Assembly (NCBI GenBank): GCA_963712745.1
Contig: CAVQJC010000002.1
Span: forward strand, 128,001-192,000
Origin: an uncultured Chloroflexia bacterium
GTDB taxonomy: Bacteria; Chloroflexota; Limnocylindria; Limnocylindrales; CSP1-4
Length of the DNA: 64,000 nucleotides
Direction: 5' to 3'
In this document: positions 1 to 64,000 of the stretch, piece by piece
Layout of the letters: every line of letters starts with the position of its first letter
How positions within the stretch are numbered: the first letter of the stretch is position 1
Notes under the pieces: model-generated
What the model saw: the letters and a program-made list of their open reading frames with translations, nothing else
The model's database searches: none
What the model was told of the DNA's origin: nothing
Position numbers and translations under genes: made by a program

Positions 1-1
1 C

Positions 2-139
2 GGCACCGATACCAACCGCGTGACCCTCGTCGTGCCCGGGCGCGAGCCGGAGCCCTGGCCGCTGCTGACGAAGGCGCAGGTGGCCGACCGCCTGCTCGAC
101 CGTGTCGCAGCACTGCGGGCCGGAACGGGTGCAGAATGA
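2..139 (+). CDS. coaBC: C-terminal end of CoaBC (phosphopantothenoylcysteine decarboxylase/ligase), truncated by window edge
   Basis: Frame 2 reads GTDTNRVTLVVPGREPEPWPLLTKAQVADRLLDRV...*, resembling the CoaBC C-terminal 'DTNxVTL...PLxxKxxVAxxILD' motif; directly upstream of panBC. Confidence 0.8.
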   Translation, partial: GTDTNRVTLVVPGREPEPWPLLTKAQVADRLLDRVAALRAGTGAE

Positions 140-143
140 CGCC

Positions 144-1052
144 ATGAGCGCCAGCAAGCCAGCCCGCCGCATCACCATCGCCGACATCGCCCGCATGTAC
201 GAAGAGGGTGAGCGCTTCGCGACCATCACCGCGTACGACTTCCCCACCGCGCGCATCGTCGACGAAGCCGGTATCCCGCTCATCCTCGTGGGCGACTCGC
301 TGGGCATGGTCATGCTCGGCTACGACACCACCGTCCGCGTCAGCATCGACGAGATGCTCCACCACACCCGCGCGGTGGCGCGAGGCGCCAAGCGCGCCCT
401 CGTGGTCGGTGACATGCCCTTCCTCAGCTACGGCGTCAGCCAGGAGGTATCGGTCAAGCACGCCGGACGCTTCCTTTCGGAGGCCTACGCGCACGCAGTC
501 AAGATCGAGGGTGGCGTGCGCTCGGCCCGGACCATGGAAGCCATCGTCAGCAGCGGCATCCCCGTGATGGGCCACATCGGCCTGACGCCACAGGCGGTCA
601 ACCAGCTCGGCGGCTTCCGAGTCCAGGGGCGCTCGAAGGAGTCCGCGCGCAAGCTCATCGCCGACGCCCTGGCTGTACAGGAGGCGGGCGCCTTCGCGGT
701 CGTGCTCGAGCTCGTCCCCGCAGAGCTGTCGCGAGCCATAACCGAGCGCCTGTCCATCCCCACTATCGGTATCGGCGCCGGCCCTTACACCTCGGGTGAG
801 ATCCAGGTGGTGACAGACGTGATCGGCCTGACCCAGGGCTTCACGCCCAGGCACGCGCGCCGCTTCGGCGAGGTCGGCGAGGCGCTCTCGCAGGCGGTGA
901 GGGCCTATCGCGATGCTGTGCTCAGCGGCGAGTTTCCGGCCGAAGCCGAATCCAGCTCGATGGACGAGAGCGTGCTGGCCGAGGTCCTCGGGCGCAGCGA
1001 GCTGGACCAGGCCTCCTCGCGCACGTCCATCCCGCTCGATCACGACCTCTGA
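144..1052 (+). CDS. panB: 3-methyl-2-oxobutanoate hydroxymethyltransferase
   Basis: TAYD, LVGDSLGM, GDMPF, KIEGG, GHIGLTPQ, IGIGAG motifs. Confidence 0.97.
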   Translation: MSASKPARRITIADIARMYEEGERFATITAYDFPTARIVDEAGIPLILVGDSLGMVMLGYDTTVRVSIDEMLHHTRAVARGAKRALVVGDMPFLSYGVSQEVSVKHAGRFLSEAYAHAVKIEGGVRSARTMEAIVSSGIPVMGHIGLTPQAVNQLGGFRVQGRSKESARKLIADALAVQEAGAFAVVLELVPAELSRAITERLSIPTIGIGAGPYTSGEIQVVTDVIGLTQGFTPRHARRFGEVGEALSQAVRAYRDAVLSGEFPAEAESSSMDESVLAEVLGRSELDQASSRTSIPLDHDL

Positions 1053-1071
1053 GCCGACCCGCGTTCGGCCG

Positions 1072-1917
1072 ATGACGCGCGTCCTGCACACCCGCGCCGG
1101 ATTGCGCGGGGCCCTGGCACAGGTGCCGCGGCCGGTCGGCCTGGTGCCCACCATGGGCTGGCTGCACGAGGGTCACCGGGCGCTGATGCGCCGGGCACGA
1201 GAGGAGAACGCCACGACGGTGGCCACCATCTTCGTCAACCCGCGCCAGTTCAACCAGGCCTCCGATTTCACTCAGTACCCACGCGACACCAAGGCCGACC
1301 TGGCCATCTGCGAGGCGGAAGGCATCGACATCGTGTGGCTGCCCGATGTCGAGGAGGTCTACCCGCCGGGCTTCGACACTACCGTCAGCGTGGGTGCCGT
1401 AGCCCAGCCGCTGGAGGGTGCGGCCCGGCCCGGCCACTTCGAGGGCGTGGCTACGGTGGTGGCGCTGCTCTTCGGACTGGTGGGCGCCGAACACGCCTAC
1501 TTCGGCCAGAAGGATGCCCAGCAGGTCATGGTCATCACGCGCATGGCGACCGACCTGGCCCTGCCCACGCAGGTCATCCCCTGCCCCACCGTGCGCGAGC
1601 CCGATGGCCTCGCGCTGTCGTCTCGCAATGTCCACCTCAGCGCGCAGGAGCGCGCGGCGGCGCCCGTCCTGCAGCGTGCCCTGCGCGCCGCGCGAGAGGC
1701 CTACGACGGCGGTGAGCGCGATGGCGACGCCCTGCGGGCGCTGATGGAGGAGGTGCTGGCCATCGAGCCGCTGGCGCAAGTCGAATACGTCTCGGTGGCC
1801 GATGCCCTTACCTTGCGTGAGCTGCAACGGATCGAGGGCCCGGCGCTGTTCTCGATGGCCGTCGTGTTCGGGACCACGCGCCTGATCGACAACGAGCTCG
1901 TAGGAGTGAAGGAGTAG
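1072..1917 (+). CDS. panC: Pantoate--beta-alanine ligase
   Basis: VPTMGWLHEGH, FVNPRQF, RPGHFEGV, FGQKDAQQ, LALSSRN, RLIDN motifs. Confidence 0.97.
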   Translation: MTRVLHTRAGLRGALAQVPRPVGLVPTMGWLHEGHRALMRRAREENATTVATIFVNPRQFNQASDFTQYPRDTKADLAICEAEGIDIVWLPDVEEVYPPGFDTTVSVGAVAQPLEGAARPGHFEGVATVVALLFGLVGAEHAYFGQKDAQQVMVITRMATDLALPTQVIPCPTVREPDGLALSSRNVHLSAQERAAAPVLQRALRAAREAYDGGERDGDALRALMEEVLAIEPLAQVEYVSVADALTLRELQRIEGPALFSMAVVFGTTRLIDNELVGVKE

Positions 1918-1920
1918 ACC

Positions 1921-2881
1921 GTGCGCATCGCCGCCGCCAACAACCACTCGGCCTGGGGCCGGCCCGACGCGGGGGCCGAGCGTGTGGCCGAATGGATCGG
2001 CCGTGCCGGCGACGAGGGTGTGGACCTGCTCGCGTTCGGGGAGACGCATCTCGGCGGCTACCCGTTCTGGATCGGCGACACCGGAGGCGCCCGCTTCAAC
2101 GACCCCGACCAGAAACGCGCCTATGCCTACTACCTCGACGCGGCCGTGGAGCTGGAGGGCCCGCAGCTGCGCCTGGTCGCCGAGGCCACAGCAGAGCACC
2201 GCGTCTTCACCTACCTGGGCATCGCCGAGCGCCGGGCCGCCACCGCCCGCGGCTCGGTCTATGCCACGCTCGTGGCCATCGACCCGGACAAGGGCATCGT
2301 CTCCGCGCATCGCAAGGTGCAGCCGACCTACGAGGAGCGCCTGGCCTGGGCGCCCGGCGACGGCAACGGGTTGCGCGTGCACACCTTCACCGGGCGCGAG
2401 GGCGAGACGGCACGGGTGGGCGGGCTCAACTGCTGGGAGAACTGGCTGCCCCAGGCGCGCCTGGCGATGTACGCGGGCGGAGAGGACATCCATGTCAGCG
2501 CCTGGCCGGGTGCCGTGCGCCTGACAGCTGACATCACCCGCTTCATCGCCCGCGAGGGACGTGTCTTCTCGCTCGCTGCGGGCACGATCGATCTCGAGCA
2601 CGGACATCCCCGCCGACTTCCCGCTCAGCGACCGTATCGAGGCGGGTGACTGGACCGATGGCGGCGGCGCCATCGCCGGCCCGGATGGCGCATGGCTGCA
2701 GGAGCCGGCCACAGAGGAGGGGCTGGTCATCGCCGACATCGACCTCGCCCGGGTGCGCGAGGAGCGCCACAACTTCGACCCCACGGGGCACTACTCGCGC
2801 TCGGACATCTTCCAGCTCAAGGTCGACCGGCGCCGTCTGTCAGTGGCCGAGCTCAGCGAGGATCTTCCGAGCCTCGACTGA
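1921..2881 (+). CDS. Nitrilase (carbon-nitrogen hydrolase, CWEN type); apparent 1-nt frameshift at ~2590, probably a sequencing error
   Basis: FGE..GGYP, HRKVQPTYEER, CWENWLP in ORF 1921..2649; C-terminal GGGAIAGPDG and FDPTGHYSRSDIF continue in ORF 2561..2881. Confidence 0.88.
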
Positions 2882-4172
2882 CCCCGGCCAGGCGGGAGGC
2901 GCGTTCGGCGATACGCAGAAAGCCGCGACGCATGAGCGCCCGGCCTCTGGCCGTTCCATCAGGGTCGACGTCGTGGATGTCGACCGGCACAGACAGCGGC
3001 CGTCTGGAGACATCGAGGCGCTCCAGCAGCGCGTCGACGTCGAAGTGCTCGGCCACCACCTGCTTGATGACCTCGATCTTGGTGCGGTCCTGGACATGCG
3101 TCTTGATGAGCAGGCCGTGGATCTGCTTGGCCATGGGGTAGATCTCGTCGGGCACGAGCAGCGCGAAGATACCGGCCTTGCGCAAGGCCTCGATGTCCCG
3201 GTCGCTCGGCCGCCGGTCGTTGGTGAAGACCATGCCCGCCAGCAGCAAGGCCGCGGGATCGTCGGGGACACGCCCGAAGCGCGACCGATTGCGCAGCCGG
3301 TCGAGCAGCCCCGGTTCCTGGTTGAGCTGCCGCTGCGTCTCGTTGGCGGCGATGGTGGCGTGGATGATGTCCTGGCGGTCACCCTGCACGATGAGCAGCG
3401 AACCGGGCCCGATCTTCTCCAGCACGTGACGGGCCTGGCCGGAGCCGATGGCCACGTGCTCGATGAGCCGGTCCATGTCCTCACCCGATGAGAGGAGCTC
3501 GCCGCTCAGCTGCTCGAGCAGCATCGAGAGGGTGGGATGAGCCAGCACCGGACGGTAGGGCAGCACGCCCAAGAGCTCGATGCCGTGGAGGGCGAGGCCC
3601 TTGGCCAGCGTCTCGGGCAGCGATGGGTCGGAATCCACGTCGACCTTGTTGATGACTGCGCCCACGAGCGGCACGCCGCGGCGGGCAAAGAGCGCCTGGT
3701 TGAGCACGATCTCGTCGATGGGCCGGCCGATGCCACCCTCGCTGATGATCACCGCCGGAGCGCCCATGCGCGCGGCCACGTCGGCATTGGAGAGACCGAC
3801 CACGGCACCGACACCAGCATGCCCGGTGCCCTCGATGAGGAGCACGTCGCGCCCTTGGACGAGGTGCCCGTGCGCGACGTCGATCCTGACCGCCAGGTCC
3901 TCCACCACCTCGCCGCGGATGAACCTCTTGGTGAAGCCGCGCGGGATGTGCACCGGGCTCATGTCCTCGAGCGGGTCGTCGAGGCCGAAGAGCTCCTGCA
4001 TCAGGATCGCGTCCTCGTCGGCAGGGATGTCGCCGACCATGGCGTAGCGCTGACCGACGGGCTTGGTGAAGGCGGTCGAGATGCCCCTATCGATGAGCGA
4101 GGCGAGCAGGCCCAGGGCGAACGTCGTCTTGCCGTGATTGCGGCCGGTGGCCGCGAGATAGACCTGGCGCAT
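2853..4172 (-). CDS. Phosphotransacetylase-family protein (BioD-like N-terminal P-loop plus DRTGG-like domain)
   Basis: ATGRNHGKTT, KPVGQ, LIEGTGHAGVG, GIGRPIDE, GDRQDII. Confidence 0.8.
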   Translation of the reverse strand: MRQVYLAATGRNHGKTTFALGLLASLIDRGISTAFTKPVGQRYAMVGDIPADEDAILMQELFGLDDPLEDMSPVHIPRGFTKRFIRGEVVEDLAVRIDVAHGHLVQGRDVLLIEGTGHAGVGAVVGLSNADVAARMGAPAVIISEGGIGRPIDEIVLNQALFARRGVPLVGAVINKVDVDSDPSLPETLAKGLALHGIELLGVLPYRPVLAHPTLSMLLEQLSGELLSSGEDMDRLIEHVAIGSGQARHVLEKIGPGSLLIVQGDRQDIIHATIAANETQRQLNQEPGLLDRLRNRSRFGRVPDDPAALLLAGMVFTNDRRPSDRDIEALRKAGIFALLVPDEIYPMAKQIHGLLIKTHVQDRTKIEVIKQVVAEHFDVDALLERLDVSRRPLSVPVDIHDVDPDGTARGRALMRRGFLRIAERASRLAGVSRGSEDPR

Positions 4173-4211
4173 GGCTCCAAGGGTACGCGCCGGACCCGGT
4201 AGCATCAGGGA

Positions 4212-4817
4212 GTGAATACCGTCGTCTTCGATCTGGGCGGGGTCCTCGTGGACTGGGACCCGCGCTACCTGCTGCGGAAGGTCATGCCCGGCCGAGAGGC
4301 CGAGATGGAGACCCTCATCGCCGATGTCCTCAACCATGGATGGAACCTCGAGCGCGACACCGGCGACTCGTGGGCCGACGCCATCGCCCGCGCCAAGGTG
4401 GAGCACCCGCAGTGGGCGGACATCTTCGACGTCTACACCGCGCGCTGGGCCGAGACGCTCGGTGGGTCGCACGAGGACAGTGTGGCCATCCTGCACGAGC
4501 TCAAGGACCGCGGTATACCGTTGTATGCGCTAAGCAACTGGTCAGCTGAGATGTTCCCCCACGCGGAGGCCAGGTACGACTGGCTGGGCCTGTTCGACGG
4601 CATCGTGGTCTCCGGCCGCATCGGCCTCATCAAGCCCGAGCGGCCCATCTTCGACTACCTGCTGGAAACCTACGGGCTCGCGGCGGGGGACATCCTCTTC
4701 ATCGACGACCATGAGCCGAACATCGTGGCAGCTCGTTCGTACGGCATCCACAGCCACCATTTCGAGGGAGCCGCCGACCTACGCGCGGAGCTCGTGAGCG
4801 AGGGCTTCCTGGGCTAG
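4212..4817 (+). CDS. HAD-superfamily hydrolase
   Basis: FDLGGVLVDW, LSNW, KP..IF, FIDD motifs. Confidence 0.92.
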   Translation: MNTVVFDLGGVLVDWDPRYLLRKVMPGREAEMETLIADVLNHGWNLERDTGDSWADAIARAKVEHPQWADIFDVYTARWAETLGGSHEDSVAILHELKDRGIPLYALSNWSAEMFPHAEARYDWLGLFDGIVVSGRIGLIKPERPIFDYLLETYGLAAGDILFIDDHEPNIVAARSYGIHSHHFEGAADLRAELVSEGFLG

Positions 4818-4949
4818 CGACACACCAGCCAGACCGAAGTTGTGTGGTCCGTTGGTGTCACTAGGGGTTTCGACATAGCACCAGGCCACTTACCCTTTCC
4901 CATGCAGTCCGAGACCCTCCATCGGACCGAACCACAGGGAGAGGTGCGC

Positions 4950-5678
4950 ATGCACAAGTTCCGTCAGGCCGTCCTCGTCGCCTCCGCGACGGCACTCGTA
5001 CTGACCGCCTTTGCCGCCCCCGCCGCGGCCGGCCCGGGCAAGGCCACCATCGGCATCGTCAACGGCATCCCCAACACCCGCGTGGACATCTGCGTCAACG
5101 GCAAGGAGCTGCGCAGCGCGGCCAAGTACGGCCAGGCCGTGGCCAAGGTCGTGCAGGCCGGGTCGAAGATCGGTCAAGATCTTCCAGAAGGACCCGCGGA
5201 TCTGCCGGGGCGAGGTCTCGCCAAGAAGACCATGAACCTGCCCGCAGGCTCGGACTTCACGCTCGTCTTCACCAAGAAGGCCCCCAAGTGGGTCAAGTTC
5301 AACAACGCCGGGCTCGGCCAGATCTGGCCCAACGGCGTGGCCGCTACGACAGCGCACATGGCCTGGCGCCACGCCGCCGACCTCGGCACGGTCTCGGCTC
5401 GCTACAGCTTCGGTCTTCCCGCCCCGGCGCCGTCCGCGGTTGAGCAGCCCTGGACCAAGGGACAGCAGATCCCGCTCGCATCGGTCCCGCCTTGGGCCCC
5501 GGGCGGCGCGTCGTATGCGCTCAGTTTCGCCCGCCTCGACAAGCCTGGCGATCTCGCTCGATCCAAGCCGGTCTACGCGAAGGCCGGCGTTCGCTACGAG
5601 TTCTACCTGCTCGGCACGTGGGCCGGCAACGCCAAGGTCATCATCTGGAAGCGGCAGGTCACCGCACCAAGCCTGTAG
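4950..5678 (+). CDS. Secreted basic protein (DUF4397-like), paralog 1; two compensating indels at ~5172 and ~5217
   Basis: Signal peptide ending ..APAAA; IVNGIP..VDICVNG motif; alternative frame VKIFQKDPRICRGE restores the Cys-containing segment seen in paralog 2. Confidence 0.7.
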   Translation: MHKFRQAVLVASATALVLTAFAAPAAAGPGKATIGIVNGIPNTRVDICVNGKELRSAAKYGQAVAKVVQAGSKIGQDLPEGPADLPGRGLAKKTMNLPAGSDFTLVFTKKAPKWVKFNNAGLGQIWPNGVAATTAHMAWRHAADLGTVSARYSFGLPAPAPSAVEQPWTKGQQIPLASVPPWAPGGASYALSFARLDKPGDLARSKPVYAKAGVRYEFYLLGTWAGNAKVIIWKRQVTAPSL

Positions 5679-5700
5679 CCATCCCTACCTCGACGTCGCT

Positions 5701-5733
5701 GGAGGGGCCGGCCCACATCGGGTCGGCCCCTCC
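5701..5733 (+). terminator. GC-rich hairpin after paralog 1
   Basis: GGAGGGGCCGGCCC-acatc-GGGTCGGCCCCTCC inverted repeat. Confidence 0.6.
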
Positions 5734-5863
5734 TCCTGTGTTCGGCAGCACGGGCGACCCCGGCGATACCGATCGAGCGGTCAAGTCCGCTTGCGGGCAG
5801 GCCTATCCTGACCAGTAGGGACCGGGGGAGTCCCTCGGTCCGTGTGCGAAGGGGGTAGGACAC

Positions 5864-6619
5864 ATGCACGCGTTCCGCAAGGTCGTCATCGCCGCATCGG
5901 TGACCGCGCTCGTACTCGCCGGTCTCGCGGCCCCGGTCAGCGCCGGCCCGGGCAAGGCCACCATCGGCATCGTCAACGGCATCCCCAACCAGAAGGTCGA
6001 CATCTGCGTCAACGGCAAGGAGCTGCGCAGCGCGGCCAAGTACGGCCAGGCCGTGGCCAAGGTCGTGCAGGCCGGGTCCACCAAGGTCCAGATCCGCAAG
6101 GCCAGCCCGGGCGTCTGCCAGGGCGCCAGGATCGCCCAGAAGCGGCTCAGCCTGGCGGTCGCGGCGGACGTGACGCTCGTCATCACCAAGAGGGCCCCCA
6201 AGTGGGCCAAGTTCATGAACATCAAGGTGAGCGGGAGCCCGGTCTACTGGCTCGGCGGTATCTGGCCCAAGGGACCGGCCGAGACAACCTATTACCACAT
6301 GGCCTGGCGCCATGCCGCCGACCTGGGTACGGTCGAGGGCCGCTACGGCTTCGCTGCCATCATCCCGATCGGACCGGTGGCGGTAGTCCCTTGGACCAAG
6401 GGCGACCAGGTCCCCCTTGCCTGGGCGGAGCCGCCTGCGCCGGGCTTGCTGATGAGCCTGGGCTTCGGTCGGATCGGAAAGGTCAACGACCTGGCGCGGT
6501 CGAAGTGGTTCGCTCCCAAGGCAGGCTATCGCTACGAGCTCTATCTGCTGGGCACGACCATCGGGAACGTCAAGGTCGTCATCTGGAGGCGACCCATCAC
6601 GCAGTACGTGAGCCCGTAG
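5864..6619 (+). CDS. Secreted basic protein (DUF4397-like), paralog 2
   Basis: Signal peptide ..APVSA; near-identical N-terminus to 4950..5678; shared HMAWRHAADLGTV and RYExYLLGT motifs. Confidence 0.8.
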   Translation: MHAFRKVVIAASVTALVLAGLAAPVSAGPGKATIGIVNGIPNQKVDICVNGKELRSAAKYGQAVAKVVQAGSTKVQIRKASPGVCQGARIAQKRLSLAVAADVTLVITKRAPKWAKFMNIKVSGSPVYWLGGIWPKGPAETTYYHMAWRHAADLGTVEGRYGFAAIIPIGPVAVVPWTKGDQVPLAWAEPPAPGLLMSLGFGRIGKVNDLARSKWFAPKAGYRYELYLLGTTIGNVKVVIWRRPITQYVSP

Positions 6620-6643
6620 ACGCCTGACCACCGCCACCACGGC

Positions 6644-6672
6644 AGGGGCCGGTCCACCGAAGGCCGGCCCTT
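6644..6672. terminator. Hairpin between convergent genes
   Basis: AGGGGCCGGTC...GGCCGGCCCTT inverted repeat, related to the 5701 hairpin. Confidence 0.5.
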
Positions 6673-6680
6673 CACACTGG

Positions 6681-7307
6681 TCAGCGTCCGCCGCGCCCTC
6701 GCGACGCAAGGGAGCGCTCGATACGGTCGAGGCCCTCGCGCAGCCGAACCAGCGTCTCGTCATCGACCGTGTCCTCGTTGGTGTAGGGCCCAAGCTGCTC
6801 GAGGATGTCGGCGATGAGCCCGTAGAAGACATGGGCGTCGGCCAGGAAGAACTGCGGTTCGTTGTTGTAGCGAACGAGCGTCAGCCGGCCCTGCAGCACG
6901 CGCCGTTCGTCGACGTTGGCGATCTGGGTCGAGAAGTCGTGGCCCTGGATGCCGTCGGGGTTGTTGAGGAAGTTGAGCGCGTTGTCGATGGCCAGGCCGA
7001 AGCGCGCCCGCCAGGCACGCAGTCGTTCCAGCGCCTCGGCCGCGATGGGCACCTCCGCCACCTGGTCGAAGACCTCCGGGCTGACGGTCAGCAGGCCGAC
7101 CAGCGTGGTGCCCGGCCGAGCACCCAGCATCACCTGCAGCGAGCGCTCCAGGGTGAAGACCTCCGAGTCGAAGCGGGGGCTGGTGATGACGTCGGTGAGC
7201 AGGTCTTCGACGTTGTCGAGCGCACCGGCTTCGGCCAATGCCTCCGCCAGCTGCAGCACCTCCTCCTTGAAGAGGAACTGCTCCTCGTGATCGAGCCGGT
7301 CGACCAT
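6681..7307 (-). CDS. Hypothetical protein, probably co-transcribed with the glutamate dehydrogenase gene
   Basis: 208-aa ORF with typical GC3 codon usage and AGGGAG RBS 16 bp after the upstream stop; no family recognised. Confidence 0.75.
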   Translation of the reverse strand: MVDRLDHEEQFLFKEEVLQLAEALAEAGALDNVEDLLTDVITSPRFDSEVFTLERSLQVMLGARPGTTLVGLLTVSPEVFDQVAEVPIAAEALERLRAWRARFGLAIDNALNFLNNPDGIQGHDFSTQIANVDERRVLQGRLTLVRYNNEPQFFLADAHVFYGLIADILEQLGPYTNEDTVDDETLVRLREGLDRIERSLASRGRGGR

Positions 7308-7323
7308 GGCCTGTCTCCCTTGC

Positions 7324-8607
7324 CTACGGATAGAGGCCGCGCAACGCGGTCGCGGTGGCCACGCGGTCGACCGCCAGCAGGTAGGCGGCGGTGCGCATGT
7401 CGCACTCCTCGCGCTCGGCCATGGCCACCACCTCGCCGAAGGAGCGCACCATGATGGCGGTCAGCTTGCTGTTGACGACCTCCTCCGACCATTGGTCGCG
7501 GTTGAGGTCCTGGACCCACTCGAAGTAGGAGACCGTCACACCGCCGGCATTGCAGAGGATGTCGGGGATGAGGAAGACGCCCTTGCGGTAGAGGACCTCG
7601 TCGGCGTCGGGGGTGGTGGGCCCGTTGGCGGCCTCCGCCACGATCCGCGCGTTGATGCGCTCGGCATTGTCGGCGGTGATCTGGTTCTCGAGGGCGGCCG
7701 GGATCAGCACGTCGAGCTCGAGCTCGAGCAAGGCCGGGTTGCTGATGTTCTCCGAGCCGGGGAAGCCGACGACGGTGCCATGCTCCGCCTTCCAGGCCTT
7801 GACCGCCTTGATGTCGAGTCCCTCGGCCCGGTGGATGCCGCCCTGACTATCCGAGACGGCCACGACGTTGGCGCCCATCGAATCGAGCAACGTCGCCGCC
7901 ACCGAACCGGCGTTGCCGAAGCCCTGGATGGCGATACTGGCGCCGATGATATCGAGGCCCACGTGGCGGGCGGCCTCGGAGATGGTGACGACACAGCCAC
8001 GGCCGGTGGCCTCGGCGCGCCCCTCAGACCCGCCGAGAGCGATGGGTTTGCCGGTGACGACCCCGGGCACGGTGTAGCCCACGTGCATGGAGTAGGTGTC
8101 CATGATCCAGGCCATGATCTGGGGGTTGGTGTTGACGTCCGGCGCGGGGATGTCGCTCTGGGGGCCGATGATGACGCTGATGTTGGTGGCGTACCGACGC
8201 GTCAGGCCCTCCAGCTCGCGCTGGCTGAGCTGCTTGGGGTCGACCGCCACGCCGCCCTTGCCACCCCCGTAGGGGATGCCCACCACGGCACACTTCCAGG
8301 TCATCCACATGGCCAGCGCACGGACCTCGTTGAGGGTCACGTCCTGGTGGTAGCGCAGGCCGCCCTTGGACGGTCCGCGGCCCAGGTTGTGCTGCACGCG
8401 GTAGCCACTGAAGACCTGGACGCTGCCGTCGTCCATGCGCACCGGGACCGAGACGATGAGCTCGCGCTCGGCCTCGCGCAGGACGGCCCGCAGCCGCGGA
8501 TCGAGGTCCAGCCGGTCAGCCGCGATATCGAACTGGCGCTGGGCCACGGCCCAGGCATCGAGCACAGGCATGACCTCAGGAGCGGTCATCGGGACTTCCA
8601 CCTCCAT
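7324..8607 (-). CDS. gdhA: Glu/Leu/Phe/Val dehydrogenase (glutamate dehydrogenase); start may be 8589
   Basis: GPSKGGLRYH, MTWKCAV, GGGKGG, DIPAPDVNT, QGFGNAG, EAANGP, NAGGVTVSYFEW. Confidence 0.95.
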   Translation of the reverse strand: MEVEVPMTAPEVMPVLDAWAVAQRQFDIAADRLDLDPRLRAVLREAERELIVSVPVRMDDGSVQVFSGYRVQHNLGRGPSKGGLRYHQDVTLNEVRALAMWMTWKCAVVGIPYGGGKGGVAVDPKQLSQRELEGLTRRYATNISVIIGPQSDIPAPDVNTNPQIMAWIMDTYSMHVGYTVPGVVTGKPIALGGSEGRAEATGRGCVVTISEAARHVGLDIIGASIAIQGFGNAGSVAATLLDSMGANVVAVSDSQGGIHRAEGLDIKAVKAWKAEHGTVVGFPGSENISNPALLELELDVLIPAALENQITADNAERINARIVAEAANGPTTPDADEVLYRKGVFLIPDILCNAGGVTVSYFEWVQDLNRDQWSEEVVNSKLTAIMVRSFGEVVAMAEREECDMRTAAYLLAVDRVATATALRGLYP

Positions 8608-8711
8608 GCACGAGCGCCGGACCCCTGTGAGGCCGGGGCGGGCTGGCTCGCTTTCGAGCAGGGCTAGCGTACATCCGGGATTCGCGTGGCCGAAGGGCCA
8701 TTCGGCCGAGT

Positions 8712-9557
8712 TCAGGCAGTAAGGATGCGCGTGATGCCCTTCATCCCAGGCCCGACATGGGCACCGGCGACCGGGCCGGTGAGGCTGATATCGACGAGGT
8801 CGGGTGAGACACCGCAGGCCTCAGCCACCCGATCGCGGAACGCTTCGATATCGGGCACGCCCGTGTGCAGGACGCCCACCTGCTCCACTTCATGCTCGGC
8901 CGCCAGCTCGAGCATCCGGGCCTCCGCCTTGGCCGAGGTCCGCTTCTTGTCGAGCGTGGCCACGGCGCCGTCTTCGACCCACAGGATGGGCTTGATCGAG
9001 AGGACCGTGCCCAGCAGGGCCGAAGCGCGGCCGATACGTCCGCCCTTCTGCAGGTACTCGAGCGTCTCGGGTGCGAACATCAGCCGCGAGCGGCCGACGA
9101 GATCCTGTACCAGGTCGGCCACGTCGGAGAGGCCCGCACCGGTCGCGGCCAGCTCGGCCGCATGCTCGACGATGAGGCCCTGGCCCTGGGCCGCGGTACG
9201 CGAGTCGATGACCTCGACCAGCCCCGGCTCGAAGGCCTCGGCGCCCTTGACGGCAGCGGAGTACGTAGCCGACAGCTCCGCGCTGATGGTGACGCAGACG
9301 ACGCCGTCGGCGCCCTGGTCGAAGGCATCCCGGTAGGCCGCTTCGAACTGCCCGGGGTTGGGCGCAGCCGTGCGCGGGAAGGGCGCGCCCGGCGCGGTCA
9401 GCTTTTCGTAGAACTCCTGGTTGGTGAGCTCGGTCACGGCGTCGTAGGACTGATCGCCGAAGCTGACCTTCAGGGGCACCAGACGAACGCCGGCGGCCTG
9501 GGCTTGCTCGGGCGTGAGGTCCGACGAGGTGCAGGAGACGATCGCGATGTTGGCCAT
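8712..9557 (-). CDS. DegV family fatty-acid-binding protein
   Basis: IVSCTSSDL, TAAPNPGQF, ISAELSATY, IDS, LQKGGRIG, AHVGPG. Confidence 0.93.
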   Translation of the reverse strand: MANIAIVSCTSSDLTPEQAQAAGVRLVPLKVSFGDQSYDAVTELTNQEFYEKLTAPGAPFPRTAAPNPGQFEAAYRDAFDQGADGVVCVTISAELSATYSAAVKGAEAFEPGLVEVIDSRTAAQGQGLIVEHAAELAATGAGLSDVADLVQDLVGRSRLMFAPETLEYLQKGGRIGRASALLGTVLSIKPILWVEDGAVATLDKKRTSAKAEARMLELAAEHEVEQVGVLHTGVPDIEAFRDRVAEACGVSPDLVDISLTGPVAGAHVGPGMKGITRILTA

Positions 9558-9645
9558 GGCCCATCGTAGTCCGAAGGCGCAAGCGCGCTGGGCGAGTTCA
9601 CGCACGCCGTCGTCTTCGGCGGCGAGGGCGGGTACGATGCGCGCG

Positions 9646-10392
9646 ATGACCGAACAAGCACCACGCCGCTGCCTTGTCACCGGTGGCTCGTCGGGGATCG
9701 GCTTCGCGACCGCTGCCCGGCTGGCTGCCGACGGCTGGGCCGTGACTTCCCTCTCCCGCCGGTCGATCGCGCCCGAAGGCGTGGAGTCGGTGGCCGGTGA
9801 CGCCGCCGAGGTGGCCGACCTGGAACGCGCCCTTGCTGCCGCTGCGCCGGAGGGCCGGCTCGATGGGCTCGTCTGCTCCGCGGGCCTGCCACCGAGCGGA
9901 CCCTGGGACGATCCCGAGCACTGGGCGGACGTGCTGCGCGTCGACCTCACCGCGTCCTGGCAGGCCGCGCGCCTGGCCTGGCCCGCTCTCCGCTCGGCGG
10001 GTGGCTCGGTCGTGCTGCTGGGCAGCATCGTGGGCAGCGGCGAGGGCTCGCTGCGTTCGCCCGCCTATGCTGCGGCCAAGGCCGGCATCGAGGGCCTTGG
10101 CCGCTCGCTCTCACTCATCGGCGCCAAGGAGGGCATCCGTGTCAACGTGCTCGCCCCCGGGGCCTTCGACACGCCGTTCGACGAGAAGCTCTTCCCGCCT
10201 GCGGAGCGCCCTGACGTGCCCCTCGGGCGCATGGGCGCCCCGGAGGAGGCAGCCGGCATCATCGCCTTCCTGCTCTCGGACGAGGCCTCCTATGTGAGCG
10301 GCTCGGTGTGGCGAGTGGATGGCGGCCGGACGGCGCTCTCGCCGGCCTCGTCGGCTGGTCTGGCCGCGCCAGACGAGCACACCGAGTTCTAG
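9646..10392 (+). CDS. SDR family oxidoreductase
   Basis: VTGGSSGIG, YAAAKAG, IRVNVLAPG, VDGG. Confidence 0.93.
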   Translation: MTEQAPRRCLVTGGSSGIGFATAARLAADGWAVTSLSRRSIAPEGVESVAGDAAEVADLERALAAAAPEGRLDGLVCSAGLPPSGPWDDPEHWADVLRVDLTASWQAARLAWPALRSAGGSVVLLGSIVGSGEGSLRSPAYAAAKAGIEGLGRSLSLIGAKEGIRVNVLAPGAFDTPFDEKLFPPAERPDVPLGRMGAPEEAAGIIAFLLSDEASYVSGSVWRVDGGRTALSPASSAGLAAPDEHTEF

Positions 10393-10393
10393 A

Positions 10394-10990
10394 TTGAGGC
10401 TTCGTCGCGTCACGCCACAGGAGGCCGGCTGGGCGGAGACACGGATCGGCCCCTGGACACGCCACGGTCGCCACATCGGCTACCGCAACCCCTGGCTGGA
10501 GGTATGGCACGACGAGGTCACGCGGCCAGACGGAGCACCCGGCATCTACGGGGTCGTGCACTTCGCCAACACCGCGGTCGGCGTCGTGGCCATCGACGGC
10601 GAGGATCGCGTCGCGCTCGTGGGACAGCACCGCTACGCCTTCGACACCTACCACTGGGAGATCCCCGAGGGGGGCTCGCCGCTGGCGGAGGACTCGCTCG
10701 AGGGTGCCAGGCGCGAGCTGCTCGAGGAGACCGGACTGACCGCAAGCAGCTGGCGGGTGATCGGACGCTGGGAGCTCTCCAACTCGGTCACCGACGAGGC
10801 CGCCGTGGCCTACCTGGCCACCGACCTGGAACACGGCGAGGCCCAGCCCGATGGGTCGGAAGAGCTGGACCTGAAGTGGTTGCCCTTCGACGAGGTCATG
10901 CGGCTCATACGCGAGGGCGAGATCACCGACGCCCTGACGGTCCTGCCCATGCAGGCGCTGGCCCTGGAACGAAGCCGCCAGGGGGACTGA
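10394..10990 (+). CDS. NUDIX hydrolase (ADP-ribose pyrophosphatase-like)
   Basis: Nudix box EIPEGG...ARRELLEETG; GEITDA; start codon uncertain. Confidence 0.9.
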   Translation: MRLRRVTPQEAGWAETRIGPWTRHGRHIGYRNPWLEVWHDEVTRPDGAPGIYGVVHFANTAVGVVAIDGEDRVALVGQHRYAFDTYHWEIPEGGSPLAEDSLEGARRELLEETGLTASSWRVIGRWELSNSVTDEAAVAYLATDLEHGEAQPDGSEELDLKWLPFDEVMRLIREGEITDALTVLPMQALALERSRQGD

Positions 10991-11090
10991 CCGCTGCCCG
11001 GAGGCTCGACACCCGATCCGGTGGTCGCTACGATCGAGCCACGGTCGCCCGACTCGACCGACCTGGCGGCCGGATGCTGGAGGGAAGCAG

Positions 11091-11997
11091 ATGCATAGCT
11101 CGGATCGCCGGGTCGCCTTCACGGGTGCCCTGGCACTGTCACTGGCGCTCGTTTCGCCGGTCATCGCGCAGGATGGCTCGGAGCCGGTGCCCTATCTCGA
11201 TGACCAGGGGAACCAGCTGGGAACCCTGCTCATCCGCGATTTCGCGGACCCCTTCACCGAGTTCGATCCCGCGTCGCCACCGGCAGAGGGTTCCCGCTAC
11301 GCCGTCCTCACCCTGACCTTCGAGGCCGCTGAGGACCAGGCCTTCCCGGCCGACCCGTACCAGGTGCAACTGCTCGACACGGACGGCTACGTCCACCTCT
11401 CGGGATGGGTCCCACGGCCGGCCGGTTCGGTCGTGCCTGATCTCCAGAGCCAGACACTCGCGCCGTTCGACCGCATCAGCGGTGTCATCCCCTACGTCCT
11501 GCCGGCGGAGGCGGAGATCGCCAGCGTCGTCTACCGCGGCGACGGCCGGCGCCTCATGCCCATCGTCGAGGTCGGAGACCGGGGCAGCGTCGCTGTCGGG
11601 GAGCCTCGCCTCATCGAGGACGCAGCCGGTACCGTCTACGGCGACGTCACGGTACGGGAGATCGATCGATCCGTTCACGGAGTTCGATCCCAACGGACCG
11701 CCCGCTGAGGGTATGCGCTACGTCCTCCTCGACACGGCCTTCACGGCGGCCGAGGACCAGGCCGTCGGGGCCAGCCCGGCCAATGTCGGGCTGGTCGGTG
11801 CCGACGGCATGATGTACTGGCCGAGCTGGGTCCCACGGCCGCAGCCGTTCCTGCTGCAGTACGTCGAGTCGCAGCCGCTGTCGCCGGGGGATCGCGTGTC
11901 AGGCGTCATCGGCTACGCCATCCCCCAGGACGTCGTCATCGACTCGGTCGTCTACAACCCTGAGGGCAACCGCTACCTCTCGCTCGTCGACCTCTAG
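11091..11997 (+). CDS. Secreted acidic protein with two homologous beta-rich domains (DUF4352-like); frameshift at ~11665
   Basis: Signal peptide ..VIAQD; internal repeat DPFTEFDP..PPAEG.RY...AAEDQA...WVPRP...L.P.DR.SGVI.Y in two frames. Confidence 0.7.
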
Positions 11998-12139
11998 GCC
12001 GGCGTCCGGGTGCTCGATGGCATCCGGGTGCTCGATGGCAGACAGCCCGCGGCCGTCGGCGGTCTCGGGCTGCTACCGCCCGGGCCATCGGGCTCGCGTC
12101 GAGACCGGATGCTGACGTGCGCGGCTGCTGACGTTCGCA

Positions 12140-12169
12140 TTGACACCGGGGCGCGCGGTCCGCTACTGT
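12140..12169 (+). promoter_or_regulatory. Sigma70-type promoter of the aro/trp operon leader
   Basis: TTGACA (12140-45), 18-nt spacer, TACTGT (12164-69). Confidence 0.7.
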
Positions 12170-12179
12170 CCGAGGCCTC

Positions 12180-12206
12180 ATGCACCAGTACTGGTACTTT
12201 AGCTAG
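12180..12206 (+). CDS. Leader peptide MHQYWYFS (candidate aromatic amino acid attenuator)
   Basis: ATG CAC CAG TAC TGG TAC TTT AGC TAG: four consecutive aromatic codons between promoter and terminator, upstream of DAHP synthase. Confidence 0.85.
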   Translation: MHQYWYFS

Positions 12207-12259
12207 CGGGTACGAGGCGGCCGGGTAGATCCCGGCGGCAGAGGCACTCGTGCCCGCTG

Positions 12260-12293
12260 ACGCAGGACCCCGACGGGCCTGCGTTTTTTGTTT
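12260..12293 (+). terminator. Intrinsic terminator (attenuator) upstream of the DAHP synthase gene
   Basis: ACGCAGG-a-CCC-cgac-GGG-CCTGCGT stem-loop followed by TTTTTGTTT. Confidence 0.88.
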
Positions 12294-12374
12294 GCCTCGC
12301 ACGACTCCGAGCACGAGCCAGACCACAGCTGCCGGCCAGGCAGGACACGAACCGAGGACGAGGGTGGTACCGAG

Positions 12375-13745
12375 ATGATCATCGTGATGCGCACCGAGGC
12401 GACGCAGGAGGAGATCGACGACGTCAAGCAGGTCGTCGCCGACGAGGGCCTTGAGACCTACGTGATGGTGGGCCAGGAACGCATCGTCATGGGCGTCGTG
12501 GGTGTGGGCGTGGAGCGGGTCCAACATGTCGAGCTGATGCCCGGCGTCGAGCAGTGCATCCGTGTCAGCAAACCCTACAAGCTGGCCTCCAGCGAACACC
12601 ACCCCGACAGATCGAGTGTTCGCGTGGGATCCGTGGAGATCGGTGCGGGCGCACCGCTGGCCGTCATGGCCGGGCCGTGCGCCGTGGAATCGCGCGAACA
12701 GTTGCTGGCCACTGCCCGCTGGGTGAAGCGCGAGGGGGCCACCTTGCTGCGCGGAGGTGCCTTCAAGCCGCGCTCCTCGCCGTACGCATTCCAGGGCCTC
12801 GGCGTGGAGGGCCTGCGGCTCCTCGCTGAGGCACGCGAGGAGACGGGGCTGCCGGTCGTCAGCGAGATCACCGACCCCGCCGACGTGCCCGTCTTCGAAG
12901 ACTACGTCGACATGCTCCAGGTCGGCGCCCGCAACATGGCCAACTTCGTCCTGCTCAAGGCCGTGGGCCAGTCACGCAAGCCGGTGCTCCTGAAACGCGG
13001 CCTCTCAGCCACCATCGACGAACTGCTGATGGCGGCCGAGTATGTCCTCTCCTCGGGCAATCCCAACGTCATCCTCTGCGAACGCGGTATCCGCACGTTC
13101 GAGACGGCCACCCGCAATACGCTGGACCTCTCGGCCGTGCCGGTCATCCAGGAGCGGACGCACCTGCCCGTCGTCGTCGACCCCTCGCATGGCACGGGGC
13201 ACCGCACTCTCGTCCGGCCGCTGGCCGTGGCCGGTGCCGCGGTTGGCGCCGATGGGATCATCATCGAGGTCCACCCTGACCCGCCCACGGCCCGCTCAGA
13301 CTCCGAGCAGTCGCTCTCCTTCCCCGAGTTCGGCGACCTCATGGACGACCTGCGCCGGCACGAGTTCTTGCGCCAGCCGACGGCCGCGCACGCCCACGTC
13401 CGCATCGAGCCGCCCACCGAGCGGAAGCACCTCCGTGCCCGCATCGACGATGTCGATGCGCGCCTCGTGGCGCTGCTCAAGGAGCGAGCAGAGCTCTCGG
13501 TGGCGGTCCAGCAGACGCGCGAGGCGGGCGACCACGGCCATGACGTGGGCCGCGAGCGTGAGCTCATCGAGAAGGCAGCGCACGGGTCGGAGGGTGTGCT
13601 CACGCCGGAGGAGCTCGAGATGGTCTACGGCGCCATCCTGCGCGTTTCGCGCTCCGCTCAGCGGCGAAGCGCTGCCGCTGCAGCAGCGGCCGATGGCGGA
13701 GCCGATCCGGACGGCGCGCTGGCCATTCCCAACGGCGGCAAGTGA
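12375..13745 (+). CDS. aroF: Class I-beta DAHP synthase with N-terminal ACT-like domain and C-terminal chorismate-mutase-like (AroQ) domain
   Basis: MIIVM.. regulatory domain; [45 protein letters not shown]; C-terminal [32 protein letters not shown]. Confidence 0.93.
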
Positions 13746-15085
13746 TGGACGTGGCGGCCGGCCGGCCCGGAGAAGGGACGGTCGTGGCGGCCCCGTCGCT
13801 GGTCGGCGGGCTGCGCCTGCCGGCGGACAAGTCGGTCGCCCACCGCGCGCTGCTCTTCAACGCCATGGGCTTCGGCGAGGCCACGGTGACGATGTCTCGT
13901 CCGGGCGGGGACGTGCTCTCGATGGCCGACGCCCTGCGCACGCTGGGCGCAGTCACGTCCCTCGATACGACCGAGGACGGAAGCGTGGCCGTGCTGGTGC
14001 GCGGCGGCGGCACGCAGAAGGCTGCCGTCCTGCCGGGTAGCGGCGGGGAGATGCTCGATTGTGGCAACGCCGGTACGGCCATGAGGCTGCTCGCGGGAGC
14101 TCTTGCTGGACGTCCTGCCGCGGCCACGCTCGTCGGCGACGAGTCGCTCTCGAGCCGGCCCATGGAGCGCGTGGCCGTGCCCTTGCGGCGTGTCGGCGCG
14201 GGGGTCGTGACCGAGGACGGGCACGCACCGCTCCGGATCGAGGGCAGGCGGCCCCTGGCCGCGGTGGCGCATGAGCTGAGGGTCGCCAGCGCGCAGGTCA
14301 TCGGCTGTCTCACGCTGGCCGCCCTGGCCGCCGACGGCACCACCATCATCACCGCCCCTGGACCGACTCGCGATCACAGCGAACGGATGCTCGCCTGGCT
14401 CGAGGCGCCGGTCCGCCGTGAGGGCTACGTCACCACCATCGATGGCCCGGCCGGCTTCCCCGCCCGTTCGATCGACGTGCCCGGCGACATCTCCGCGGCC
14501 GCCGCCTGGCTGGTCGCGGGTGCCATCCATCCTGATGCCCACATCGTCATCGAGGAAGTCGGGCTCAATCCTTCGCGGACCGGCATCATCGATGTACTCC
14601 GCGAGATGGGCGCGGACATCAAGGTCGCCTCGGGCGGGCCTACCGCACGCTGTCCCGAGCCCGTCGGCACCATCACCGTCAGCGGAGGCCGGATGCTGCG
14701 CGGCATCGACCTCGCCGGCGACCGCGTCGCCGACGTCATCGACGAGCTGCCGCTCATCGCCGTGGCCATGGCGGCCGCCGACGGCGTGAGCACGTTGCGC
14801 GATGCCGCCGAGTTGCGCGTGAAGGAATCCGACCGCATCGCCTTGACAGTGGAGAACCTGCGATCCATCGGCGCCGGGGCCGAAGAGCGGCCAGACGGCT
14901 GGGTCGTCTCCCGCGGAGCCCCCCGCGACGCGTCGATCCGGACCGATGGCGACCACCGCATCGCCATGTCGTTCGCGATCGCCGGCCTGGCCGGCGTTTC
15001 GGGTACCGTTGCCATCGACGATCCCGCCTGTGCGGCCGTCTCCTATCCCACCTTCTGGACAGACATGGAGCGTCTGACCCCATGA
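13745..15085 (+). CDS. aroA: EPSP synthase
   Basis: DKSVAHRA, DCGNAGTAMR, SAQV, RDHSE, KESDRI, DHRIAM. Confidence 0.95.
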   Translation: MDVAAGRPGEGTVVAAPSLVGGLRLPADKSVAHRALLFNAMGFGEATVTMSRPGGDVLSMADALRTLGAVTSLDTTEDGSVAVLVRGGGTQKAAVLPGSGGEMLDCGNAGTAMRLLAGALAGRPAAATLVGDESLSSRPMERVAVPLRRVGAGVVTEDGHAPLRIEGRRPLAAVAHELRVASAQVIGCLTLAALAADGTTIITAPGPTRDHSERMLAWLEAPVRREGYVTTIDGPAGFPARSIDVPGDISAAAAWLVAGAIHPDAHIVIEEVGLNPSRTGIIDVLREMGADIKVASGGPTARCPEPVGTITVSGGRMLRGIDLAGDRVADVIDELPLIAVAMAAADGVSTLRDAAELRVKESDRIALTVENLRSIGAGAEERPDGWVVSRGAPRDASIRTDGDHRIAMSFAIAGLAGVSGTVAIDDPACAAVSYPTFWTDMERLTP

Positions 15086-16362
15086 CCTTGCGACGCCTTC
15101 GGCTGCTCACCGCCGGCGAGTCCCACGGACCCGGCATGTCCGGGATCGTCGACGGCCTGCCCGCCGGCCTGCGCGTCTCGACGGCCAAGGTCGACGAGGA
15201 GCTGGCACGTCGCCAGCACGGCTACGGCAGCGGACGGCGCATGCAGATCGAGCGCGACCGCGTGCGCTGGACCGCCGGGCTGCGCTTCGGACGAACGCTG
15301 GGCTCTCCCCTCGCCTTCTCCATCCCCAACCGCGATTGGGCCAACTGGGAAGAGCGCATGTCGCTGGAGCCCACCGCCTCATCGCGGCGGCCCAAAGCCA
15401 TCACCCTGGCCCGGCCGGGTCATGCCGACCTGGCGGGTGCCATCAAGTACGACACCGGCGACATCCGTAACGTGCTCGAGCGCGCCTCGGCCCGATCGAC
15501 GGCACCGCGGGTGGCCGCGGGGGCGATCTGCCGTCAGCTGCTGGAGGACTGCGGGGTACGCATCTGGTCGTTCGTCGACCAGCTGGGCCCGGTGCGGGCA
15601 TTCGGCGGCGTCGACGAGCCGGCGACCCAGGTGCCGGTGGGGTGGATCGAACAGGATCGCCGGGAGCCCACGCCCCTTCGCTGTCCCGACCCCGAAGCGG
15701 AGCTGGCCATGATGGCCGAGGTTGACGCCGCCATCGCCGCCGGGGACTCGGTCGGCGGCTCGTTCATCGTGATCGCTGAGGGCATGCCCGTGGGCATCGG
15801 CTCCAACGCCGAGTGGGACACGCGCATCGACTCCGCGGTCGCCGCGGCACTCATGGGCATCCAGGCGGTCAAGGGTGTCGAGATCGGCCTGGGTTTCGGT
15901 GCGGTCGGGCGGCGAGGCAGCGCGGTCCATGACGAGGTCGACCCGGGCGCTCCGGCCTGGCAACGCAAGACGAACCGCGCCGGTGGCACGGAGGGCGGCA
16001 TGACCAATGGTGCCGCCGTCGTGGCCCGGGTCGCGGTCAAGCCGGTGGCGACGCTGCGCAAGCCGCTCGATTCGGTCGACCTTGCGACGGGCGAGGTCCG
16101 ACGCGCTCACATCGAACGGAGTGACGTGGCCATCATCCCGCGTGCCGCCGTGGTCGGCGAGGCCATGCTCGCGCTGGCCCTGGCCGACGCCCTGCTGGCC
16201 GACCTCGGCGGCGACACCCTGGGCGACGTGAAGGCAGCCGTGCGCCGCCGGCGGCGTCGATCGATCGGGCCGCGCGGCACGGAGACGTCCGCTCGCACCC
16301 TCGAGGCACTGCCCGAGGACGCCGCGGAGGAGGCCACCGTGGTGGAGGGCACAGACGCATGA
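15082..16362 (+). CDS. aroC: Chorismate synthase
   Basis: TAGESHG, RPGHAD, ERASAR, NRAGGTEGG, ERSD. Confidence 0.96.
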   Translation: MTLRRLRLLTAGESHGPGMSGIVDGLPAGLRVSTAKVDEELARRQHGYGSGRRMQIERDRVRWTAGLRFGRTLGSPLAFSIPNRDWANWEERMSLEPTASSRRPKAITLARPGHADLAGAIKYDTGDIRNVLERASARSTAPRVAAGAICRQLLEDCGVRIWSFVDQLGPVRAFGGVDEPATQVPVGWIEQDRREPTPLRCPDPEAELAMMAEVDAAIAAGDSVGGSFIVIAEGMPVGIGSNAEWDTRIDSAVAAALMGIQAVKGVEIGLGFGAVGRRGSAVHDEVDPGAPAWQRKTNRAGGTEGGMTNGAAVVARVAVKPVATLRKPLDSVDLATGEVRRAHIERSDVAIIPRAAVVGEAMLALALADALLADLGGDTLGDVKAAVRRRRRRSIGPRGTETSARTLEALPEDAAEEATVVEGTDA

Positions 16363-17144
16363 ACGAACACCCGCGCGACTTCAAGTTGCTGGGCCACGGC
16401 ATCGCCTACTCGGCCTCACCCGCGATGATGAATGCCGCCTTCGCCTCGCTCGGGCTCCCGCATCGGTATGCGCTTGCGGACATCCCGGAGGAAGACGTGC
16501 CCGCGGTCGTCGACTCGTTGCGATCGACCGATGCCGGCGGAGCGAACGTGACCGTGCCGCACAAGGGCGTCGTCGTTCCCCTCCTCGACGACGTCTCGGA
16601 CGACGCGCGGGAGGCTGACGCTGTCAACACCATCGTCTGTCGCAACGGCCGACTGATCGGCCACAACACCGACATGCCGGCCATGATCGACGTCATCAGC
16701 GACCTGCGGCCACACGGTTCGGAGCATGCCATCATCCTCGGTGCCGGCGGTGCCGGCCGAGCGGTGCAGCTGGCCCTCAGCAAGTTGGGGGTGGACCGGG
16801 TCAGCGTGCTACATCGCTCGGACGCCTCGATCGAACGACTCCCACGCCTCATCGGCACTGCTGATCTGCTCGTCAACGCCACGCCCGTCGGCACCGGCAG
16901 CGATCAGAGCCCCGTGCCGGCCGAGCTCCTGCGGGATGACCTGGCTGTGCTCGACCTCGTCTACCGTCCTGATCCCACACGCCTCGTGAGGGACGCCCGG
17001 AAGGCAGGCGCGGTCGCGGAGGCCGGGTCAGCCCTGCTGCTCGGCCAGGCCTGGCGCGCCTTCGAGCTCTGGCTGGAGCGACCCGCACCAATCGAAGTGA
17101 TGCGCGCCGCGCTGGCGCGCGAACTGGAGAAGCACGATGACTGA
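16359..17144 (+). CDS. aroE: Shikimate dehydrogenase
   Basis: SASP, NVTVPHK, AVNT, NTD, GAGGAG, NATPVG, DLVY. Confidence 0.94.
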   Translation: MNEHPRDFKLLGHGIAYSASPAMMNAAFASLGLPHRYALADIPEEDVPAVVDSLRSTDAGGANVTVPHKGVVVPLLDDVSDDAREADAVNTIVCRNGRLIGHNTDMPAMIDVISDLRPHGSEHAIILGAGGAGRAVQLALSKLGVDRVSVLHRSDASIERLPRLIGTADLLVNATPVGTGSDQSPVPAELLRDDLAVLDLVYRPDPTRLVRDARKAGAVAEAGSALLLGQAWRAFELWLERPAPIEVMRAALARELEKHDD

Positions 17145-18756
17145 CACGATCGTCCTGGTCGGCCTGTCCGGCAGCGGCAAGTCCACCATCGCTGAGCCGC
17201 TCGCGGAGCGACTGCGCCGGCCGCTCATCGACGTGGACGCCGCCATCGAGGAACGGGTCGGGATGGATCCGTCCACCATCATCCATGAGCGTGGCGAAGC
17301 CGCCTTCCGTGAGCTGGAGGTCGAAGCAGTGGCGCGCGCCTGCGAGGTGGACGGCGCGGTCGTCGCGACGGGCGGCGGGGCCATCATCGACCCACTGAAC
17401 CGCTGGGCGCTGTGGCATGCGGGGGCGGTCGTCTGGCTCGACGCTCCGGATGACGTGCTGCTTGGCCGCCTGGCCCGCCACTACAAGCCTCGCCCGATGC
17501 TCGAGGGCAACGCGGCTGATCGCTTGGCCGCGCTTCGGGGCTCGCGCTCTCCGTTCTACCGTGCGGCCGACATCCATGTCGATGCCACGGCGCCGGTCGA
17601 GGAGGTCATCGAGACCGTCATCTCGAGAGTGGAACAAGGGGTGGGGCAGTCGCGCCGGCTCTACGACTCCGAGGTCAAGCAGGACCACCCGATGATCCCC
17701 GCCACCTCGCGCATCGTCTTCGGAGAGCATCTGGACGAAGCCGTCTTCGGCGACGTACTGGGTCCGGTCAGCACCGGTTCCCCCGTGGTGGTCGCCGACA
17801 GAGGAGCCGCCAGGGCGCTGCCCGAGCTCCTGGGGGCCCTGCCGCAGGCTCGCCTGCTGCGTATCGCCGGTGGTGAGCGCTACAAGCGACTGCGCAATGT
17901 GGAACGCCTGCTCGAGTCAGCCAGCACGCTGGGCGCCGAGCGAGGGGATGCCTGGATCGGCGTGGGCGGCGGGACCGCCACCGACCTGGTCGGAACCGCT
18001 GCCGCCCTGTACCTGCGGGGGGTGCCATTCATGGCCGTCCCGACAACGTGGCTGGGCATGACCGATGCGGCCATCGGCGGGAAGGTCGCAGTGGACCTGC
18101 CGAACGCCAAGAACGCAGCCGGTGCCTTCTGGCCGCCCTCGGCAGTGGTCGGCGATATCGCGAGCCTGGGGCCCTTGCCCCGTGCGCGACGGCTGGACGG
18201 CATGGCCGAGTCGCTCAAGAGCGGACTCATCGGTGACCGGGTCCTGTGGCACCTCATCGAGACGCGGGGACGAGCAGCGTTGCGGAATGACCAGGCTGCC
18301 CGCTACGCCATCATCGATCGCTCCGTGCAGCTCAAGCTGGGCATCGTCAGCCGCGACCTGTTCGAGCGCGGTGAGCGCCGCACGCTCAACCTCGGGCACA
18401 CCATCGGCCACGCCCTCGAAATCGAGAGCGGGTTCCGGCTGCCTCACGGGCAGGCCGTGGTGCTCGGCATCCGTGCCGTCGCCGCCGTCGCCCGGCGCTG
18501 GGGTGCGGAACCCGACCTGGCCGATCAGATCGACAGCGTCGCCTCAGACCTGGGTTTCGAGCTGCGGCGAGCCTTCGATACCGACGTGGTCAAGCGCGCA
18601 CTCCAGAGCGACAAGAAACGACACCTCGGACGCCAGCGCTGGATCATGCCCATGGCCGTGGGCACGGTGATGGAGGTCGACGACGTCACGGATGCCGAGC
18701 TCGATCTTGCCCTCGCGACGATCGCAGCGGACGGCCAGAAAGGGGTTTCAGCATGA
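17137..18756 (+). CDS. aroKB: Bifunctional shikimate kinase / 3-dehydroquinate synthase
   Basis: N-terminal GLSGSGKST, GEAAFRELE, ATGGG; C-terminal GGGTATDL, PTTWLGMTDAAIGGK, LNLGHTIGHA, LPHGQAV, DKK. Confidence 0.93.
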   Translation: MTDTIVLVGLSGSGKSTIAEPLAERLRRPLIDVDAAIEERVGMDPSTIIHERGEAAFRELEVEAVARACEVDGAVVATGGGAIIDPLNRWALWHAGAVVWLDAPDDVLLGRLARHYKPRPMLEGNAADRLAALRGSRSPFYRAADIHVDATAPVEEVIETVISRVEQGVGQSRRLYDSEVKQDHPMIPATSRIVFGEHLDEAVFGDVLGPVSTGSPVVVADRGAARALPELLGALPQARLLRIAGGERYKRLRNVERLLESASTLGAERGDAWIGVGGGTATDLVGTAAALYLRGVPFMAVPTTWLGMTDAAIGGKVAVDLPNAKNAAGAFWPPSAVVGDIASLGPLPRARRLDGMAESLKSGLIGDRVLWHLIETRGRAALRNDQAARYAIIDRSVQLKLGIVSRDLFERGERRTLNLGHTIGHALEIESGFRLPHGQAVVLGIRAVAAVARRWGAEPDLADQIDSVASDLGFELRRAFDTDVVKRALQSDKKRHLGRQRWIMPMAVGTVMEVDDVTDAELDLALATIAADGQKGVSA

Positions 18757-19191
18757 GGATCCTGCTACTCAACGGGCCCAACCTGGGCCGTCTCGGCAAG
18801 CGCCAGCCTGGAGATCTACGGCTCCACCACGCTGGCGGAGGTGGAAGCCGCGGCCGCCGAACACGCGGTCAGCCTGGGCCACTCCCTCGTGGCCTACCAG
18901 TCAAATCACGATGGTGCGCTCATCGATCGCATCGAAGAGCGCGACTACGACGCCATCGTCATCAACCCCGGTGCCCTGACCCACTACGCATGGTCGTTGC
19001 ACGACGCGTTGGTCGGCGCTGAGTGCCCGGTCGTGGAGATCCACATCAGCGACATCTACGCCCGCGAAGCCTGGCGCCATTTCTCGGTCGTCGAACCGGT
19101 CGCCAGCCACCGCATCATGGGACATGGCTGGCGCGGGTATCTCGAAGCCATCGACTTCCTTCACGCCGAGGCCGCCGAACGGTCTCGCTGA
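18753..19191 (+). CDS. aroQ: Type II 3-dehydroquinate dehydratase; frameshift at ~18810
   Basis: LLNGPNLGRLGKRQP, then in the shifted frame EIYG..., YQSNHDG, INPGALTH, EIHISD..RE.WRH.S. Confidence 0.92.
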
Positions 19192-19214
19192 CCGAGACAC
19201 CCGAGGACCCTCCC

Positions 19215-20663
19215 ATGACCGCCCAGCTCCCGCGACCCGGCCTGGCCGGCGTGGCCGCCGTCGAGATCAGCGCCGACACCATCTCGCCGGTGACGGCCGC
19301 GCTCCGTCTGCACGACCAGGACCGGCTCGCCTTCATCCTCGAGTCGGTGGAGGGCGGTGCCCGCTACGGACGCTACTCCATGGTCGGCGTGCGCGGCCGC
19401 ATCCTCGCCGTCGAGGGTGACGAGGCCATCGTGCGCAGCCACGACTACGCCGAGCTCGATCGGTTCCCTGCGAGCGATCCGCTCGAGGCCCTGCGTCGGA
19501 TGCTGCCGGACGCGCCGCCCCAAGGCGAGCTTCCGGTCTCGCTCGCTTCGGGTGTCGGCTATCTCTCGTACGAGGCGGCGGCTCGCTGGGAGAAGCTGCC
19601 GGTGCCGGAGGCCGATCCCATCGGCCTGCCGCTGGCGCTCTTCCACCTGCCCGACGTGCTCGTCGTCTTCGACCACCTCGCGCAGACCGCCACGCTCGCG
19701 ACCATCGACGGGCCTGGAGCCCTCGACCGCCTGGCTGATGCACGAACGATGCTGGCCCGACCGTCGAGGATCGAGGGCGCTGTGCCCATCCCGACCGAGG
19801 CCGCGCGGCACACCCCACCGGCGGCCGATGGCCGCTACGAAGCCGGCGTCGCCAGCCTCGTGCACGACATCCGCGCGGGCGAGATGCTGCAGGCGGTGCT
19901 GGCACGGCGCTTCAGCCTGCCCTGCTCGGTGGGGCCCCTCGAGATCTACCGCTCGCTGCGACGCATCAATCCATCGCCGCACCTCTTCGCCATCGACCTT
20001 GGGCCACGGCGCTCGGTGCTGGGTGCCTCACCGGAGCTGCTCGTGCGCGTCCGCGACGGAGTGGTGTCCACGCGACCCATCGCCGGCACACGGCCCCGCT
20101 CGGTCGACCCGGTCGCCGATGCGGCGCTGGAGGCGGACCTGCTGGCTGACCAGAAGGAGCTGGCCGAACACGCGATGCTCGTGGACCTCGCGCGCAACGA
20201 CGTGGGGCGGGTGGCCGTGCCTGGGAGCGTACGTGTACCGGCGCTCCATTCAATCGAACGCTACTCGCACGTCATGCACATCGTGTCGGAAGTGGAGGGC
20301 GAGCTGCGCGGCGACCGCGATGCCTTCGACGCTGTGCGCTCGGTGTTCCCAGCGGGCACGCTCAGCGGCGCGCCCAAGGTGCGTGCCATGCAGGCCATCG
20401 CAGAGCTGGAGAACGAGCAACGCGGCCCCTACGGTGGCGCCGTGGGCTTCTTTGCCCCCGACGATGTGGAGGCCGCCATCACCATCCGGGCGATGGTGCT
20501 CAAGGACGGTACCGCCTATGTCCAGGCCGGGGCCGGCATCGTGGCCGACTCGGTGCCGGAACGCGAGTCCGCGGAAGTGGCGGCCAAGGCCGGGGCCATC
20601 CTGAGTGCCCTCGCCGAGGCCGAAGCCATCTACGGGATCAACGGATCGGAGAGCGTGCGATGA
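19215..20663 (+). CDS. trpE: Anthranilate synthase component I
   Basis: ILES..GRYS, ASPE, PIAGT (anthranilate synthase type), EHAMLVDLARND, FPAGTLSGAPK, RGPYGGAVG, QAGAGIV. Confidence 0.88.
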   Translation: MTAQLPRPGLAGVAAVEISADTISPVTAALRLHDQDRLAFILESVEGGARYGRYSMVGVRGRILAVEGDEAIVRSHDYAELDRFPASDPLEALRRMLPDAPPQGELPVSLASGVGYLSYEAAARWEKLPVPEADPIGLPLALFHLPDVLVVFDHLAQTATLATIDGPGALDRLADARTMLARPSRIEGAVPIPTEAARHTPPAADGRYEAGVASLVHDIRAGEMLQAVLARRFSLPCSVGPLEIYRSLRRINPSPHLFAIDLGPRRSVLGASPELLVRVRDGVVSTRPIAGTRPRSVDPVADAALEADLLADQKELAEHAMLVDLARNDVGRVAVPGSVRVPALHSIERYSHVMHIVSEVEGELRGDRDAFDAVRSVFPAGTLSGAPKVRAMQAIAELENEQRGPYGGAVGFFAPDDVEAAITIRAMVLKDGTAYVQAGAGIVADSVPERESAEVAAKAGAILSALAEAEAIYGINGSESVR

Positions 20664-21283
20664 CCACCGCCACGACAGACCTGCCGGGCGCCGGCCGACG
20701 GATCCTGCTGCTCGACAACTACGACAGCTTCACCTACAACCTGTACCAGTATCTGTGTCAGCTGGGCGCGGACGTGGAAGTGGCACGCAACGACGAGATC
20801 TCGGTCGCGGAGATCGCGGCCAAGGTTCCGGATGGCATCGTCATCAGCCCGGGCCCCTCGCGGCCGGAGAACGCCGGCATCTCGCTCGACGTCATCCGCC
20901 ACTTCGGGCCGACCACGCCGGTACTCGGGGTCTGCCTGGGCCACCAGTCGATCGGGCTGGTCTACGGCGGCGAAGTGGTCACCGTGGAGCCGGTGCACGG
21001 CAAGAAGTCGGCCGTCGACCATCGCGGGCAGGGGATCTTCGAGGGGTTGCCCACGCCGCTCGAGGCCGGACGCTACCACTCGCTGGCAGTGGCTCGCAAT
21101 TCTGTGCCGGAAGTCCTGGAGGTGACCGCTACCAGTCCCGACGGGCTGGTGATGGGGCTGCGGCATCGCGAGCACCCGGTCGAGGGCATCCAATTCCACC
21201 CCGAGTCGATCCTCACCGAGTTCGGCATGACCATGCTTGGCAACTGGCTGCGCTCGCTGCCGGCGGCGCACGCGCATCGCTGA
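20660..21283 (+). CDS. trpG: Anthranilate synthase component II (glutamine amidotransferase)
   Basis: DNYDSFTYN, SPGP, GVCLGHQ, RYHSL, QFHPES. Confidence 0.92.
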   Translation: MTTATTDLPGAGRRILLLDNYDSFTYNLYQYLCQLGADVEVARNDEISVAEIAAKVPDGIVISPGPSRPENAGISLDVIRHFGPTTPVLGVCLGHQSIGLVYGGEVVTVEPVHGKKSAVDHRGQGIFEGLPTPLEAGRYHSLAVARNSVPEVLEVTATSPDGLVMGLRHREHPVEGIQFHPESILTEFGMTMLGNWLRSLPAAHAHR

Positions 21284-21289
21284 TCTTGC

Positions 21290-22276
21290 TCAGGTCGCCG
21301 TCGACGGCATCCGGATCCACGTCTTGCCGGGCGCGTCCGCGCTCGACAGGAATGCCGCCTGTGCCTCGGCGAAGGGGTACTCGCTGCTGATGACGCGTCC
21401 GGGTGAGACCGAACCGGCATCCAGCAGGGAGGTGGTCCAGCGGAAGTCGCCGGGGTGGTCGTACGTCAACGATCCGCGCAGCACGAGCTGACGGCGGACA
21501 AGGGTCTCCGCGTTCAACTCGAACTGCCGCTTCTCCAGGCCGAGCTCCACGATGGTGGCACCGACCTCGCTGCGGCGCACCGCCTCGGCCAGCGCCTCGG
21601 GTACGCCGGTCGTGTCAACCACCAGGCCGAACTGTCGTTCGTCGTCGGGGTCCAGCTCGGTCACCCCGAGGGACCCGCCCGCGAACGCGACTCGTTCGGC
21701 GTTCGGATCGCTGACCTGGACGCGGACCCCGCGCCGCTGCAGGGCCAGGCTCATGAGCAGGCCTTGTGCGCCGACGCCCAGGACGAGGCTCTCCTGTGGC
21801 AGCTGACCTGGCAGGCGCCGGAGCGCCGTCTCGACCACGGTCAGCGGCTCGACGCAGACCAGATCCTGCGGCTCGGCAGGATCGACGGGCCACGCCCGGC
21901 TGGCCGGCACCACGACCAGCTCCGCCAGGGCCCCGGGCCAATTCATGCCGACCGAACGCCGTCGCCGGCATCCCGACGTCTGACCGCGGCGGCACTCCGC
22001 GCAATCGCCGCAGGCCACGTTCGGCTCGATGACCACCAGCTGTCCCTGGCGGCTGGGCTCGACGTCCCTTCCGACCGCCTCGATCGTGCCGAAGGCCTCG
22101 TGTCCCATGATCCAGGGGTAGTCGGGTGCCGTCCATTTGCCATGGAACACGCTCAGGTCGGACCCGCACAGTCCGACGCCGCCGACGGCGATGCGCACCT
22201 CGTCGGGCGCGACGTCGGGTACCGGCACGTCGTCGACGACGATACGACCGGGCTCGACCAGCAAAGCAGCTAACAC
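21290..22276 (-). CDS. Zinc-dependent (MDR) alcohol/polyol dehydrogenase
   Basis: GLCGSD, GHE, CGDCAECRRG..C, GVGAQG; GTG start overlaps upstream stop. Confidence 0.9.
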   Translation of the reverse strand: MLAALLVEPGRIVVDDVPVPDVAPDEVRIAVGGVGLCGSDLSVFHGKWTAPDYPWIMGHEAFGTIEAVGRDVEPSRQGQLVVIEPNVACGDCAECRRGQTSGCRRRRSVGMNWPGALAELVVVPASRAWPVDPAEPQDLVCVEPLTVVETALRRLPGQLPQESLVLGVGAQGLLMSLALQRRGVRVQVSDPNAERVAFAGGSLGVTELDPDDERQFGLVVDTTGVPEALAEAVRRSEVGATIVELGLEKRQFELNAETLVRRQLVLRGSLTYDHPGDFRWTTSLLDAGSVSPGRVISSEYPFAEAQAAFLSSADAPGKTWIRMPSTAT

Positions 22277-23334
22277 GTCACGTCCTCCCCGATGCGCGTG
22301 GGCTCCGTCCGGCCCACCGATTCCTTCGCCGGCTCCAGCAATCGGCTGGGGTTCAAGACCAACATACGGTCGAGGTCCATCCGTGACACGCCTCGCTCCA
22401 GGAGGGCCGGCAGGACCCGTCGAAACAGGTGTGCCATGTCCCAGTGCGGGGCATGCGCCGCTCGCCACGACGGCGGCGTCACATAGCTGAAGCATGCCGC
22501 GTCGTGAGAGAGGACCATCCGGTCGGCATAGCCCAGACCCGCCAGCGCCACCACGGTCGCGATGCGGGCATCGTCGCCCATCACGTGCTCCATGCCGAAG
22601 CGGTCCAAGCCGATGGTCGATCCGTTGTCCATGATGGCGCGCAAGTAGTCAAGGTCGTCGGTGTCCCCCGAATGCCCGATGATGATCCGGTCGGGGGACA
22701 CGCCCCGCGCGACGAGGAAGGACTGTTGACCGAGCCCGTTGCGCTGGCGGGCTTCCGAGTGGGTCGTGATCGGGACGCCCGTCTGTTGGTGTGCGATGGC
22801 GGCGGCAGACAGGACCCGCTCCTCGGCCGCGCTCAACACGGCGCCTGCCGACATCACCTTGATCATGCCTGCCCTGATCGTCGTGCCCCCGATGCCCTCC
22901 TCGATATCGCGCACGAATAGCTCGGTGAGCGGATCCGGCTCGTCGATCAGGCGACCCGGCCCACGGAACTCGAAGTAGAGCGGCACCCCGGCCGCGCTGT
23001 AGAGACCGGTCGAGGCGATGAGGTTGATGGCCACGCGATCAGCGACCTCCGCGACGAGGCTGACGTCCCGGCCAAGACCGACCACGGTCAGGTCGACCAC
23101 CGTCCGGACTCCGAGCCCGTGCAACGCGCTCAGCTGACGGACGGCCAGGTCGACGGCCTGGGACTCGTTCCAGCCGAGTGCGGGCATGTTGCGCTCGAGC
23201 TCCTGGTGACGCACGAAGATGTGCTCGTGGATGAGCGTGACCCCGAGCTCCCCCGCGTCCACCTCCCCGCGGAACGTGGAGACGCCACGCTGCCTCGCGC
23301 CGCCAGGCCATTCCCCGGGCGTTGCCTCTGTCAC
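22270..23334 (-). CDS. Phosphotriesterase-like lactonase family amidohydrolase
   Basis: TLIHEH, DLTVVGLGRD, MIKV, ITTH, IGH, DRFG, LSHD: metal ligands intact. Confidence 0.9.
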   Translation of the reverse strand: MTEATPGEWPGGARQRGVSTFRGEVDAGELGVTLIHEHIFVRHQELERNMPALGWNESQAVDLAVRQLSALHGLGVRTVVDLTVVGLGRDVSLVAEVADRVAINLIASTGLYSAAGVPLYFEFRGPGRLIDEPDPLTELFVRDIEEGIGGTTIRAGMIKVMSAGAVLSAAEERVLSAAAIAHQQTGVPITTHSEARQRNGLGQQSFLVARGVSPDRIIIGHSGDTDDLDYLRAIMDNGSTIGLDRFGMEHVMGDDARIATVVALAGLGYADRMVLSHDAACFSYVTPPSWRAAHAPHWDMAHLFRRVLPALLERGVSRMDLDRMLVLNPSRLLEPAKESVGRTEPTRIGEDVTC

Positions 23335-24593
23335 GGGCGGGAGTCCCTGGGTAGCGCGCTCGCGGGTGCGGCGACCGACGGCTCGGCGGTCTGAGCCTCA
23401 GCTCGCTGATCGACTCCCAGACGGGCAAGCACGGACGCGGTGTCTGCGCCCAGCGGAGGTGCCAGCGGCGGCACGTGGCCCGGCGTCCGGGAGAGCTTCG
23501 GCGTGATCCCGGGCACGAGCAGCGGTCGCTCCAGCCGTGCGTCCTCGACGGCGACGATCATCCCGCGGGCGTTGAACTGGGGATCGGCGACGATATCGGC
23601 GATGCTGTTGATCCGGCTTACCGGGATCCGCAGGGATCGGAGGGTAGCGACCACGTCCTCCGAAGGACGCGAGCGCGTCCACGACGCGATTGCCTCGTCT
23701 AGCTCCACGGATCGCCGGACCCGCCCGCGTTCGGTGCCGAGCTCCTCGTCCACTACGTAGTCGTCGCGCCCGATGGCCCTGAACAGCGCCCGGGAGAGCC
23801 GCGTGGTGTTGGCAGCGATGCACACCACGGCGCCGTCGGCACAAGGGTAGGCATTGGTCGGCGCCGAGTTGTGCGCGATGTTGCCGGTCCGTCGACGCAC
23901 GACCCCGAAGTAGCCGTACTCCGGCAGGATGGCCTCGAGCATCGAGAAGAGCGACTCGGTGAGCGCGACGTCTACGATCTGCCCCAGGCCGGAGCGCTCC
24001 CGCTCATGGAGGGCGGTGAGCGCACCGACCAGCGCGTGCAGTGAAGCGATGGAGTCGCCCAGGCTCAACCCCACGCGAGTCGGCGGTCCGTCGGGCTCAC
24101 CGGTGAGGTAGCGCAACCCCCCAGCCGCCTCTGCGATGGTGCCGAAACCGGGCTGATCGGACATCGGCCCGTCCTGCCCGTAGCCGGAGATCCGGACCAC
24201 GATGAGCCTTGGGTTCGTCTCCAGAAGATGCTTGGGGTCAAGGTTCCAGGCCTCGAGGCGTCCCGGGCGGAAGTTCTCGATGAGCACGTCGCTCTCGGCA
24301 GCGAGCCGTCGCACGAGTCGCTGGTCCTCCGGCTGGCGGAGGTCGGCGGCGACCGACCGCTTGCCACGCGACTGGACCAGATGCCACAGCGACTCCGCGT
24401 CCTTCAGTCCACGACCCCACCTGCGCAACGGATCGCCCGACGGCGGCAGCTCGATCTTGATGACCTCGGCCCCGAAGTCGGCGAACAGTCGTCCGGCGAA
24501 CGGCCCGGCGATGAGCGTGCCCAGCTCCAGCACGCGGAGGTCCGAAAGCGGACCGGGCGGCCCAAGCGGCCGAGGTTCCGTATGGTTGGACAT
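23331..24593 (-). CDS. Class III CoA-transferase (CaiB/BaiF family)
   Basis: LRVLELG..IAGP, DFGAEVIKIE..GDPLR, ENFRPG, SGYGQDGP, LGDS, GQIVDVAL. Confidence 0.94.
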   Translation of the reverse strand: MSNHTEPRPLGPPGPLSDLRVLELGTLIAGPFAGRLFADFGAEVIKIELPPSGDPLRRWGRGLKDAESLWHLVQSRGKRSVAADLRQPEDQRLVRRLAAESDVLIENFRPGRLEAWNLDPKHLLETNPRLIVVRISGYGQDGPMSDQPGFGTIAEAAGGLRYLTGEPDGPPTRVGLSLGDSIASLHALVGALTALHERERSGLGQIVDVALTESLFSMLEAILPEYGYFGVVRRRTGNIAHNSAPTNAYPCADGAVVCIAANTTRLSRALFRAIGRDDYVVDEELGTERGRVRRSVELDEAIASWTRSRPSEDVVATLRSLRIPVSRINSIADIVADPQFNARGMIVAVEDARLERPLLVPGITPKLSRTPGHVPPLAPPLGADTASVLARLGVDQRAEAQTAEPSVAAPASALPRDSRP

Positions 24594-24611
24594 GGACCCA
24601 CGTTATTGGAC
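24575..24611. promoter_or_regulatory. Pair of putative IclR boxes over the CoA-transferase promoter and start codon
   Basis: Minus strand GTCCAACCATACGGAAC (24575-91) and GTCCAATAACGTGGGTC (24595-611), 20-bp period. Confidence 0.6.
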
Positions 24612-24783
24612 GAGCGTGACCGGGTCAAGGCGGCCGTCCGCGGCCGGCGATGCTCCCCGAGCCTGGTATGGCAAGACGCTCGGTCGAGCCGCCAGGTTCG
24701 CGATCGGGCATCGATGCCGCAGGATCGAAGTCAAACGACGGCGACCGGATGGCCCAGCACTTCAGGGCCTTCGAAGAAACCGC

Positions 24784-24836
24784 TTGACCAGCGCCGTGTG
24801 TTCCGTAACATAGGCCGGTGTCCAACGTTGTGGAAC
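24784..24836 (+). promoter_or_regulatory. TRAP operon promoter with paired putative IclR boxes
   Basis: TTGACC-16-TAACAT; boxes GTTCCGTAACATAGGCC (24800-16) and GTCCAACGTTGTGGAAC (24820-36). Confidence 0.62.
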
Positions 24837-24876
24837 GATTGGGCCGGCCATAGATGGACCTAGGAGGATGTGGGAC

Positions 24877-25875
24877 ATGAATGCACGGATCCGGGCACTC
24901 GCCACCGGGATGGCGACGATGGCGCTGGTCGCCGCATATGCGCCGACGGCGGTCGGGCAGGATGCGGTCGAGTTGACCCTCGCCCATAGCTACCAGGACG
25001 CACAGCCGCAGGCGGCCTGTGGCGCGCAGGTCATCGCGGACGACGTGGCGGCAGCGGACGTCGGTCTGAACGTCGAGATCTTCGGCGCCAGCCAGCTCGG
25101 TGGCGACGCAGACCGCATCGCATCGGTCGCAGCCGGCGACATCGACATGGATATCCAGGGCGCGTCCGCCCTCAGCGCGGTCTACGCGCCGATGGGTACC
25201 GTCGACGGCGCCTTCGTCTTCGACGACTACGAGCATCTCAAGCGATTCTTCAAGGACCCGGCGTCCCAGCCGCTCAAGGATGGCTTCCTCGAGGCCTCGG
25301 GCGTTCGTGTCCTCGGTGCCTGGGCTGCCGGCGCTCGCCAGTTCACCGCCAACAAGCCGATCCGCACACCGGAGGATCTGGAGGGCCTGCGCATGCGCTT
25401 CCCGCCGTCCCCGCAGTTCGTGATGAACGCGGAGGCGATGGGCGCCATCCCGACCACGGTCGCCTACGAGGAGCTCTATCTCGCGCTCTCGCAAGGCACG
25501 GTCGACGGACAGGAGAATCCGGTCGTCAACATCGCATCGATCAACCTCGATGAGGTGCAGGACGTCATCAGCCTGTCGAGCCACCAGATGAGCTCGAACC
25601 TCGTCGTCATCAACGAGGAGAAGTGGCAGTCGCTCAGTGAGGAGCAGCAGACGGCCCTTCAGGCCGCCGTCGAAGACGCCATGGACCAGGTCCCCGAGTG
25701 TGACGCCGAGTTCACCGAGATGCAGCTGAACGAGTGGCGCGAGAGCGGCGACATGCAAGTCGTCGAAGACGTCGATCGCGAGGCCTTCCGGGCCAAGGCG
25801 GAGCCCTACCTCCGCGAGCACTTCAGCCCCGAGCAGGTCGTGGTGCTTGACGCCATCCGCTCGGTCGCGGAATAG
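24877..25875 (+). CDS. dctP: TRAP transporter substrate-binding protein
   Basis: Signal peptide; SQLGGD, GARQFT..KPIRTPEDLEGLRMR, ELYLALSQGTVDGQENP. Confidence 0.94.
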   Translation: MNARIRALATGMATMALVAAYAPTAVGQDAVELTLAHSYQDAQPQAACGAQVIADDVAAADVGLNVEIFGASQLGGDADRIASVAAGDIDMDIQGASALSAVYAPMGTVDGAFVFDDYEHLKRFFKDPASQPLKDGFLEASGVRVLGAWAAGARQFTANKPIRTPEDLEGLRMRFPPSPQFVMNAEAMGAIPTTVAYEELYLALSQGTVDGQENPVVNIASINLDEVQDVISLSSHQMSSNLVVINEEKWQSLSEEQQTALQAAVEDAMDQVPECDAEFTEMQLNEWRESGDMQVVEDVDREAFRAKAEPYLREHFSPEQVVVLDAIRSVAE

Positions 25876-25926
25876 TCTCTCGCTGACGTATCGCCCCGGC
25901 GTAGGCTAGTGGCCGGGGCGCTCTGT

Positions 25927-25962
25927 GCACAAGGCCTCGCGAAGGTTCGCGAGGCCTTGTGC
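25927..25962 (+). other. Strong intercistronic hairpin after dctP (mRNA stabiliser or partial terminator)
   Basis: Perfect 17-bp inverted repeat GCACAAGGCCTCGCGAA / TTCGCGAGGCCTTGTGC. Confidence 0.7.
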
Positions 25963-25982
25963 GATACGGTGAGGAGGGCAGG

Positions 25983-26612
25983 ATGAGCGTGGGCGGCGAG
26001 CAGCCCGTGAGTGGCAGCGTGCCACCGACGGACCCGCCGGCCGAGCCGGACGAGACGCCGGCCGCCGAGCCGACGCTGGGCGGCGAAGTTGGTGCCGAGC
26101 TCCTGCCGGAACGAGGTCCGCTCCGAACGTTCCTCAAGACCGTGGGCGTGATCGAGCAGGCTGTCGGGACGTCGCTCATCTTCGTCATCCTCGTGCTCGT
26201 CCTGGTCCAGGTCGCTGGACGCTATCTGCCCTCGTTCGCCGGCTGGCCAGGGACTGGCGAGATCGCCCGCCTCTCGCTGGTCTGGTGCACGTTCATCCTT
26301 TCCGGCTACCTCATGGCGCAGGATCGGCACATCACCATCAGGGCCATCGACTTCGTCGTCAGCGGGCGTGCCCTTGATGCCCTCAAGCTCATGGTCCACG
26401 TAGTGGTAGCCGTTACCTGCATCGCCATGGCGTACGCCACGTATCGGCTCATCGCCGATGACATCGGCCAGCGGACACCTGAGGCGAATCTGCCGCTTGC
26501 CTGGGTCTACCTGGTGCCGTTCGTCGGCTTCGTGCTCACGGCCCTCCGCGCCGGGTTGGCCATCGGCCTGGTCGACGTCCCGGGGCTGGCTGGCCGGAGG
26601 AAGTCGCCGTGA
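25983..26612 (+). CDS. dctQ: TRAP transporter small permease
   Basis: QVAGRY, EIARLSLVW, HI.I motif, four TM segments. Confidence 0.9.
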   Translation: MSVGGEQPVSGSVPPTDPPAEPDETPAAEPTLGGEVGAELLPERGPLRTFLKTVGVIEQAVGTSLIFVILVLVLVQVAGRYLPSFAGWPGTGEIARLSLVWCTFILSGYLMAQDRHITIRAIDFVVSGRALDALKLMVHVVVAVTCIAMAYATYRLIADDIGQRTPEANLPLAWVYLVPFVGFVLTALRAGLAIGLVDVPGLAGRRKSP

Positions 26613-27885
26613 GCCTGCTCTTGATGCTGGTGCTCATCGTGGCGCTCTTCCTGTTGCGTGTGCCGATGGCCTTCGCCATCCTGGGACCGTGCCTTGCCTA
26701 CCTCGTCATCGAGGGCTACTCGCTCGGGCTGGCGGTGAGGCTCGTCATCGACGGCATCGACAGCTGGCCGCTACTGGCCGTCCCCCTGTTCATCCTCGTA
26801 GGAGTCACCGCGACCCGGACCGAGACCGCCGACCGCCTGTACGACGCGGCGCTGGCGCTGCTCGGGCCCCTTCGGGCCGGACTCGCCTACGTCAATATCG
26901 GGGTCAGCCTGGGGTTCTCGTGGATGAGTGGGGCGGCCCTCGCGGATGCCGCGGGCATCGGCTCGATCGCCGTCGTCCAGATGAAGCGAAAGGGCTACCC
27001 GGAAGGCTTCTCCGTGGGGCTCAGCGGGAGCTCCGCCCTGATCAGCCCGATCATGCCCCCCAGCATCCCCGCCGTGATCTACGCGTCGGTCGCGGCCGTG
27101 TCGACGGGCGCGCTCTTCATCGCCGCCATCGTCCCGGCCATCCTGATGACGCTCACCCTGGCCGCCACCGTCTACCTGTGGGCACGCCGCCGGCCCCAGT
27201 TCGTCGGCGAGCGCCACGACTGGAGCAATGTCCGACGCACCGGCCTCCGCGCGCTGCCGCCGATGGGCGCACCCGTACTGATCCTCGGAGGATCCTCGGC
27301 GGCTTCTTCACGCCGACCGAGGCAGCGGCAGTGGGCGCCATCTACATGTTGGGCCTGGCTCTCACCTACCGGTCCGTTAGCCGCCGCGAGTACGTGCTCA
27401 TCTTCCGCGACACATCGCTGGTCAGCGCACAGATCATGCTGATCATCGGGGCATCCTCGTTGCTGAGCTGGATCCTGGCCAGGGAGCAGGTCCCGCAGAC
27501 CATCGCCGAGGCGCTCCCCGGGCTCACCGACCAACCCGCAGTCTTCCTCTTGATCATCATCGTCGTGCTCATCGGGCTGGGCATGATCCTGGAACCGACC
27601 TCGGCGTTGCTGATCGTCACGCCCATCCTGCTGCCGGTCGCCATCGAGTACGGGATCGATCCGCTGCAGTTCGGGTCGATCGTCATCCTCTGCCTCATGA
27701 TCGGCCTGCTGACGCCACCGATGGGTGGCGTCTGCTTCGTTCTCAGCTCGGTGACCGGCATCCCGCTGGAGCGCGTCTTCCGGGGCGTGGTGCCATTCTT
27801 CCCCGCCCTGGCCGTCACACTGCTCCTGGTGGCGTACGTCCCGGCAGTCACCCTCTGGTTGCCCGGCCTGCTGGGCATGCTGTGA
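26609..27885 (+). CDS. dctM: TRAP transporter large permease; frameshift at ~27290
   Basis: LLAVPLFIL, SGAALADAA, IMPPSIP, then FTPTEAAA, TPPMG in the second frame. Confidence 0.92.
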
Positions 27886-28120
27886 CAGCCGGTAGGTCGG
27901 AGGTGACACGGCCACGGCCCTGACTGGCGGATCGCGTCGCGGACGTGCTCGGCCCGACGCCGTCACATCTCACCCGGACAAGCGTGAGATCGGCCCTCCT
28001 GTCTGCCCGGTCCGTCTAGGATGAGCCGAATGGAGACCACGTTGGGAGCGGTGGGCGGACGTCGGCGAGATCTCGATCCAAGGCCTCGCGCTCTGGGCCT
28101 GCCCGATCCGGAGGGGCAAG

Positions 28121-29158
28121 ATGAGTGAGCTCCGTATCGCGGTGGTCGGCGCCGGCCTCATCGGGCGGCAGCACATCCTGCGCGTCGATAGCGAGCCGGG
28201 CGCTGCCCTCGCGGCGGTCGTCGATCCGGCAGAGGCGGCCAGGGAGCTCGCGGGGGCACTCGGGACCGAGTGGTTTCCCGATCTGGCCGCGATGTTGCAG
28301 GGCGAGCGGCCGGACGCGGTGATCATCGCCACCCCGAACCAGCTGCACGTGGCCCAGGGCCTCGAGGCAGTCGCCGCAGGGCTGCCCATGCTGCTCGAGA
28401 AACCGCTGGCTGAGGATGTCGCGTCGGGGCGGCGGCTGGTCGAGGCTGCCGAAGCCGCCGATGTGCCGCTGCTGGTGGGCCACCACCGACGGCACAACCC
28501 CCTGGTCCAGCAAGCGAAGGAGATCATCGCCTCGGGGCGGCTCGGTCGGATCGCGACCGTCAACGCGCTGGCCTGGTTCTTCAAGCCGGACGACTACTTC
28601 GACGTCGCCTGGCGGCACGAGCCGGGCGGCGGACCGATCCTCATCAACCTCATCCACGTCGTCGACGATCTGCGCAACCTCTGCGGGGAGATCGACGAGG
28701 TCCAGGCCGTCGAGTCCAACGCCATGCGGCTCTATCCGGTCGAGGACACGGCCGCGGCGCTCTTCAGGTTCGAGAACGGTGCCCTCGGGACGATCTCGGT
28801 CTCGGACACCGTAGTCGCGCCGTGGAGCTGGGAGCTGACCACGGGCGAGAACCCGGCGTTCCCCGAGACCGCCGAGTCCTGCTACTTGATCGGCGGCACC
28901 GAGGGTTCGTTGAGCTTCCCCAGCCTGGACGTGTGGCTCTACCAGGGCGAGAGGAGCTGGCAGGCGCCGATCGATCGCCGGGCGCAGTCGGTTGCCCCGA
29001 GGGAGGACACGCTGGCCCTGCAGCTGCGTCACTTCTGCCGCGTCGTACGGGGCCACGAGCCGCCGCTGGTCGATGGCAATGAGGCGCTGCGGACCCTTGA
29101 AGTGAGCCTCGCGGTCAAGGCCGCCGCGACGGGCGGTGGAGCGGTCAGGCAGGGCTGA
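28121..29158 (+). CDS. Gfo/Idh/MocA family oxidoreductase
   Basis: VGAGLIG, ATPNQLH, LEKP, GHHRRH, INLIHVVD. Confidence 0.92.
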   Translation: MSELRIAVVGAGLIGRQHILRVDSEPGAALAAVVDPAEAARELAGALGTEWFPDLAAMLQGERPDAVIIATPNQLHVAQGLEAVAAGLPMLLEKPLAEDVASGRRLVEAAEAADVPLLVGHHRRHNPLVQQAKEIIASGRLGRIATVNALAWFFKPDDYFDVAWRHEPGGGPILINLIHVVDDLRNLCGEIDEVQAVESNAMRLYPVEDTAAALFRFENGALGTISVSDTVVAPWSWELTTGENPAFPETAESCYLIGGTEGSLSFPSLDVWLYQGERSWQAPIDRRAQSVAPREDTLALQLRHFCRVVRGHEPPLVDGNEALRTLEVSLAVKAAATGGGAVRQG

Positions 29159-29239
29159 GTGGTCCCAGAACTCGGGCGGCTGGGGAGGTTGCCGTACCCT
29201 TGCGACCCGACGGTCGTCACCAGCGGGCCCTGGTGGTTC

Positions 29240-29983
29240 TCAGTCGCCTCGGCGCAACAGCCCACTGACCTGGGCCGCAGAACGCTCGAGCGGCATGCGC
29301 ATCTCCAGGAGTCGCCGCCGGCTGAGGCGAATGGTGGGCCCGGAGATGCACAGCGCGGCGACGACCCGCTCGGTCGAATCGGTGACCGTCGAGGCGATCG
29401 CCGCCACGCCATCCTGGCGCTCCCCGATGGAGACCGACCAGCGATCCGAGCGGATCTGCTCGAGCTGACGCGCGAGGTCAGCGCCTGGGGCATTGGGCAG
29501 CGTCTCGCCATCAGCTCGAGCCCGACGTAGCTCACGTCGTCGAACGTCGTCGTCGGCAAAGGCCAGCAGCACCTTTCCTGCAGCCCCGACGCGGAGCGGC
29601 AGCGGCCGCCCAAGCTGGATGAACGGCCGGAGCTCATGCCTGGCCTCCACGGCAGCGATGCATACGCGAGTGTCGGCATCCCGGATGTAGAGGTGGACGC
29701 TCTCGCCGATCTCGTCACGGAGCCTGCGCATCGGGGGTTCCGCCAGCGCTCGCAGGTCGAACGTCTTCGCCGCGGCCTCACCCCAGTAGAGGAGCCGGGG
29801 CCCGAGTGAATACCGGCTGTCCGGCGTGCGGCGTACGATCCCGAGAGCCGCGAGCTCGCTCAGCAGCCGGTGCGTGGAAGACTTGGGCATGGCCAGGGCC
29901 GAGCGCACGTGAGACAAGGTGACCGGTTCGCCAGCCTGGCCGAGGAAGTCGATGAGGTCGCTTGCTTTCTCCAGAACGGACAT
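29240..29983 (-). CDS. IclR family transcriptional regulator
   Basis: SVLEKA, MPKSSTHRLL HTH, GESVHL, GAAGKVLLA, ALCISGP. Confidence 0.94.
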   Translation of the reverse strand: MSVLEKASDLIDFLGQAGEPVTLSHVRSALAMPKSSTHRLLSELAALGIVRRTPDSRYSLGPRLLYWGEAAAKTFDLRALAEPPMRRLRDEIGESVHLYIRDADTRVCIAAVEARHELRPFIQLGRPLPLRVGAAGKVLLAFADDDVRRRELRRARADGETLPNAPGADLARQLEQIRSDRWSVSIGERQDGVAAIASTVTDSTERVVAALCISGPTIRLSRRRLLEMRMPLERSAAQVSGLLRRGD

Positions 29984-30077
29984 CTTCGCCTCACGGGATC
30001 TTGCTGGCGTTAGCCTACTGCGTGGGGTCGAGCGGGGCCGTGGAAGACGACCGCGAGCGCGGCCCGGTCCGGGCCGG

Positions 30078-31502
30078 TCAGTCGACTGCGGTCCCGTAGT
30101 ACTCGCCGAATAGCTCCTCTTCACTGGGCCGGTCCTCGGCGATGGGCCGGCTGACCCACGTGACGTTCATGTAGTGCTTGAGATGGATGTTCTCTGAGGT
30201 GATGTTGCCACCCCACGTGCCGCAGCCGAGGCTGGAGGTCATGGGCATTCCGTTGTCGAAGGCGCCAGCGTTCGCCTTCGACTGCGGCTGACGCACCATG
30301 ATCCGGCTGACTGGTGCCATCCGGGCAAGCCGATCGATGTGCCCGTCATCGAACGAGTAGATGCCGCACGAGTGGCCCTTGCCACCGACCTCGTAGATGG
30401 CCTTCACCTTCTCGAGCGCCTCGTCGAACCCTGAGTAGCGGAACATCGAGACGACGACACTGAGCTTCTCCGAGCTGAACGGGTGGTGAGGGCCGATCTC
30501 CGTCTGCTCGACGAGAAAGAACCTGCGATCGGGAGCGACTCCGAATCCCGCCTTGGCGGCGATCGCCCCGGCTGAGATGGCGATGGTGTCCGCCGTCCGC
30601 CGTCCCTCCTCATCCCAGAGGGCAGACCTGAGCAGCGCCGTCTCTTCTGGGCTCGCGAGATGGGCGCCCTCCTCCACGAGCTTCGCCCGAAGCGCTTCGT
30701 AGATCGAGTCCTCGACCACGAGGTTCCCGTCGGCGGAGCAGCCCGAGCCAAAGTCAGACGTCTTGCTGATCCGGGTGTTGCGGGCGGCTTCAGCCACGTC
30801 CGCTGTCTCGTCGATGACCATCGTGGAGTTGCCGGCGCCGACGCCGTAGGCCGGTGTTCCCGACGAGTAGGCAGCCTTGACCATATCCAGGCCACCGGTG
30901 GCCTGGACGAGGTCGGCCTGGGTCATCAGGTACTGAGCAGCGGGGATGCTCGGCCGGGGCAGACATTGCAGCAAGTCGGGCGGTGCACCCTCGCGAGCCA
31001 GTGCACGTCGCATGATCTCGACAGTCTCGAGGGTCGTCCGCTTGCTGCGCGGGTGCGGCGAGAACACGACAGCGTCGCCACACTTGATGGCGAACATGCC
31101 CACGCCGGGCGGTGTGAGCTCGGGGTTCGTGGTGGGGACGAGCGACGCGATCAGGCCCACCGGCTTGGCATACTTGACGATGCCCTTCTCGGGGACCTCC
31201 TCGATGACGCCGATGCTCGGCTGGCGGAGCACATCTCGAAGGATGCCCATGACCTTGAACCGCTTGCCGACACGCGTCTCGGGGTCGCCGATCCCGCTCT
31301 CCTCGACGCCCATGAGTGCGAGCCGCTTGAAGGTCGTCTCGTTCGCCACCGCCCAGGCGACCGCCTGGCACAGTCGGTCGACTTGCGCCTGGGTGACGCC
31401 CTCGAACTCGCGCATCACAGCCCGTCCTCGGGCCACGAGCTCATCGACGGCTGCCGTCTCCTGCGGGGTGATCGGTCGCGTGGCCATACGGTCCTCCGAC
31501 AT
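30078..31502 (-). CDS. CoA-acylating aldehyde dehydrogenase (EutE/SucD/SauS-like family)
   Basis: KPVGLIASLVPTTNP, SPHP, ATGG..MVKAAYSSGTPAYGVGAGN, SKTSDFG.GC, EKLS, SLGCGTWGGN. Confidence 0.9.
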   Translation of the reverse strand: MSEDRMATRPITPQETAAVDELVARGRAVMREFEGVTQAQVDRLCQAVAWAVANETTFKRLALMGVEESGIGDPETRVGKRFKVMGILRDVLRQPSIGVIEEVPEKGIVKYAKPVGLIASLVPTTNPELTPPGVGMFAIKCGDAVVFSPHPRSKRTTLETVEIMRRALAREGAPPDLLQCLPRPSIPAAQYLMTQADLVQATGGLDMVKAAYSSGTPAYGVGAGNSTMVIDETADVAEAARNTRISKTSDFGSGCSADGNLVVEDSIYEALRAKLVEEGAHLASPEETALLRSALWDEEGRRTADTIAISAGAIAAKAGFGVAPDRRFFLVEQTEIGPHHPFSSEKLSVVVSMFRYSGFDEALEKVKAIYEVGGKGHSCGIYSFDDGHIDRLARMAPVSRIMVRQPQSKANAGAFDNGMPMTSSLGCGTWGGNITSENIHLKHYMNVTWVSRPIAEDRPSEEELFGEYYGTAVD

Positions 31503-31520
31503 CGCGAGAGAAGAGTGAAC

Positions 31521-31558
31521 GTTCCGAATCGTTAGGTTCGCGTCCCAGTATTATGTAC
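31521..31558. promoter_or_regulatory. Weaker pair of putative IclR boxes upstream of the aldehyde dehydrogenase gene
   Basis: GTTCCGAATCGTTAGGT (31521-37) and GTCCCAGTATTATGTAC (31542-58). Confidence 0.4.
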
Positions 31559-31614
31559 CCCACGACAACATCTCGACGGGGCTCGTATCGTCTGGGTCGC
31601 AGCTCGGCGCTCAC

Positions 31615-31682
31615 TTGACACAGCCTCGTCAGCGCACTAGGTTTTCCCACAGATATGGGACAGGGTCCCGATATGTGGGACC
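31615..31682 (+). promoter_or_regulatory. Promoter of the ThDP-enzyme operon with paired palindromic operators
   Basis: TTGACA-17-TAGGTT, followed by TCCCACAGATATGGGA (31645-60) and GGTCCCGATATGTGGGACC (31664-82). Confidence 0.72.
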
Positions 31683-31725
31683 AGGAGGGTACGATGCGCG
31701 AGCCACGATTGGCTTCGACCCGCAG

Positions 31726-33438
31726 ATGACGATGAAGCCGTCTGTCGCTGACCACGTGGCCGGGTTCCTCTCTGACCGCGGCGTCGAGCTGATCTTCGGC
31801 TTGTGCGGCCACACGAACATCTCGTTGCTTGCCGCGCTGGAGCGGCGCGGGGCGCCACGGTTCGTGACTGCTCGCCATGAGCAGGTCGCGGCCCACGCCG
31901 CTGATGGATACGCGCGCACGTCCGGCCGGCCGGGAGTCATCCTTCTGCATGTGGGTCCCGGAATGACCAATGCTGTGACCGGGGTCGCGACTGCGGCGTT
32001 CGACTCGGTCCCGCTGCTGGTGATCGCCGGTGACGTGCCCTCGTATTACGAAGGCCGCGGGCCGCACCAGGAGTTCAATCTCCGCCGCGACGCCGATCAG
32101 ATCTCGATCTACGAACCGTTCGTCAAGCGCGCCTGGCGAGTCCGGCGAGCGGATCAGGTACCCCGCGTCCTGGCACGGGCCTGGGACACCGCTCTGGCCG
32201 GCAGGCCCGGACCCGTCATCGTCTCCATCCCGATGGACATCCTGGGTGAGGTGCTCGACGCCGAGATCACTCCCGCTTCGCCGGTCGCCAAGCCGGCGTT
32301 GAGCGGCGATACCGCCGCGGCCATCGCACAGGAGCTGCGGCAAGCCACGCGCCCGCTGCTGCTGGCGGGCGGTGGCACACGACGCGCTACGAATGAGCTC
32401 CGTCGACTGGCCGAACTCAGCGGCGCGCCGGTCGCCCACACGCTGATGGGGACCGGTGTCCTGCCGCCGGACCATCCGCAGCTCGTCGGGGTGGTGGGCT
32501 TCTGGGGCTCGCCTGTGGCGAACCGGCTGGCCTCCGAGGCCGACCTCATCGTGGCCATCGGAACGCGGTTCCCCGAGACGGACAGCAGCAGTTGGGAGCA
32601 GGGCGTGACGTTCCGCATCCCGCCGACACGGCTGATCCATGTCGACATCGATCCGCTCGAGCCCGGCCGCAACTACCCCACGGCCATCGCCGCCACGGCC
32701 GATGCGAGTCTCGCCCTCACGGCCATCAGCGATGCCTACGGCCATGCGACGGCGACCCGGGGTCATGACTGGGACACGCTGCGCGAGGAGCGTGAGGCCT
32801 TCCTCGCTGCCAGCCGCGCCAACGCCAGCTCGACCGAGGTTCCGTTGCTACCAGAGCGAATCCTCGCAGACGTTCGGAAGGCCGCCCCCGACGCCATCCT
32901 GGTGACGGATGTGGGGTGGAACAAGAACGGTGTCGCGCAGCAGTATCCCGTCGACACGCCGGACTCGTTCCTGACGCCGGGCGGCTTCTCGACCATGGGC
33001 TTCGGCCCGGCGGCCGTGCTTGGAGTCGCCGCCGCTGGAACCTCGCGTCCCGCCATCGCCCTGGTCGGGGACGGAGCGTTCGGGGCGAATCCGAACGTGG
33101 TGGCGACCGCGGTCGAGATGGGCATCGCCCCCATCTGGCTGGTCATGAACAACTCCGCGTTCGGGACGATCGCCGGCCTCGAGCGGAAACACTACGGTTC
33201 CGGCTACGGCTGCGAGTTCGAGTGCGCTGGTGCACCGTACTCACCGGATTTCGCGGCCATGGCTCGGGCCTGCGGCGCCGACGGCATCCGCATCGAGCGT
33301 GCGGAGCAGCTCGATCCGAGCCTGCGCGAGGCGATCGCGTCGGAGCGCCCAACACTCCTCGACGTGCCCATGCGGAACACCCCCGTCGTGACCCCTGGCG
33401 CGTGGGACATCGAGCGCATCTACCACGTGGCCCAGTGA
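31726..33438 (+). CDS. Thiamine-diphosphate-dependent enzyme (acetolactate-synthase-like; probable 2-oxo-acid decarboxylase)
   Basis: FGLCGHTN, RHEQ..AHAADGYAR, GPG.TNA, TDVGWN, GDGAF...NN ThDP motif. Confidence 0.92.
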   Translation: MTMKPSVADHVAGFLSDRGVELIFGLCGHTNISLLAALERRGAPRFVTARHEQVAAHAADGYARTSGRPGVILLHVGPGMTNAVTGVATAAFDSVPLLVIAGDVPSYYEGRGPHQEFNLRRDADQISIYEPFVKRAWRVRRADQVPRVLARAWDTALAGRPGPVIVSIPMDILGEVLDAEITPASPVAKPALSGDTAAAIAQELRQATRPLLLAGGGTRRATNELRRLAELSGAPVAHTLMGTGVLPPDHPQLVGVVGFWGSPVANRLASEADLIVAIGTRFPETDSSSWEQGVTFRIPPTRLIHVDIDPLEPGRNYPTAIAATADASLALTAISDAYGHATATRGHDWDTLREEREAFLAASRANASSTEVPLLPERILADVRKAAPDAILVTDVGWNKNGVAQQYPVDTPDSFLTPGGFSTMGFGPAAVLGVAAAGTSRPAIALVGDGAFGANPNVVATAVEMGIAPIWLVMNNSAFGTIAGLERKHYGSGYGCEFECAGAPYSPDFAAMARACGADGIRIERAEQLDPSLREAIASERPTLLDVPMRNTPVVTPGAWDIERIYHVAQ

Positions 33439-33487
33439 CGTCCGATACCGACGACTGCCACCGAATACCCGCTGCGGGAGGGCGAGG

Positions 33488-34303
33488 GTGACGAAGGTCC
33501 ACGAGGGCCAGGGAGCTGGCCAGGCATCCAGGCCCGCGGCCTGGGCTACCAGCGTGACCGCGACGACGGACAGACAGGTCTTTGTCCGGGGCACGGCCCT
33601 CGATGAAGCGATCGGCACGACATCGTTCCCCGCCATGCTCCTGAGACTCTGGCGTGGGGACGAACCGACGGAGGCCGAATCGGAGCTCATGGGTGCGTGC
33701 CTGATCGCGGCCATCGACCATGGGCCGCTCGCCCCTTCGGCCATGGTGGCCCGGACAATCGCCTCGACACACGCCACGCAGATGAGTGCCCTCGCGGGCG
33801 GCATCCTCTCGTTCGGCGAGCTGCATGGAGCTGTCGTCGGTCGAGCGATGCAGATCCTGAAGACCGTGCCGCCGGACGGCGACCTTGAACGGTGGGCAAA
33901 CGCGACATTCCAGGCGGAACGTGACGCCGGACGCCGATTGCCGGGCATCGGTCACCGCTGGCACGCCAAGGACCTTCGAGCCGAGCGACTGCTCGAGGTC
34001 GCGACGCCCCTTTCCGACGGCCGGCATGCAGCAGCAGTGCGAGCACTTGCCGACTGCGTCGGCCGTCACGCTGGCCGGACGGTGGCAGTCAACATCGACG
34101 GCGCGCTGGCCGTCGCGCTGACCGCCCTCCGGCTGAACCCAGAGTATGGCGATTTCGCGTTCGCGATCGCCCGAAGCTGTGGCCTGGCTGCCCACATCGT
34201 CGAGGAGCGGACCCGGGAACGACCGATGCGCATGATCGACCCGACCGCGGTGTCCTACGACGGTGTCCGTGTTCCAGGCCCTACGGAGGAGACCGAGACA
34301 TGA
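33488..34303 (+). CDS. Citryl-CoA lyase-like protein (citrate synthase superfamily, small form)
   Basis: DHG..APS..AR, HGA, PGIGHR.H..D.RA, NIDGA, AR..GLAAH..EE. Confidence 0.88.
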   Translation: MTKVHEGQGAGQASRPAAWATSVTATTDRQVFVRGTALDEAIGTTSFPAMLLRLWRGDEPTEAESELMGACLIAAIDHGPLAPSAMVARTIASTHATQMSALAGGILSFGELHGAVVGRAMQILKTVPPDGDLERWANATFQAERDAGRRLPGIGHRWHAKDLRAERLLEVATPLSDGRHAAAVRALADCVGRHAGRTVAVNIDGALAVALTALRLNPEYGDFAFAIARSCGLAAHIVEERTRERPMRMIDPTAVSYDGVRVPGPTEETET

Positions 34304-34671
34304 AGGTACGACTGATCTCGCCATTCGAGGACGCCGAGCAGATCTGGATCGGACTGGATGAGCCAGGCATGCGCCGAAAGGTATTCCGGTTCGTGTCACC
34401 CGAAACCGGATCCGAGGAGTTCATGGCCGGCATCACCATCTTCGAACCGGGGGAAGCGAGCTCCTACCATGTGCACCCCGAATCAGAGGAGATCAACCTG
34501 GTCCTCGCCGGATCGGGCATCGTGGTCTCGGAAGGCGAGGAGGCTCCGTTCGGTCCGGGCCACGCGATGTGGGTCCCCAAGGGCGTGCACCACCAGCACA
34601 AGAACACGGGGAACGAACCGCTCAAGCTGCTCTGGGTCTACACGCCACAGGCCGCACTTCCGACCTCATAG
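34300..34671 (+). CDS. Cupin domain protein
   Basis: PG....HVH..SEE, WVPKGVHHQHKNTG. Confidence 0.9.
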   Translation: MKVRLISPFEDAEQIWIGLDEPGMRRKVFRFVSPETGSEEFMAGITIFEPGEASSYHVHPESEEINLVLAGSGIVVSEGEEAPFGPGHAMWVPKGVHHQHKNTGNEPLKLLWVYTPQAALPTS

Positions 34672-34871
34672 TCCTCCTCGCCACGTCGCCGCCCCCGTTT
34701 GAGCGGCGGCGGCGGCGTGGAGCGGGCACCTGATGGGCGCGTCGCTCGAGCCCAGGGACCTCTGGACCCGTCCTTCGCGGCCGAACAGGCCAGGCGCCCC
34801 CACAACGGGCGAGCGGCGTGGGGCTGGTGTTCGGACTCCCTGGTGAACGATCGACACGGAGGCAGGCATCA

Positions 34872-35813
34872 GTGACCGGCCCTGCGACGGGGATCAAGAT
34901 CGGAGTGCTCGCCTGGAACCAGTACACGGACTGGCCAAGCCTGCGCGAGCTCGGTAAGCGGGCGGACGGACTCGGCTACGACTCGCTGTGGACGTTGGAC
35001 CACCTCTACCCCATCACCGGCGGCCCCATGGGCCCGATGCTGGAGGGCCACATGATCCTCGCTGGCTGGAGTCAGCACACCACGCGCGCGACGGTCGGGC
35101 TGATGGTCGGTGCCAACACGTTCCGCAACCCGGGCCTCGTGGTCAAGATGATCACGATGCTGGATCATCTCTCCGATGGTCGCGCCGTGCTCGGACTGGG
35201 GGCCGCCTGGGACGCGACCGAGCATGAGGCCTTCGGCATCGGGTTCGGACATAGCGTCGGTGAGCGCATCGACTGGCTCGACGAGTCGGTCGAGATCATG
35301 CGGAACATGCTGCGCGGGGGCGTGGCCACGGCTCGCGGGAAGCGCTACCGGGCCCGAGACGCACGCAATGTTCCCGCGCCTATCCAGCCGCATCTGCCCG
35401 TCCTTATCGGTGGGGTGGGTGAAAGAAGGACGCTGCGGACCGTGGCCCGTTTCGCGGACGCGTGGAACGTAGCCAACGTGACGCCAGAAGAGGCTGCCGC
35501 CAAGGATGTGGTCCTGCGCCGTTGGTGTGATGAGTCTGGTCGCGACCCCGACGAGATCGAACGCACCGCCAGCCTTGGACCGATGCTCATCCGTGACAAC
35601 CCAGTGGATGCACAGCGGGCGATCGCCAGGGTTCATGTGTCCAACCCCGGGATGGATCGCAGGATCACCATCGGGTCGGTCGGTGAGATCACCGAGATCT
35701 GTGGTCGCTACGCTGCCAGGGGCTTCCGGCACCTCATCTTCCACGCACCGGCTCCGTACGACGAGGAGACCCTCATGCGCTTCGCGTTGGAGGTCAAGCC
35801 GCAGTTCGCCTGA
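34872..35813 (+). CDS. LLM class (possibly F420-dependent) oxidoreductase
   Basis: GYDSLWTLDHL, FRNPG, DHLSDGR..LGLGAAW..EH.AFG, LIGG.GE.RTL..VARFAD.WN. Confidence 0.9.
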   Translation: MTGPATGIKIGVLAWNQYTDWPSLRELGKRADGLGYDSLWTLDHLYPITGGPMGPMLEGHMILAGWSQHTTRATVGLMVGANTFRNPGLVVKMITMLDHLSDGRAVLGLGAAWDATEHEAFGIGFGHSVGERIDWLDESVEIMRNMLRGGVATARGKRYRARDARNVPAPIQPHLPVLIGGVGERRTLRTVARFADAWNVANVTPEEAAAKDVVLRRWCDESGRDPDEIERTASLGPMLIRDNPVDAQRAIARVHVSNPGMDRRITIGSVGEITEICGRYAARGFRHLIFHAPAPYDEETLMRFALEVKPQFA

Positions 35814-36000
35814 AGACCGTGCACGCCAGTAGCGGAGGGGTAGCCAGCCCAGCGTCGATCAGCGACTGGACGCGGCTCTTCTGGCAGGGCACCAGCCCGG
35901 CCACCGGTCGGCCTCGATCGCTGATGACCACGACGTCGCCCGCGGCAACCTCTGCCACGACCGACAAGGCGTTCTTCTTGAGTGCCGGTATCCCGACCTG
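35794..36000 (-). pseudogene. Phd/YefM-family antitoxin remnant (no start codon, no toxin partner)
   Basis: Reads QVGIPALKKNALSVVAEVAAGDVVVISDRGRPVAGLVP...SLIDAG, matching the Phd pattern VGIRELK.N.S.V...V.AGE...IT.RGRPVA.LVP. Confidence 0.7.
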
Positions 36001-36996
36001 TCAGCCCTGGATCGTCTGGAGCAATCGATCCGCGGCGGCGTAGGGGTCGAGTTCGTGGCTGGCGACCTGTTCCATGAGCGCGTCGGTCTCGGCCCGACGA
36101 GTGGGCGACCACAGGCGCTCGCGAGTGCGGTCGGCGAGGATGCCCTCCACCTGGGCCCGGGCGCGAGCGAGGCGAGCGACGTGAGCCCCGTCGGCGGCGA
36201 CGCGTGACCGATGATGCTCGTCGAGTCCGGCCAGGAGTTCCGCGACACCGCTGCCGTCGAGTCCGGAGGCGAGAAGCACCTCCGGTCGCTTGGGTCGCGG
36301 CCGGGCCCCCTCCACCTCCGGGGCGCTGACGTCGTCGCCCAGCGTGAGCATCGCGCGCAACTGTGCAGCCGCGCGGTCGGCGCCCGGTCGGTCAGCCTTG
36401 TTGACCACGACGAGGTCGGCTACCTCCAGCAGCCCGGCCTTCATGGCCTGGATCTCGTCGCCCATCTCCGGGGCCTGTACCACGACCGTGGTGTCGGCGA
36501 TGGAAGCCACCTCGACCTCGCTCTGCCCGGTGCCCACGGTCTCGATGAAGACGAGGCCGAAGCCGCAGGCGTCGAGCGCGGCGGCCGATTCAGCGGTCGT
36601 GCCGGCAAGCCCGCCGAGGTGCCCGCGCGCGGCCATCGAGCGGATGAAGACGTCGGGGTCGCCAGCGTGACCCTGCATGCGGATGCGGTCGCCGAGGATG
36701 GCACCGCCGGTCACCGGGCTCGAGGGATCGATGGCCAGCACGGCCACGGGCCGGTCGGCAGCGCGGGCCACCGCCACCAGGGCCGCCACCAGCGTGGACT
36801 TGCCCCCACCGGGCGGCCCCGTGACGCCGATCACGTGCCCGCTGCCGGCCGTGGGGTAGAGCGCACGCATGGCCTCCTCGGCCGCCGGGGTACGTGATTC
36901 GATGGCGGTCAGGAGACGCGAAAGCGCGAGTCGCGAGCCGTTGCGGGCCTCGTCAGCCAGGCGTGTACCGGTCCCGCTGCCCGCGGGCGACGTCAT
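36001..36996 (-). CDS. meaB: Methylmalonyl-CoA mutase-associated GTPase
   Basis: GPPGGGKST, IDPSS..GGAILGDRIRM, FIRSMA.RG.LGG, ETVG.GQSE, NKAD. Confidence 0.95.
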   Translation of the reverse strand: MTSPAGSGTGTRLADEARNGSRLALSRLLTAIESRTPAAEEAMRALYPTAGSGHVIGVTGPPGGGKSTLVAALVAVARAADRPVAVLAIDPSSPVTGGAILGDRIRMQGHAGDPDVFIRSMAARGHLGGLAGTTAESAAALDACGFGLVFIETVGTGQSEVEVASIADTTVVVQAPEMGDEIQAMKAGLLEVADLVVVNKADRPGADRAAAQLRAMLTLGDDVSAPEVEGARPRPKRPEVLLASGLDGSGVAELLAGLDEHHRSRVAADGAHVARLARARAQVEGILADRTRERLWSPTRRAETDALMEQVASHELDPYAAADRLLQTIQG

Positions 36997-37400
36997 CAGG
37001 CGCGTGGCCGCGCGTGCTCGCGCATGAAGGCCGCGATCTCCCCGATGGCCGTGCCCGGCCCGAAGACCGCAGCCACGCCGGCCTCCTTCAGAACCGGGAT
37101 GTCTTCCTCCGGGATGATCCCGCCGGCCGTCACGAGCACGTCGGCCATGCCCTCGTCACGGAGCATCTGGCAGATCCGGGGCAGCAGGGTCAGATGCGCG
37201 CCGGAGAGGATGGAGAGCCCGACCACGTCGACATCCTCCTGCAGCGCGGCCGTGGCGACCATCTCCGGCGTCTGCCGCAGGCCGGTGTAGACCACCTCGA
37301 AGCCCTCGTCACGCAGGCCACGCGCGAGCACCTTGGCGCCCCGGTCGTGGCCGTCGAGGCCAGGCTTGGCGATGAGCACCTTCAGCGGTCGGTCGGTCAT
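36996..37400 (-). CDS. Cobalamin-binding subunit of an acyl-CoA mutase
   Basis: [31 protein letters not shown]. Confidence 0.95.
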
Positions 37401-37438
37401 GGCCGTGATCGTAACGCTCCCCGTCGCCGATGGGGCAC

Positions 37439-38974
37439 CTATTCGCCCTGCCGCAGGCTGATGCCGTAGCCGTAGTCGGTGAAGGCCACCTTGATGTCGC
37501 CACAGCCGTTCTGGGTAAGGTAGTCGACCATCGGGCCGAGACCGGCCGCCACGCCGTGGAACAGGCCCAGTGAGAGCCACAGCTGATCGCCGTCGAGCCC
37601 GGCGTAGGTCACGGCCTCGCCCATGATCCAGGGGAGCGGCGCCTGGTGGGCTCCGTAGGGCGCGGCCGCGAACTGGCCTGAGGCGACGGTGGGCGGGCGG
37701 GTCTCCTGCCCGGCGAGCACGCCAGCCGCGACTCGATGAGCGAACTCCTGGGCCGCCGCCTCGAACACGCCCGGGTCAAGCAGCTCGCCCAGCGGTTCCA
37801 GGTCCGGCCGATGCGCGAGCACCCAGTCCTCGACGAAGATGGTCAGATCCTCGCGGGCCTCCTGCGTGGCCGCGGTACCGCCGGTCCCGGCCTGCTCCAG
37901 CGCGCCCGCCAGCTCTACGTAGCGCACCGTGTCCACGATCGACTCGAACGACTCCGCGTCGAGCGTGTTGAGCAGGCGCAGGGTGCGCCGGGCACGGCGC
38001 TGGTCGGCGGTGATGCTGGGCTCCAGCCATAGCGGCTGCATGTCGTACAGCTCGGCGTTGTCGGCGAGGTCCTGGCTGAGCGTGACGAGCGCGTCCGGGT
38101 CACCCCGGCAGACCAAGTCGAAGGCGACACCCTTGTCCTCCGACCACGCGTCCTCCACGATGACCATCTCCGCCGTCTCGGCCAGTGCCAGCGCCAGTGG
38201 CGAGTGGTGCCTGGGGCCCTCCGACAGCTTGGCGCCGGGATCCTGTTCGGCCAGATAGGCGAGTTCGCTGACGATGAGCCAGCGGTCCACGACCTGCACG
38301 AAGGGGGTGATGGAGGCCTCGCTCCCGAGCCAGTCGAAGAAACCGAAGCCATCGTAGCCGGCCTCGGTCAGCCATTCGACTTCGGCCTCGGGGTCGCCGA
38401 TGGCTCCGGCCAGCGCCTCGGCCACGGCCAGCGCCTCTGCGTGCGAGGGGTACTGCGCCAGCAGTGAGAGACGGCGCTGGTCCGGGTCGAGTGCGGAAGC
38501 GGCCGGGGCCTCGGACGAGTAGCGCAGCGCCGGGTCAAGGGGCAGCTCTGGCGGTCCGTCCCACCACCAGGGCCCGCCCTCGCCTTCGGGCACGATCGGG
38601 AGCCCCGTTGCGGGGTCGATGGCGTAGCCGGCCACCTCGGCCGGTGGCGACGGGCTGGGGGTCGGGGACGGAGTGGGCTCGGGCGTCGGCGATGGGGTCG
38701 GAGTGGGCTCGGGCGTCGGCGATGGGGTCGGAGTGGGGGTCGGCTCCGGGGTGGGCGACGGGCTGGGGCTGGGCGTCGGAGTCGGTGCCGGGGTCGGGCT
38801 GGGCGTCGGGGTCGGTGCCGGGGTCGCGGTGGGGGTGGGTTCCGGCGAGGGGCTGGGGCTGGGTGCCTGGCCCGCGCAGGCGCTGACAGTGAGGACGGTG
38901 GCCATCGCCACGGCCGACCATGACGAGGCGGTCCGAAGCCGGCTTCGGCTTCGGAGCGGTGGGGTCGTGGTCAT
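37439..38974 (-). CDS. Putative lipoprotein with long Pro/Thr/Ser linker, function unknown
   Basis: Lipobox-like LTVSAC, followed by ~70 aa of PT/PS/PE repeats. Confidence 0.75.
38650..38860 (-). repeat. Coding low-complexity PTPSP repeats, including a perfect 30-bp duplication at 38670-38729
   Basis: GGAGTGGGCTCGGGCGTCGGCGATGGGGTC x2 and related units. Confidence 0.85.
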
Positions 38975-38997
38975 CGCAGGCTCTCCTCTCACCGCAA

Positions 38998-39573
38998 CTA
39001 GGGCGCGCTACCCGACGGGCGCGCCAGGTGACTGAAGAACTCCGCGCGGGTCTTGTCACTGCTGCGGAACAGCCCGAGCACGGCCGAGGTCGTCATCACC
39101 ATGCCCGGCTTGCGCACGCCGCGCATGCTGGCGCAGAGGTGAGTAGCTTCGACCACCACGCCCACGCCCTTGGGTGAGAGCTGGTCCATGAGGAAGTCGG
39201 CGACCTGCTGCGTGAGCCGCTCCTGTATCTGCAGCCGACGGGCGTACATGTCCACCACGCGCGGGATCTTGGACAGACCGATGACCCGGTGGTCGGGGAT
39301 GTAGGCGACCGCCGCGGAGCCGGCGAAGGGCAGCAGGTGATGCTCGCACAGCGAGTGGAAGGGGATGTCCTTGACCACCACCATCTCCGAGTAGTCCACC
39401 TCGAAGACCGCGTCGTTGAGCACCTCACGCGGATCCATGGCGTAGCCGGCCGTGAGCTCCAAGTAGAGACGCTCGATGCGGGCGGGCGTCTCGGCGAGGC
39501 CGGAACGGTCCGGATCCTCGCCGATCTCGGACAGGATCGTGCGGACCGCGTCCTCGATGGGGCTGGCGCTCAC
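38998..39573 (-). CDS. folE: GTP cyclohydrolase I
   Basis: [38 protein letters not shown]. Confidence 0.97.
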
Positions 39574-39577
39574 GCGG

Positions 39578-39766
39578 CTACTTGGGCGTCGACGCGGCGT
39601 CGTCGTCCGTCTTCTCGGTCGGCGGCTCAGCCGTATCGCGGTCCATCGTGTCGCGCGCGCCCTTGACGGCCTTGCCCAGCGCTTCCCCGAACTGGGGCAG
39701 CATCGATGGGCCGCGCCAGACCAGGACGACGATGAGGACGACGATGAGGACGAGCAGGATATCCAC
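39578..39766 (-). CDS. tatA: TatA/E-family translocase subunit
   Basis: Single TM segment followed by amphipathic [15 protein letters not shown]. Confidence 0.8.
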
Positions 39767-39841
39767 GATGGCGCACATGGTACCCCTGCGGCCGCATCGA
39801 CCCGTGAGTCACGGGGTCGGGCTCTGCGCCCCAGGCGCCGA

Positions 39842-40783
39842 TCAGGCGCCGATCAGGTCCCGGATCTCGGCTGTGACCTCGTCGGGTCGATAGCGCATGA
39901 GGTCGTGGCCGGCGCTGTCGAAGACTCGCACGCGCATGGGCTCGAGGCCGGCCTCGGCGCGGGCTCGCTGGGCGTCGTCGATGGCCAGCCGCCGTTCACG
40001 CTCGTCTTCATCGTCGGCGGTGCCGGGGCCGGCCACCAGGATGGAGATCGGACAGCGAAGCTCGGGCAGGGCGTCCAGCGGGGCGTAGCCGTACATCGCC
40101 GCGACGCAGCGGCGGATGACCGAGCCCTTGGCCACGAGACCCACGTGTCCGGCATGCCGCTCGGTCACCTGCGCCCGGGCAGCGGCCTCCTGGTCGGCGT
40201 CCCAGCTGGCCGGATCGAAGTCGCGACGGTCGGCCAGGTACGTGTCCATGGATGCCAGCACCTCCGGCGGCTCGGCCATGGCCTCTACCAGCTGGTCGGG
40301 CAGCAGGCGCGTGGCCTCGACCATCTCCTCCCAGCCTCCGTCGAGCAGGGCCAGGGCAGCGACCGAAGCTGGCTGCTGCCGTGCCATCTCGACCGCGATC
40401 ATCGCGCCCAGGCCGTGTCCGGAGACCAGCACCGGCGGACCATCGACAGCCTCGCCCCAGCCAGCCCCGGCTACGACGGTCAGGACGTCGAGAGCGAGCC
40501 CCTCGAGGTCGTAGCCGGTCAGTGGTGCGTCCGACGCACCGTGCCCGCGCAGGTCCGGGGCAACGACAGCGTTGGTGCTAGCCAGGCGGCGGCCGATGGG
40601 CAGCCAGGTCCAGGCGGTACGGGTCAGCCCGTGCACGAGCACGACCGGCGGGCTCGCAGGCGTAGTCGGGTTCGCGGCCGGCCCGGCCCAGGCCAGGTAG
40701 TGGATGCGCTCGCCCGACTGCAGCTGCACGATCATCGACTCGGGATCGGGGCCGGGATGGCGCTCGGGACCAGGAGGGCTCAC
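39842..40783 (-). CDS. Alpha/beta fold hydrolase
   Basis: [18 protein letters not shown] (Gly where the nucleophile Ser usually is), AGHD. Confidence 0.85.
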
Positions 40784-40825
40784 ACCCAGAGCATACGGTC
40801 GGGCGCTCCGTGCCATCCTCTGGCC

Positions 40826-41254
40826 ATGCCCCTGAAGCGCCGCGGCCAGCTGGCCCGAGCTCATCCCGACCGCCGGCTGGCCCGCCAGGCCCGTCGACAC
40901 GTGCCCTTCGAGACGCTCGTCGAGCGGGCGCTGGACAGCCTGCCCGAGGACTTCGCGCGGCTGCTCGAGGACGTGGCCATCGTCATCGAGGACTCACCGA
41001 CCCCGGAACAGGCGAGCCTGGGCGGCGCCGAGGACGGCTGGCTGTATGGCCTCTACGAGGGCGTGCCGGCCGTCGAGTGGGGTGCCGACTACGTAGCCTT
41101 GCCCAACAAGATCACGCTCTTCCAGCGTCCGCTGGAAGCGGACTTCCCCGATCGGGTCGAGCTCGAGGAAGAGGTGCGCATCACGGTCATCCATGAGCTG
41201 GCCCACCACGCGGGCATCGACGACGACCGCCTCCACGAGCTCGACCTCGACTGA
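40826..41254 (+). CDS. Zincin-like (minimal) metallopeptidase
   Basis: LYGLYEGVP, P.KITLFQRP, HELAHH.G. Confidence 0.9.
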   Translation: MPLKRRGQLARAHPDRRLARQARRHVPFETLVERALDSLPEDFARLLEDVAIVIEDSPTPEQASLGGAEDGWLYGLYEGVPAVEWGADYVALPNKITLFQRPLEADFPDRVELEEEVRITVIHELAHHAGIDDDRLHELDLD

Positions 41255-41316
41255 CCGGCGCGATGGGCGCGCGGACAGTTCCAGGGCGCGGCCGTCACAC
41301 GATCGTCACGAAGCTA

Positions 41317-41334
41317 TTTGCGTACTTGCGCAAA
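41317..41334. promoter_or_regulatory. Palindromic putative ArsR operator
   Basis: TTTGCG-TACTTG-CGCAAA about 20 bp upstream of the arsR-family start. Confidence 0.55.
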
Positions 41335-41353
41335 CGATGAGAACATGTGGCTC

Positions 41354-41683
41354 ATGACGACAGCAGCCGGGCCCGACACCGTCCCCCTGGACGGAGCCGA
41401 GCCCACCACCGACGCCGAACGCCAGCGGTATGCGGCCATCAGCCGCGCCCTGGCCGACGCCAAGCGGCTGTGCGTGCTGGAGTGCCTCTCATACGGCGAA
41501 CGCTCTGTGAGCGATCTCTCGAGAGAGGCCAGCTGCCAGGTCCCCAACATGAGCCAGCATCTCGCCGTCCTGCGTGCGGCGGGGCTGGTGGTCTCGCGGC
41601 GGGAAGGCAACACCGTCCTCTATCGCCTCAGCGATCCCAGGATCCTGGAGGCGTATCGATTGATCAAGTCCGTAGCCGACTAG
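41354..41683 (+). CDS. ArsR/SmtB family regulator
   Basis: ALADAKRL, SV.DL, SQHLAVLR.AGLV..RREG..V.Y.L. Confidence 0.93.
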   Translation: MTTAAGPDTVPLDGAEPTTDAERQRYAAISRALADAKRLCVLECLSYGERSVSDLSREASCQVPNMSQHLAVLRAAGLVVSRREGNTVLYRLSDPRILEAYRLIKSVAD

Positions 41684-41749
41684 GGTCACGGTCTTCCGCT
41701 TCAGGCGGGAAACGGAACGCCGCCCAGAGCGGAGAAAGGAAACACTGTC

Positions 41750-42106
41750 ATGGCCATCAAGGAAGCCACCGACCAGACCTTCGAAGAGCTCGTCCTGAAG
41801 AACGACAAGCCCGTCGTCGTGGACTTCTGGGCGGTGTGGTGCGGGCCCTGCAAGCTCGTAGCACCGGAGATGGAGAAGCTCTCGGAGAAGTACGACGGCG
41901 TCGTCGACGTGGTCAAGGTCGATGTCGATGCCAACCCCGGCCTCTCGCAGGCCTACCAGATCATGAGCATCCCGACCATCGCCTACTTCAAGCCCGGCGA
42001 CCAGCCCAAGGGCGTGGTCGGCTTCCAGCCGCTGGAGCAGCTCGAGAAGAAGTTCGGTCTCGACGAGCTGGCCGCGGCCGACAGCCCGGAGGCCGCCACC
42101 GCCTAG
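41750..42106 (+). CDS. trxA: Thioredoxin
   Basis: DFWAVWCGPCK, SIPT. Confidence 0.96.
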   Translation: MAIKEATDQTFEELVLKNDKPVVVDFWAVWCGPCKLVAPEMEKLSEKYDGVVDVVKVDVDANPGLSQAYQIMSIPTIAYFKPGDQPKGVVGFQPLEQLEKKFGLDELAAADSPEAATA

Positions 42107-42152
42107 GCCTAGGACGACCTGGGACCGAGGCGGGCGCCCCAGGGCGCCTTGT

Positions 42153-42201
42153 CCAGACGCACCGACGCCCCGGCAAGATCCCGGGGCGTCTTGCCGTCTG
42201 G
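42153..42201. terminator. Hairpin between convergent genes
   Basis: GACGCCCCGG-caagatc-CCGGGGCGTC core with outer CCAGACG/CGTCTGG arms. Confidence 0.6.
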
Positions 42202-42219
42202 CGCTACGTGCTCCTCGCG

Positions 42220-42540
42220 CTAGTTCGAGCCGGCGTGCCGCCAGGCGGTCTGGAACCAGGCCGCTGCCCGGTCGATGACATGGCGCTCATCATGCGCCGG
42301 CGTGAAGCGGAGCCAGCCGCGGTCGTCTGCGTCGAGCGCGGTGTCCGGCGTGCGCAGCGCGGCATCGGCGATATCGTCCGGCAGCCTGACCGCCAGGGTC
42401 GGGCCTGAGACCCGCGCGAACTCGGTGCCGCCCCTGACATAGGTCACCATCTCGCCGTCGGCGGAACTGGTGACGTCGTCCAACTCCTCGGCCAGGTCCG
42501 CACACAGGCCCGCCAGGTCTGGCGCGTGGTTCTCATTCAT
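42220..42540 (-). CDS. Hypothetical protein (YjbR/luciferase-like small fold possible)
   Basis: 106-aa ORF, TAGGCT -10 six nt before ATG; FA.V, GW..F, W...AW pattern. Confidence 0.7.
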   Translation of the reverse strand: MNENHAPDLAGLCADLAEELDDVTSSADGEMVTYVRGGTEFARVSGPTLAVRLPDDIADAALRTPDTALDADDRGWLRFTPAHDERHVIDRAAAWFQTAWRHAGSN

Positions 42541-42602
42541 GTCGCGAGCCTACCGCCCGTGGCCGCGGTTCGTAAGGTCGGGCAGGTCTCGGCGGCCGTG
42601 TG

Positions 42603-43640
42603 CTAGCGCTCGAACCGTCGCTGCAGCACCGCGTGGATCGGAGACGGCGATAAGGATGACGGCGCCGTAGATGAACTGCTCCAGGTAGTTGGTGAGGCCG
42701 ACGGCCACGATACCGGCCTGGATGCCGCCGATCATGAAGGCGCCGACGAGCGTGCCGTAGATGCTGCCTCGCCCACCGAAGACCGAGGTGCCACCGACGA
42801 AGACCGCAGCCAGGGTCGGCAGCAGGTAGCCGGCCCCCATACCTGGGTAGAAGTTCACGAACTGGAGGCTGTTGAGCAGGCCCGCCAAGGCTGCGGTCAG
42901 CCCCGTCAGGGTGAAGAGCGATGATGCGGGTGCGCCGGATGGGCGATGCCCATCAGGCCCGCTGCCTGCTTGTTGTCGCCGACGACGTAGGTGTTCTGGC
43001 CCAGGCGGTGTCGGTTGAGCAGCAGGCAGGCGACGACCGTCACGAGCGACCAGCCACCAGAACTCCATCGGGAATCCCCAGGAATGGCTTGCCCACGAGG
43101 ACATCGCGGGTAGGTCACCGCGAGTCTCGCCAGAGCGAAGGATTGCCGCGCCACAAGCACGAGCACGAGGCCACGGAAGAGGAACTGCGTGCCGATCGTC
43201 ACGACCAGCGACGGCAGGCCGATGATGCGTGACGACAAGGCCATTGAACAGGCCAGCACCGGCGCCGAGCGGCCGAGCGATACGAAGGCCGCCAGCAGCA
43301 CGTTCTCGGTCGCGTCCCATATCCAGACGAAGCCGACCATGCCCAGGGCCATGACCGAGCGGAAGGACAGGTCGATGTCCCCGGCCACGATGACCATCGT
43401 GAGGGCCATGGCCACGATGGCGAAGTAGGGCATCGTCTGCGCGTACGACATGTAGATGCGCTCGCAGCCGAAGGTCTCAGGCGCCAGAATGAGGAAGACC
43501 AGCCAGAGCAGCGATGAACGCGACAGTGATGCCGATCTGGGAGGGGTAGCGGTGGCGAACGCGGTCAGTGGGCTCGCCCGGCACGCTCCTTCGGGCTGAG
43601 CGGCGCGGCCTCCGTTCGTGGAGGTCCTGCGTCGTCCGGT
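42603..43640 (-). CDS. Sugar ABC transporter permease (RbsC-like); several frameshifts, boundaries approximate
   Basis: GDIDLS, LPSLVVTIGT, YVVGDN..AA.LMGI, AAVFVGGTSVFGGRGSIYGT spread across frames. Confidence 0.85.
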
Positions 43641-44504
43641 CAGCCTGCTCGTCAGCGATTGAGGCGAGACTGCGATCGGGTTCGAACCTCCCCGTCGAGG
43701 CGATCTCACTCATGATGTCCATCAGCTCGTCGAGGCGTGTAGCGCGAGGTCGGGAAGTCACCGGCCACTCGACCGCGGTCCAGGATGCACGATACGGTCG
43801 GCCACCGAGTAGACGTGGAAGATGTTGTGGTCGATGAAGATGGCCGACTTGCCTCTGTCGCGGATGCCGTCCACGAAGTGCAGCAGCTTCTCGGTCTCCT
43901 TAAGGGAGAGGCCCATCGTCGGCTCGTCGAGGATGATGATGTCGGCCTCGAAGTGACAGCGCGCGCACGATCGCCAGGCCCTGTCGTTCGCCACCGGATA
44001 GACCGGTGACCGTCGTGTCAGGAGTCAACACCGCGGACGTGAAGCCCATCGACTCGGTCATGAGCTCTTCGGTGATGCGGCGCATCTCGCCGACTCGCAG
44101 GAACCCCAGCCGACCCGCCACGGCGCGACCCATGAAGATGTTTCGCCAGAGCGGCAGTTGCTCGGCCAGCGCACGCTCCTGGAAGACGGTCTCCACGCCA
44201 AGCGCACGGGCCTTCTGTACGGTCAAGTCTCGGACTCGCCTCGACCGCCGAACCGGATCTCGCCCTGGTCGGGCTGGTGGACTCCGGTGACGACCTTGAT
44301 GAGGGTCGACTTCCCCGCGCCGTTGTCACCGAGCAGGCCCACGACTTCGCCGCCGGTGAGCTTGAAGCTGACGTCCTCGAGAACATCGACACCACCAAAG
44401 GACTTGTAGATGTTGCGCAGCTCCAGGCGCGGTAACTCGGCCTGGCGAGGGTCGGAGCCCTCGCCAGCCCTCACGTCATCCGAGACGACGTGCTGATCGG
44501 TCAC
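43640..44504 (-). CDS. Sugar ABC transporter ATP-binding protein; several frameshifts, boundaries approximate
   Basis: [31 protein letters not shown] across frames. Confidence 0.85.
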
Positions 44505-45517
44505 TAGCGAATCTGCTGCTCGACGAGCGGCGCGACCATGTCGATGTTGCTGGAATCGACGAAACCGCCGCCGGTGTCGATGAACAGGCCACTGAAGCCG
44601 TAGTTGTGGCTCAGGCAGATCTGGAGCGACCGCTTCGAAGCCCTGCAGCCACTGCTGCTGGTCGATGGCCAGATCGACGTAGCCGGTCTGGATGCCCTCG
44701 ATGGTCGCCGGGGCCAGGTCGAAGCCAGCCACGTAGAGCGCCTCGGGAGCGATGCCCGCGGCCTCCAGGTAGGCCCGTGCCGTCGAGGTCACGTTGCCAT
44801 GATCGAGGAATGCGGCCTTCAGATCGGGATTGGCCGATGCCATACCCGTGAACGTCGAGATGCCGGCCGACGGGTCGGCATTGGTGGCATCGTCGATCTC
44901 GAGGTAGATGACGTCCATGCCGGCCTCGTTGAGGGCGTCATGGATGCCCAGGGTTCGCTCACCGCGACCGGGCTGGGCTTCAAGGCCCCACAGGAAGACC
45001 TGGTCACCGGCCTCGAGTCCGCCGCGCTTGATGGCTTCGCGGGCCAGGTCGCCGCCGGCCTTGTAGAGGACGGCGCCGACATAGCCGGTGCCGGCCGTCA
45101 TGTGGGCCGCTTCGGTCTCCGCGAGCTCGGTGTTCATGACCGTGACCACGATGCCGCTGGCGACGGCGTCGTCGACGAGCGGCTTGAACGCGTCGTCACC
45201 GGGATGACCCATGATGGCGATGCCGTCCGGGCTGGTCGCCACGGCCTCACCGAACTGGGTGATCATCTTGTTCGGATCCAGTCGGACCAGACGTATTGCA
45301 CCGTGGGCCCGAAGGCCAGCTCGGCGGCCTTGGCCCCGTTGGCCACGACGGTCTCGAACGGACCACCCTGAGTGCCACCGGGGAAGAAGACGATATTGGT
45401 GCCCTCGCAGAACTTGCCGTCGTCCTGTGCCGCGACAGCTGCAGTGGTGCCGACGGCCGCCGAGGCCGCGAGCGATACCGCGATCGTGGCTGACAGGAAC
45501 CTCCGGGATACCTTCAT
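44504..45517 (-). CDS. Sugar ABC transporter substrate-binding protein; frameshifts at ~45277 and ~44625
   Basis: Signal peptide; [30 protein letters not shown]. Confidence 0.88.
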
Positions 45518-45703
45518 GTAGCGATACCTCCTCTTGCTCTCAGGGTGGACCTGGCTTGTACGCTGCTTCGTCCCGTGCTCCCTCCCTTCTGCACCCGACG
45601 GCGTTGGCCGTCCTGGAGCGTAGTTAATCAGCTAGCTCCGATACTGCTACCCCCGTCCCCAGCAGGCGCGTGACCTTCGGGATGACTTCGGGGGTCCATT
45701 CGG

Positions 45704-45717
45704 AGCAATCGTATGCA
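45704..45717. promoter_or_regulatory. Putative LacI-type operator overlapping the -10 of the ABC operon promoter
   Basis: AGCAATCGTATGCA palindrome with central CG; minus strand TCGACA-17-TACGAT. Confidence 0.6.
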
Positions 45718-45928
45718 CTCAAGCGCCGCCTGTCGATGCCCTTGCCCCAACAAGCGATGCCACGGCAGGACGGGCGACCAGCCAGGCTCCGATTCGCCAA
45801 GCACTCGAATCGTGCCCAACGCATCCGACCCGGCGGAGGTGGAGCACGGTGACCCGCGCCCCGGGCCGATGGTCGGACTCGACCCTGAGCCGATCCGAGC
45901 GATCCGGCCAAGCGGGTCGCCCGCGACC

Positions 45929-47095
45929 TCACTCGGTGAGGAACTTGTAGCTGGTCCTCGTCTTGTACTCCTCGCCTGGAGCCAGCAACGCGTTGGGGAA
46001 GCCTTCCTGGTTCGGCGAGTCGGGGAAGATCTGGGTTTCGAGTGCGAGGCCATCACCCTGGCGGAAGGCCTTGTCGGCCTGACCATAGACGGTCCCATCG
46101 AGGAAGTTGCCAGCGTAGAACTGGATGCCCGGCTCCTCGGTCCAGACCTCCAACACACGGCCGGTCGACGGCTCCGACAGGCGGGCAGCCATCATCCAGG
46201 AGCGGTCGTCCCACGCGCCGTCAGCGCTGTGCTCGCGGTCGAGCACCCAGTTGTGGTCGTAGCCGCGACCGATGATGATCTGCTCGTGATCCGAGCGGTT
46301 CCGCTCGCCGATCGCCGTGGGTGTCGTGAAGTCGAACGGGGTATCCGCGACGGGAGCGATTTCGCCGGTCGGGATCAGCGTCGGATCCACGGGGGTGTAG
46401 TTGCTAGCGTTGAGCTGCAGCACATGATCATCGATCGTGCCCATGCCCTCGCCCTTGAGGTTCCAGTAGGCATGATTCGTCAGGTTGATCACCGTGGTCT
46501 TGTCGGTGGTGGCCAGGTAGTCCATCAGGAGCTCATTCTCATCCGTCAGGGTGTACGTGACCTTGACATCGAGGTTGCCCGGATAGCCCTCTTCCATGTC
46601 CGGGCTCATGTACGAGAACTGGACGGCGACGCCCTCATCGCTCTCGACCTCTTCTGCGGTCCAGACGACCTTGTCGAAGCCTTTCAGGCCACCGTGGAGC
46701 GCATTGGGGTCGTTGTTGATGGCGAGGCTGTACTCCTCACCATCGATGGTGAACTTGCCCAACGCGATGCGATTCGCATAGCGCCCCGTGATGGTGCCGA
46801 AGTACGGGCTCATCGACTCGTAGTCGGCCATGTTATCGAAGCCCAGGTTGACGTTCGCGATGTTGCCGTCGCGATCGGGCACGTTGACCTGACTCAGCGT
46901 GCCGCCCCACGTGAGGATCTTGACCTCCATCCCGTTGGCGTTGGTCAGGGTCCATTGCTCGACGGCGGCCCCATCCGACGTCGTGTCGAAGGGAGCGCTC
47001 GAGACGCTCTGTGCAACGGCCGCGTTGGGGAGTGCGGCTAGCAAGAGCATCGTCGCGGCGCCGATGGCGAATACACGACTAATCGATCTGTTCAC
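45929..47095 (-). CDS. galM: Aldose 1-epimerase (mutarotase) with signal peptide
   Basis: GRYANRI, NALHGG, GYPG, NLTNHAYWNL, GYDHN, GLALETQ..PD; N-terminal ..AAVA/Q signal. Confidence 0.93.
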   Translation of the reverse strand: MNRSISRVFAIGAATMLLLAALPNAAVAQSVSSAPFDTTSDGAAVEQWTLTNANGMEVKILTWGGTLSQVNVPDRDGNIANVNLGFDNMADYESMSPYFGTITGRYANRIALGKFTIDGEEYSLAINNDPNALHGGLKGFDKVVWTAEEVESDEGVAVQFSYMSPDMEEGYPGNLDVKVTYTLTDENELLMDYLATTDKTTVINLTNHAYWNLKGEGMGTIDDHVLQLNASNYTPVDPTLIPTGEIAPVADTPFDFTTPTAIGERNRSDHEQIIIGRGYDHNWVLDREHSADGAWDDRSWMMAARLSEPSTGRVLEVWTEEPGIQFYAGNFLDGTVYGQADKAFRQGDGLALETQIFPDSPNQEGFPNALLAPGEEYKTRTSYKFLTE

Positions 47096-47315
47096 AACAG
47101 GCTCTCCTCCTGTGGGCGTTGACGCTGGACGGTGACCTCCGTCTTTCCGCCGCCCAGCGTCCCCTTTGGCGAGCCCGTATGTATCGAGCTCGCGACGGCC
47201 CCATTATAGTAGGTGCAATCGAACGGCGGCAATGGTATGCACCAAACAGAACGCAGCGCCACTCCAGCCCTCCCGACGGGCTGCACCGAATGACCAAGGC
47301 AGCTGTCCCTGCTCA

Positions 47316-47343
47316 TGCAAACGAGTGTGTGCACACATATGCT
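47316..47343. promoter_or_regulatory. Tandem putative LacI operators in the galM/lacI divergent region
   Basis: TGCAAACGAGTGTG and TGCACACATATGCT; extra half-site TGCAATCG at 47214. Confidence 0.55.
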
Positions 47344-47415
47344 TGGAGTTGCGGCGAACCATCTGGCGCATGAGCGGGTCGAGTCGAGCGTTGTGAGCCA
47401 GGGAGGACAAACGGC

Positions 47416-48510
47416 ATGTCGCGGACAACAGGCAGATCCGGCGAGATTGCGGACGGCGAGGTCGCTCGGCAAGCGCGGCGTTCGCAAGCGCCTACGATGC
47501 GTGACATCGCCACGGTCACCGGCGTCTCCCAGTCCACCGTTTCGCGGGTCCTCAGTGGCACCGCCACCGCAGTGCCCATCGCTGAGACCACACGCGAGCG
47601 CGTCATCAGGACGGCTCAAGAGCTGGGCTATCGGCCCAATCCTCTGGCTCGTGGGCTCCGCGGCGCGCCGACGATGCTGCTTGGCGTCATCGTCCGCGAC
47701 ATCACCGATCCCTTCTTCGCCGGCGCCATCGAGGCTGCCTCGCCGCCAGGCCGACAAGCGTGGCTACAACGTGGTCCTGGGCCACGCCCACGAGAGCGCC
47801 GACGAGGCCGTCGCCCTGTGGGGCATCCTCGAGGCGCGCCACTGCGATGCCATCCTCTTCCTCGGTGACCTACGCGATCGACCGGACCTGCTCAAGGACC
47901 TGAAGAACACGAGCATCCCCGTGGTGGCCTTGTGGCACGGCTCGCGCGACAGTGGGTTCCCGACCGTCTGCGTCGACAATGCCGCCGGCATCGCATCGGT
48001 GATGGACCACCTCATCGGGCTGAGGTCATCAGCGCATCGCCTTCGCCGGGCCGAAACGCCTCGGAGACATCGCCGAGCGGGAGTTGGCCTACCTCGCTTC
48101 ACTGGAGCGCCATGACCTGCCCCGTCACGAGGAGTACCGCCTCGAGGTCGACAACAGCTTCAGCGGCGGCAGCTTCGCCCTCGACATGCTGATGGACCTC
48201 CGCCAGCCTCCGACCGCCATGGTGACAGCCACCGACGTCATCGCCATCGGCATGCTGCATGCGCGCCCACCGAAGGGGGCTGCGAGTGCCTCGCGACCTC
48301 TCCATCACCGGCTTCGACGACATCCCCGTGGCTGCAGTCAGCGTGCCCGCGCTGACGAGCGTGCGGATGCCCACCGAGGCCATGCTCGCTGCGGCGGTCG
48401 ACATCGCCATCGGCGATAGGTCGACGCGACCAGCCATCCAGTCCTCCAGCCGACGCTCGTGGTGCGGGCGTCGACCGGGCCGGTAGCCGGCCAGCCAGTC
48501 ACAGAGAAGG
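47416..48510 (+). CDS. LacI family regulator (arabinose locus); multiple frameshifts, end approximate
   Basis: TMRDIA...[30 protein letters not shown]....[21 protein letters not shown]. Confidence 0.88.
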
Positions 48511-48513
48511 AAC

Positions 48514-50208
48514 TTGACCGTGGGCAACTACGTCATCGGCGTCGACTTCGGGACCGAGTCCGGCCGTGCTGTCGTCATCGACGCGGCCAACGGGCGCGAG
48601 CTCGGCAGCAGCGTCTACCCCTACGCCAACGGCGTCATCGATGAGACGCTGCCTGCGCCCGACGACGACGTACGGCTGGCGCCCGAGTGGGCGCTGCAGG
48701 ATCCCGAGGATTACCTGCGCACCTTCCAGCAGGCGGTCCCCGCGGCCATCTCCGAGGCCGGCGTGGAGGCTGCCGACGTCATCGGCGTGGGTATCGATTT
48801 CACCGCCTGCACGATGCTGCCGACCAAGGCAGACGGCACGCCGCTGGCCACGCTGCCCGAGTTCCGCCGCAACCCGCATGCCTGGGTGAAGCTGTGGAAA
48901 CACCACGCTGCCCAGCCGGAGGCGGACCTCATCAACGCCACCGCTCGCGACCGCGGCGAGGAGTGGCTGCCGCGCTACGGCGGCAAGATCTCATCGGAGT
49001 GGTTCTACTCCAAGGCATTGCAGATCCTCGATGAGGCTCCCGAGGTCTACGACGAAGCGGACCGGCTCATCGAGGCGGCCGACTGGGTCATCTGGCGCCT
49101 TACCGGGAACGAGACTCGCAACAGCTGCACGGCCGGCTACAAGGCCATCTGGTCGAAGGCTGACGGCTTCCCCGGTGAGGACTACTTCGCGGCGCTGGAT
49201 CCTCGCCTGTCGAGCATCGTCGACGACAAGATGGGCCGCGAGGTCACTTCCATCGGCGAGAAGGCCGGTGAGCTGACCGAGGAGGCCGCCTCGTGGACCG
49301 GCCTGCGCCCGGGGACCGCCGTGGCCGTGGCCAACGTGGACGCCCATGTCTCGGTGCCGGCCACGACCGTGACCGAGCCCGGCCGCATGGTCATGGTCAT
49401 GGGCACCAGCATCTGCCACATGGTGCTTGGTGAGAAGCAGGCCAACGTCGAGGGCATGTGCGGCGTGGTCGAGGACGGCATCCTGCCAGGGTTGTTCGGC
49501 TACGAGGCGGGTCAGTCCGGCGTGGGCGACATCTTCGCCTGGTTCGTGGACAACCTCGTGCCGGCCGAGTACTTCGAGCAGGCCGAGCGAGAGGGCATCG
49601 ACGTCCACGCCGTGCTCGAGCGCGAGGCGGCCGAGCTGACGCCGGGCCAGTCTGGGCTGGTCGCGCTGGACTGGATGAACGGCAACCGCTCGGTGCTGGT
49701 CGATGTCGACCTCTCCGGCCTCATCCTCGGGGCCACGCTTGCGACCAAGGCGCCGGAGGTCTACCGCGCGCTCATCGAGGCGACCGCCTTCGGCACACGC
49801 ACCATCATCGAATCGTTCGAGGCCTCCGGCGTGCCCATCAACGACGTCGTCGGCTGCGGTGGCCTGCCCGACAAGAACAAGCTGCTCATGCAGATCTATG
49901 CCGACGTGACGCGGCGCGAGTTCTCGGTGGCAGCCTCCTCGCAGACGCCGGCCCTGGGTAGCTCGATGTGGGCGGCCGTGGCGGCGGGTGCTGCCAACGG
50001 TGGCTATGACACCATCGAGGATGCGACCGCGGCCATGGCACAGCTGCGGGACGAGCACTACCTGCCCGATCCGGACGCTGCGGCCGTGTACGACGAGCTC
50101 TACGCCGAGTACAAGCTGCTTCACGACTACTTCGGTCGTGGTGCCAACGATGCCATGAAGCGCCTGCGCGCCATCCGCGATCGAGCCCTGGAGTCCGCCG
50201 CCCGCTGA
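48514..50208 (+). CDS. araB: L-ribulokinase
   Basis: [57 protein letters not shown]. Confidence 0.95.
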
Positions 50209-50223
50209 TGGGTGGTCGGCTGG

Positions 50224-50397
50224 CCCTGGCCGGCTGCAGCCAGCTAGAGCAGCGCGCGCCGGGCTTCACGAACGGCGACCCTGGCCGGCTGCAGCCAGGT
50301 AGAGCAGCGCGCGCCGGGCTTCACGAACGGCGACCCTGGCCGGCTGCAGCCAGGTAGAGCAGCGCGCGCCGGGCTTCACGAACGGCGACCCTGGCCG
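50224..50397. repeat. 55-bp tandem repeat, about 3 copies
   Basis: CCCTGGCCGGCTGCAGCCAGGTAGAGCAGCGCGCGCCGGGCTTCACGAACGGCGA at 50224, 50279, 50334. Confidence 0.95.
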
Positions 50398-50765
50398 TTC
50401 GCGCCGGATCTTCGCAATGGCTGAACGACCGTGAGGAGCCGACCGGCTCATGGGTCGCGAGACTCAGATTCGTGGGCGCGAGACCGTCGGGTGCGCTGCG
50501 ACTATGCCCTCTGGGCATGGTCCGCCCAGCAACCGGGCTCGGCGCCCGGTCCCGTCAGCTGGCCGGGCCTCACGAACGGCGACCCTGGCCGTTCGCGCCG
50601 GATCTTCGCAATGGCTGAACGACCGTGATCGAAATGGCCGGCTCATGGGTCGCGAGACTCAGATTCGTGGGCGCGAGACCGTCGGGTGCGCTGCGTCTAT
50701 GCCCTCTGGGCATCGTTGCGCCCGGCAACCGGGCTCGGCGCGCGGTCATGTCAGCTGGCCGGGCC
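50368..50765. repeat. ~194-bp tandem duplication x2 sharing its start with the 55-bp unit
   Basis: CCCTGGCCGTTCGCGCCGGATCTTCGCAATGG... at 50389 and 50583; GGTCGCGAGACTCAGATTCGTGGGCGCGAGACC occurs twice. Confidence 0.92.
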
Positions 50766-50912
50766 AGGTTCTTCAATGGTCGCGAAAAGGACGATCGTCG
50801 ACGTGCGGGCTGCTCGAGGCAGCGAGCCAGTTGGGAAGGCGAGCCGCCCGTGGAGCCTGCGGACGGGGCCCGGTTCGTCACCCCCCCTCCGCCTGCAGAC
50901 TGTGATGAGTTC

Positions 50913-52416
50913 CTAGACGGCACCGGCAAGATGCCAGTAGGCGTTGCTCCACTGCACTTCCTTGCGGAAGCGGCGAGCCGTCGTGTCAGCGTCGATGGCG
51001 ACCAGCTCGACCCCGACCATCTCGGCGAAGTCCTCGATGACCTCGAGACCGACCGCCTGCGAGTAGGCCGTGTGGTGCGGGCCGCCCGCCAACAGCCACG
51101 ACTCGGCCGCGGTGGTGAAGTCCGGCTCGCGGCACCCACAACGCACGGGCCACGGGCAGCGTCGGCAGGTCCGAGGGCGGGTCGATGGCGTCGATCTCGT
51201 TGGCCACCAAGCGCAGGCGCGTGCCCATGTCGACCAGGCCCACCACGACGCCCGGACCGGCGGCACCGCTGAACACGAGTCGCACCGGGTCCTCGCGTTC
51301 GCCCACGAAGAGGGGATGGATCTCGCATGCGGGCGTGGCGGCCGCGATGGTCGGACAGATCTCCAGCATGTGCGCCCCGAGCACGGCCGTCTGCGGTGCC
51401 CCGAAGTCGTAGGTGTAGTCCTCCATGAACGAGACGCCACCCTCGAGCCCTTCGCTCATGGCCTTGACGATGCGCACGAGCATCGACGACTTCCAGTCGC
51501 CCTCCGCGCCGAAGCCATAGCCGTCGGCCATGAGCCGCTGGGCCCCGATGCCCGGCAGCTGCTTCAGGCCGCCCAGGTCCTCGAAGGTGTCGACGAAGGC
51601 CATCGAACCGCGCTCGGTGAGGAAGGCCCGCAGGCCCAGCTCGATGCGGGCCGCATCACGCAGGGACTCGCGCCGGTCGCCTCCGGGGCGCAGCTCGGGC
51701 ACGACCTCGTAGCGCTCGTCGTACTCGGCGCAGAGTCGGTCGACCTCGGCATCGGCCACCTGGTCCACGACCGCGGCCAGCTCGTTGACCGGGTAGGTGT
51801 TGCAGGCGGCGCCGAAGCGGGCCTGCACCTCGACCTTGTCGCCGTCGGTGTCGGCCACCTCGCGCATGTTGTCGCCGAAGCGGATGACCCGCAGGTCGCG
51901 CGCCTCGTGGGCGCCGGCCGCCGCGCGCATCCAGGCGCCGACACGACGCTGCACGCCCGCCTCCTGCCAGTGGCCGGCCACGGTCTTGCGGGGCAGGCGC
52001 AGGCGCGACACGATGTAGGCGAACTCGCGGTCGCCATGGGCCGACTGGTTGAGGTTCATGAACTCCATGTCGATGGCGCCGTAGGGCAGGTCGGCGCCGT
52101 ACTGGGTATGCAGGTGCAGGAACGGCTTGGTCAACGCCTGCAGCCCCGCGATCCACATCTTGGCCGGGCTGAACGTGTGCATCCAGCCGATGACGCCGAT
52201 GCAGCTGTCGTCCGCGGAGGCATCGATGCAGGCGCGGCGGATGCCATCAGGCGTGGTCACGGTCGGCTTGTGGACGATCTCGACGGGGATGTCGGCCGAG
52301 GCGTTGAGCCCGGCCACCATCTCCTGTGATTGGGCGAGCACCTTGCCCAGGATGACCTCGCCGTAGAGGCCCTGACTACCGGTCAGGAACCAGATCTTGA
52401 GCCCCTCGAATGCCAT
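50913..52416 (-). CDS. araA: L-arabinose isomerase; frameshift at ~51130
   Basis: [63 protein letters not shown]. Confidence 0.95.
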
Positions 52417-52464
52417 CGGTCCTCGCCTCCACACGATTGCCCGGGCACGGCGTAGCCCGGGGGA

Positions 52465-52492
52465 TGCAATCGAGTGTATGCAAACGAATTCT
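52465..52492. promoter_or_regulatory. Putative LacI operators in the araA/araD divergent region
   Basis: TGCAATCGAGTGTA followed by TGCAAACGAATTCT; another half-site CGATTGC ending at 52440. Confidence 0.6.
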
Positions 52493-52519
52493 CGCGGTCA
52501 AACCGGTATCATGCGGACC

Positions 52520-53233
52520 ATGATCGACATGGCGCTCAGGGAACAGGTCGCGAGGGCCAACGCGGACCTGGTGAAGGCCGGCCTGGTGACCCTCTCGTTC
52601 GGCAACGTGAGTGGCGTGGACCGCGAGGCCAACGCCCTGGTCATCAAGCCCAGCGGCGTGGCCTGCGACAGGGTCCAGCCGGAGGACCTGGTGGTGGTCT
52701 CACTGGAGGATGGCCGCGTGCTCGAGGGCACGATGCGTCCATCGAGCGACACGCCCACGCACCTGCGCCTGTACCAGGCGTATCCCGACCTCGGCGGCGT
52801 GGTGCACACGCACTCGAGCTTCGCTGCTGCCTTCGCACAGGCGGGTCGCGACATCCCCGCGCTGGGCACTACCCACGCCGACCACTTCCGGGGAGCGGTC
52901 CCCACCTCGCGCCTGATGACCGAAGAGGAGATCGCGGGCGAGTACGAGCTTGAGACGGGCAACGTCATCATCGAGACCATCGACGGCCGCACTGACGATG
53001 CATTGCGCATGCCGGCCGTGCTGGTGCGTTCGCATGGCCCGTTCACCTGGGGCCGCGATGCCGACCAGGCCGTGGTCAACGCCATCGCCCTGGAGGCCGT
53101 GGCGGCCATGGCCCAGCGGACCCTCTCCATCGACCCCGCAGCACCGGCCATCCAGGAGGCGCTGTTGCGCCGGCACTTCGACCGCAAGCATGGTCCGGGT
53201 GCCTACTATGGACAGGCGGGGGACAAGCACTAG
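52520..53233 (+). CDS. araD: L-ribulose-5-phosphate 4-epimerase
   Basis: FGNVS, IKPSGV, PSSDTPTH, VHTHS, GTTHAD.F, YE.ETG, HGPF.WG, RKHG..AYYGQ. Confidence 0.96.
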   Translation: MIDMALREQVARANADLVKAGLVTLSFGNVSGVDREANALVIKPSGVACDRVQPEDLVVVSLEDGRVLEGTMRPSSDTPTHLRLYQAYPDLGGVVHTHSSFAAAFAQAGRDIPALGTTHADHFRGAVPTSRLMTEEEIAGEYELETGNVIIETIDGRTDDALRMPAVLVRSHGPFTWGRDADQAVVNAIALEAVAAMAQRTLSIDPAAPAIQEALLRRHFDRKHGPGAYYGQAGDKH

Positions 53234-53292
53234 CCCGCTACCGCGATGCTCGCGGATCCGACAGTCAGCGCGAACCCAGAGGAGGTCGACCG

Positions 53293-53601
53293 ATGTTCAT
53301 CGCGGCAGTCCATGTCTACGTCAAGCCTGACCTGGTCGACGAGTTCAAGGAGCAGATCCGAGCCAACCACGAAGCCTCCATCGCCGAGCCCGGCTGCCTG
53401 CGCTTCGACGTGGCCCAGTCGAAGGACGACCCCACGGAGTTCCTGCTCTGGGAGGTCTACGTCGACGAGGAGGCGAACCGGTTCCACAAGACGACGCCGC
53501 ACTACCTCGCCTTCAAGGAGCTGATGCCCCGGTTCATGTCCCGTGACCGGCACAGCGACCTGTACGAGGGCATCTACGTGGACTCGGACAAGCTCGGCTG
53601 A
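53293..53601 (+). CDS. ABM-family protein (LsrG-like)
   Basis: VKP..VDEF....ANH..S..EPGCLRFDV, F.L.EVY, HK.TPHY. Confidence 0.85.
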   Translation: MFIAAVHVYVKPDLVDEFKEQIRANHEASIAEPGCLRFDVAQSKDDPTEFLLWEVYVDEEANRFHKTTPHYLAFKELMPRFMSRDRHSDLYEGIYVDSDKLG

Positions 53602-54809
53602 TGCAGGGCACCGTGAAGTCGTTCAGCCTCGGCCGGCTGCCTCGCATCACCTTCGGCAGCGGCGTCTTCGGCCAGCTTCCGGCCATCGTCGCCGGCCACG
53701 GCTCGCGCGCTCTGCTGGTGACGGGCGGACGGTCGTTCGATGCGTCCGGCAGGCGCACAGAGCTGGAGTCCGGCCTGGCCGAGGCGGGGGTCACGCTGGT
53801 GGGTTCGACCGCCGTCAGCGGTGAGCCCAGCCCAGCCGACGTGGAGGGCCCGGTGGCAACCTACCGCGGAGAGGACGTCGACGTGGTCGTCGGCATCGGC
53901 GGCGGGGCCGCCCTCGACACGGCTAAGGCCATCGCCGGCCTGCTGCCGACCGAGACCGAGCTGCTGGACCACCTCGAGGGAGTGGGCCGCGGACTGCCCT
54001 ACCCCGGCCCGGCCCTGCCCGTGGTGGCGGTGCCGACGACCGCGGGGACCGGGTCGGAGGCGACGCGCAACGCCGTCATCAGCGAGCGCGGACCCAACGG
54101 CTACAAGCGCTCGTTCCGCGACGAATCGATGGTCCCTGCCGATGCCCTGGTCGACCCCGACCTGCTGGCGGGCGTACCACGCTCGCTCATCGCCGCCAAC
54201 GGCCTGGATGCGCTCACGCAACTGCTGGAGGCCTACACGTCGCAACGCTCCACGCCCTTCACCGACGCCCTCGCCCGCGATGGGCTGGCTGCCGCCCGTG
54301 ACGGGCTGCTGACCTGGCATCGCGACCCGGACGGCCCCGATGCAGCCAGGGCACGCAGCCAGATGGCCTACGCCGCGCTGCTCTCCGGCATCTGCCTGGC
54401 CAACGCCGGCCTCGGCGCGGTGCACGGTTTCGCCAGCCCGCTCGGAGCCCAGCTGCCCATCCCTCACGGCATGGCCTGTGGCGCGGTGCTGTGGCAGGTC
54501 ATCCGCGCCAACATCTTGGCGCTCACCGAGCGTGACCCGGACTCACCGGCCCTGCCCAAGTACGCCGAGGCCGGCCGCATCCTCGCCGACATGCCCTCGA
54601 CCATCCGCGACGGCGCCGCCCGCGTCCAGCTCGTGGATACGCTCCATGACTGGGTCAGGGCGCTGGAGGTGCCGCCGCTGTCGGCCTTCGAGATGACGGC
54701 CGGGCACATCCCTGCGGTGGTGGCGGACTCCCCCGGCAGCTCGATGCGCACGAACCCCATCGCCCTCACCGACGAAGAACTCAGCGCGATCCTGGAACAG
54801 GCGCTGTAG
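53601..54809 (+). CDS. Iron-containing alcohol dehydrogenase
   Basis: GGGAALD.AK, PTTAGTGSE.T, DALTQ..E, GAVHG, PHG. Confidence 0.93.
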   Translation: MQGTVKSFSLGRLPRITFGSGVFGQLPAIVAGHGSRALLVTGGRSFDASGRRTELESGLAEAGVTLVGSTAVSGEPSPADVEGPVATYRGEDVDVVVGIGGGAALDTAKAIAGLLPTETELLDHLEGVGRGLPYPGPALPVVAVPTTAGTGSEATRNAVISERGPNGYKRSFRDESMVPADALVDPDLLAGVPRSLIAANGLDALTQLLEAYTSQRSTPFTDALARDGLAAARDGLLTWHRDPDGPDAARARSQMAYAALLSGICLANAGLGAVHGFASPLGAQLPIPHGMACGAVLWQVIRANILALTERDPDSPALPKYAEAGRILADMPSTIRDGAARVQLVDTLHDWVRALEVPPLSAFEMTAGHIPAVVADSPGSSMRTNPIALTDEELSAILEQAL

Positions 54810-55253
54810 GCGATCCGCGGCCCCACCTAGCACGCCAACAAGACGCCGGTCGGGCGGAGGCGCAGGATTTGGCAAGTCGATGGTCAGGGGCGCATCGGAA
54901 CAAGTCGCCATTGCCCGGCGCGCGTATCGGCCGTACCGTTGCTCTTGCCGTCGTCCCTCGACGCTGGCACGGGCCCTGAAGGCGTCGACCACCGGGCTCG
55001 GAACGAATCGCGATCGGAAATCGGTCAACGTGGTGGCGCAAGCGACACCGTGCATCGTATGTCTGCTCCACACGACTCCGATCGCCGTCTCCGAGTCACG
55101 AGTCGAGTAACAGGTGTACCGGCTGGCTCCGGGCCTCGTCAGTGAAGGGGTCGCGGCGGCGAGGTCATCCATCCATCTTCGACCGGCCCGATGGGGCCGG
55201 TCACCGTCGGGTCGCCAGGTCGGCGGACAGGCCTAGCGGCTCGATGGCCGTGC

Positions 55254-55988
55254 CTAGGCCTCGGCCACGCGCTGACGGCGCTCCACTCCCCTGGCATCGA
55301 GATCGGCCGCGATGACCCGTGCTCGCATCACCAGGTCTCGGTCACGCGTGATGGTGGAAGCGATCCAATCGATGTAGGTCGGCTCCCGTTCGGCGACCTC
55401 GCCCAGCGTGAGGCCGTGGAAACGCCCGAATCCGAGCACGGTCTCGCGCGCGTCCTCAAGGCTGGGCAGGCGCGCCCCGGATGGGTCGACCCTTCGGTGC
55501 ACCGGGCCGTTGGGTGCGCTGGCTCGCAGGTCGGGCCCCTGTCGATACTCGCGCCAATCGACAGGAGGCTGCCCGGCGAGGGTCGTGTGTCGATGCTTGA
55601 GCCCGGTCCGGCGAACGGCGACGCTGTTGCGCGGCCTGAACGAGGCCGAGGTATCGAAGCGCGCGGTGACCGGCGGGCTCGGCGGGGGCGGCGGAGGGCC
55701 AACCTCGTAGTCGCCGGGCGCCCGGCCCTCCGCGTACCGCTCGCGGCGGGCGTGCGGGGTCGAGTCGTAGCGCGCCCGGCGGACCGGATCGCTGAGGACG
55801 TCGTAGGCCGCGTTGATGCGCGCCATCCTCGTTGTCAGGCGCTCACGCTCCTCGCTGTCGGCGCCGGCCCGGTCCGGATGGTGCTCGCGCGCGAGCTCCC
55901 GCCAACGGCGCTTGATGTCTTCGGCGGAAGCGTCGTGGCGCACATCGAGCACGCGGTAGGGATCGCCTCGGAAGGTCGGAGCAGACAC
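55254..55988 (-). CDS. J-domain protein with a small C-terminal FG.F.G..L.EV...YI.W domain
   Basis: DPYRVL, HHPD, INAAYDVLSDP.RRA.YD; C-terminal LGFGRFHGLTLGEVAEREPTYIDWI. Confidence 0.88.
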   Translation of the reverse strand: MSAPTFRGDPYRVLDVRHDASAEDIKRRWRELAREHHPDRAGADSEERERLTTRMARINAAYDVLSDPVRRARYDSTPHARRERYAEGRAPGDYEVGPPPPPPSPPVTARFDTSASFRPRNSVAVRRTGLKHRHTTLAGQPPVDWREYRQGPDLRASAPNGPVHRRVDPSGARLPSLEDARETVLGFGRFHGLTLGEVAEREPTYIDWIASTITRDRDLVMRARVIAADLDARGVERRQRVAEA

Positions 55989-56018
55989 GTAGTCGAGGCT
56001 ACCACGCAGCCCGCCCGG

Positions 56019-56114
56019 CACGGCCGGACGGCGCTGTGGGCACCTGTCCAGCACACGGCCGGCTGGCGTTTTGGGCACCTGTCCAGCACACGGCCGGCTG
56101 GCGTTGTGGGCACC
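56019..56114. repeat. 35-bp tandem repeat (~2.7 copies) in divergent intergenic region
   Basis: CACGGCCGGCTGGCGTT(T/G)TGGGCACCTGTCCAGCA units. Confidence 0.9.
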
Positions 56115-56138
56115 CGCCCGGCGGGGTATCGTCGCGGC

Positions 56139-57224
56139 ATGCGCCTGCCCCTGGAGCCGCCGATCGAACCGATGCTGGCGAAGCTCAGCGCCGCGCTGCC
56201 CCAGGGAGAGGGCTGGCTCTACGAGCCCAAGTGGGACGGCTTCCGGGCGCTGGTCTTCCGCGACGGCGAGGAGTTGCTCATCCAGAGCCGCGACCGCAAG
56301 CCCCTCGACCGCTACTTCCCCGAGCTGGCCCAGCCACTCCTGGCCAACCTGCCACCGCGCTGCGTGCTCGATGGCGAGATCGTCATCGCCCGCGAGGGAG
56401 CGCTCGATTTCGAGGCGCTGCTGCTGCGCATCCATCCGGCCGCCTCGCGCGTGGCCATGCTGGCCGAACAGTCGCCGGCCTCGTATGTCGCCTGGGACCT
56501 GCTGGCCATCGCGGACGAAGCGCTGCTCGACACCCCCCAGGCCGAGCGCCGGGTCCAGCTCGAGGACGCCCTGGCAGGGGCTCGAGCGCCCATTCACCTG
56601 ACGCCGCTGACGCGCGACCACGCGGTGGCGGCCGACTGGTTCGCCCGCTTCGAGGGCGCCGGCCTCGACGGCGTCATCGCCAAGGATGGGGCGGCCGTCT
56701 ATGAGCCCGGCAAGCGACGCATGCTCAAGATCAAGCACGCGCGCACGGCCGACTGCGTGGTGGCCGGGTTCCGCTGGCACAAGAACGGCAAGGACACCCA
56801 CGTCGGCTCCCTCATCCTCGGTCTCTTCGACGACGAGGGCGTGCTCCACCACGTGGGCGTGACCTCCTCGTTCAAGTGGGACCGGCGCGCGGAGCTCGTC
56901 GGAGAGCTGGCGCCGCTGCGTGACAACGCTCTCGAAGGGCATCCGTGGCAGGAGTGGGCGGCCTGGTCGGCCCAGGCGGAGGAACGCGGTCAGCGCATGC
57001 CTGGGGCAACGTCCCGCTGGAACCGGGGCAAGGACCTCTCGTGGGAGCCACTTCGTATCGAGCGCGTCGTCGAGGTCGCCTACGACCACTTGCAGGGCGA
57101 CCGGTTTCGCCACGCCACCACGTTCACACGCTGGCGACCGGACAAGGCGCCTGCAGATTGCCGCTACGCTCAGCTGGAGACCACGGCACCATATGAGCTT
57201 GGGGACATCTTCGTAGAGGAGTGA
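56139..57224 (+). CDS. ligC: ATP-dependent DNA ligase, LigC type
   Basis: PMLAK, EPKWDGFR, LDGEIV, DGVIAK, KIKH.RTADCVV, SRW....DLSW.PLR, RFRH....RWRPDK. Confidence 0.93.
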   Translation: MRLPLEPPIEPMLAKLSAALPQGEGWLYEPKWDGFRALVFRDGEELLIQSRDRKPLDRYFPELAQPLLANLPPRCVLDGEIVIAREGALDFEALLLRIHPAASRVAMLAEQSPASYVAWDLLAIADEALLDTPQAERRVQLEDALAGARAPIHLTPLTRDHAVAADWFARFEGAGLDGVIAKDGAAVYEPGKRRMLKIKHARTADCVVAGFRWHKNGKDTHVGSLILGLFDDEGVLHHVGVTSSFKWDRRAELVGELAPLRDNALEGHPWQEWAAWSAQAEERGQRMPGATSRWNRGKDLSWEPLRIERVVEVAYDHLQGDRFRHATTFTRWRPDKAPADCRYAQLETTAPYELGDIFVEE

Positions 57225-57290
57225 GGTCTCGCATATTCGTTATTCGTGAAGAGGCGGGTACACTTGCGCGTGCCTATAAGGGAGGAGCTC

Positions 57291-58415
57291 ATGGATCAGA
57301 ACAACCCGCGCGATGACGCGACGGGCGGCCAGCCTCCGGCAGAGCCGGGTGGCGATGCTGCGGCCTGGAACCAACCCCCGGCGCAGAACCAGCCCCAGCC
57401 GCCTGCAGGCGGTGACCAGGCTGCTGCCGAGTACGCGGCCTGGTCGGCCGATACCACGTATCAGCAGCAGCAGGCGCAGGCAGCGCAGCAGGGCGACACG
57501 CAGGCCTACGCCGCGCCTGAGCCGCAGTCGGCCACCTACAGCGACCAGCCGGCGGCGGCGCAGCAGTACCAGCAGCCTGGATATGACCAGCAGGCTGCCT
57601 ACGCCCAGCAGCAGCAGTATCAGCAGCCGCAGCAGCAGTATCAGCAGCCGCAGTACTACGACCAGAGCGCGTACGGCCAGCAGTATCAGCAGCCGCAGCA
57701 GCAGTATCAGCAGCCGCAGTACTACGACCAGAGCGCGTACGGCCAGCAGCCGCAGCAGCCGCAGCAGCCGCAGCAGCCGCAGTACTACGACCAGAGCGCG
57801 TACGGCCAGCAGCCGGGCTACTACGATCAGAGTGCATACGGGCAGCAGGGATATCCCCAGCAGCCGGCCCAGCCGTATGCCTACGCCCAGCCCGGCCAGG
57901 ACCAGTACTACGAGCAGGGCTCGACCGGCTACCGGCGCTCGTTCATCGCGGTGCTCGCCGCCTGGGTGATGCTCACCTGGGGCTTGGTCTTCAGCATGAT
58001 CGGCGCGCTGGTGCTGTGGTTCAGGTCCGTGACCGACCTCATCCCCGAGGGCGTCGTGCTCAGCGCGGACGTGTCAGATCTGGCCAACAAGGCCGACGAC
58101 CAGATCATGGCCGTCGGTGGGTTGGCTCTGCTCCTGGGCATCGTCCAGATCATCGGCGCGGTGGGCATCTTCGGTCACCGTCGCTGGGGTCGCGCGTTCG
58201 GCATCGTGCTCGGCCTGCTGGGCGTGCTGGCCGGGCTCGGCATCATCACCGTCTCGGCCGGGTTCGAGGCCCTGGATGTCGGACTCGAAGAGGCCATCAA
58301 GGGTGAAGAAGGCTCACTGGCCGCAAGCGCCCTCGTCCTCTTCAGCTACCTGCTCATCCTGCTGGCCATGTTCGTCGGCAAGCGCCACTTCAAGAAGAAG
58401 GGCGTGGACGACTAG
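57291..58415 (+). CDS. Membrane protein with N-terminal Gln/Tyr/Pro-rich low-complexity repeat domain and four C-terminal TM segments
   Basis: GGAGG RBS; QQPQYYDQSAYG-type repeats; hydrophobic C-terminus. Confidence 0.85.
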   Translation: MDQNNPRDDATGGQPPAEPGGDAAAWNQPPAQNQPQPPAGGDQAAAEYAAWSADTTYQQQQAQAAQQGDTQAYAAPEPQSATYSDQPAAAQQYQQPGYDQQAAYAQQQQYQQPQQQYQQPQYYDQSAYGQQYQQPQQQYQQPQYYDQSAYGQQPQQPQQPQQPQYYDQSAYGQQPGYYDQSAYGQQGYPQQPAQPYAYAQPGQDQYYEQGSTGYRRSFIAVLAAWVMLTWGLVFSMIGALVLWFRSVTDLIPEGVVLSADVSDLANKADDQIMAVGGLALLLGIVQIIGAVGIFGHRRWGRAFGIVLGLLGVLAGLGIITVSAGFEALDVGLEEAIKGEEGSLAASALVLFSYLLILLAMFVGKRHFKKKGVDD

Positions 58416-58439
58416 ACGACCGCCTCCCAAGGCACCAAC

Positions 58440-58474
58440 GAACGACCCTCGGGGCTCCTCCCCGGGGGTCGTTC
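58440..58474. terminator. Hairpin between convergent genes
   Basis: GAACGACCCTCGGGG-ctcct-CCCCGGGGGTCGTTC. Confidence 0.65.
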
Positions 58475-58483
58475 CTTGTCCGC

Positions 58484-58726
58484 TCAGCGCGCGGCTATGA
58501 GCCACTCGGCGATGTCGCCTGCGCTCGGCACACGACCCGCAGACTTGACCGTGCCGTCGATGACCAGCCCGGGCGTGTTGAGCACCCCGCGCGAGGCGAT
58601 GGTGGCGTCATCGGACACCTTCACGACCTCTGCCTCGACGCCTGCCATGGCCGCAGCCTCGCGGGCGTTCGACTCGAGCTTGCGGCAGTTGGCGCAGCCG
58701 TGCCCGAGCACTTCGATCCTCACCAT
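58484..58726 (-). CDS. Small redox-active thioredoxin-family protein (MTH895-like)
   Basis: VLG.GCANC, GV..TPGLVIDG....GRVP. Confidence 0.9.
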   Translation of the reverse strand: MVRIEVLGHGCANCRKLESNAREAAAMAGVEAEVVKVSDDATIASRGVLNTPGLVIDGTVKSAGRVPSAGDIAEWLIAAR

Positions 58727-58754
58727 GGATGGACTCCTTTCGATGCTCCGCGCA

Positions 58755-59804
58755 TCAAGATGCGAGCGCGTTGAACAGGAAGCCGACCGCCAGGATCCCG
58801 CTGACGACGACTCCCAGGAAGATGGCCAGCAGCGCCGGACGAGCGACGCGCCGGAGGATGACGAACTCAGGCAGGCTGATGGCGACCGTGGCCATCATGA
58901 AGGCCAGCACGGTGCCCAGGGGCAGGCCCTTGTCGAGCAGTGCCTCGACGATGGGGATGACCCCCGCGGCGCCGGCATAGAGGGGCACCGCCAGGGCGAC
59001 GACGATGGGCACCGCCAGGGGGTTGTCCGCACCACCGATGTCGACGATGACGTCGGTGGGGACATAGCCGTGGATGAAGGCGCCGACTCCGATGCCGATG
59101 ACGACCCAGGGCCACACCTTGCGTACCAGCGCACGCGTGGCGTCCCAGGCGTCCCGGACTCGTTGCTCGATAGAGAGGCGAAGATCGATCGCCTCCGCTG
59201 ATGCGCCGGCTTCACGCGCCTGTAGCACCCACGGTTCGAGGAACCGCTCCAGCGGCAACCGGCCCAGGAGGAGCCCGCCGGCGATGGCCACGGCCAGCCC
59301 CGCCACCATGTAGACGATGGCGACCTGCGGGCCGAAGAGGCCCCACAACAGCACCAGGGCGACCTCGTTCACCAACGGTGAGCTGATGAGGAAGGCCAGG
59401 GTCACGCCGACCGGGATGCCGGTCTGCAGGAAACCGATGAAGAGCGGCACGGCCGAACAGGAGCAGAACGGCGTCACCACCCCGAAGAGCGCTGCTGCCA
59501 CCGTGGCCGCGGCGACGCCGCGGCCGGCCAGAGCCGAACGGACCCGCTCGGGCGGCACGTAAGACCGCAGGAAGCTGACGAGCGTGACGATCCCGAGCAG
59601 GAGCAGCAGGACCTTGGGCACGTCGTAGAGGAAGAAGGCCACGGCCTCCCCGAGCGGGCTACCCTCCTCCAGACCGAGCAGATCGAAGGCGATCCACTGG
59701 CTGACCGGCCAGGCCGCGAACCAGGCCAACAGCCAGGCCGCGACCGCGAGCAGGGCCGCCGGCCAGAACGGGAGCTGGTGTCGGTGGAGCGCGAGCGTGC
59801 CCAT
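58755..59804 (-). CDS. ArsP/DUF318 family permease
   Basis: FFLYDVPK, TPFCSCSAVPLF, AFLISSP.VNE, GA.IHG.VP, ISLPE. Confidence 0.92.
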   Translation of the reverse strand: MGTLALHRHQLPFWPAALLAVAAWLLAWFAAWPVSQWIAFDLLGLEEGSPLGEAVAFFLYDVPKVLLLLLGIVTLVSFLRSYVPPERVRSALAGRGVAAATVAAALFGVVTPFCSCSAVPLFIGFLQTGIPVGVTLAFLISSPLVNEVALVLLWGLFGPQVAIVYMVAGLAVAIAGGLLLGRLPLERFLEPWVLQAREAGASAEAIDLRLSIEQRVRDAWDATRALVRKVWPWVVIGIGVGAFIHGYVPTDVIVDIGGADNPLAVPIVVALAVPLYAGAAGVIPIVEALLDKGLPLGTVLAFMMATVAISLPEFVILRRVARPALLAIFLGVVVSGILAVGFLFNALAS

Positions 59805-60169
59805 CAGAGGATCTTGGCCACCGCCGCGAGTGCGGAGCGGATGGCGGCCTCGTCGCGCTCGTAGTACTTCCAGCGCGCGTCGACCGCGTGACGGCTGCCC
59901 CGGACCAGACCGGCCTCGCGCAGGCGCGCGAGGTGATTGCTGAGGTTGTTCTGCTTGACATCGAGCGCAGCCGCCATCTCGCACACGCAGTGGGGGCCAT
60001 CGCGCAGGATGGCCAGGATGCCGGCCCGGACCGGCTCCGCGAGCATGGTCGCGACCGCGACCGCTTCAGCGGTGGGCGGCTGGCCGTGCTGCCGCAGGCT
60101 GGGCCGGAGCTCGAGCTCGCTGGCATCGAGCACGCCCGGATACCGCTCGACGCAGGTGCTGCAACCCAT
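59804..60169 (-). CDS. arsR: ArsR family regulator with CVCE metalloid-binding motif
   Basis: LAEP.R..IL, HCVCE, NLSNHLARLREAGLV; N-terminal MGCSTC. Confidence 0.88.
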   Translation of the reverse strand: MGCSTCVERYPGVLDASELELRPSLRQHGQPPTAEAVAVATMLAEPVRAGILAILRDGPHCVCEMAAALDVKQNNLSNHLARLREAGLVRGSRHAVDARWKYYERDEAAIRSALAAVAKIL

Positions 60170-60188
60170 GGTTTCCCCCGTTGTCCGA

Positions 60189-60225
60189 TATGTCAGCCTC
60201 GAATGTGTCATCGCCGGCTGAGATA
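60189..60225. promoter_or_regulatory. Inverted repeat upstream of arsR (putative operator)
   Basis: TATGTCAGCC ... GGCTGAGATA. Confidence 0.45.
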
Positions 60226-60297
60226 CCTCAGAGCCGGTCGGCCCCAACTCCCCGGGCCGGCCGGCACGAGGGTCCGGCGGCTGGCTATGCTGTGCCC

Positions 60298-61146
60298 ATG
60301 ACCACGATCCCGAGCGTGACGCTCAACGACGGCACCTCCATCCCGCAGCTGGGCTACGGCACCCACCTGGTGCCGCCCGAGGAGACCGCGGCTGCGGTGC
60401 AGGCGGCCCTCGAGGCCGGATACAGGCATATCGATACCGCGCAGATGTACTTCAACGAACGCGGCGTCGGGGAAGGCATCCGCGCCGCTGGGCTGAACCG
60501 CGAAGAGGTGTACGTGACGAGCAAGCTGAGCAACGCCATGCACCGGCCCGGGGACGCACGTCGCGCGATGGAAGGCACGCTGGCCGAGCTCGGCACCGAC
60601 TACGTCGACCTCTTCCTCATCCATTGGCCGCTGCCGACGCTCTACGACGGCGACTTCGTGACCACCTGGCGGACCCTCGAGGAGTTCACGCGAGAGGGTC
60701 GCGCGCGATCGGTCGGCGTCTCCAACTTCGAGATCTCGCACCTCGAGCGACTGGCTGACCACGCGGACATGCTGCCGGCGGTGAACCAGATCGAGGTCCA
60801 TCCCTACATGCCCAACGACGGGGTGCGGACGTACGACCGCCTGCAGGGCATCGCCACCCAGGCCTGGTCACCGCTGGCCAAGGGCGCGGCCCTGGTCGAT
60901 CCGGTCATCACGGGGGTCGCCGATCGCCTGGGCCGAACACCCTCACAGGTCGTGGTGCGCTGGCACATCCAGCGCGGCGACATCGTCTTTCCCAAGACCA
61001 TGAGCCCTGAGCGGATGCGCGAGAACATCGACGTCTTCGACTTCGAGCTCTCGACCGAACACCTCAAGGCCATCAGCAAGCTCGACAAAGGCGAGGCCGG
61101 ACGGATCGGTCCCCATCCCGACACCTTCGATTGGATCCCGTCGTAG
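60298..61146 (+). CDS. Aldo/keto reductase (2,5-DKG reductase-like)
   Basis: GYRHIDTAQMY.NE, TSKL, DLFLIHWP, GVSNF, NQIEVHP, WSPL. Confidence 0.95.
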   Translation: MTTIPSVTLNDGTSIPQLGYGTHLVPPEETAAAVQAALEAGYRHIDTAQMYFNERGVGEGIRAAGLNREEVYVTSKLSNAMHRPGDARRAMEGTLAELGTDYVDLFLIHWPLPTLYDGDFVTTWRTLEEFTREGRARSVGVSNFEISHLERLADHADMLPAVNQIEVHPYMPNDGVRTYDRLQGIATQAWSPLAKGAALVDPVITGVADRLGRTPSQVVVRWHIQRGDIVFPKTMSPERMRENIDVFDFELSTEHLKAISKLDKGEAGRIGPHPDTFDWIPS

Positions 61147-61174
61147 CGGCCGGCACGGCAGCGAGGCACAGACC

Positions 61175-63355
61175 ATGATCGACCCGGGTCCCGAGCTGAG
61201 CGATCCGAACCGGGCAGCGTCCCCCTCGTCCGTACCGGCCTGGCTGGGCAATCTCGCGGCCGTCGGATGGCGCCTCCTGGCCACCATCGCCTTCCTCGTC
61301 GCTCTCGCGTACCTGGGGTCGCTCATCTGGACGGTCCTGGCTGCGATCGGACTGGCCATCATCGTCTCGGTCGTGCTTGCACCGGTCATGATCCGGCTGC
61401 GCAATAGCGGACGCTCGCGGAACTCGGCCGCCGGCATCGTATGGGCGGCCACGCTGGGCGCGGGCATCCTCGTGCTGGCGGTGCTCGCGATCTCCCTCAT
61501 CCCCGCCCTGGTCGACGTGGTCGGCCAGATCCAGGACGGTCAGGCAGAGGTCGAGGCACAGATCGCGGAGCTCTCGCTGCCGGCCTGGCTGAGCGAGCTG
61601 GTGAGCGACGTCATCGGCCGAGCTGAGGGCATCAGCGGCGATGCGATCTCCTCGATGGTGGGATCCGCCGCGAACCTGGTGGGCATCCTCGTCATCGGTT
61701 CCTTCCTGCTCTTCTTCTTCCTGCGGGATGGCGACAAGGCCTGGCGCTGGCTGTTCCAGTGGCTTGACGAGGAGAAGCGGGAGCGCATCGACAGCGCCGG
61801 AGACGAGGCCCTCGAACGAGTCGGCAGCTTCGTGCGTGGCACGACCGGCCTGGCAGCCGTGGCGTCGGTGACGAACCTGCTCTTCATGCTGGTGCTGGGG
61901 ACGCCGCTGGCTGTGGCGCTCGCGATCCTCACCTTCGTGACTGCCTACATCCCCTACTTCGGCGGGCCTATCGCGGCCTACCTCATCATCCTCGCGACCT
62001 GGGGTGCTGAGGGCTCGACCATCGCCCTGGTGATGACCGGCCTGATCCTCGCGCGCTTCCTGCTGGTCCACTTCCTGCTGCGTGAGCGCGTCTACGCCCA
62101 GGCGCAGGAGCTGCACCCTGCGGTCGTCCTCATCGTGCTCCCGGTCGGACTGCAGATCGGCGGCCTGTTCGGTCTGATCCTGGCCGTGCCGCTGGCCGCG
62201 GTCGCCCTCTCGGTCGCGCAGGCGGTGGCATTCATCCTCGAACCCGAGACACCGCGGCCGCTTCCGGACCTGGTGCCGGCCTGGCTCGACGGCGCCGCCC
62301 AGTGGGCCTGGCGCGGTCTGATCGTGCTCGCCGTCGGGGCCGTGCTCGTGCTGGTCCTGACCACGATCCCGCTGGTCGTCCTGCCGGTGATCGTCGCGCT
62401 CATCCTGGCAGCCACCATCGTGCCGCTGGTCGACTATCTCGTACGGCGAGGCCAGTCACGCAACCTGGCCACGGCGGTCGCGGTCACAGGCAGCGCGGCT
62501 GCCATCATCGGTGTGCTCGCCCTGTCCCTCGGATCGCTCGCCCGGCAGGCCGACGAGATCGGCCGGACCGCCAAGACCGGGGCTGGAGATGTGGACGCGG
62601 CGGCCGGGGGCTATCTCGGACTCGGCACGGACGCCATCGAGTCGGGCGCGGATGCTGGCGTCTCCACCATCGCTGACATCGCCGGCGGCCTGGGTCCACT
62701 CGCGCTGGTGCTGGTGCTGTCGGTCCTGCTGACGTTCTACTTCCTGCGCGATGGAGCCGGCATGTGGGCCAGCCTGATGTCCCATCTTCCCGAGGAGGCC
62801 GGGAGCGAGCTCTCCGCGGCCGGATCACGCGCTTTCAGCGTGCTCGGCGGCTACATGGTGGGCACCGGCGCGATCTCCCTCGTGGGCGCCGCCAGCCAGT
62901 TGGTGATCATGTGGTTCCTGGGCCTGCCCCTGGCCTTGCCGGTCTTCGTGCTCTCGTTCTTCGGCGGATTCATCCCGTACATCGGCGGCCTGCTCACGAC
63001 CGGCCTGGCCTTCCTTATCGCGGTGGCCGTAGGCGACAACCTCGACATCGTCGTCATGGCCATCTGGACGCTGGTCTTCAACATCGTCCAGGGCAACGTC
63101 GTCGCGCCCATCGTGTACAACCGCACCACGCACATCCATCCGGCGATCGTGCTGGCGGCCATCCCCGCGGGCTCCGCCGTAGCCGGCATCCTGGGCATGT
63201 TCCTGGTGGTGCCCGTGCTGGGCGTGGTGGCCTCGACCTGGCGGTCGATCCTGCGCCTGATGGGCTCCGATGTGGGTGAGCCCGTGGTGTTCGACGACGA
63301 GGACGAGGAGCGCGCGGCGGAGGGTCCCTCCGACCCGGCCCCCGACCCTGCCTGA
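61175..63355 (+). CDS. AI-2E family transporter, tandem fusion of two units
   Basis: Two copies of W..L, FFLRDG, IPY.G, HP..VL and G..G..L.VP motifs in one 726-aa ORF. Confidence 0.88.
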   Translation: MIDPGPELSDPNRAASPSSVPAWLGNLAAVGWRLLATIAFLVALAYLGSLIWTVLAAIGLAIIVSVVLAPVMIRLRNSGRSRNSAAGIVWAATLGAGILVLAVLAISLIPALVDVVGQIQDGQAEVEAQIAELSLPAWLSELVSDVIGRAEGISGDAISSMVGSAANLVGILVIGSFLLFFFLRDGDKAWRWLFQWLDEEKRERIDSAGDEALERVGSFVRGTTGLAAVASVTNLLFMLVLGTPLAVALAILTFVTAYIPYFGGPIAAYLIILATWGAEGSTIALVMTGLILARFLLVHFLLRERVYAQAQELHPAVVLIVLPVGLQIGGLFGLILAVPLAAVALSVAQAVAFILEPETPRPLPDLVPAWLDGAAQWAWRGLIVLAVGAVLVLVLTTIPLVVLPVIVALILAATIVPLVDYLVRRGQSRNLATAVAVTGSAAAIIGVLALSLGSLARQADEIGRTAKTGAGDVDAAAGGYLGLGTDAIESGADAGVSTIADIAGGLGPLALVLVLSVLLTFYFLRDGAGMWASLMSHLPEEAGSELSAAGSRAFSVLGGYMVGTGAISLVGAASQLVIMWFLGLPLALPVFVLSFFGGFIPYIGGLLTTGLAFLIAVAVGDNLDIVVMAIWTLVFNIVQGNVVAPIVYNRTTHIHPAIVLAAIPAGSAVAGILGMFLVVPVLGVVASTWRSILRLMGSDVGEPVVFDDEDEERAAEGPSDPAPDPA

Positions 63356-63450
63356 CATGCTCTCTGCCGAACCGTTGCCATGAGAGCCCGGTTCAGGCAC
63401 CCTTGATTGGTCGAGCCAGCCCCCCGGCAAGCCAACGGAGGGGGTGTGCG

Positions 63451-64000
63451 ATGCGAGCGATCGTCCACGAGAAGTACGGGCCACTCAACGAGGTGCTCAG
63501 CGTCCAGGAGGCTGAGACCCCGACCGTAGCTGAGGGCGAGGTGCTGGTACGGGTCCAGGCTGCCTCGATCCACATCGGGGACTGCCACGGCATGCGGGGC
63601 GTGCCCTACGTCATGCGCCCGATCTTCGGCCTCCGCAAGCCCAAGGCGCGCGTGCCAGGCACGGATATGGCAGGCGTGGTGGAGCAGGTGGGGAGTGGCG
63701 TGACCACGCTCAAGCCGGGCGACGAAGTCTTCGGCTGGGGCAAGGGCGCCTTCGCCGAACTGGCACTCGCGCCGGAGGACCAGCTCCTGCCAAAGCCGGC
63801 AGACCTCACCTTCGAACAGGCGGCGGCCCTGGGTGTCTCGGCCATCACCGGCCTCGTGGCCATCCGCGACGAGGGCAAGGTGCAGGCGGGGCAGAAGGTA
63901 CTCGTCAACGGAGCATCCGGCGGCGTAGGCACCTTCGCGGTGCAGGTAGCCAAGGCCCTGGGCGCCGAGGTGACCGGCGTGTGCAGCGGCCGCAACGCCG
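63451..64000 (+). CDS. NAD(P)-dependent MDR oxidoreductase (quinone-reductase-like), truncated by window edge
   Basis: MRAIVHEKYG, EVLVRVQAAS, PGTDMAGVV, GAFAE, VLVNGASGGVGTFAVQ.AK. Confidence 0.9.
   Translation, partial: MRAIVHEKYGPLNEVLSVQEAETPTVAEGEVLVRVQAASIHIGDCHGMRGVPYVMRPIFGLRKPKARVPGTDMAGVVEQVGSGVTTLKPGDEVFGWGKGAFAELALAPEDQLLPKPADLTFEQAAALGVSAITGLVAIRDEGKVQAGQKVLVNGASGGVGTFAVQVAKALGAEVTGVCSGRNA

Follow-up and report, generated by a model that had tools for sequence, protein, structure and literature searches.

The window, a 64,000-nt stretch of DNA from an uncultured Chloroflexota bacterium, carries in front of its shikimate operon, which includes trpEG, what is very probably a leader-peptide attenuator sensing aromatic aminoacyl-tRNAs, as read from the sequence and its homologues. 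The first-pass annotation had proposed such an attenuator for the whole shikimate-trpEG operon. The leader ORF of that proposal is borne out, as it is conserved with an invariant Trp codon (W in 36/36 leaders of type A, defined below) and with W, F and Y together in 34/36, but the overlapping antiterminator of a classical attenuator is absent. The window leader thus appears to match classical attenuators in input and output, fails the antiterminator test and would fit a steric design. In that design, which our analysis makes somewhat probable, a hairpin directly upstream of the terminator (P1) would act as a non-overlapping steric antiterminator.

The leader, its operon and its homologues

All features described here lie on the forward strand and are given in window coordinates. 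The promoter consists of a -35 element, TTGACA (12140–12145), kept in 29/29 genus leaders, and a -10 element of the TAnnnT form, TACTGT (12164–12169), with a spacing of 18 nt. The -10 element lies 10 nt upstream of the leader ATG at 12180, and this distance is 8–12 nt across the 36 type A leaders. The transcript would therefore seem to be near-leaderless, with few 5' nucleotides before the ATG. The leader ORF (12180–12206, stop TAG at 12204–12206), recognized from the sequence and its homologues, encodes MHQYWYFS. Its regulatory codons, TAC TGG TAC TTT (Tyr-Trp-Tyr-Phe; 12189–12200), include a single Trp codon, and the last of them ends 5 nt before P1. Among homologues, residues 2 and 3 are variable and the aromatic positions are conserved.

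Our consensus promoter and terminator scan missed both signals, as its -10 rule demands four of six matches and the terminator stem is bulged. Nevertheless, the elements that the first-pass annotation had picked out by eye are all present in the sequence: the TTGACA-18-TACTGT promoter, the near-leaderless eight-codon ORF with four consecutive aromatic codons, and a long hairpin running from the stop codon and abutting a U-tailed terminator. The terminator had been placed about 80 nt upstream of the DAHP synthase gene, which agrees with a U tract from 12284 and an aroF ATG at 12375.

The first gene, aroF (12375–13745), encodes a DAHP synthase of the PRK08673 family with a C-terminal chorismate-mutase-like domain, which CM models match below their cut-offs. 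It is followed by aroA, aroC, aroE, an aroKB fusion and aroQ (13742–19191), and then by trpE and trpG for anthranilate synthase (19215–21283), whose best NCBIfam matches fall below the cut-offs of the anthranilate-synthase-specific models. The operon order is aroF-aroA-aroC-aroE-aroKB-aroQ-trpEG. A frameshift near 18810 splits aroQ (18753–19191), with the N-terminus read from 18753 and the remainder in another frame; it is probably an assembly indel, the genome having others.

Some neighboring and related loci were also noted. At 11091–11997, two overlapping ORFs in different frames, neither matched by Pfam at 1e-8, look like a single secreted protein that contains two repeated domains and has been broken by a frameshift. 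A direct repeat of about 19 nt (11998–12040) lies just past the stop of the upstream gene, outside the conserved leader. Elsewhere on the contig, trpD and a trpC-F-B fusion are found without trpEG; the trpC-trpF-trpB triple fusion (941 aa) sits behind trpD (L100:4649-7471, G000:C2). The prephenate dehydratase gene pheA ends a branched-chain operon, ilvC-leuA-leuB-cimA, apart from the aromatic genes (L102:5609-12077, G000:C20). A TrpR-family (HisR-like) gene, apparently frameshifted, lies directly before hisG-hisD-hisC-hisB-hisH (L222:3747-4956, G000:C10). The assembly also holds a second full leader and aro-trpEG operon (L096; G000:C1:484883-494011), with about 80% protein identity, many frameshifts and the leader peptide MTSYWYFS, and trpD-trpB is likewise duplicated on the C1 contig. 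This second operon copy possibly stems from a co-binned relative (contamination 5%).

The best 30 same-genus aroF loci were taken for comparison, and 29 of them had upstream DNA. All 29 keep the -35 and -10 elements, the start codon, W, TAG, P1 and the terminator, so that a short ORF with W/Y/F codons is conserved upstream of aroF orthologs throughout the genus set (29/29). Type A (36 leaders) includes the window leader, these 29 loci and six from another genus and another family. In 23 of the 24 remaining Limnocylindria loci, the other aroF clade is preceded by a type B leader, in which a Phe/Tyr run is followed mostly by x-x-P-A-stop. The same layout was found upstream of DAHP synthase in 8/25 loci of other Chloroflexota classes; the other 17 were screened over 600 nt only, for three close aromatic codons, so that absence is not implied. 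As the homologues are related, all conservation counts are non-independent. Left out of the counts were L017, whose upstream DNA is cut by the contig end, L091, with an intact type A RNA and a frame-broken ORF in an assembly with other frameshifts, and L090 and L108–L111, with no leader directly before aroF (L111 has trpA upstream).

Within the genome itself, 52 promoter and short-ORF candidates were obtained. A downstream U tract was present in only two, and both were this leader (the window and the second copy), which places the element beyond chance. A strict scan of the genome (4.2 Mb) yielded nine strong U-tailed terminators, two of which belong to these leaders. No other leader attenuators of the same design were found in the same genome by these scans. 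A class-wide IUPAC pattern allowing one mismatch gave no more matches than its reversed control.

The last aromatic position is F or Y in 36/36 type A leaders, and TTT makes up 33/51 Phe codons in type A leaders vs 1/47 in seven operon genes. A strict link between the Trp codon and trpEG was considered and rejected: trpEG follows aroQ in 3/6 type A and 0/4 type B operons, and W is present in 36/36 type A vs 4/23 type B leaders.

Hairpin P1 and the terminator

P1 spans 52 nt (12206–12257; ~-39 kcal/mol) and is supported by folding and covariation. Its core arms (12206–12216 and 12247–12257) enclose an inner stem (12220–12225 and 12231–12236; GCCGGG/CCCGGC) and a 7-nt bulge (12240–12246), and the core can be extended by two pairs into the leader stop codon. 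A spacer of 3 nt (12258–12260; 1 nt in the MFE fold) separates the P1 core from that of the predicted intrinsic terminator (12261–12293; ~-15 kcal/mol). The terminator has a stem of 12261–12266 and 12278–12283, an inner 3-bp stem, and a U tract (12284–12289) followed by GTTT. The fold of 12176–12295 reached -60.6 kcal/mol (z -3.85), and none of 200 shuffles was as good.

In an alignment of 17 sequences, whose rows are related, 97.8% of the cells of P1 and the terminator were paired, and four pairs had two-sided changes. For the same 17 related sequences, the pairing score was matched by 0/500 shuffles and by no slid control. Furthermore, outer P1 pairs that are G-C in type A are swapped to C-G in type B. 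The sequence of the P1 3'-arm core is conserved over 65 leaders, and its variation consists mostly of G-U wobbles.

The distance between P1 and the terminator is nearly fixed. It is 0–4 nt in all 36 type A and in 20/23 type B leaders (5 nt in the other three), and 2–6 nt in the eight distant Chloroflexota leaders, with 5–6 nt in five of them. The distance from terminator to gene, in contrast, varies from 22 to 135 nt. Terminator strength is -15.0 kcal/mol in the window, with medians of -15.8 in type A and -13.0 in type B; in the tug-of-war architecture discussed below, strengths would mostly lie below -15 kcal/mol, in balance with spacer length. Longer spacers accompany weaker terminators (rho 0.32, from related and thus not independent sequences).

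No Rfam family matched at its gathering score. The best sub-threshold match, Atu_C8 (30.6 of 50 bits), was taken as a generic hairpin-plus-terminator shape, and no known ligand-binding aptamer was matched in the leader by the same search. A -1 frameshift signal has a similar spacer-plus-hairpin geometry, but inspection by eye revealed no conserved slippery heptamer, and this candidate was rejected. Metatranscriptome contigs from 4/7 runs include one (X1) that spans 12200–12448 across the terminator with one difference and another (X4) that holds the leader of a relative; 11967–12167 was uncovered. Because these contigs reveal neither strand nor ends nor levels, and could include DNA, they speak neither for nor against regulation.

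Search for an overlapping antiterminator and the proposed switch

Textbook leader-peptide attenuation requires pairings that are mutually exclusive with the terminator. We therefore calculated, for each ribosome position, the cost (kcal/mol) of freeing the terminator 5' arm from upstream RNA before the 3' arm is made, and applied the same procedure to E. coli trpL, pheL and thrL (NC_000913.3) as controls. L128 was left out of the spacer and overlap parsing, L193, L210, L207 and L221 were left out of the overlap analysis, and L180 was omitted from it as a near-copy of L178.

On most regulatory codons, the controls gave 6.5–9.3 kcal/mol for trpL, with values reaching 15 for pheL and 13.7 for thrL; they dropped to 0–3 kcal/mol when the ribosome was at the stop or absent. 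Medians in the type A (36) and type B (22) leaders were only 0–2.6 kcal/mol at the aromatic codons, no more than elsewhere, and the eight distant Chloroflexota leaders gave mostly 0–3.6 kcal/mol at the aromatic run, one reaching 5.5. Compared with the E. coli controls, no overlapping antiterminator favored at the regulatory codons was found in type A or type B leaders. As their medians lie far below the control values of 6.5–15 kcal/mol, the defining overlapping antiterminator is missing, and the classical switch that the first-pass annotation could not make out by eye is absent by this measure. An equilibrium fold with ribosome occlusion was not discriminating, as the terminator probability was 1.00 in every row listed. 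The folding method is blind to pseudoknots, triplexes and proteins.

The overlap test is able to detect antiterminators in other aroF leaders. Of 71 additional DAHP synthase loci taken from named genomes, 11 had F/W/Y-rich leaders (L155, L158, L161, L166, L171, L174, L178, L180, L182, L193 and L210), located about 200–240 nt upstream of DAHP synthase. They come from Syntrophales, other delta-proteobacteria, Nitrospirota and one unclassified bacterium, and some carry a second hairpin and U tract near the gene. In 8/8 of the delta-proteobacterial and Nitrospirota leaders analyzed, the helix 6–9 nt after the last aromatic codon is an overlapping antiterminator, with typical values of 7–16 kcal/mol on the aromatic codons that fall to 2–4 by the stop. 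The position of P1 is thus that of an antiterminator, but P1 ends just short of the terminator. Two other leaders upstream of DAHP synthase were noted, one in Anaerolineae with six consecutive Tyr codons (L207) and one in Pseudomonadota with three Trp codons (L221), each followed by a terminator-like hairpin.

The placement of P1 relative to the aromatic codons is fixed as well. Between the end of the last aromatic codon and the P1 core lie 5 nt in 36/36 type A and 22/23 type B leaders (58/59), whereas the stop codon shifts relative to P1, from -2 in type A to +7 to +24 in type B. When the last aromatic codon occupies the A site, the first P-site nucleotide is 11 nt upstream of the P1 base. 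The available text of one preprint puts the mRNA entry channel 11–12 nt from the P-site codon and reports that stem-loops there can slow A-site tRNA binding (bioRxiv 10.1101/2020.02.05.936120). In our folds by ribosome position, P1 stayed intact with a stall on any aromatic codon and was opened at the stop. Since P1 is folded during an aromatic stall and the operon is biosynthetic, folded P1 must be the ON state.

We favor, with somewhat better than even confidence, P1 as a non-overlapping steric antiterminator resembling those of "tug-of-war" riboswitches, which a stalled ribosome would spare and a translating one would melt. A ribosome would load on the almost leaderless ORF and, when charged tRNA-Tyr, -Trp or -Phe is scarce, stall at codons 4–7. 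Stalled at any aromatic codon, it would leave P1 folded and brace it at the entry channel. Folded P1, ending 1–3 nt before the terminator stem, would then compete for the exit channel of RNA polymerase, so that the terminator stays open and the operon is transcribed. When all three amino acids are plentiful, the ribosome would reach the stop and unwind the base of P1, the freed 3' arm could refold locally, and the terminator would form. Shortage of any single aromatic amino acid would thus induce the operon (OR logic).

The accessible part of a 2026 preprint describes structures directly upstream of an intrinsic terminator that suppress termination without sequence overlap (bioRxiv 10.64898/2026.06.17.733018). 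It also states that longer spacers restore termination and that spacers of natural ZTP riboswitches are almost always <5 nt. The window leader has this layout, in that its stable structure lies immediately 5' of the terminator, across a short spacer, and the two have no sequence in common, although the spacers of 5–6 nt in five of the eight distant leaders exceed the usual range in that preprint. In the same portion of text, more stable terminators were hardly affected, if at all, by a simple hairpin (hisT) placed upstream, which suggests that P1 alone may be too weak. In addition, once the ribosome has left the stop codon, P1 (-39 kcal/mol) might re-form while polymerase is still covering the roughly 80 nt to the U tract. 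For both reasons, the model needs the stalled ribosome to brace P1, or the ribosome to leave the stop codon slowly, or the freed arm to be trapped, for which the small local hairpin visible in the ribosome-position folds is a candidate.

Of the alternatives, the one that survives best is a classical attenuator whose weak or non-nested antiterminator was missed by folding. P1 would act as a protector that a stalled ribosome frays at the base, and either the 3' arm thus freed or, by way of a pseudoknot or triplex, the bulge would pair with a terminator arm. In type A, sequestration does reach 2.3–2.7 kcal/mol when the last aromatic codon occupies the A site and 12 nt are covered, and in the alignment the bulge of type A is similar to the 5' arm of the terminator. 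However, sequestration is about 0 at the invariant W and near 1–3 at most positions, which does not exceed the level without a ribosome and lies far below the controls. The type B bulge differs, and distant leaders keep the layout with wholly different terminator sequences, so we regard this explanation as unlikely.

P1 could instead be a put-like or protein-bound element, which when folded modifies RNA polymerase or binds a Nus-type factor and is destroyed by a translating ribosome. The identity of the P1 3'-arm core over the 65 leaders, which exceeds what pairing needs, would fit, but recent common descent and overlap of the 5' arm with coding sequence can also explain it. Moreover, put-like elements are not known to need adjacency to a terminator, yet the spacer here is 0–6 nt. 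Put-type action is mentioned in the introduction of the 2026 preprint (bioRxiv 10.64898/2026.06.17.733018, available text). We consider this reading quite unlikely.

It is improbable that aromatic tRNAs are sensed through coupling, pausing or Rho, with P1 as a pause hairpin or one that slows the ribosome. The genome encodes a rho gene product, its U-tailed terminators are rare, and the entry-channel position of P1, at which stem-loops can slow A-site tRNA binding, would suit a slowing hairpin. Against this, the U-tailed terminator is kept in every homologue, and the ORF ends about 55 nt before the terminator, beyond ribosome cover.

Very improbable is an inverse logic, in which ribosome-free aromatic codons lengthen P1 and base-pair with the 5' arm of the terminator. 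The leader would then be less a sensor of a specific amino acid than of a general failure of translation. Sequestration is indeed highest without a ribosome (medians of 2.3 in type A and 5.0 in type B), and the U-rich codon bias could be accounted for in the same way. However, this pairing is weak and differs among leaders, and it leaves unexplained the invariant Trp codon and the F/Y exchange at fixed positions before aromatic-pathway genes.

A DNA-binding repressor at the palindrome 12184–12195, which the first-pass annotation had raised and which would make the ORF incidental, is largely refuted and almost certainly wrong: the perfect 12-bp palindrome does lie just downstream of the promoter (chance would give 0.08 such 12-mers in a stretch of this length) and one TrpR-family gene is present in the genome, but the palindrome is perfect in 1/36 homologues (the window itself) with one genome copy, and that gene stands at the head of the his operon, where a HisR-type regulator would be expected (PMC9413887, available text). 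Neither a T-box RNA in the leader nor a TRAP gene in the genome (85% complete) was found.

Meaning and comparison with known systems

Beyond the window, we see an even chance that these leaders form a Chloroflexota-wide attenuator class whose non-overlapping steric antiterminator is governed by the position of the ribosome. When stalled, the ribosome would take the place of the riboswitch ligand, no alternative pairing with the terminator would be involved, and three tRNA pools would be read in eight codons. If so, ribosome-sensed attenuation would have a second, modular design missed by antiterminator-based searches, and the tug-of-war principle of 2026 would extend from riboswitches to translation-coupled control. 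Without the unusual switch, the leaders would still be a sound, if ordinary, new family of attenuators from a lineage that is uncultured. With a length of about 115 nt, dozens of natural variants and an overlapping-antiterminator counterpart in other phyla, the element is directly testable.

A literature search, in which most subscription papers were outside reach, found no aromatic leader from Chloroflexota or Limnocylindria and no leader peptide acting without an antiterminator. The attenuator survey of Lopatovskaya et al. (2010, Lyubetsky group) reportedly includes Chloroflexi predictions, and may already predict the present family. The original study of the C. glutamicum aroR/aroF attenuator is said to be that of Neshat et al. 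in 2014.

The aroR leader (Phe-Tyr-Phe) precedes aroF in C. glutamicum and, in the accessible text of the reports, was studied experimentally and responds to Phe and not to Tyr (PMC11802643, PMC4046766). Like the window leader, it is a short mixed-aromatic leader upstream of a DAHP synthase operon, and it is described there as induced by ribosome stalling. Unlike the window leader, it has no Trp codon, responds to Phe only and belongs to a different phylum. The window leader would moreover control the whole shikimate pathway and trpEG.

The Acholeplasma leader uORFC-13-1, as far as its description is available (PMC8632094), is likewise a predicted uORF between a promoter and an intrinsic terminator before aroF, with a second helix, and its motif lies directly upstream of the terminator as in the window leader. 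Compared by description, it differs in having Phe only and an RBS, in being confined to Acholeplasma and in being a prediction only. From aroR and uORFC-13-1, attenuation at DAHP synthase with mixed aromatic codons was already known. Because aroR and the F/W/Y-rich leaders of Syntrophales, delta-proteobacteria and Nitrospirota share it, mixed aromatic codon sensing at aroF is not unique to this leader.

These last leaders also place all three aromatic codons before DAHP synthase, with the helix 6–9 nt after the last of them. They have 23–32 codons and a helix that overlaps the terminator 5' arm, whereas the window leader has eight codons and no overlap. E. coli trpL, pheL and thrL share with the window leader an ORF with cognate codons, an intrinsic terminator and a biosynthetic operon. 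They own a strong overlapping antiterminator gated by ribosome position, which the window leader lacks; the latter is near-leaderless, with its regulatory codons upstream of the helix.

In architecture, the window leader is like the "tug-of-war" riboswitches, in which a structure abuts an intrinsic terminator with no overlap and a spacer of a few nucleotides (bioRxiv 10.64898/2026.06.17.733018). The available text of that preprint contains no leader-peptide or uORF case. The riboswitch input, as described there, is a ligand-stabilized aptamer (natural ZTP, mostly in Bacilli), whereas here the input would be the position of the ribosome.

Follow-up and report, generated by a model that had tools for sequence, protein, structure and literature searches.

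Gene content of the locus

The window, a stretch of 64,000 nucleotides from an uncultured Chloroflexia bacterium, carries a predicted catabolic block at positions 21290-35813. Pfam and NCBIfam searches confirmed all 14 genes of the block, including every gene that a preliminary description of this DNA had listed, each at its place. The genes and features considered here are the following:

18790..19191 (+), type II 3-dehydroquinate dehydratase aroQ, end of the neighbouring aro operon (Pfam DHquinase_II; TIGR01088)
21290..22495 (-), Zn-dependent alcohol dehydrogenase (Zn-ADH), polyol/cyclitol-dehydrogenase-like (Pfam ADH_N and ADH_zinc_N)
22270..23334 (-), phosphotriesterase-family (PLL-type) lactonase (Pfam PTE, 257 bits)
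23331..24593 (-), class III (CaiB/BaiF) CoA-transferase, CoAT3 (Pfam CoA_transf_3, 394 bits)
24575..24836 (no strand), divergent CoAT3/DctP promoter region with two GTYCC-N8-GGAC sites, 24575-24591 (+) and 24820-24836 (-)
24868..25875 (+), DctP, TRAP solute-binding protein (Pfam DctP, 219 bits; TIGR00787, 189 bits, above cut-off)
25959..26612 (+), DctQ, TRAP small membrane subunit (Pfam DctQ)
26609..27885 (+), DctM, TRAP large membrane subunit (two Pfam halves in different frames)
28121..29158 (+), Gfo/Idh/MocA dehydrogenase, accessory to this locus (Pfam; best NCBIfam match IolG, 134 bits, cut-off 355)
29240..30124 (-), IclR-family regulator (Pfam HTH_IclR and IclR_C)
30078..31502 (-), CoA-acylating aldehyde dehydrogenase (ALDH), SauS/SucD/EutE type (NCBIfam SauS, 477.8 bits, below the cut-off of 600)
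31503..31731 (no strand), divergent ALDH/ThDP promoter region with a TTGACA box at about 31606 and inverted operator copies at 31645-31681
31732..33438 (+), ThDP-dependent enzyme of the acetolactate-synthase-like group, 568 aa (three TPP_enzyme Pfam domains)
33488..34303 (+), short citrate-synthase-like protein of the citryl-CoA-lyase type (Ccl), 271 aa (Pfam Citrate_synt, C-terminal part)
34300..34671 (+), small metal-binding cupin (Pfam Cupin_2)
34818..35813 (+), LLM, F420-type luciferase-like oxidoreductase (Pfam Bac_luciferase; TIGR03560, 218 bits, cut-off 231)

The block boundaries match an insertion/deletion seen against contig C1, a syntenic copy within the assembly, in which precisely these 14 genes (14.7 kb) are missing between trpG and meaB. 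The LLM gene lies within the inserted block and its nearest paralogue (68% identical) on contig C6. In the window organism a complete canonical aro operon adjoins the block.

The open reading frame of Zn-ADH starts inside the lactonase gene, and the real start is therefore probably near 22280-22300. That of the ThDP enzyme opens at 31615; comparison with 568-aa orthologues places the real start at ATG 31732. The IclR gene overlaps the end of the ALDH gene, and the cupin start overlaps the Ccl stop. DctM is split by the lack of one G after 27289 (a 1-nt gap relative to locus L025). Contigs of public runs X1 and X2, which show no other difference over 560-600 nt, carry this G, indicating that the frameshift is an assembly error and that dctM is no pseudogene.

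Conservation of the block

Comparison with relatives identifies the block as a conserved, regulator-controlled set of predicted uptake and enzyme genes of uncultured Chloroflexota. Eleven or twelve of the 14 genes recur together in 15 other Limnocylindria loci, a grouping that is far beyond chance. The conserved set comprises the CoA-transferase, lactonase, Zn-ADH, DctPQM, IclR, the acylating ALDH, the ThDP enzyme, Ccl and the cupin. The arrangement CoAT3-PLL-ZnADH / DctPQM / IclR / ALDH<>ThDP-Ccl-cupin was complete in 12 of the 13 loci first compared, the 13th being a 7.3-kb contig with Ccl and cupin alone, and the set was also complete in all three genomes retrieved additionally. Among the related loci of sufficient length, all 15 (12 plus 3) have the full set. 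These loci show three block orders and protein identities of 50-92%. CoAT3 is present in 7/7 loci with sequence beyond the lactonase; in the other eight, the retrieved DNA stops at the lactonase. A second IclR gene occurs in 12 of the 15 relatives, and every version of the block has transporters and IclR or LysR regulators. The Gfo/Idh/MocA dehydrogenase has a relative in just one of the 15 loci (L025, 49% identity) and LLM in none. By this comparison the two are outside the conserved set, which speaks against their inclusion in the cluster by the preliminary description.

Transport and regulation

In relatives, DctP is a lipoprotein-type binding protein. Its solved relatives include no close structure with a defined ligand, the best being SiaP-type chains (130 bits). 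Orthologues of the IclR regulator (69-83% identical) were found in 15/15 loci.

Matches to GTYCC-N8-GGAC in the window lie at positions 24575, 24820 and 31665 only, all within the two divergent promoter regions; the count by itself (4 matches versus 2.4 expected) is not significant. The palindromic GTCCCGATATGTGGGAC at 31665-31681 is among the inverted operator copies of the ALDH/ThDP region. Relatives keep equivalent operator sites, with TTGACC/TTGACA boxes, upstream of dctP and CoAT3, and alignment of 16 orthologous ALDH/ThDP regions revealed a common -35 box and paired GTTCC..GGAC sites. Across the 15 related loci, 26 of 31 operator sites fall in three promoter regions that represent 4.6% of the sequence, the motif having been derived from these same sequences. 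This concentration in promoter regions supports GTYCC-N8-GGAC as a candidate operator shared by the promoters of the block, in line with the earlier suggestion of operons with one common motif. The common operator and the presence of IclR with the conserved set in 15/15 loci also agree with the description of the locus as an IclR-controlled catabolic cluster.

Core and auxiliary enzymes

The top NCBIfam match of the ThDP enzyme is acetolactate synthase (ALS; 360 bits versus a cut-off of 538). Its orthologues are 74-81% identical in relatives and, in the two distant Chloroflexota G522 and G637, 54% and 49%, compared with 33-34% for the ALS paralogues of L011 and L013. The ALDH orthologues are 81-86% identical in relatives, 70% in G522 and 61% in G637. 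ALDH relatives in the PDB are acetylating and succinate-semialdehyde (acylating) dehydrogenases, and its nearest models are enzymes for anionic semialdehydes. Ccl scores below the cut-off of the NCBIfam citryl-CoA lyase subfamily (153.8 bits, cut-off 212) and matches the citryl-CoA lyase of PDB entry 6hxp with 128 bits. Ccl orthologues (31-100% identity) show no variation in any of the catalytic and oxaloacetate-binding motifs of citrate synthase, and cleavage of a 3-hydroxy-3-carboxyacyl-CoA by a citrate-synthase-type lyase, as proposed previously, is the most plausible function of the protein. The pathway probably involves cleavage of a citrate-like CoA ester.

ThDP enzyme, ALDH and Ccl appear to form the pathway core. 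G522 and G637 keep all three, and a CoAT3 orthologue is absent from both whole genomes (the best class III transferases, 30% and 37% identical, are located elsewhere). This suggests that the CoA ester cleaved by Ccl is most likely the product of ALDH.

The nearest NCBIfam models of CoAT3 are succinyl-CoA:mesaconate and succinate-glutarate CoA-transferases (247 bits; cut-offs 700 and 750). In G382, a CoAT3 relative (65%) directly adjoins Ccl (49%). The best NCBIfam matches of Zn-ADH, all far below their cut-offs, are YdjJ-type, IolM scyllo-inosose 3-dehydrogenase and threonine/idonate dehydrogenases; orthologues (50-63% identical) occur in 15/15 related loci, as do those of the lactonase (55-64%). 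The best solved relative of the lactonase is 4if2, a "phosphotriesterase homology protein" (275 bits), a member of the PLL group. The cupin shows an HxHx4E...H motif in alignment and is 80-92% identical in relatives, with a 55% orthologue in G522; solved structures include no close relative.

Association with dehydroquinase and shikimate genes

In all seven cluster genomes that have aroQ (G000, G221, G239, G117, G143, G327 and G522), the gene lies within 15 kb of Ccl. It adjoins the Zn-ADH end of the block, apart from aroKB, in G221 and G239. In G522, genes for the ThDP enzyme (54%), an ABC transporter, cupin (55%) and Zn-ADH (35%) run in one direction, and a tight operon, IclR-Ccl(37%)-ALDH(70%)-aroQ, with gaps of 9-22 bp, runs in the other. 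In G637, ALDH (61%) is divergent from aroD, chorismate synthase, a xylose-isomerase-like TIM barrel and the ThDP enzyme (49%), and aroE and aroA share an operon with Ccl (33%).

Chorismate synthase was not found in five cluster-bearing genomes (G216, G120, G126, G365 and G275), DHQ synthase in the first four of these and DAHP synthase in G216 and G120. Since, in addition, uptake systems and regulators accompany the block everywhere, the block would be catabolic rather than biosynthetic.

The aroQ gene at 18790..19191 is possibly the feeder enzyme of the block, its membership being uncertain. Independent contexts for the shikimate link number three only (the Limnocylindria type, G522 and G637), and the Limnocylindria position beside the aro operon may have been inherited as a single arrangement. 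Furthermore, aroQ is absent from 10 of the 13 cluster genomes of family f4, and no aro genes adjoin the G216 locus. No dehydroquinase other than the neighbouring aroQ was found in G117, G221, G239 and G522; this aroQ must therefore serve as the housekeeping copy too, and its position near the block could be coincidental.

A candidate route from quinate to acetyl-CoA

The likely substrate of the block is probably a plant-type ring acid, for example quinate, which would reach acetyl-CoA by an undescribed route. From gene content, conservation, operator, intact catalytic motifs and the dehydroquinase/shikimate gene link, which are observed, we infer the substrate, every reaction and the reaction order; the substrate assignment rests on gene neighbourhood and chemical logic. 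Tentatively, we read the block as an IclR-repressed catabolic set for an imported hydroxylated carboxylic acid, quinate being the most likely one. Shikimate might be used too where a dehydroquinase is at hand.

In 3-dehydroquinate, the C3 ketone adjoins the C4 hydroxyl, forming the type of bond that ThDP enzymes cleave, and C1 is a citrate-like tertiary carbinol, hence the need for a citrate-synthase-type lyase. Conceivably, then, though this sequence of reactions is put forward with reserve, quinate is converted to 3-dehydroquinate, opened by the ThDP enzyme, turned by ALDH into a homocitryl-type CoA ester and cleaved by Ccl. The acid would be taken up by the TRAP system and its ring hydroxyls oxidised by Zn-ADH, here with the help of the extra Gfo enzyme, to 3-dehydroquinate and possibly the vicinal 3,4-diketone. 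The ThDP enzyme would cleave the C3-C4 bond of this alpha-hydroxyketone or diketone in an IolD-like manner, yielding an open-chain aldehyde-acid that retains the C(OH)(COOH) carbon of quinate between two CH2 groups, i.e., a homocitrate-type (or 4-hydroxy-homocitrate-type) semialdehyde. ALDH would convert the aldehyde to the CoA thioester, from which the lyase would release acetyl-CoA and 2-oxoglutarate or 4-hydroxy-2-oxoglutarate. Lactonase and CoA-transferase would provide a side entry or salvage. Hydroxy-acids and hydroxyacyl-CoAs of this kind readily give the free triacid and its lactone, which the two enzymes would hydrolyse and activate again, back to the CoA ester of the main route. The cupin may be a metal enzyme, an isomerase or dehydratase acting at the ring or open-chain stage.

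The quinate reading is favoured by Ccl, which retains all citrate-synthase motifs for a 2-oxo-dicarboxylate, and by Zn-ADH and Gfo, which score best, though weakly, with the cyclitol dehydrogenases IolM and IolG. Against it, the conserved set includes neither an AroE/YdiB-type quinate dehydrogenase nor an IolE-type dehydratase, the top models of the ThDP enzyme are acetolactate synthase and 2-oxo-acid decarboxylase, IolD is absent from its 25 best NCBIfam matches and cyclohexanedione hydrolase from its PDB matches at E<=1e-40. The PLL group, moreover, is known for hydrophobic lactones. Among literature titles and abstract openings, no matching pathway was found, and the impression that the gene combination belongs to no named pathway stands to that extent.

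Alternative interpretations

The preliminary description envisaged a closed CoA-recycling loop for a 2-substituted malate taken up from outside (homocitrate or its lactone, for instance): lactonase would give the acid, the CoA-transferase its CoA ester and Ccl acetyl-CoA plus a 2-oxo acid, whose decarboxylation by the ThDP enzyme and oxidation by ALDH would regenerate the acyl-CoA donor, e.g. succinyl-CoA. The ThDP enzyme is indeed closest to decarboxylating ALS-like enzymes, ALDH to SauS/SucD types and CoAT3 to succinyl-CoA-dependent transferases; the Ccl motifs are intact, and the stand-alone CoAT3-Ccl pair of G382 indicates that transferase-to-lyase coupling exists. Yet the loop requires the CoA-transferase and cannot close in G522 and G637, where ThDP enzyme, ALDH and Ccl are kept in genomes devoid of a CoAT3 orthologue. 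It also leaves the universally conserved Zn-ADH and cupin without a role and the recurrent dehydroquinase/shikimate operon partners unexplained, and a 2-oxoglutarate-like product would presumably need no private decarboxylase route. We therefore consider the loop unlikely. The homocitrate-to-2-oxoglutarate example given for it may nevertheless be close to the truth, although nothing speaks for free environmental homocitrate. Quite unlikely, in our judgement, is a lower pathway for aromatic or pyrone-type ring-fission products, in which Zn-ADH would correspond to LigC (lactol to lactone) and the lactonase to LigI (lactone to acid), and a 4-carboxy-4-hydroxy-2-oxo acid would pass through "citrate semialdehyde" (ThDP enzyme) and citryl-CoA (ALDH) to acetyl-CoA and oxaloacetate (Ccl). 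This scheme assigns each enzyme its most canonical chemistry and suits Ccl, in which every oxaloacetate-binding motif of citrate synthase is kept. We take the lactonase for an amidohydrolase-superfamily member and place the extra Gfo enzyme in LigC's family. The neighbouring dehydroquinase produces 3-dehydroshikimate, from which protocatechuate and gallate are known to derive. However, the Pfam matches of the block include no ring-cleaving dioxygenase, dehydroshikimate dehydratase or oxalomesaconate hydratase family, the similarity of the small cupin to dioxygenases is faint and Gfo is not conserved.

The aro neighbours could also be accidents of synteny and the substrate a hydroxy acid from outside the shikimate pathway: a 2-keto-3-deoxy sugar acid, a deoxy-aldonate, pantoate, a mevalonate-type acid or a C2/C3 sulfonate. 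Among binding proteins, DctP comes closest, if weakly, to those for sialic acid and sugar acids, Zn-ADH resembles polyol dehydrogenases, the best model of ALDH is the sulfoacetaldehyde dehydrogenase SauS, and many f4 genomes have the block and no aro genes. We nonetheless doubt this explanation, chance being hard to credit for operon-level mixing with aroQ in G522 and with aroD and aroE in G637, in lineages only 33-38% identical in Ccl. Sulfonates are further disfavoured by the ThDP enzyme, whose Xsc score falls far short of the cut-off (257.7 versus 620), and by the lack of a sulfite-handling family among the Pfam matches of the block; deoxy-sugar acids by the conserved Ccl arginines, which point to a carboxylated carbonyl product. 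Lastly, the enzymes might run in reverse towards 3-dehydroquinate, Ccl condensing, ALDH reducing and the ThDP enzyme closing the ring. G637 has aroD, aroC, aroE and aroA, and neither DAHP synthase (PF00793) nor DHQ synthase was found there; an intramolecular acyloin condensation by the ThDP enzyme would, moreover, yield the alpha-hydroxyketone found in 3-dehydroquinate. Biosynthesis is most improbable all the same, in view of the five block-bearing genomes without chorismate synthase (several without other aro genes), the uptake systems and catabolic-type regulators in every version, and the complete canonical aro operon next door in the window organism.

Comparison with known systems

The proposed quinate route resembles myo-inositol catabolism (IolG, IolE, IolD, IolB, IolA) in that a Gfo- or Zn-ADH-type dehydrogenase oxidises the cyclitol, a ThDP enzyme opens the carbocycle beside the carbonyl, the open-chain product is processed by a cupin-fold enzyme and a CoA-acylating aldehyde dehydrogenase delivers an acyl-CoA. 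Unlike the Iol proteins, those of the window fall below the Iol cut-offs (IolG, 134 versus 355; IolM, 131 versus 450; IolD outside the 25 best), and Pfam matches of the block include no IolE-type TIM barrel, IolC kinase or IolJ aldolase. Chain cleavage would fall to a citrate-synthase-like acyl-CoA lyase rather than an aldolase, and the transporter implies a carboxylate substrate.

In classical quinate/shikimate utilisation, qsu/qui genes lead to protocatechuate; the type II dehydroquinase QsuC of Corynebacterium glutamicum may serve biosynthesis too. An uptake system, a dehydrogenase and a type II dehydroquinase are common to both, but dehydroshikimate dehydratase and protocatechuate genes are missing from the Pfam matches of the block, and the route proposed here would form no aromatic ring and require no oxygenase.

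The sulfoacetate pathway of Cupriavidus necator (SauRSTU with Xsc) likewise combines an IclR-type regulator, an acylating aldehyde dehydrogenase and a ThDP enzyme. The block differs in its scores (ALDH, 477.8 versus the SauS cut-off of 600; ThDP enzyme, 257.7 versus the Xsc cut-off of 620) and in having no CoA ligase, phosphotransacetylase or sulfite exporter; the sulfoacetate pathway, for its part, provides no step for a Ccl-like lyase.

Ccl itself resembles the citryl-CoA lyase of Hydrogenobacter thermophilus (6hxp) and the lyase module of ATP-citrate lyase, which have about 270 aa, consist of the C-terminal citrate-synthase part only and share its His/His/Asp and Arg motifs. The similarity to 6hxp is modest (128 bits), and Ccl is below all NCBIfam citryl-CoA-lyase cut-offs. 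Whereas citryl-CoA lyase is partnered by citryl-CoA synthetase and works in the reductive TCA cycle, Ccl would be partnered by the acylating ALDH and/or the class III CoA-transferase, in a catabolic setting.

Gene content and limits of the block

ORF listing, combined with Pfam and NCBIfam scans of the window (G+C content approximately 69%), recovered every gene that the preliminary description had named in the block between positions 21290 and 35813.

Genes of the block (window coordinates)
21290-22495, minus strand, Zn-dependent alcohol dehydrogenase (Zn-ADH)
22270-23334, minus strand, phosphotriesterase-family lactonase (PLL)
23331-24593, minus strand, class III CoA-transferase (CoAT3)
24868-27885, plus strand, dctP (24868-25875), dctQ and dctM, divergent from CoAT3
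28121-29158, plus strand, Gfo/Idh/MocA dehydrogenase (Gfo)
29240-30124, minus strand, IclR regulator, overlapping the end of the ALDH gene
30078-31502, minus strand, CoA-acylating aldehyde dehydrogenase (ALDH)
31732 (start ATG), plus strand, acetolactate-synthase-like ThDP enzyme, divergent from ALDH
33488-34303, plus strand, citrate-synthase-like protein (Ccl), 271 aa
34300-34671, plus strand, cupin, 123 aa, its start overlapping the Ccl stop
34818-35813, plus strand, luciferase-like oxidoreductase (LLM)

The ThDP gene start was placed at ATG 31732, and not at the TTG of the long ORF, because 568-aa orthologues open with MKPSVADHV, as does the window protein from that codon. An 11-codon mini-ORF (31694-31729) lies behind a GGAGG site, and its TGA overlaps an in-frame ATG (31726) six bases upstream of the ThDP start. 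This mini-ORF possibly acts in translational coupling or as a leader; it shows no obvious conservation in the aligned ALDH/ThDP regions of relatives. The ORF of Zn-ADH extends 226 nt into the lactonase gene and family alignments begin near residue 72-85, the true start probably lying near 22280-22300.

In the window, dctM is split over two frames by the lack of one G after position 27289, within a G run (27280-27295). Since contigs of two public sequencing runs from different studies carry the extra G and are otherwise identical over 560-600 nt, the frameshift is an assembly error, a fault common in long-read calls of homopolymers, and the transporter itself is intact. DctP, DctQ and DctM of the TRAP system are thus all found, adjacent and uninterrupted. 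Many similar frame breaks were seen by tblastn at three related MAG loci (L012, L021 and L023).

The limits of the block became apparent from a second copy of its surroundings within the window's own assembly, G000 (a MAG of 20 contigs, 84.6% complete with 5% contamination). Contig C1 of this assembly carries a syntenic housekeeping series made of GDH, DAHP synthase, aroA, aroC, aroE, aroKB, aroQ, trpE and trpG, then meaB and folE. Window positions 6000-21283 and 36001-39573 correspond to C1:479986-497310, with 44-87% protein identity. The trpG-meaB spacing is 1.3 kb in C1, the spacer being without similarity to the block, whereas in the window the two genes are separated by 21290-35813. The block coordinates therefore represent exactly one insertion/deletion unit. 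Insertion of a mobile element is disfavoured: no integrase or transposase family is detected in the block or its flanks (Pfam), and the 1.3-kb empty site in C1 is unlike the block.

The occurrence of two diverged copies of one housekeeping region in G000 suggests that another, related organism is the source of contig C2, which at 234 kb makes up about 5% of the assembly. Such an origin would explain why a Ccl orthologue was found in none of 24 genomes of the same genus, and it affects any statement on which "genus" carries the block. Immediately downstream of the block, positions 36001-37580 encode the GTPase MeaB and a protein with a B12-binding domain, which probably belong to an acyl-CoA mutase system; a 517-aa ORF at 37439-38992 gave no Pfam match in the frame tested.

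Enzyme families

No enzyme of the block scores as high as the curated cut-off of any characterised NCBIfam family.

Best NCBIfam models for four block enzymes
ALDH: SauS, 477.8 bits (cut-off 600)
ThDP enzyme: ALS TIGR00118, 360.2 bits (cut-off 538.35)
Ccl: citryl-CoA lyase subfamily, 153.8 bits (cut-off 212)
CoAT3: succinyl-CoA:mesaconate transferase, 247 bits (cut-off 700)

With its 271 residues, Ccl fits the C-terminal-domain-only citryl-CoA lyases (NCBIfam PRK06224 group, about 260-280 aa); its Pfam PF00285 match spans profile positions 146-355 of 357, and residues 18-259 align with the Hydrogenobacter citryl-CoA lyase 6hxp. In an alignment of six sequences (31-100% identity) the motifs lHG (H113), DHG (H78), GHR..D.R (H156, R164), NxD (D204) and R229..H236..E239 are invariant and coincide with those of 6hxp and of citrate synthases. 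Equating them with pig citrate synthase residue numbers, we take these motifs to comprise the catalytic His/His/Asp and the oxaloacetate-binding His/Arg. Because the citrate-synthase motifs are invariant, Ccl should make or break the bond between acetyl-CoA and a 2-oxo-carboxylate. Its scores with the other NCBIfam citryl-CoA lyase models likewise stay under their cut-offs, and its relatives in the protein Atlas are solely "putative citrate synthase" clusters.

The ALDH falls in the acylating branch of its family (SauS, SucD, AdhE N-domain, EutE) and scores below the SauS equivalog cut-off; its orthologue in a distant genome, G522, scores similarly (479.9 bits). A sulfonate reading was rejected on the grounds that the Xsc and SauS cut-offs are missed and that no sulfite genes are detected in the block (Pfam, NCBIfam). 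The ThDP enzyme is closest to acetolactate synthases, glyoxylate carboligase and 2-oxo-acid decarboxylases (NCBIfam, PDB), scoring below the cut-off in all NCBIfam ALS models. Its top PDB match is BbmA, for which literature titles and abstract openings yielded no function. PLL is a full-length PTE-family TIM barrel (PF02126, 257.3 bits, profile positions 1-298 of 298), with the mycobacterial PLL 4if2 as its nearest structure (275 bits). The cupin has the metal-binding motif HxHx4E...H; PDB searches returned no close relative with a defined ligand for either the cupin or DctP.

The block differs from the myo-inositol pathway in that the IolG and IolM models reach 134.3 and 130.6 bits (cut-offs 355 and 450), the 25 best of 51 ThDP models matched do not include IolD, and Pfam gives no AP_endonuc_2, PfkB or aldolase match in the block. 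Unlike the classical pathway from quinate and shikimate to protocatechuate, region 21290-35813 lacks AroE/YdiB or PQQ quinate dehydrogenase, dehydroshikimate dehydratase and pca genes (Pfam); aroE and aroQ are found near the block solely in the adjoining biosynthetic operon.

Conservation among Limnocylindria

Close homologues in metagenomes are numerous, with 70-89% identity for Ccl and 78-91% for the ThDP enzyme; those few that are named all belong to Limnocylindria. A scan of species-representative genomes queried with Ccl alone yielded 13 loci, all in Chloroflexota MAGs. Searching them by tblastn with the window proteins identified the full set (PLL, Zn-ADH, DctPQM, IclR, ALDH, ThDP, Ccl and cupin) in 12 loci, the 13th being a 7.3-kb contig with Ccl and cupin alone; three additional genomes also have the set. 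Most of the genes assigned to one pathway in the preliminary description thus do co-occur in other genomes. CoAT3 is present in 7/7 loci reaching past the lactonase, where the fetched DNA stops in the other 8. Three segments (CoAT3-PLL-ZnADH; DctPQM-IclR; ALDH divergent from ThDP-Ccl-cupin) occur in three different orders and stay together in all of them, which argues for selection on their co-location.

Identity to the window proteins at the related loci amounts to 81-86% for ALDH, 74-81% for ThDP, 80-92% for the cupin, 68-77% for Ccl, 55-64% for PLL and 50-63% for Zn-ADH. Gfo and LLM are local additions, since a relative of Gfo (49%) was found at one of 15 related loci and LLM at none. A second IclR gene adjoins ALDH in 12/15 relatives. 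Distribution of the Ccl orthologue within the class is patchy: 17 of 401 sampled genomes, with 3/137 in family f1 and 13/153 in family f4.

In family f4 (L011:12760-20024), branched-chain amino acid genes come after the block; they encode an aconitase-family protein, IlvD and a true paralogue of ALS type, the last being 33-34% identical to the cluster's ThDP enzyme. With this paralogue as the outgroup, sequence comparison separates the cluster enzyme from housekeeping ALS.

A candidate operator shared by the promoters

The IclR-family protein has both HTH_IclR and IclR_C domains (Pfam), and the promoters have in common a palindromic candidate operator. The ALDH/ThDP intergenic region contains a TTGACA box, then, at 31645-31681, inverted copies of a site of the GTCCC-ATAT-GGGAC type; the box recurs in an alignment of 16 orthologous regions, as do GTTCC...GGAC sites, which are paired and lie to either side. 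Similar sites lie upstream of the dctP and CoAT3 genes. The pattern GTYCC-N8-GGAC is found at three positions in the window, 24575, 24820 and 31665, all within the two divergent promoter regions, although the number alone (4 matches versus 2.4 expected) is not significant. Among the relatives (15 loci), three promoter regions making up 4.6% of the sequence contain 26 of the 31 sites, an enrichment that is descriptive, as the pattern was derived from these same sequences. With sites concentrated in promoter regions of the window and of 15 relatives, the earlier claim that the operons share one putative operator motif stands.

Distant contexts define a core

A phylum-wide search of 401 genomes found only two further short Ccl-like genes, in G522 (51% G+C) and G637 (44% G+C). 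In G522, genes for the ThDP enzyme (54% identical), an ABC transporter, the cupin (55%) and Zn-ADH (35%) run in one direction, and a tight operon of IclR, Ccl (37%), ALDH (70%) and a type II dehydroquinase in the opposite one. In G637 (L038:7908-14283 and L031:7273-13424), ALDH (61%) is divergent from type I dehydroquinase, chorismate synthase, a xylose-isomerase-like TIM barrel and the ThDP enzyme (49%), while about 8 kb away an FAD oxidoreductase, Ccl (33%), shikimate dehydrogenase, DinB and EPSP synthase adjoin an MFS transporter. The TIM-barrel protein takes the cupin's place in this genome, a single observation. Neither G522 nor G637 has a CoAT3 orthologue, their best class III enzymes being 30% and 37% identical and located elsewhere; G382 has only a pair of CoAT3 (65%) and Ccl (49%). 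Two genomes from a phylum-wide ALDH search (G631 and G533, 44-46%) were set aside as unrelated, their neighbourhoods containing a 27-32% ThDP paralogue and neither Ccl nor aro genes.

Given the lack of a CoAT3 orthologue in G522 and G637 and the solitary CoAT3-Ccl pair in G382, the core consists of ThDP enzyme, ALDH and Ccl, joined by Zn-ADH and in most cases by the cupin. Even where no transferase is present, the ALDH could provide Ccl with its CoA ester; CoAT3 would open a second way into the same lyase.

Association with shikimate-pathway genes

A complete, translationally coupled aro operon (12288-21283) lies directly upstream of the block.

Genes of the aro operon (window coordinates)
12288-13745, DAHP synthase-chorismate mutase fusion
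13742-15085, aroA
15082-16362, aroC
16359-17140, aroE
17137-18756, aroK-aroB fusion
18790-19191, aroQ
up to 21283, trpE and trpG

An aroQ gene lies within 15 kb of Ccl in all seven cluster genomes that have any aroQ (G000, G221, G239, G117, G143, G327 and G522); in two of them, G221 and G239, the gene is separated from aroKB, having moved together with the Zn-ADH end of the block. Several findings caution against over-reading this proximity: the neighbouring aroQ is the sole dehydroquinase found in G117, G221, G239 and G522, aroQ is absent from 10 of 13 f4 cluster genomes, the G216 locus has no aro neighbours, and among Limnocylindria the adjacency may go back to one inherited arrangement. Including the distant genomes, the core is repeatedly tied to enzymes handling 3-dehydroquinate and shikimate.

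Chorismate synthase was not found in five f4 cluster genomes that are 85-90% complete (G216, G120, G126, G365 and G275), nor was DHQ synthase in the first four of these or DAHP synthase in G216 and G120; those checked for dehydroquinase had none either. These five organisms may be aromatic amino acid auxotrophs. Since several cluster genomes are without the shikimate pathway, the block is not biosynthetic and acts on an imported compound; a biosynthetic reading is scarcely credible and was rejected on account of the cluster genomes lacking chorismate synthase. In G637 (97% complete), neither DAHP synthase (PF00793) nor DHQ synthase was found, so that either a ring acid is salvaged for biosynthesis or the aro enzymes are used catabolically. 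The aroD, aroC, aroE and aroA products of G637 exceed their NCBIfam cut-offs and are apparently genuine; their genes are mixed into the operons that carry the ALDH, ThDP and Ccl orthologues.

A possible ring-opening route and its alternatives

As a catabolic unit the block is real, its limits are sharp, and it is strongly conserved and regulated; its enzymes come from known families. The likeliest reading, if somewhat short of probable, is that in Limnocylindria it represents one version of a ring-opening route, so far undescribed, by which quinate-type acids are broken down. The quinate molecule is a cyclohexane bearing three ring hydroxyls, whose C1 bears a hydroxyl and a carboxyl group between two CH2 groups. 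Oxidation at C3 would yield 3-dehydroquinate, an alpha-hydroxyketone, and further oxidation, or an IolE-like dehydration, would produce a vicinal diketone. ThDP enzymes such as IolD and cyclohexane-1,2-dione hydrolase cleave bonds of this kind; the block's enzyme might open C3-C4 to give OHC-CH2-C(OH)(COOH)-CH2-CHX-COOH, a homocitrate-type semialdehyde in which X is H or OH. The acylating ALDH would convert the semialdehyde to a homocitryl-type CoA ester, to be split by Ccl into acetyl-CoA and 2-oxoglutarate or 4-hydroxy-2-oxoglutarate (carbon count 7 = 2 + 5); the tertiary carbinol is what would make a citrate-synthase relative necessary.

Homocitrate-type acids lactonise readily, and gamma- and delta-hydroxyacyl-CoAs lose CoA by lactonisation. 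The lactonase and CoAT3 of the Limnocylindria version might serve in salvage or side entry, the pair in G382 indicating that a transferase-to-lyase route exists alone. Shikimate could enter via 3-dehydroshikimate and 3-dehydroquinate, which would account for dehydroquinase and shikimate dehydrogenase as partners. Such a route would give every conserved core enzyme apart from the cupin a role. Held more tentatively still is the proposal in full, namely an undescribed, oxygen-independent, non-aromatising quinate/shikimate pathway comprising ThDP opening, ALDH oxidation and the Ccl cut to acetyl-CoA and 2-oxoglutarate or 4-hydroxy-2-oxoglutarate, with a lactonase/CoA-transferase salvage branch and a dedicated TRAP transporter and IclR regulator.

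The preliminary description had envisaged a CoA-recycling loop, in which a lactone is opened to an acid, activated and cut to acetyl-CoA and a 2-oxo acid, the latter being turned by way of an aldehyde into the acyl-CoA donor. In its favour, the ThDP enzyme resembles a decarboxylase or carboligase more than IolD. Of the citrate-like chemistry put forward there, the cutting of a citrate-like CoA ester is retained; ThDP enzyme and ALDH are favoured before the lyase, not after it, and we regard the loop as unlikely. Its example, homocitrate to 2-oxoglutarate, may be nearly right, but the evidence favours a ring acid as the true substrate. We similarly doubt that the substrate is some unrelated hydroxy acid and the aro adjacency an accident; the same kinds of enzyme adjoin the core in G522 and G637. 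A route from aromatic ring-fission products via citrate semialdehyde and true citryl-CoA appears quite improbable.

Significance and environmental occurrence

The literature titles and abstract openings covered contain no account of this gene set or of a ThDP/CoA quinate route, and to that extent the earlier view that the block matches no named pathway is upheld. Few soluble plant acids reach soil and sediment in greater abundance than quinate and shikimate. To our knowledge, the only bacterial route established for them passes through protocatechuate, an aromatic compound, and depends on oxygenases. If the quinate proposal is correct, a ring-opening route in which a ThDP enzyme, an acylating ALDH and a citrate-synthase-like lyase act together would add something new to the biochemistry of the central carbon cycle. 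Three large groups annotated by similarity, the ALS-like, the SauS-like and the short citrate synthases, would receive their first functions, and the food source of uncultured Limnocylindria in estuary and sediment samples would be explained. Should the substrate be another, what remains would be an orphan pathway that is clearly delimited, is strongly conserved and has a defined regulator and a candidate operator.

In a metatranscriptome run (X6), contigs match portions of seven genes exactly (CoAT3, the start of dctP, dctM, Gfo, IclR, ALDH and ThDP), a weak hint of expression since DNA can be present in RNA libraries. Near-identical DNA occurs in estuary and sediment metagenome runs, and contigs identical to the window were obtained from three DNA runs.
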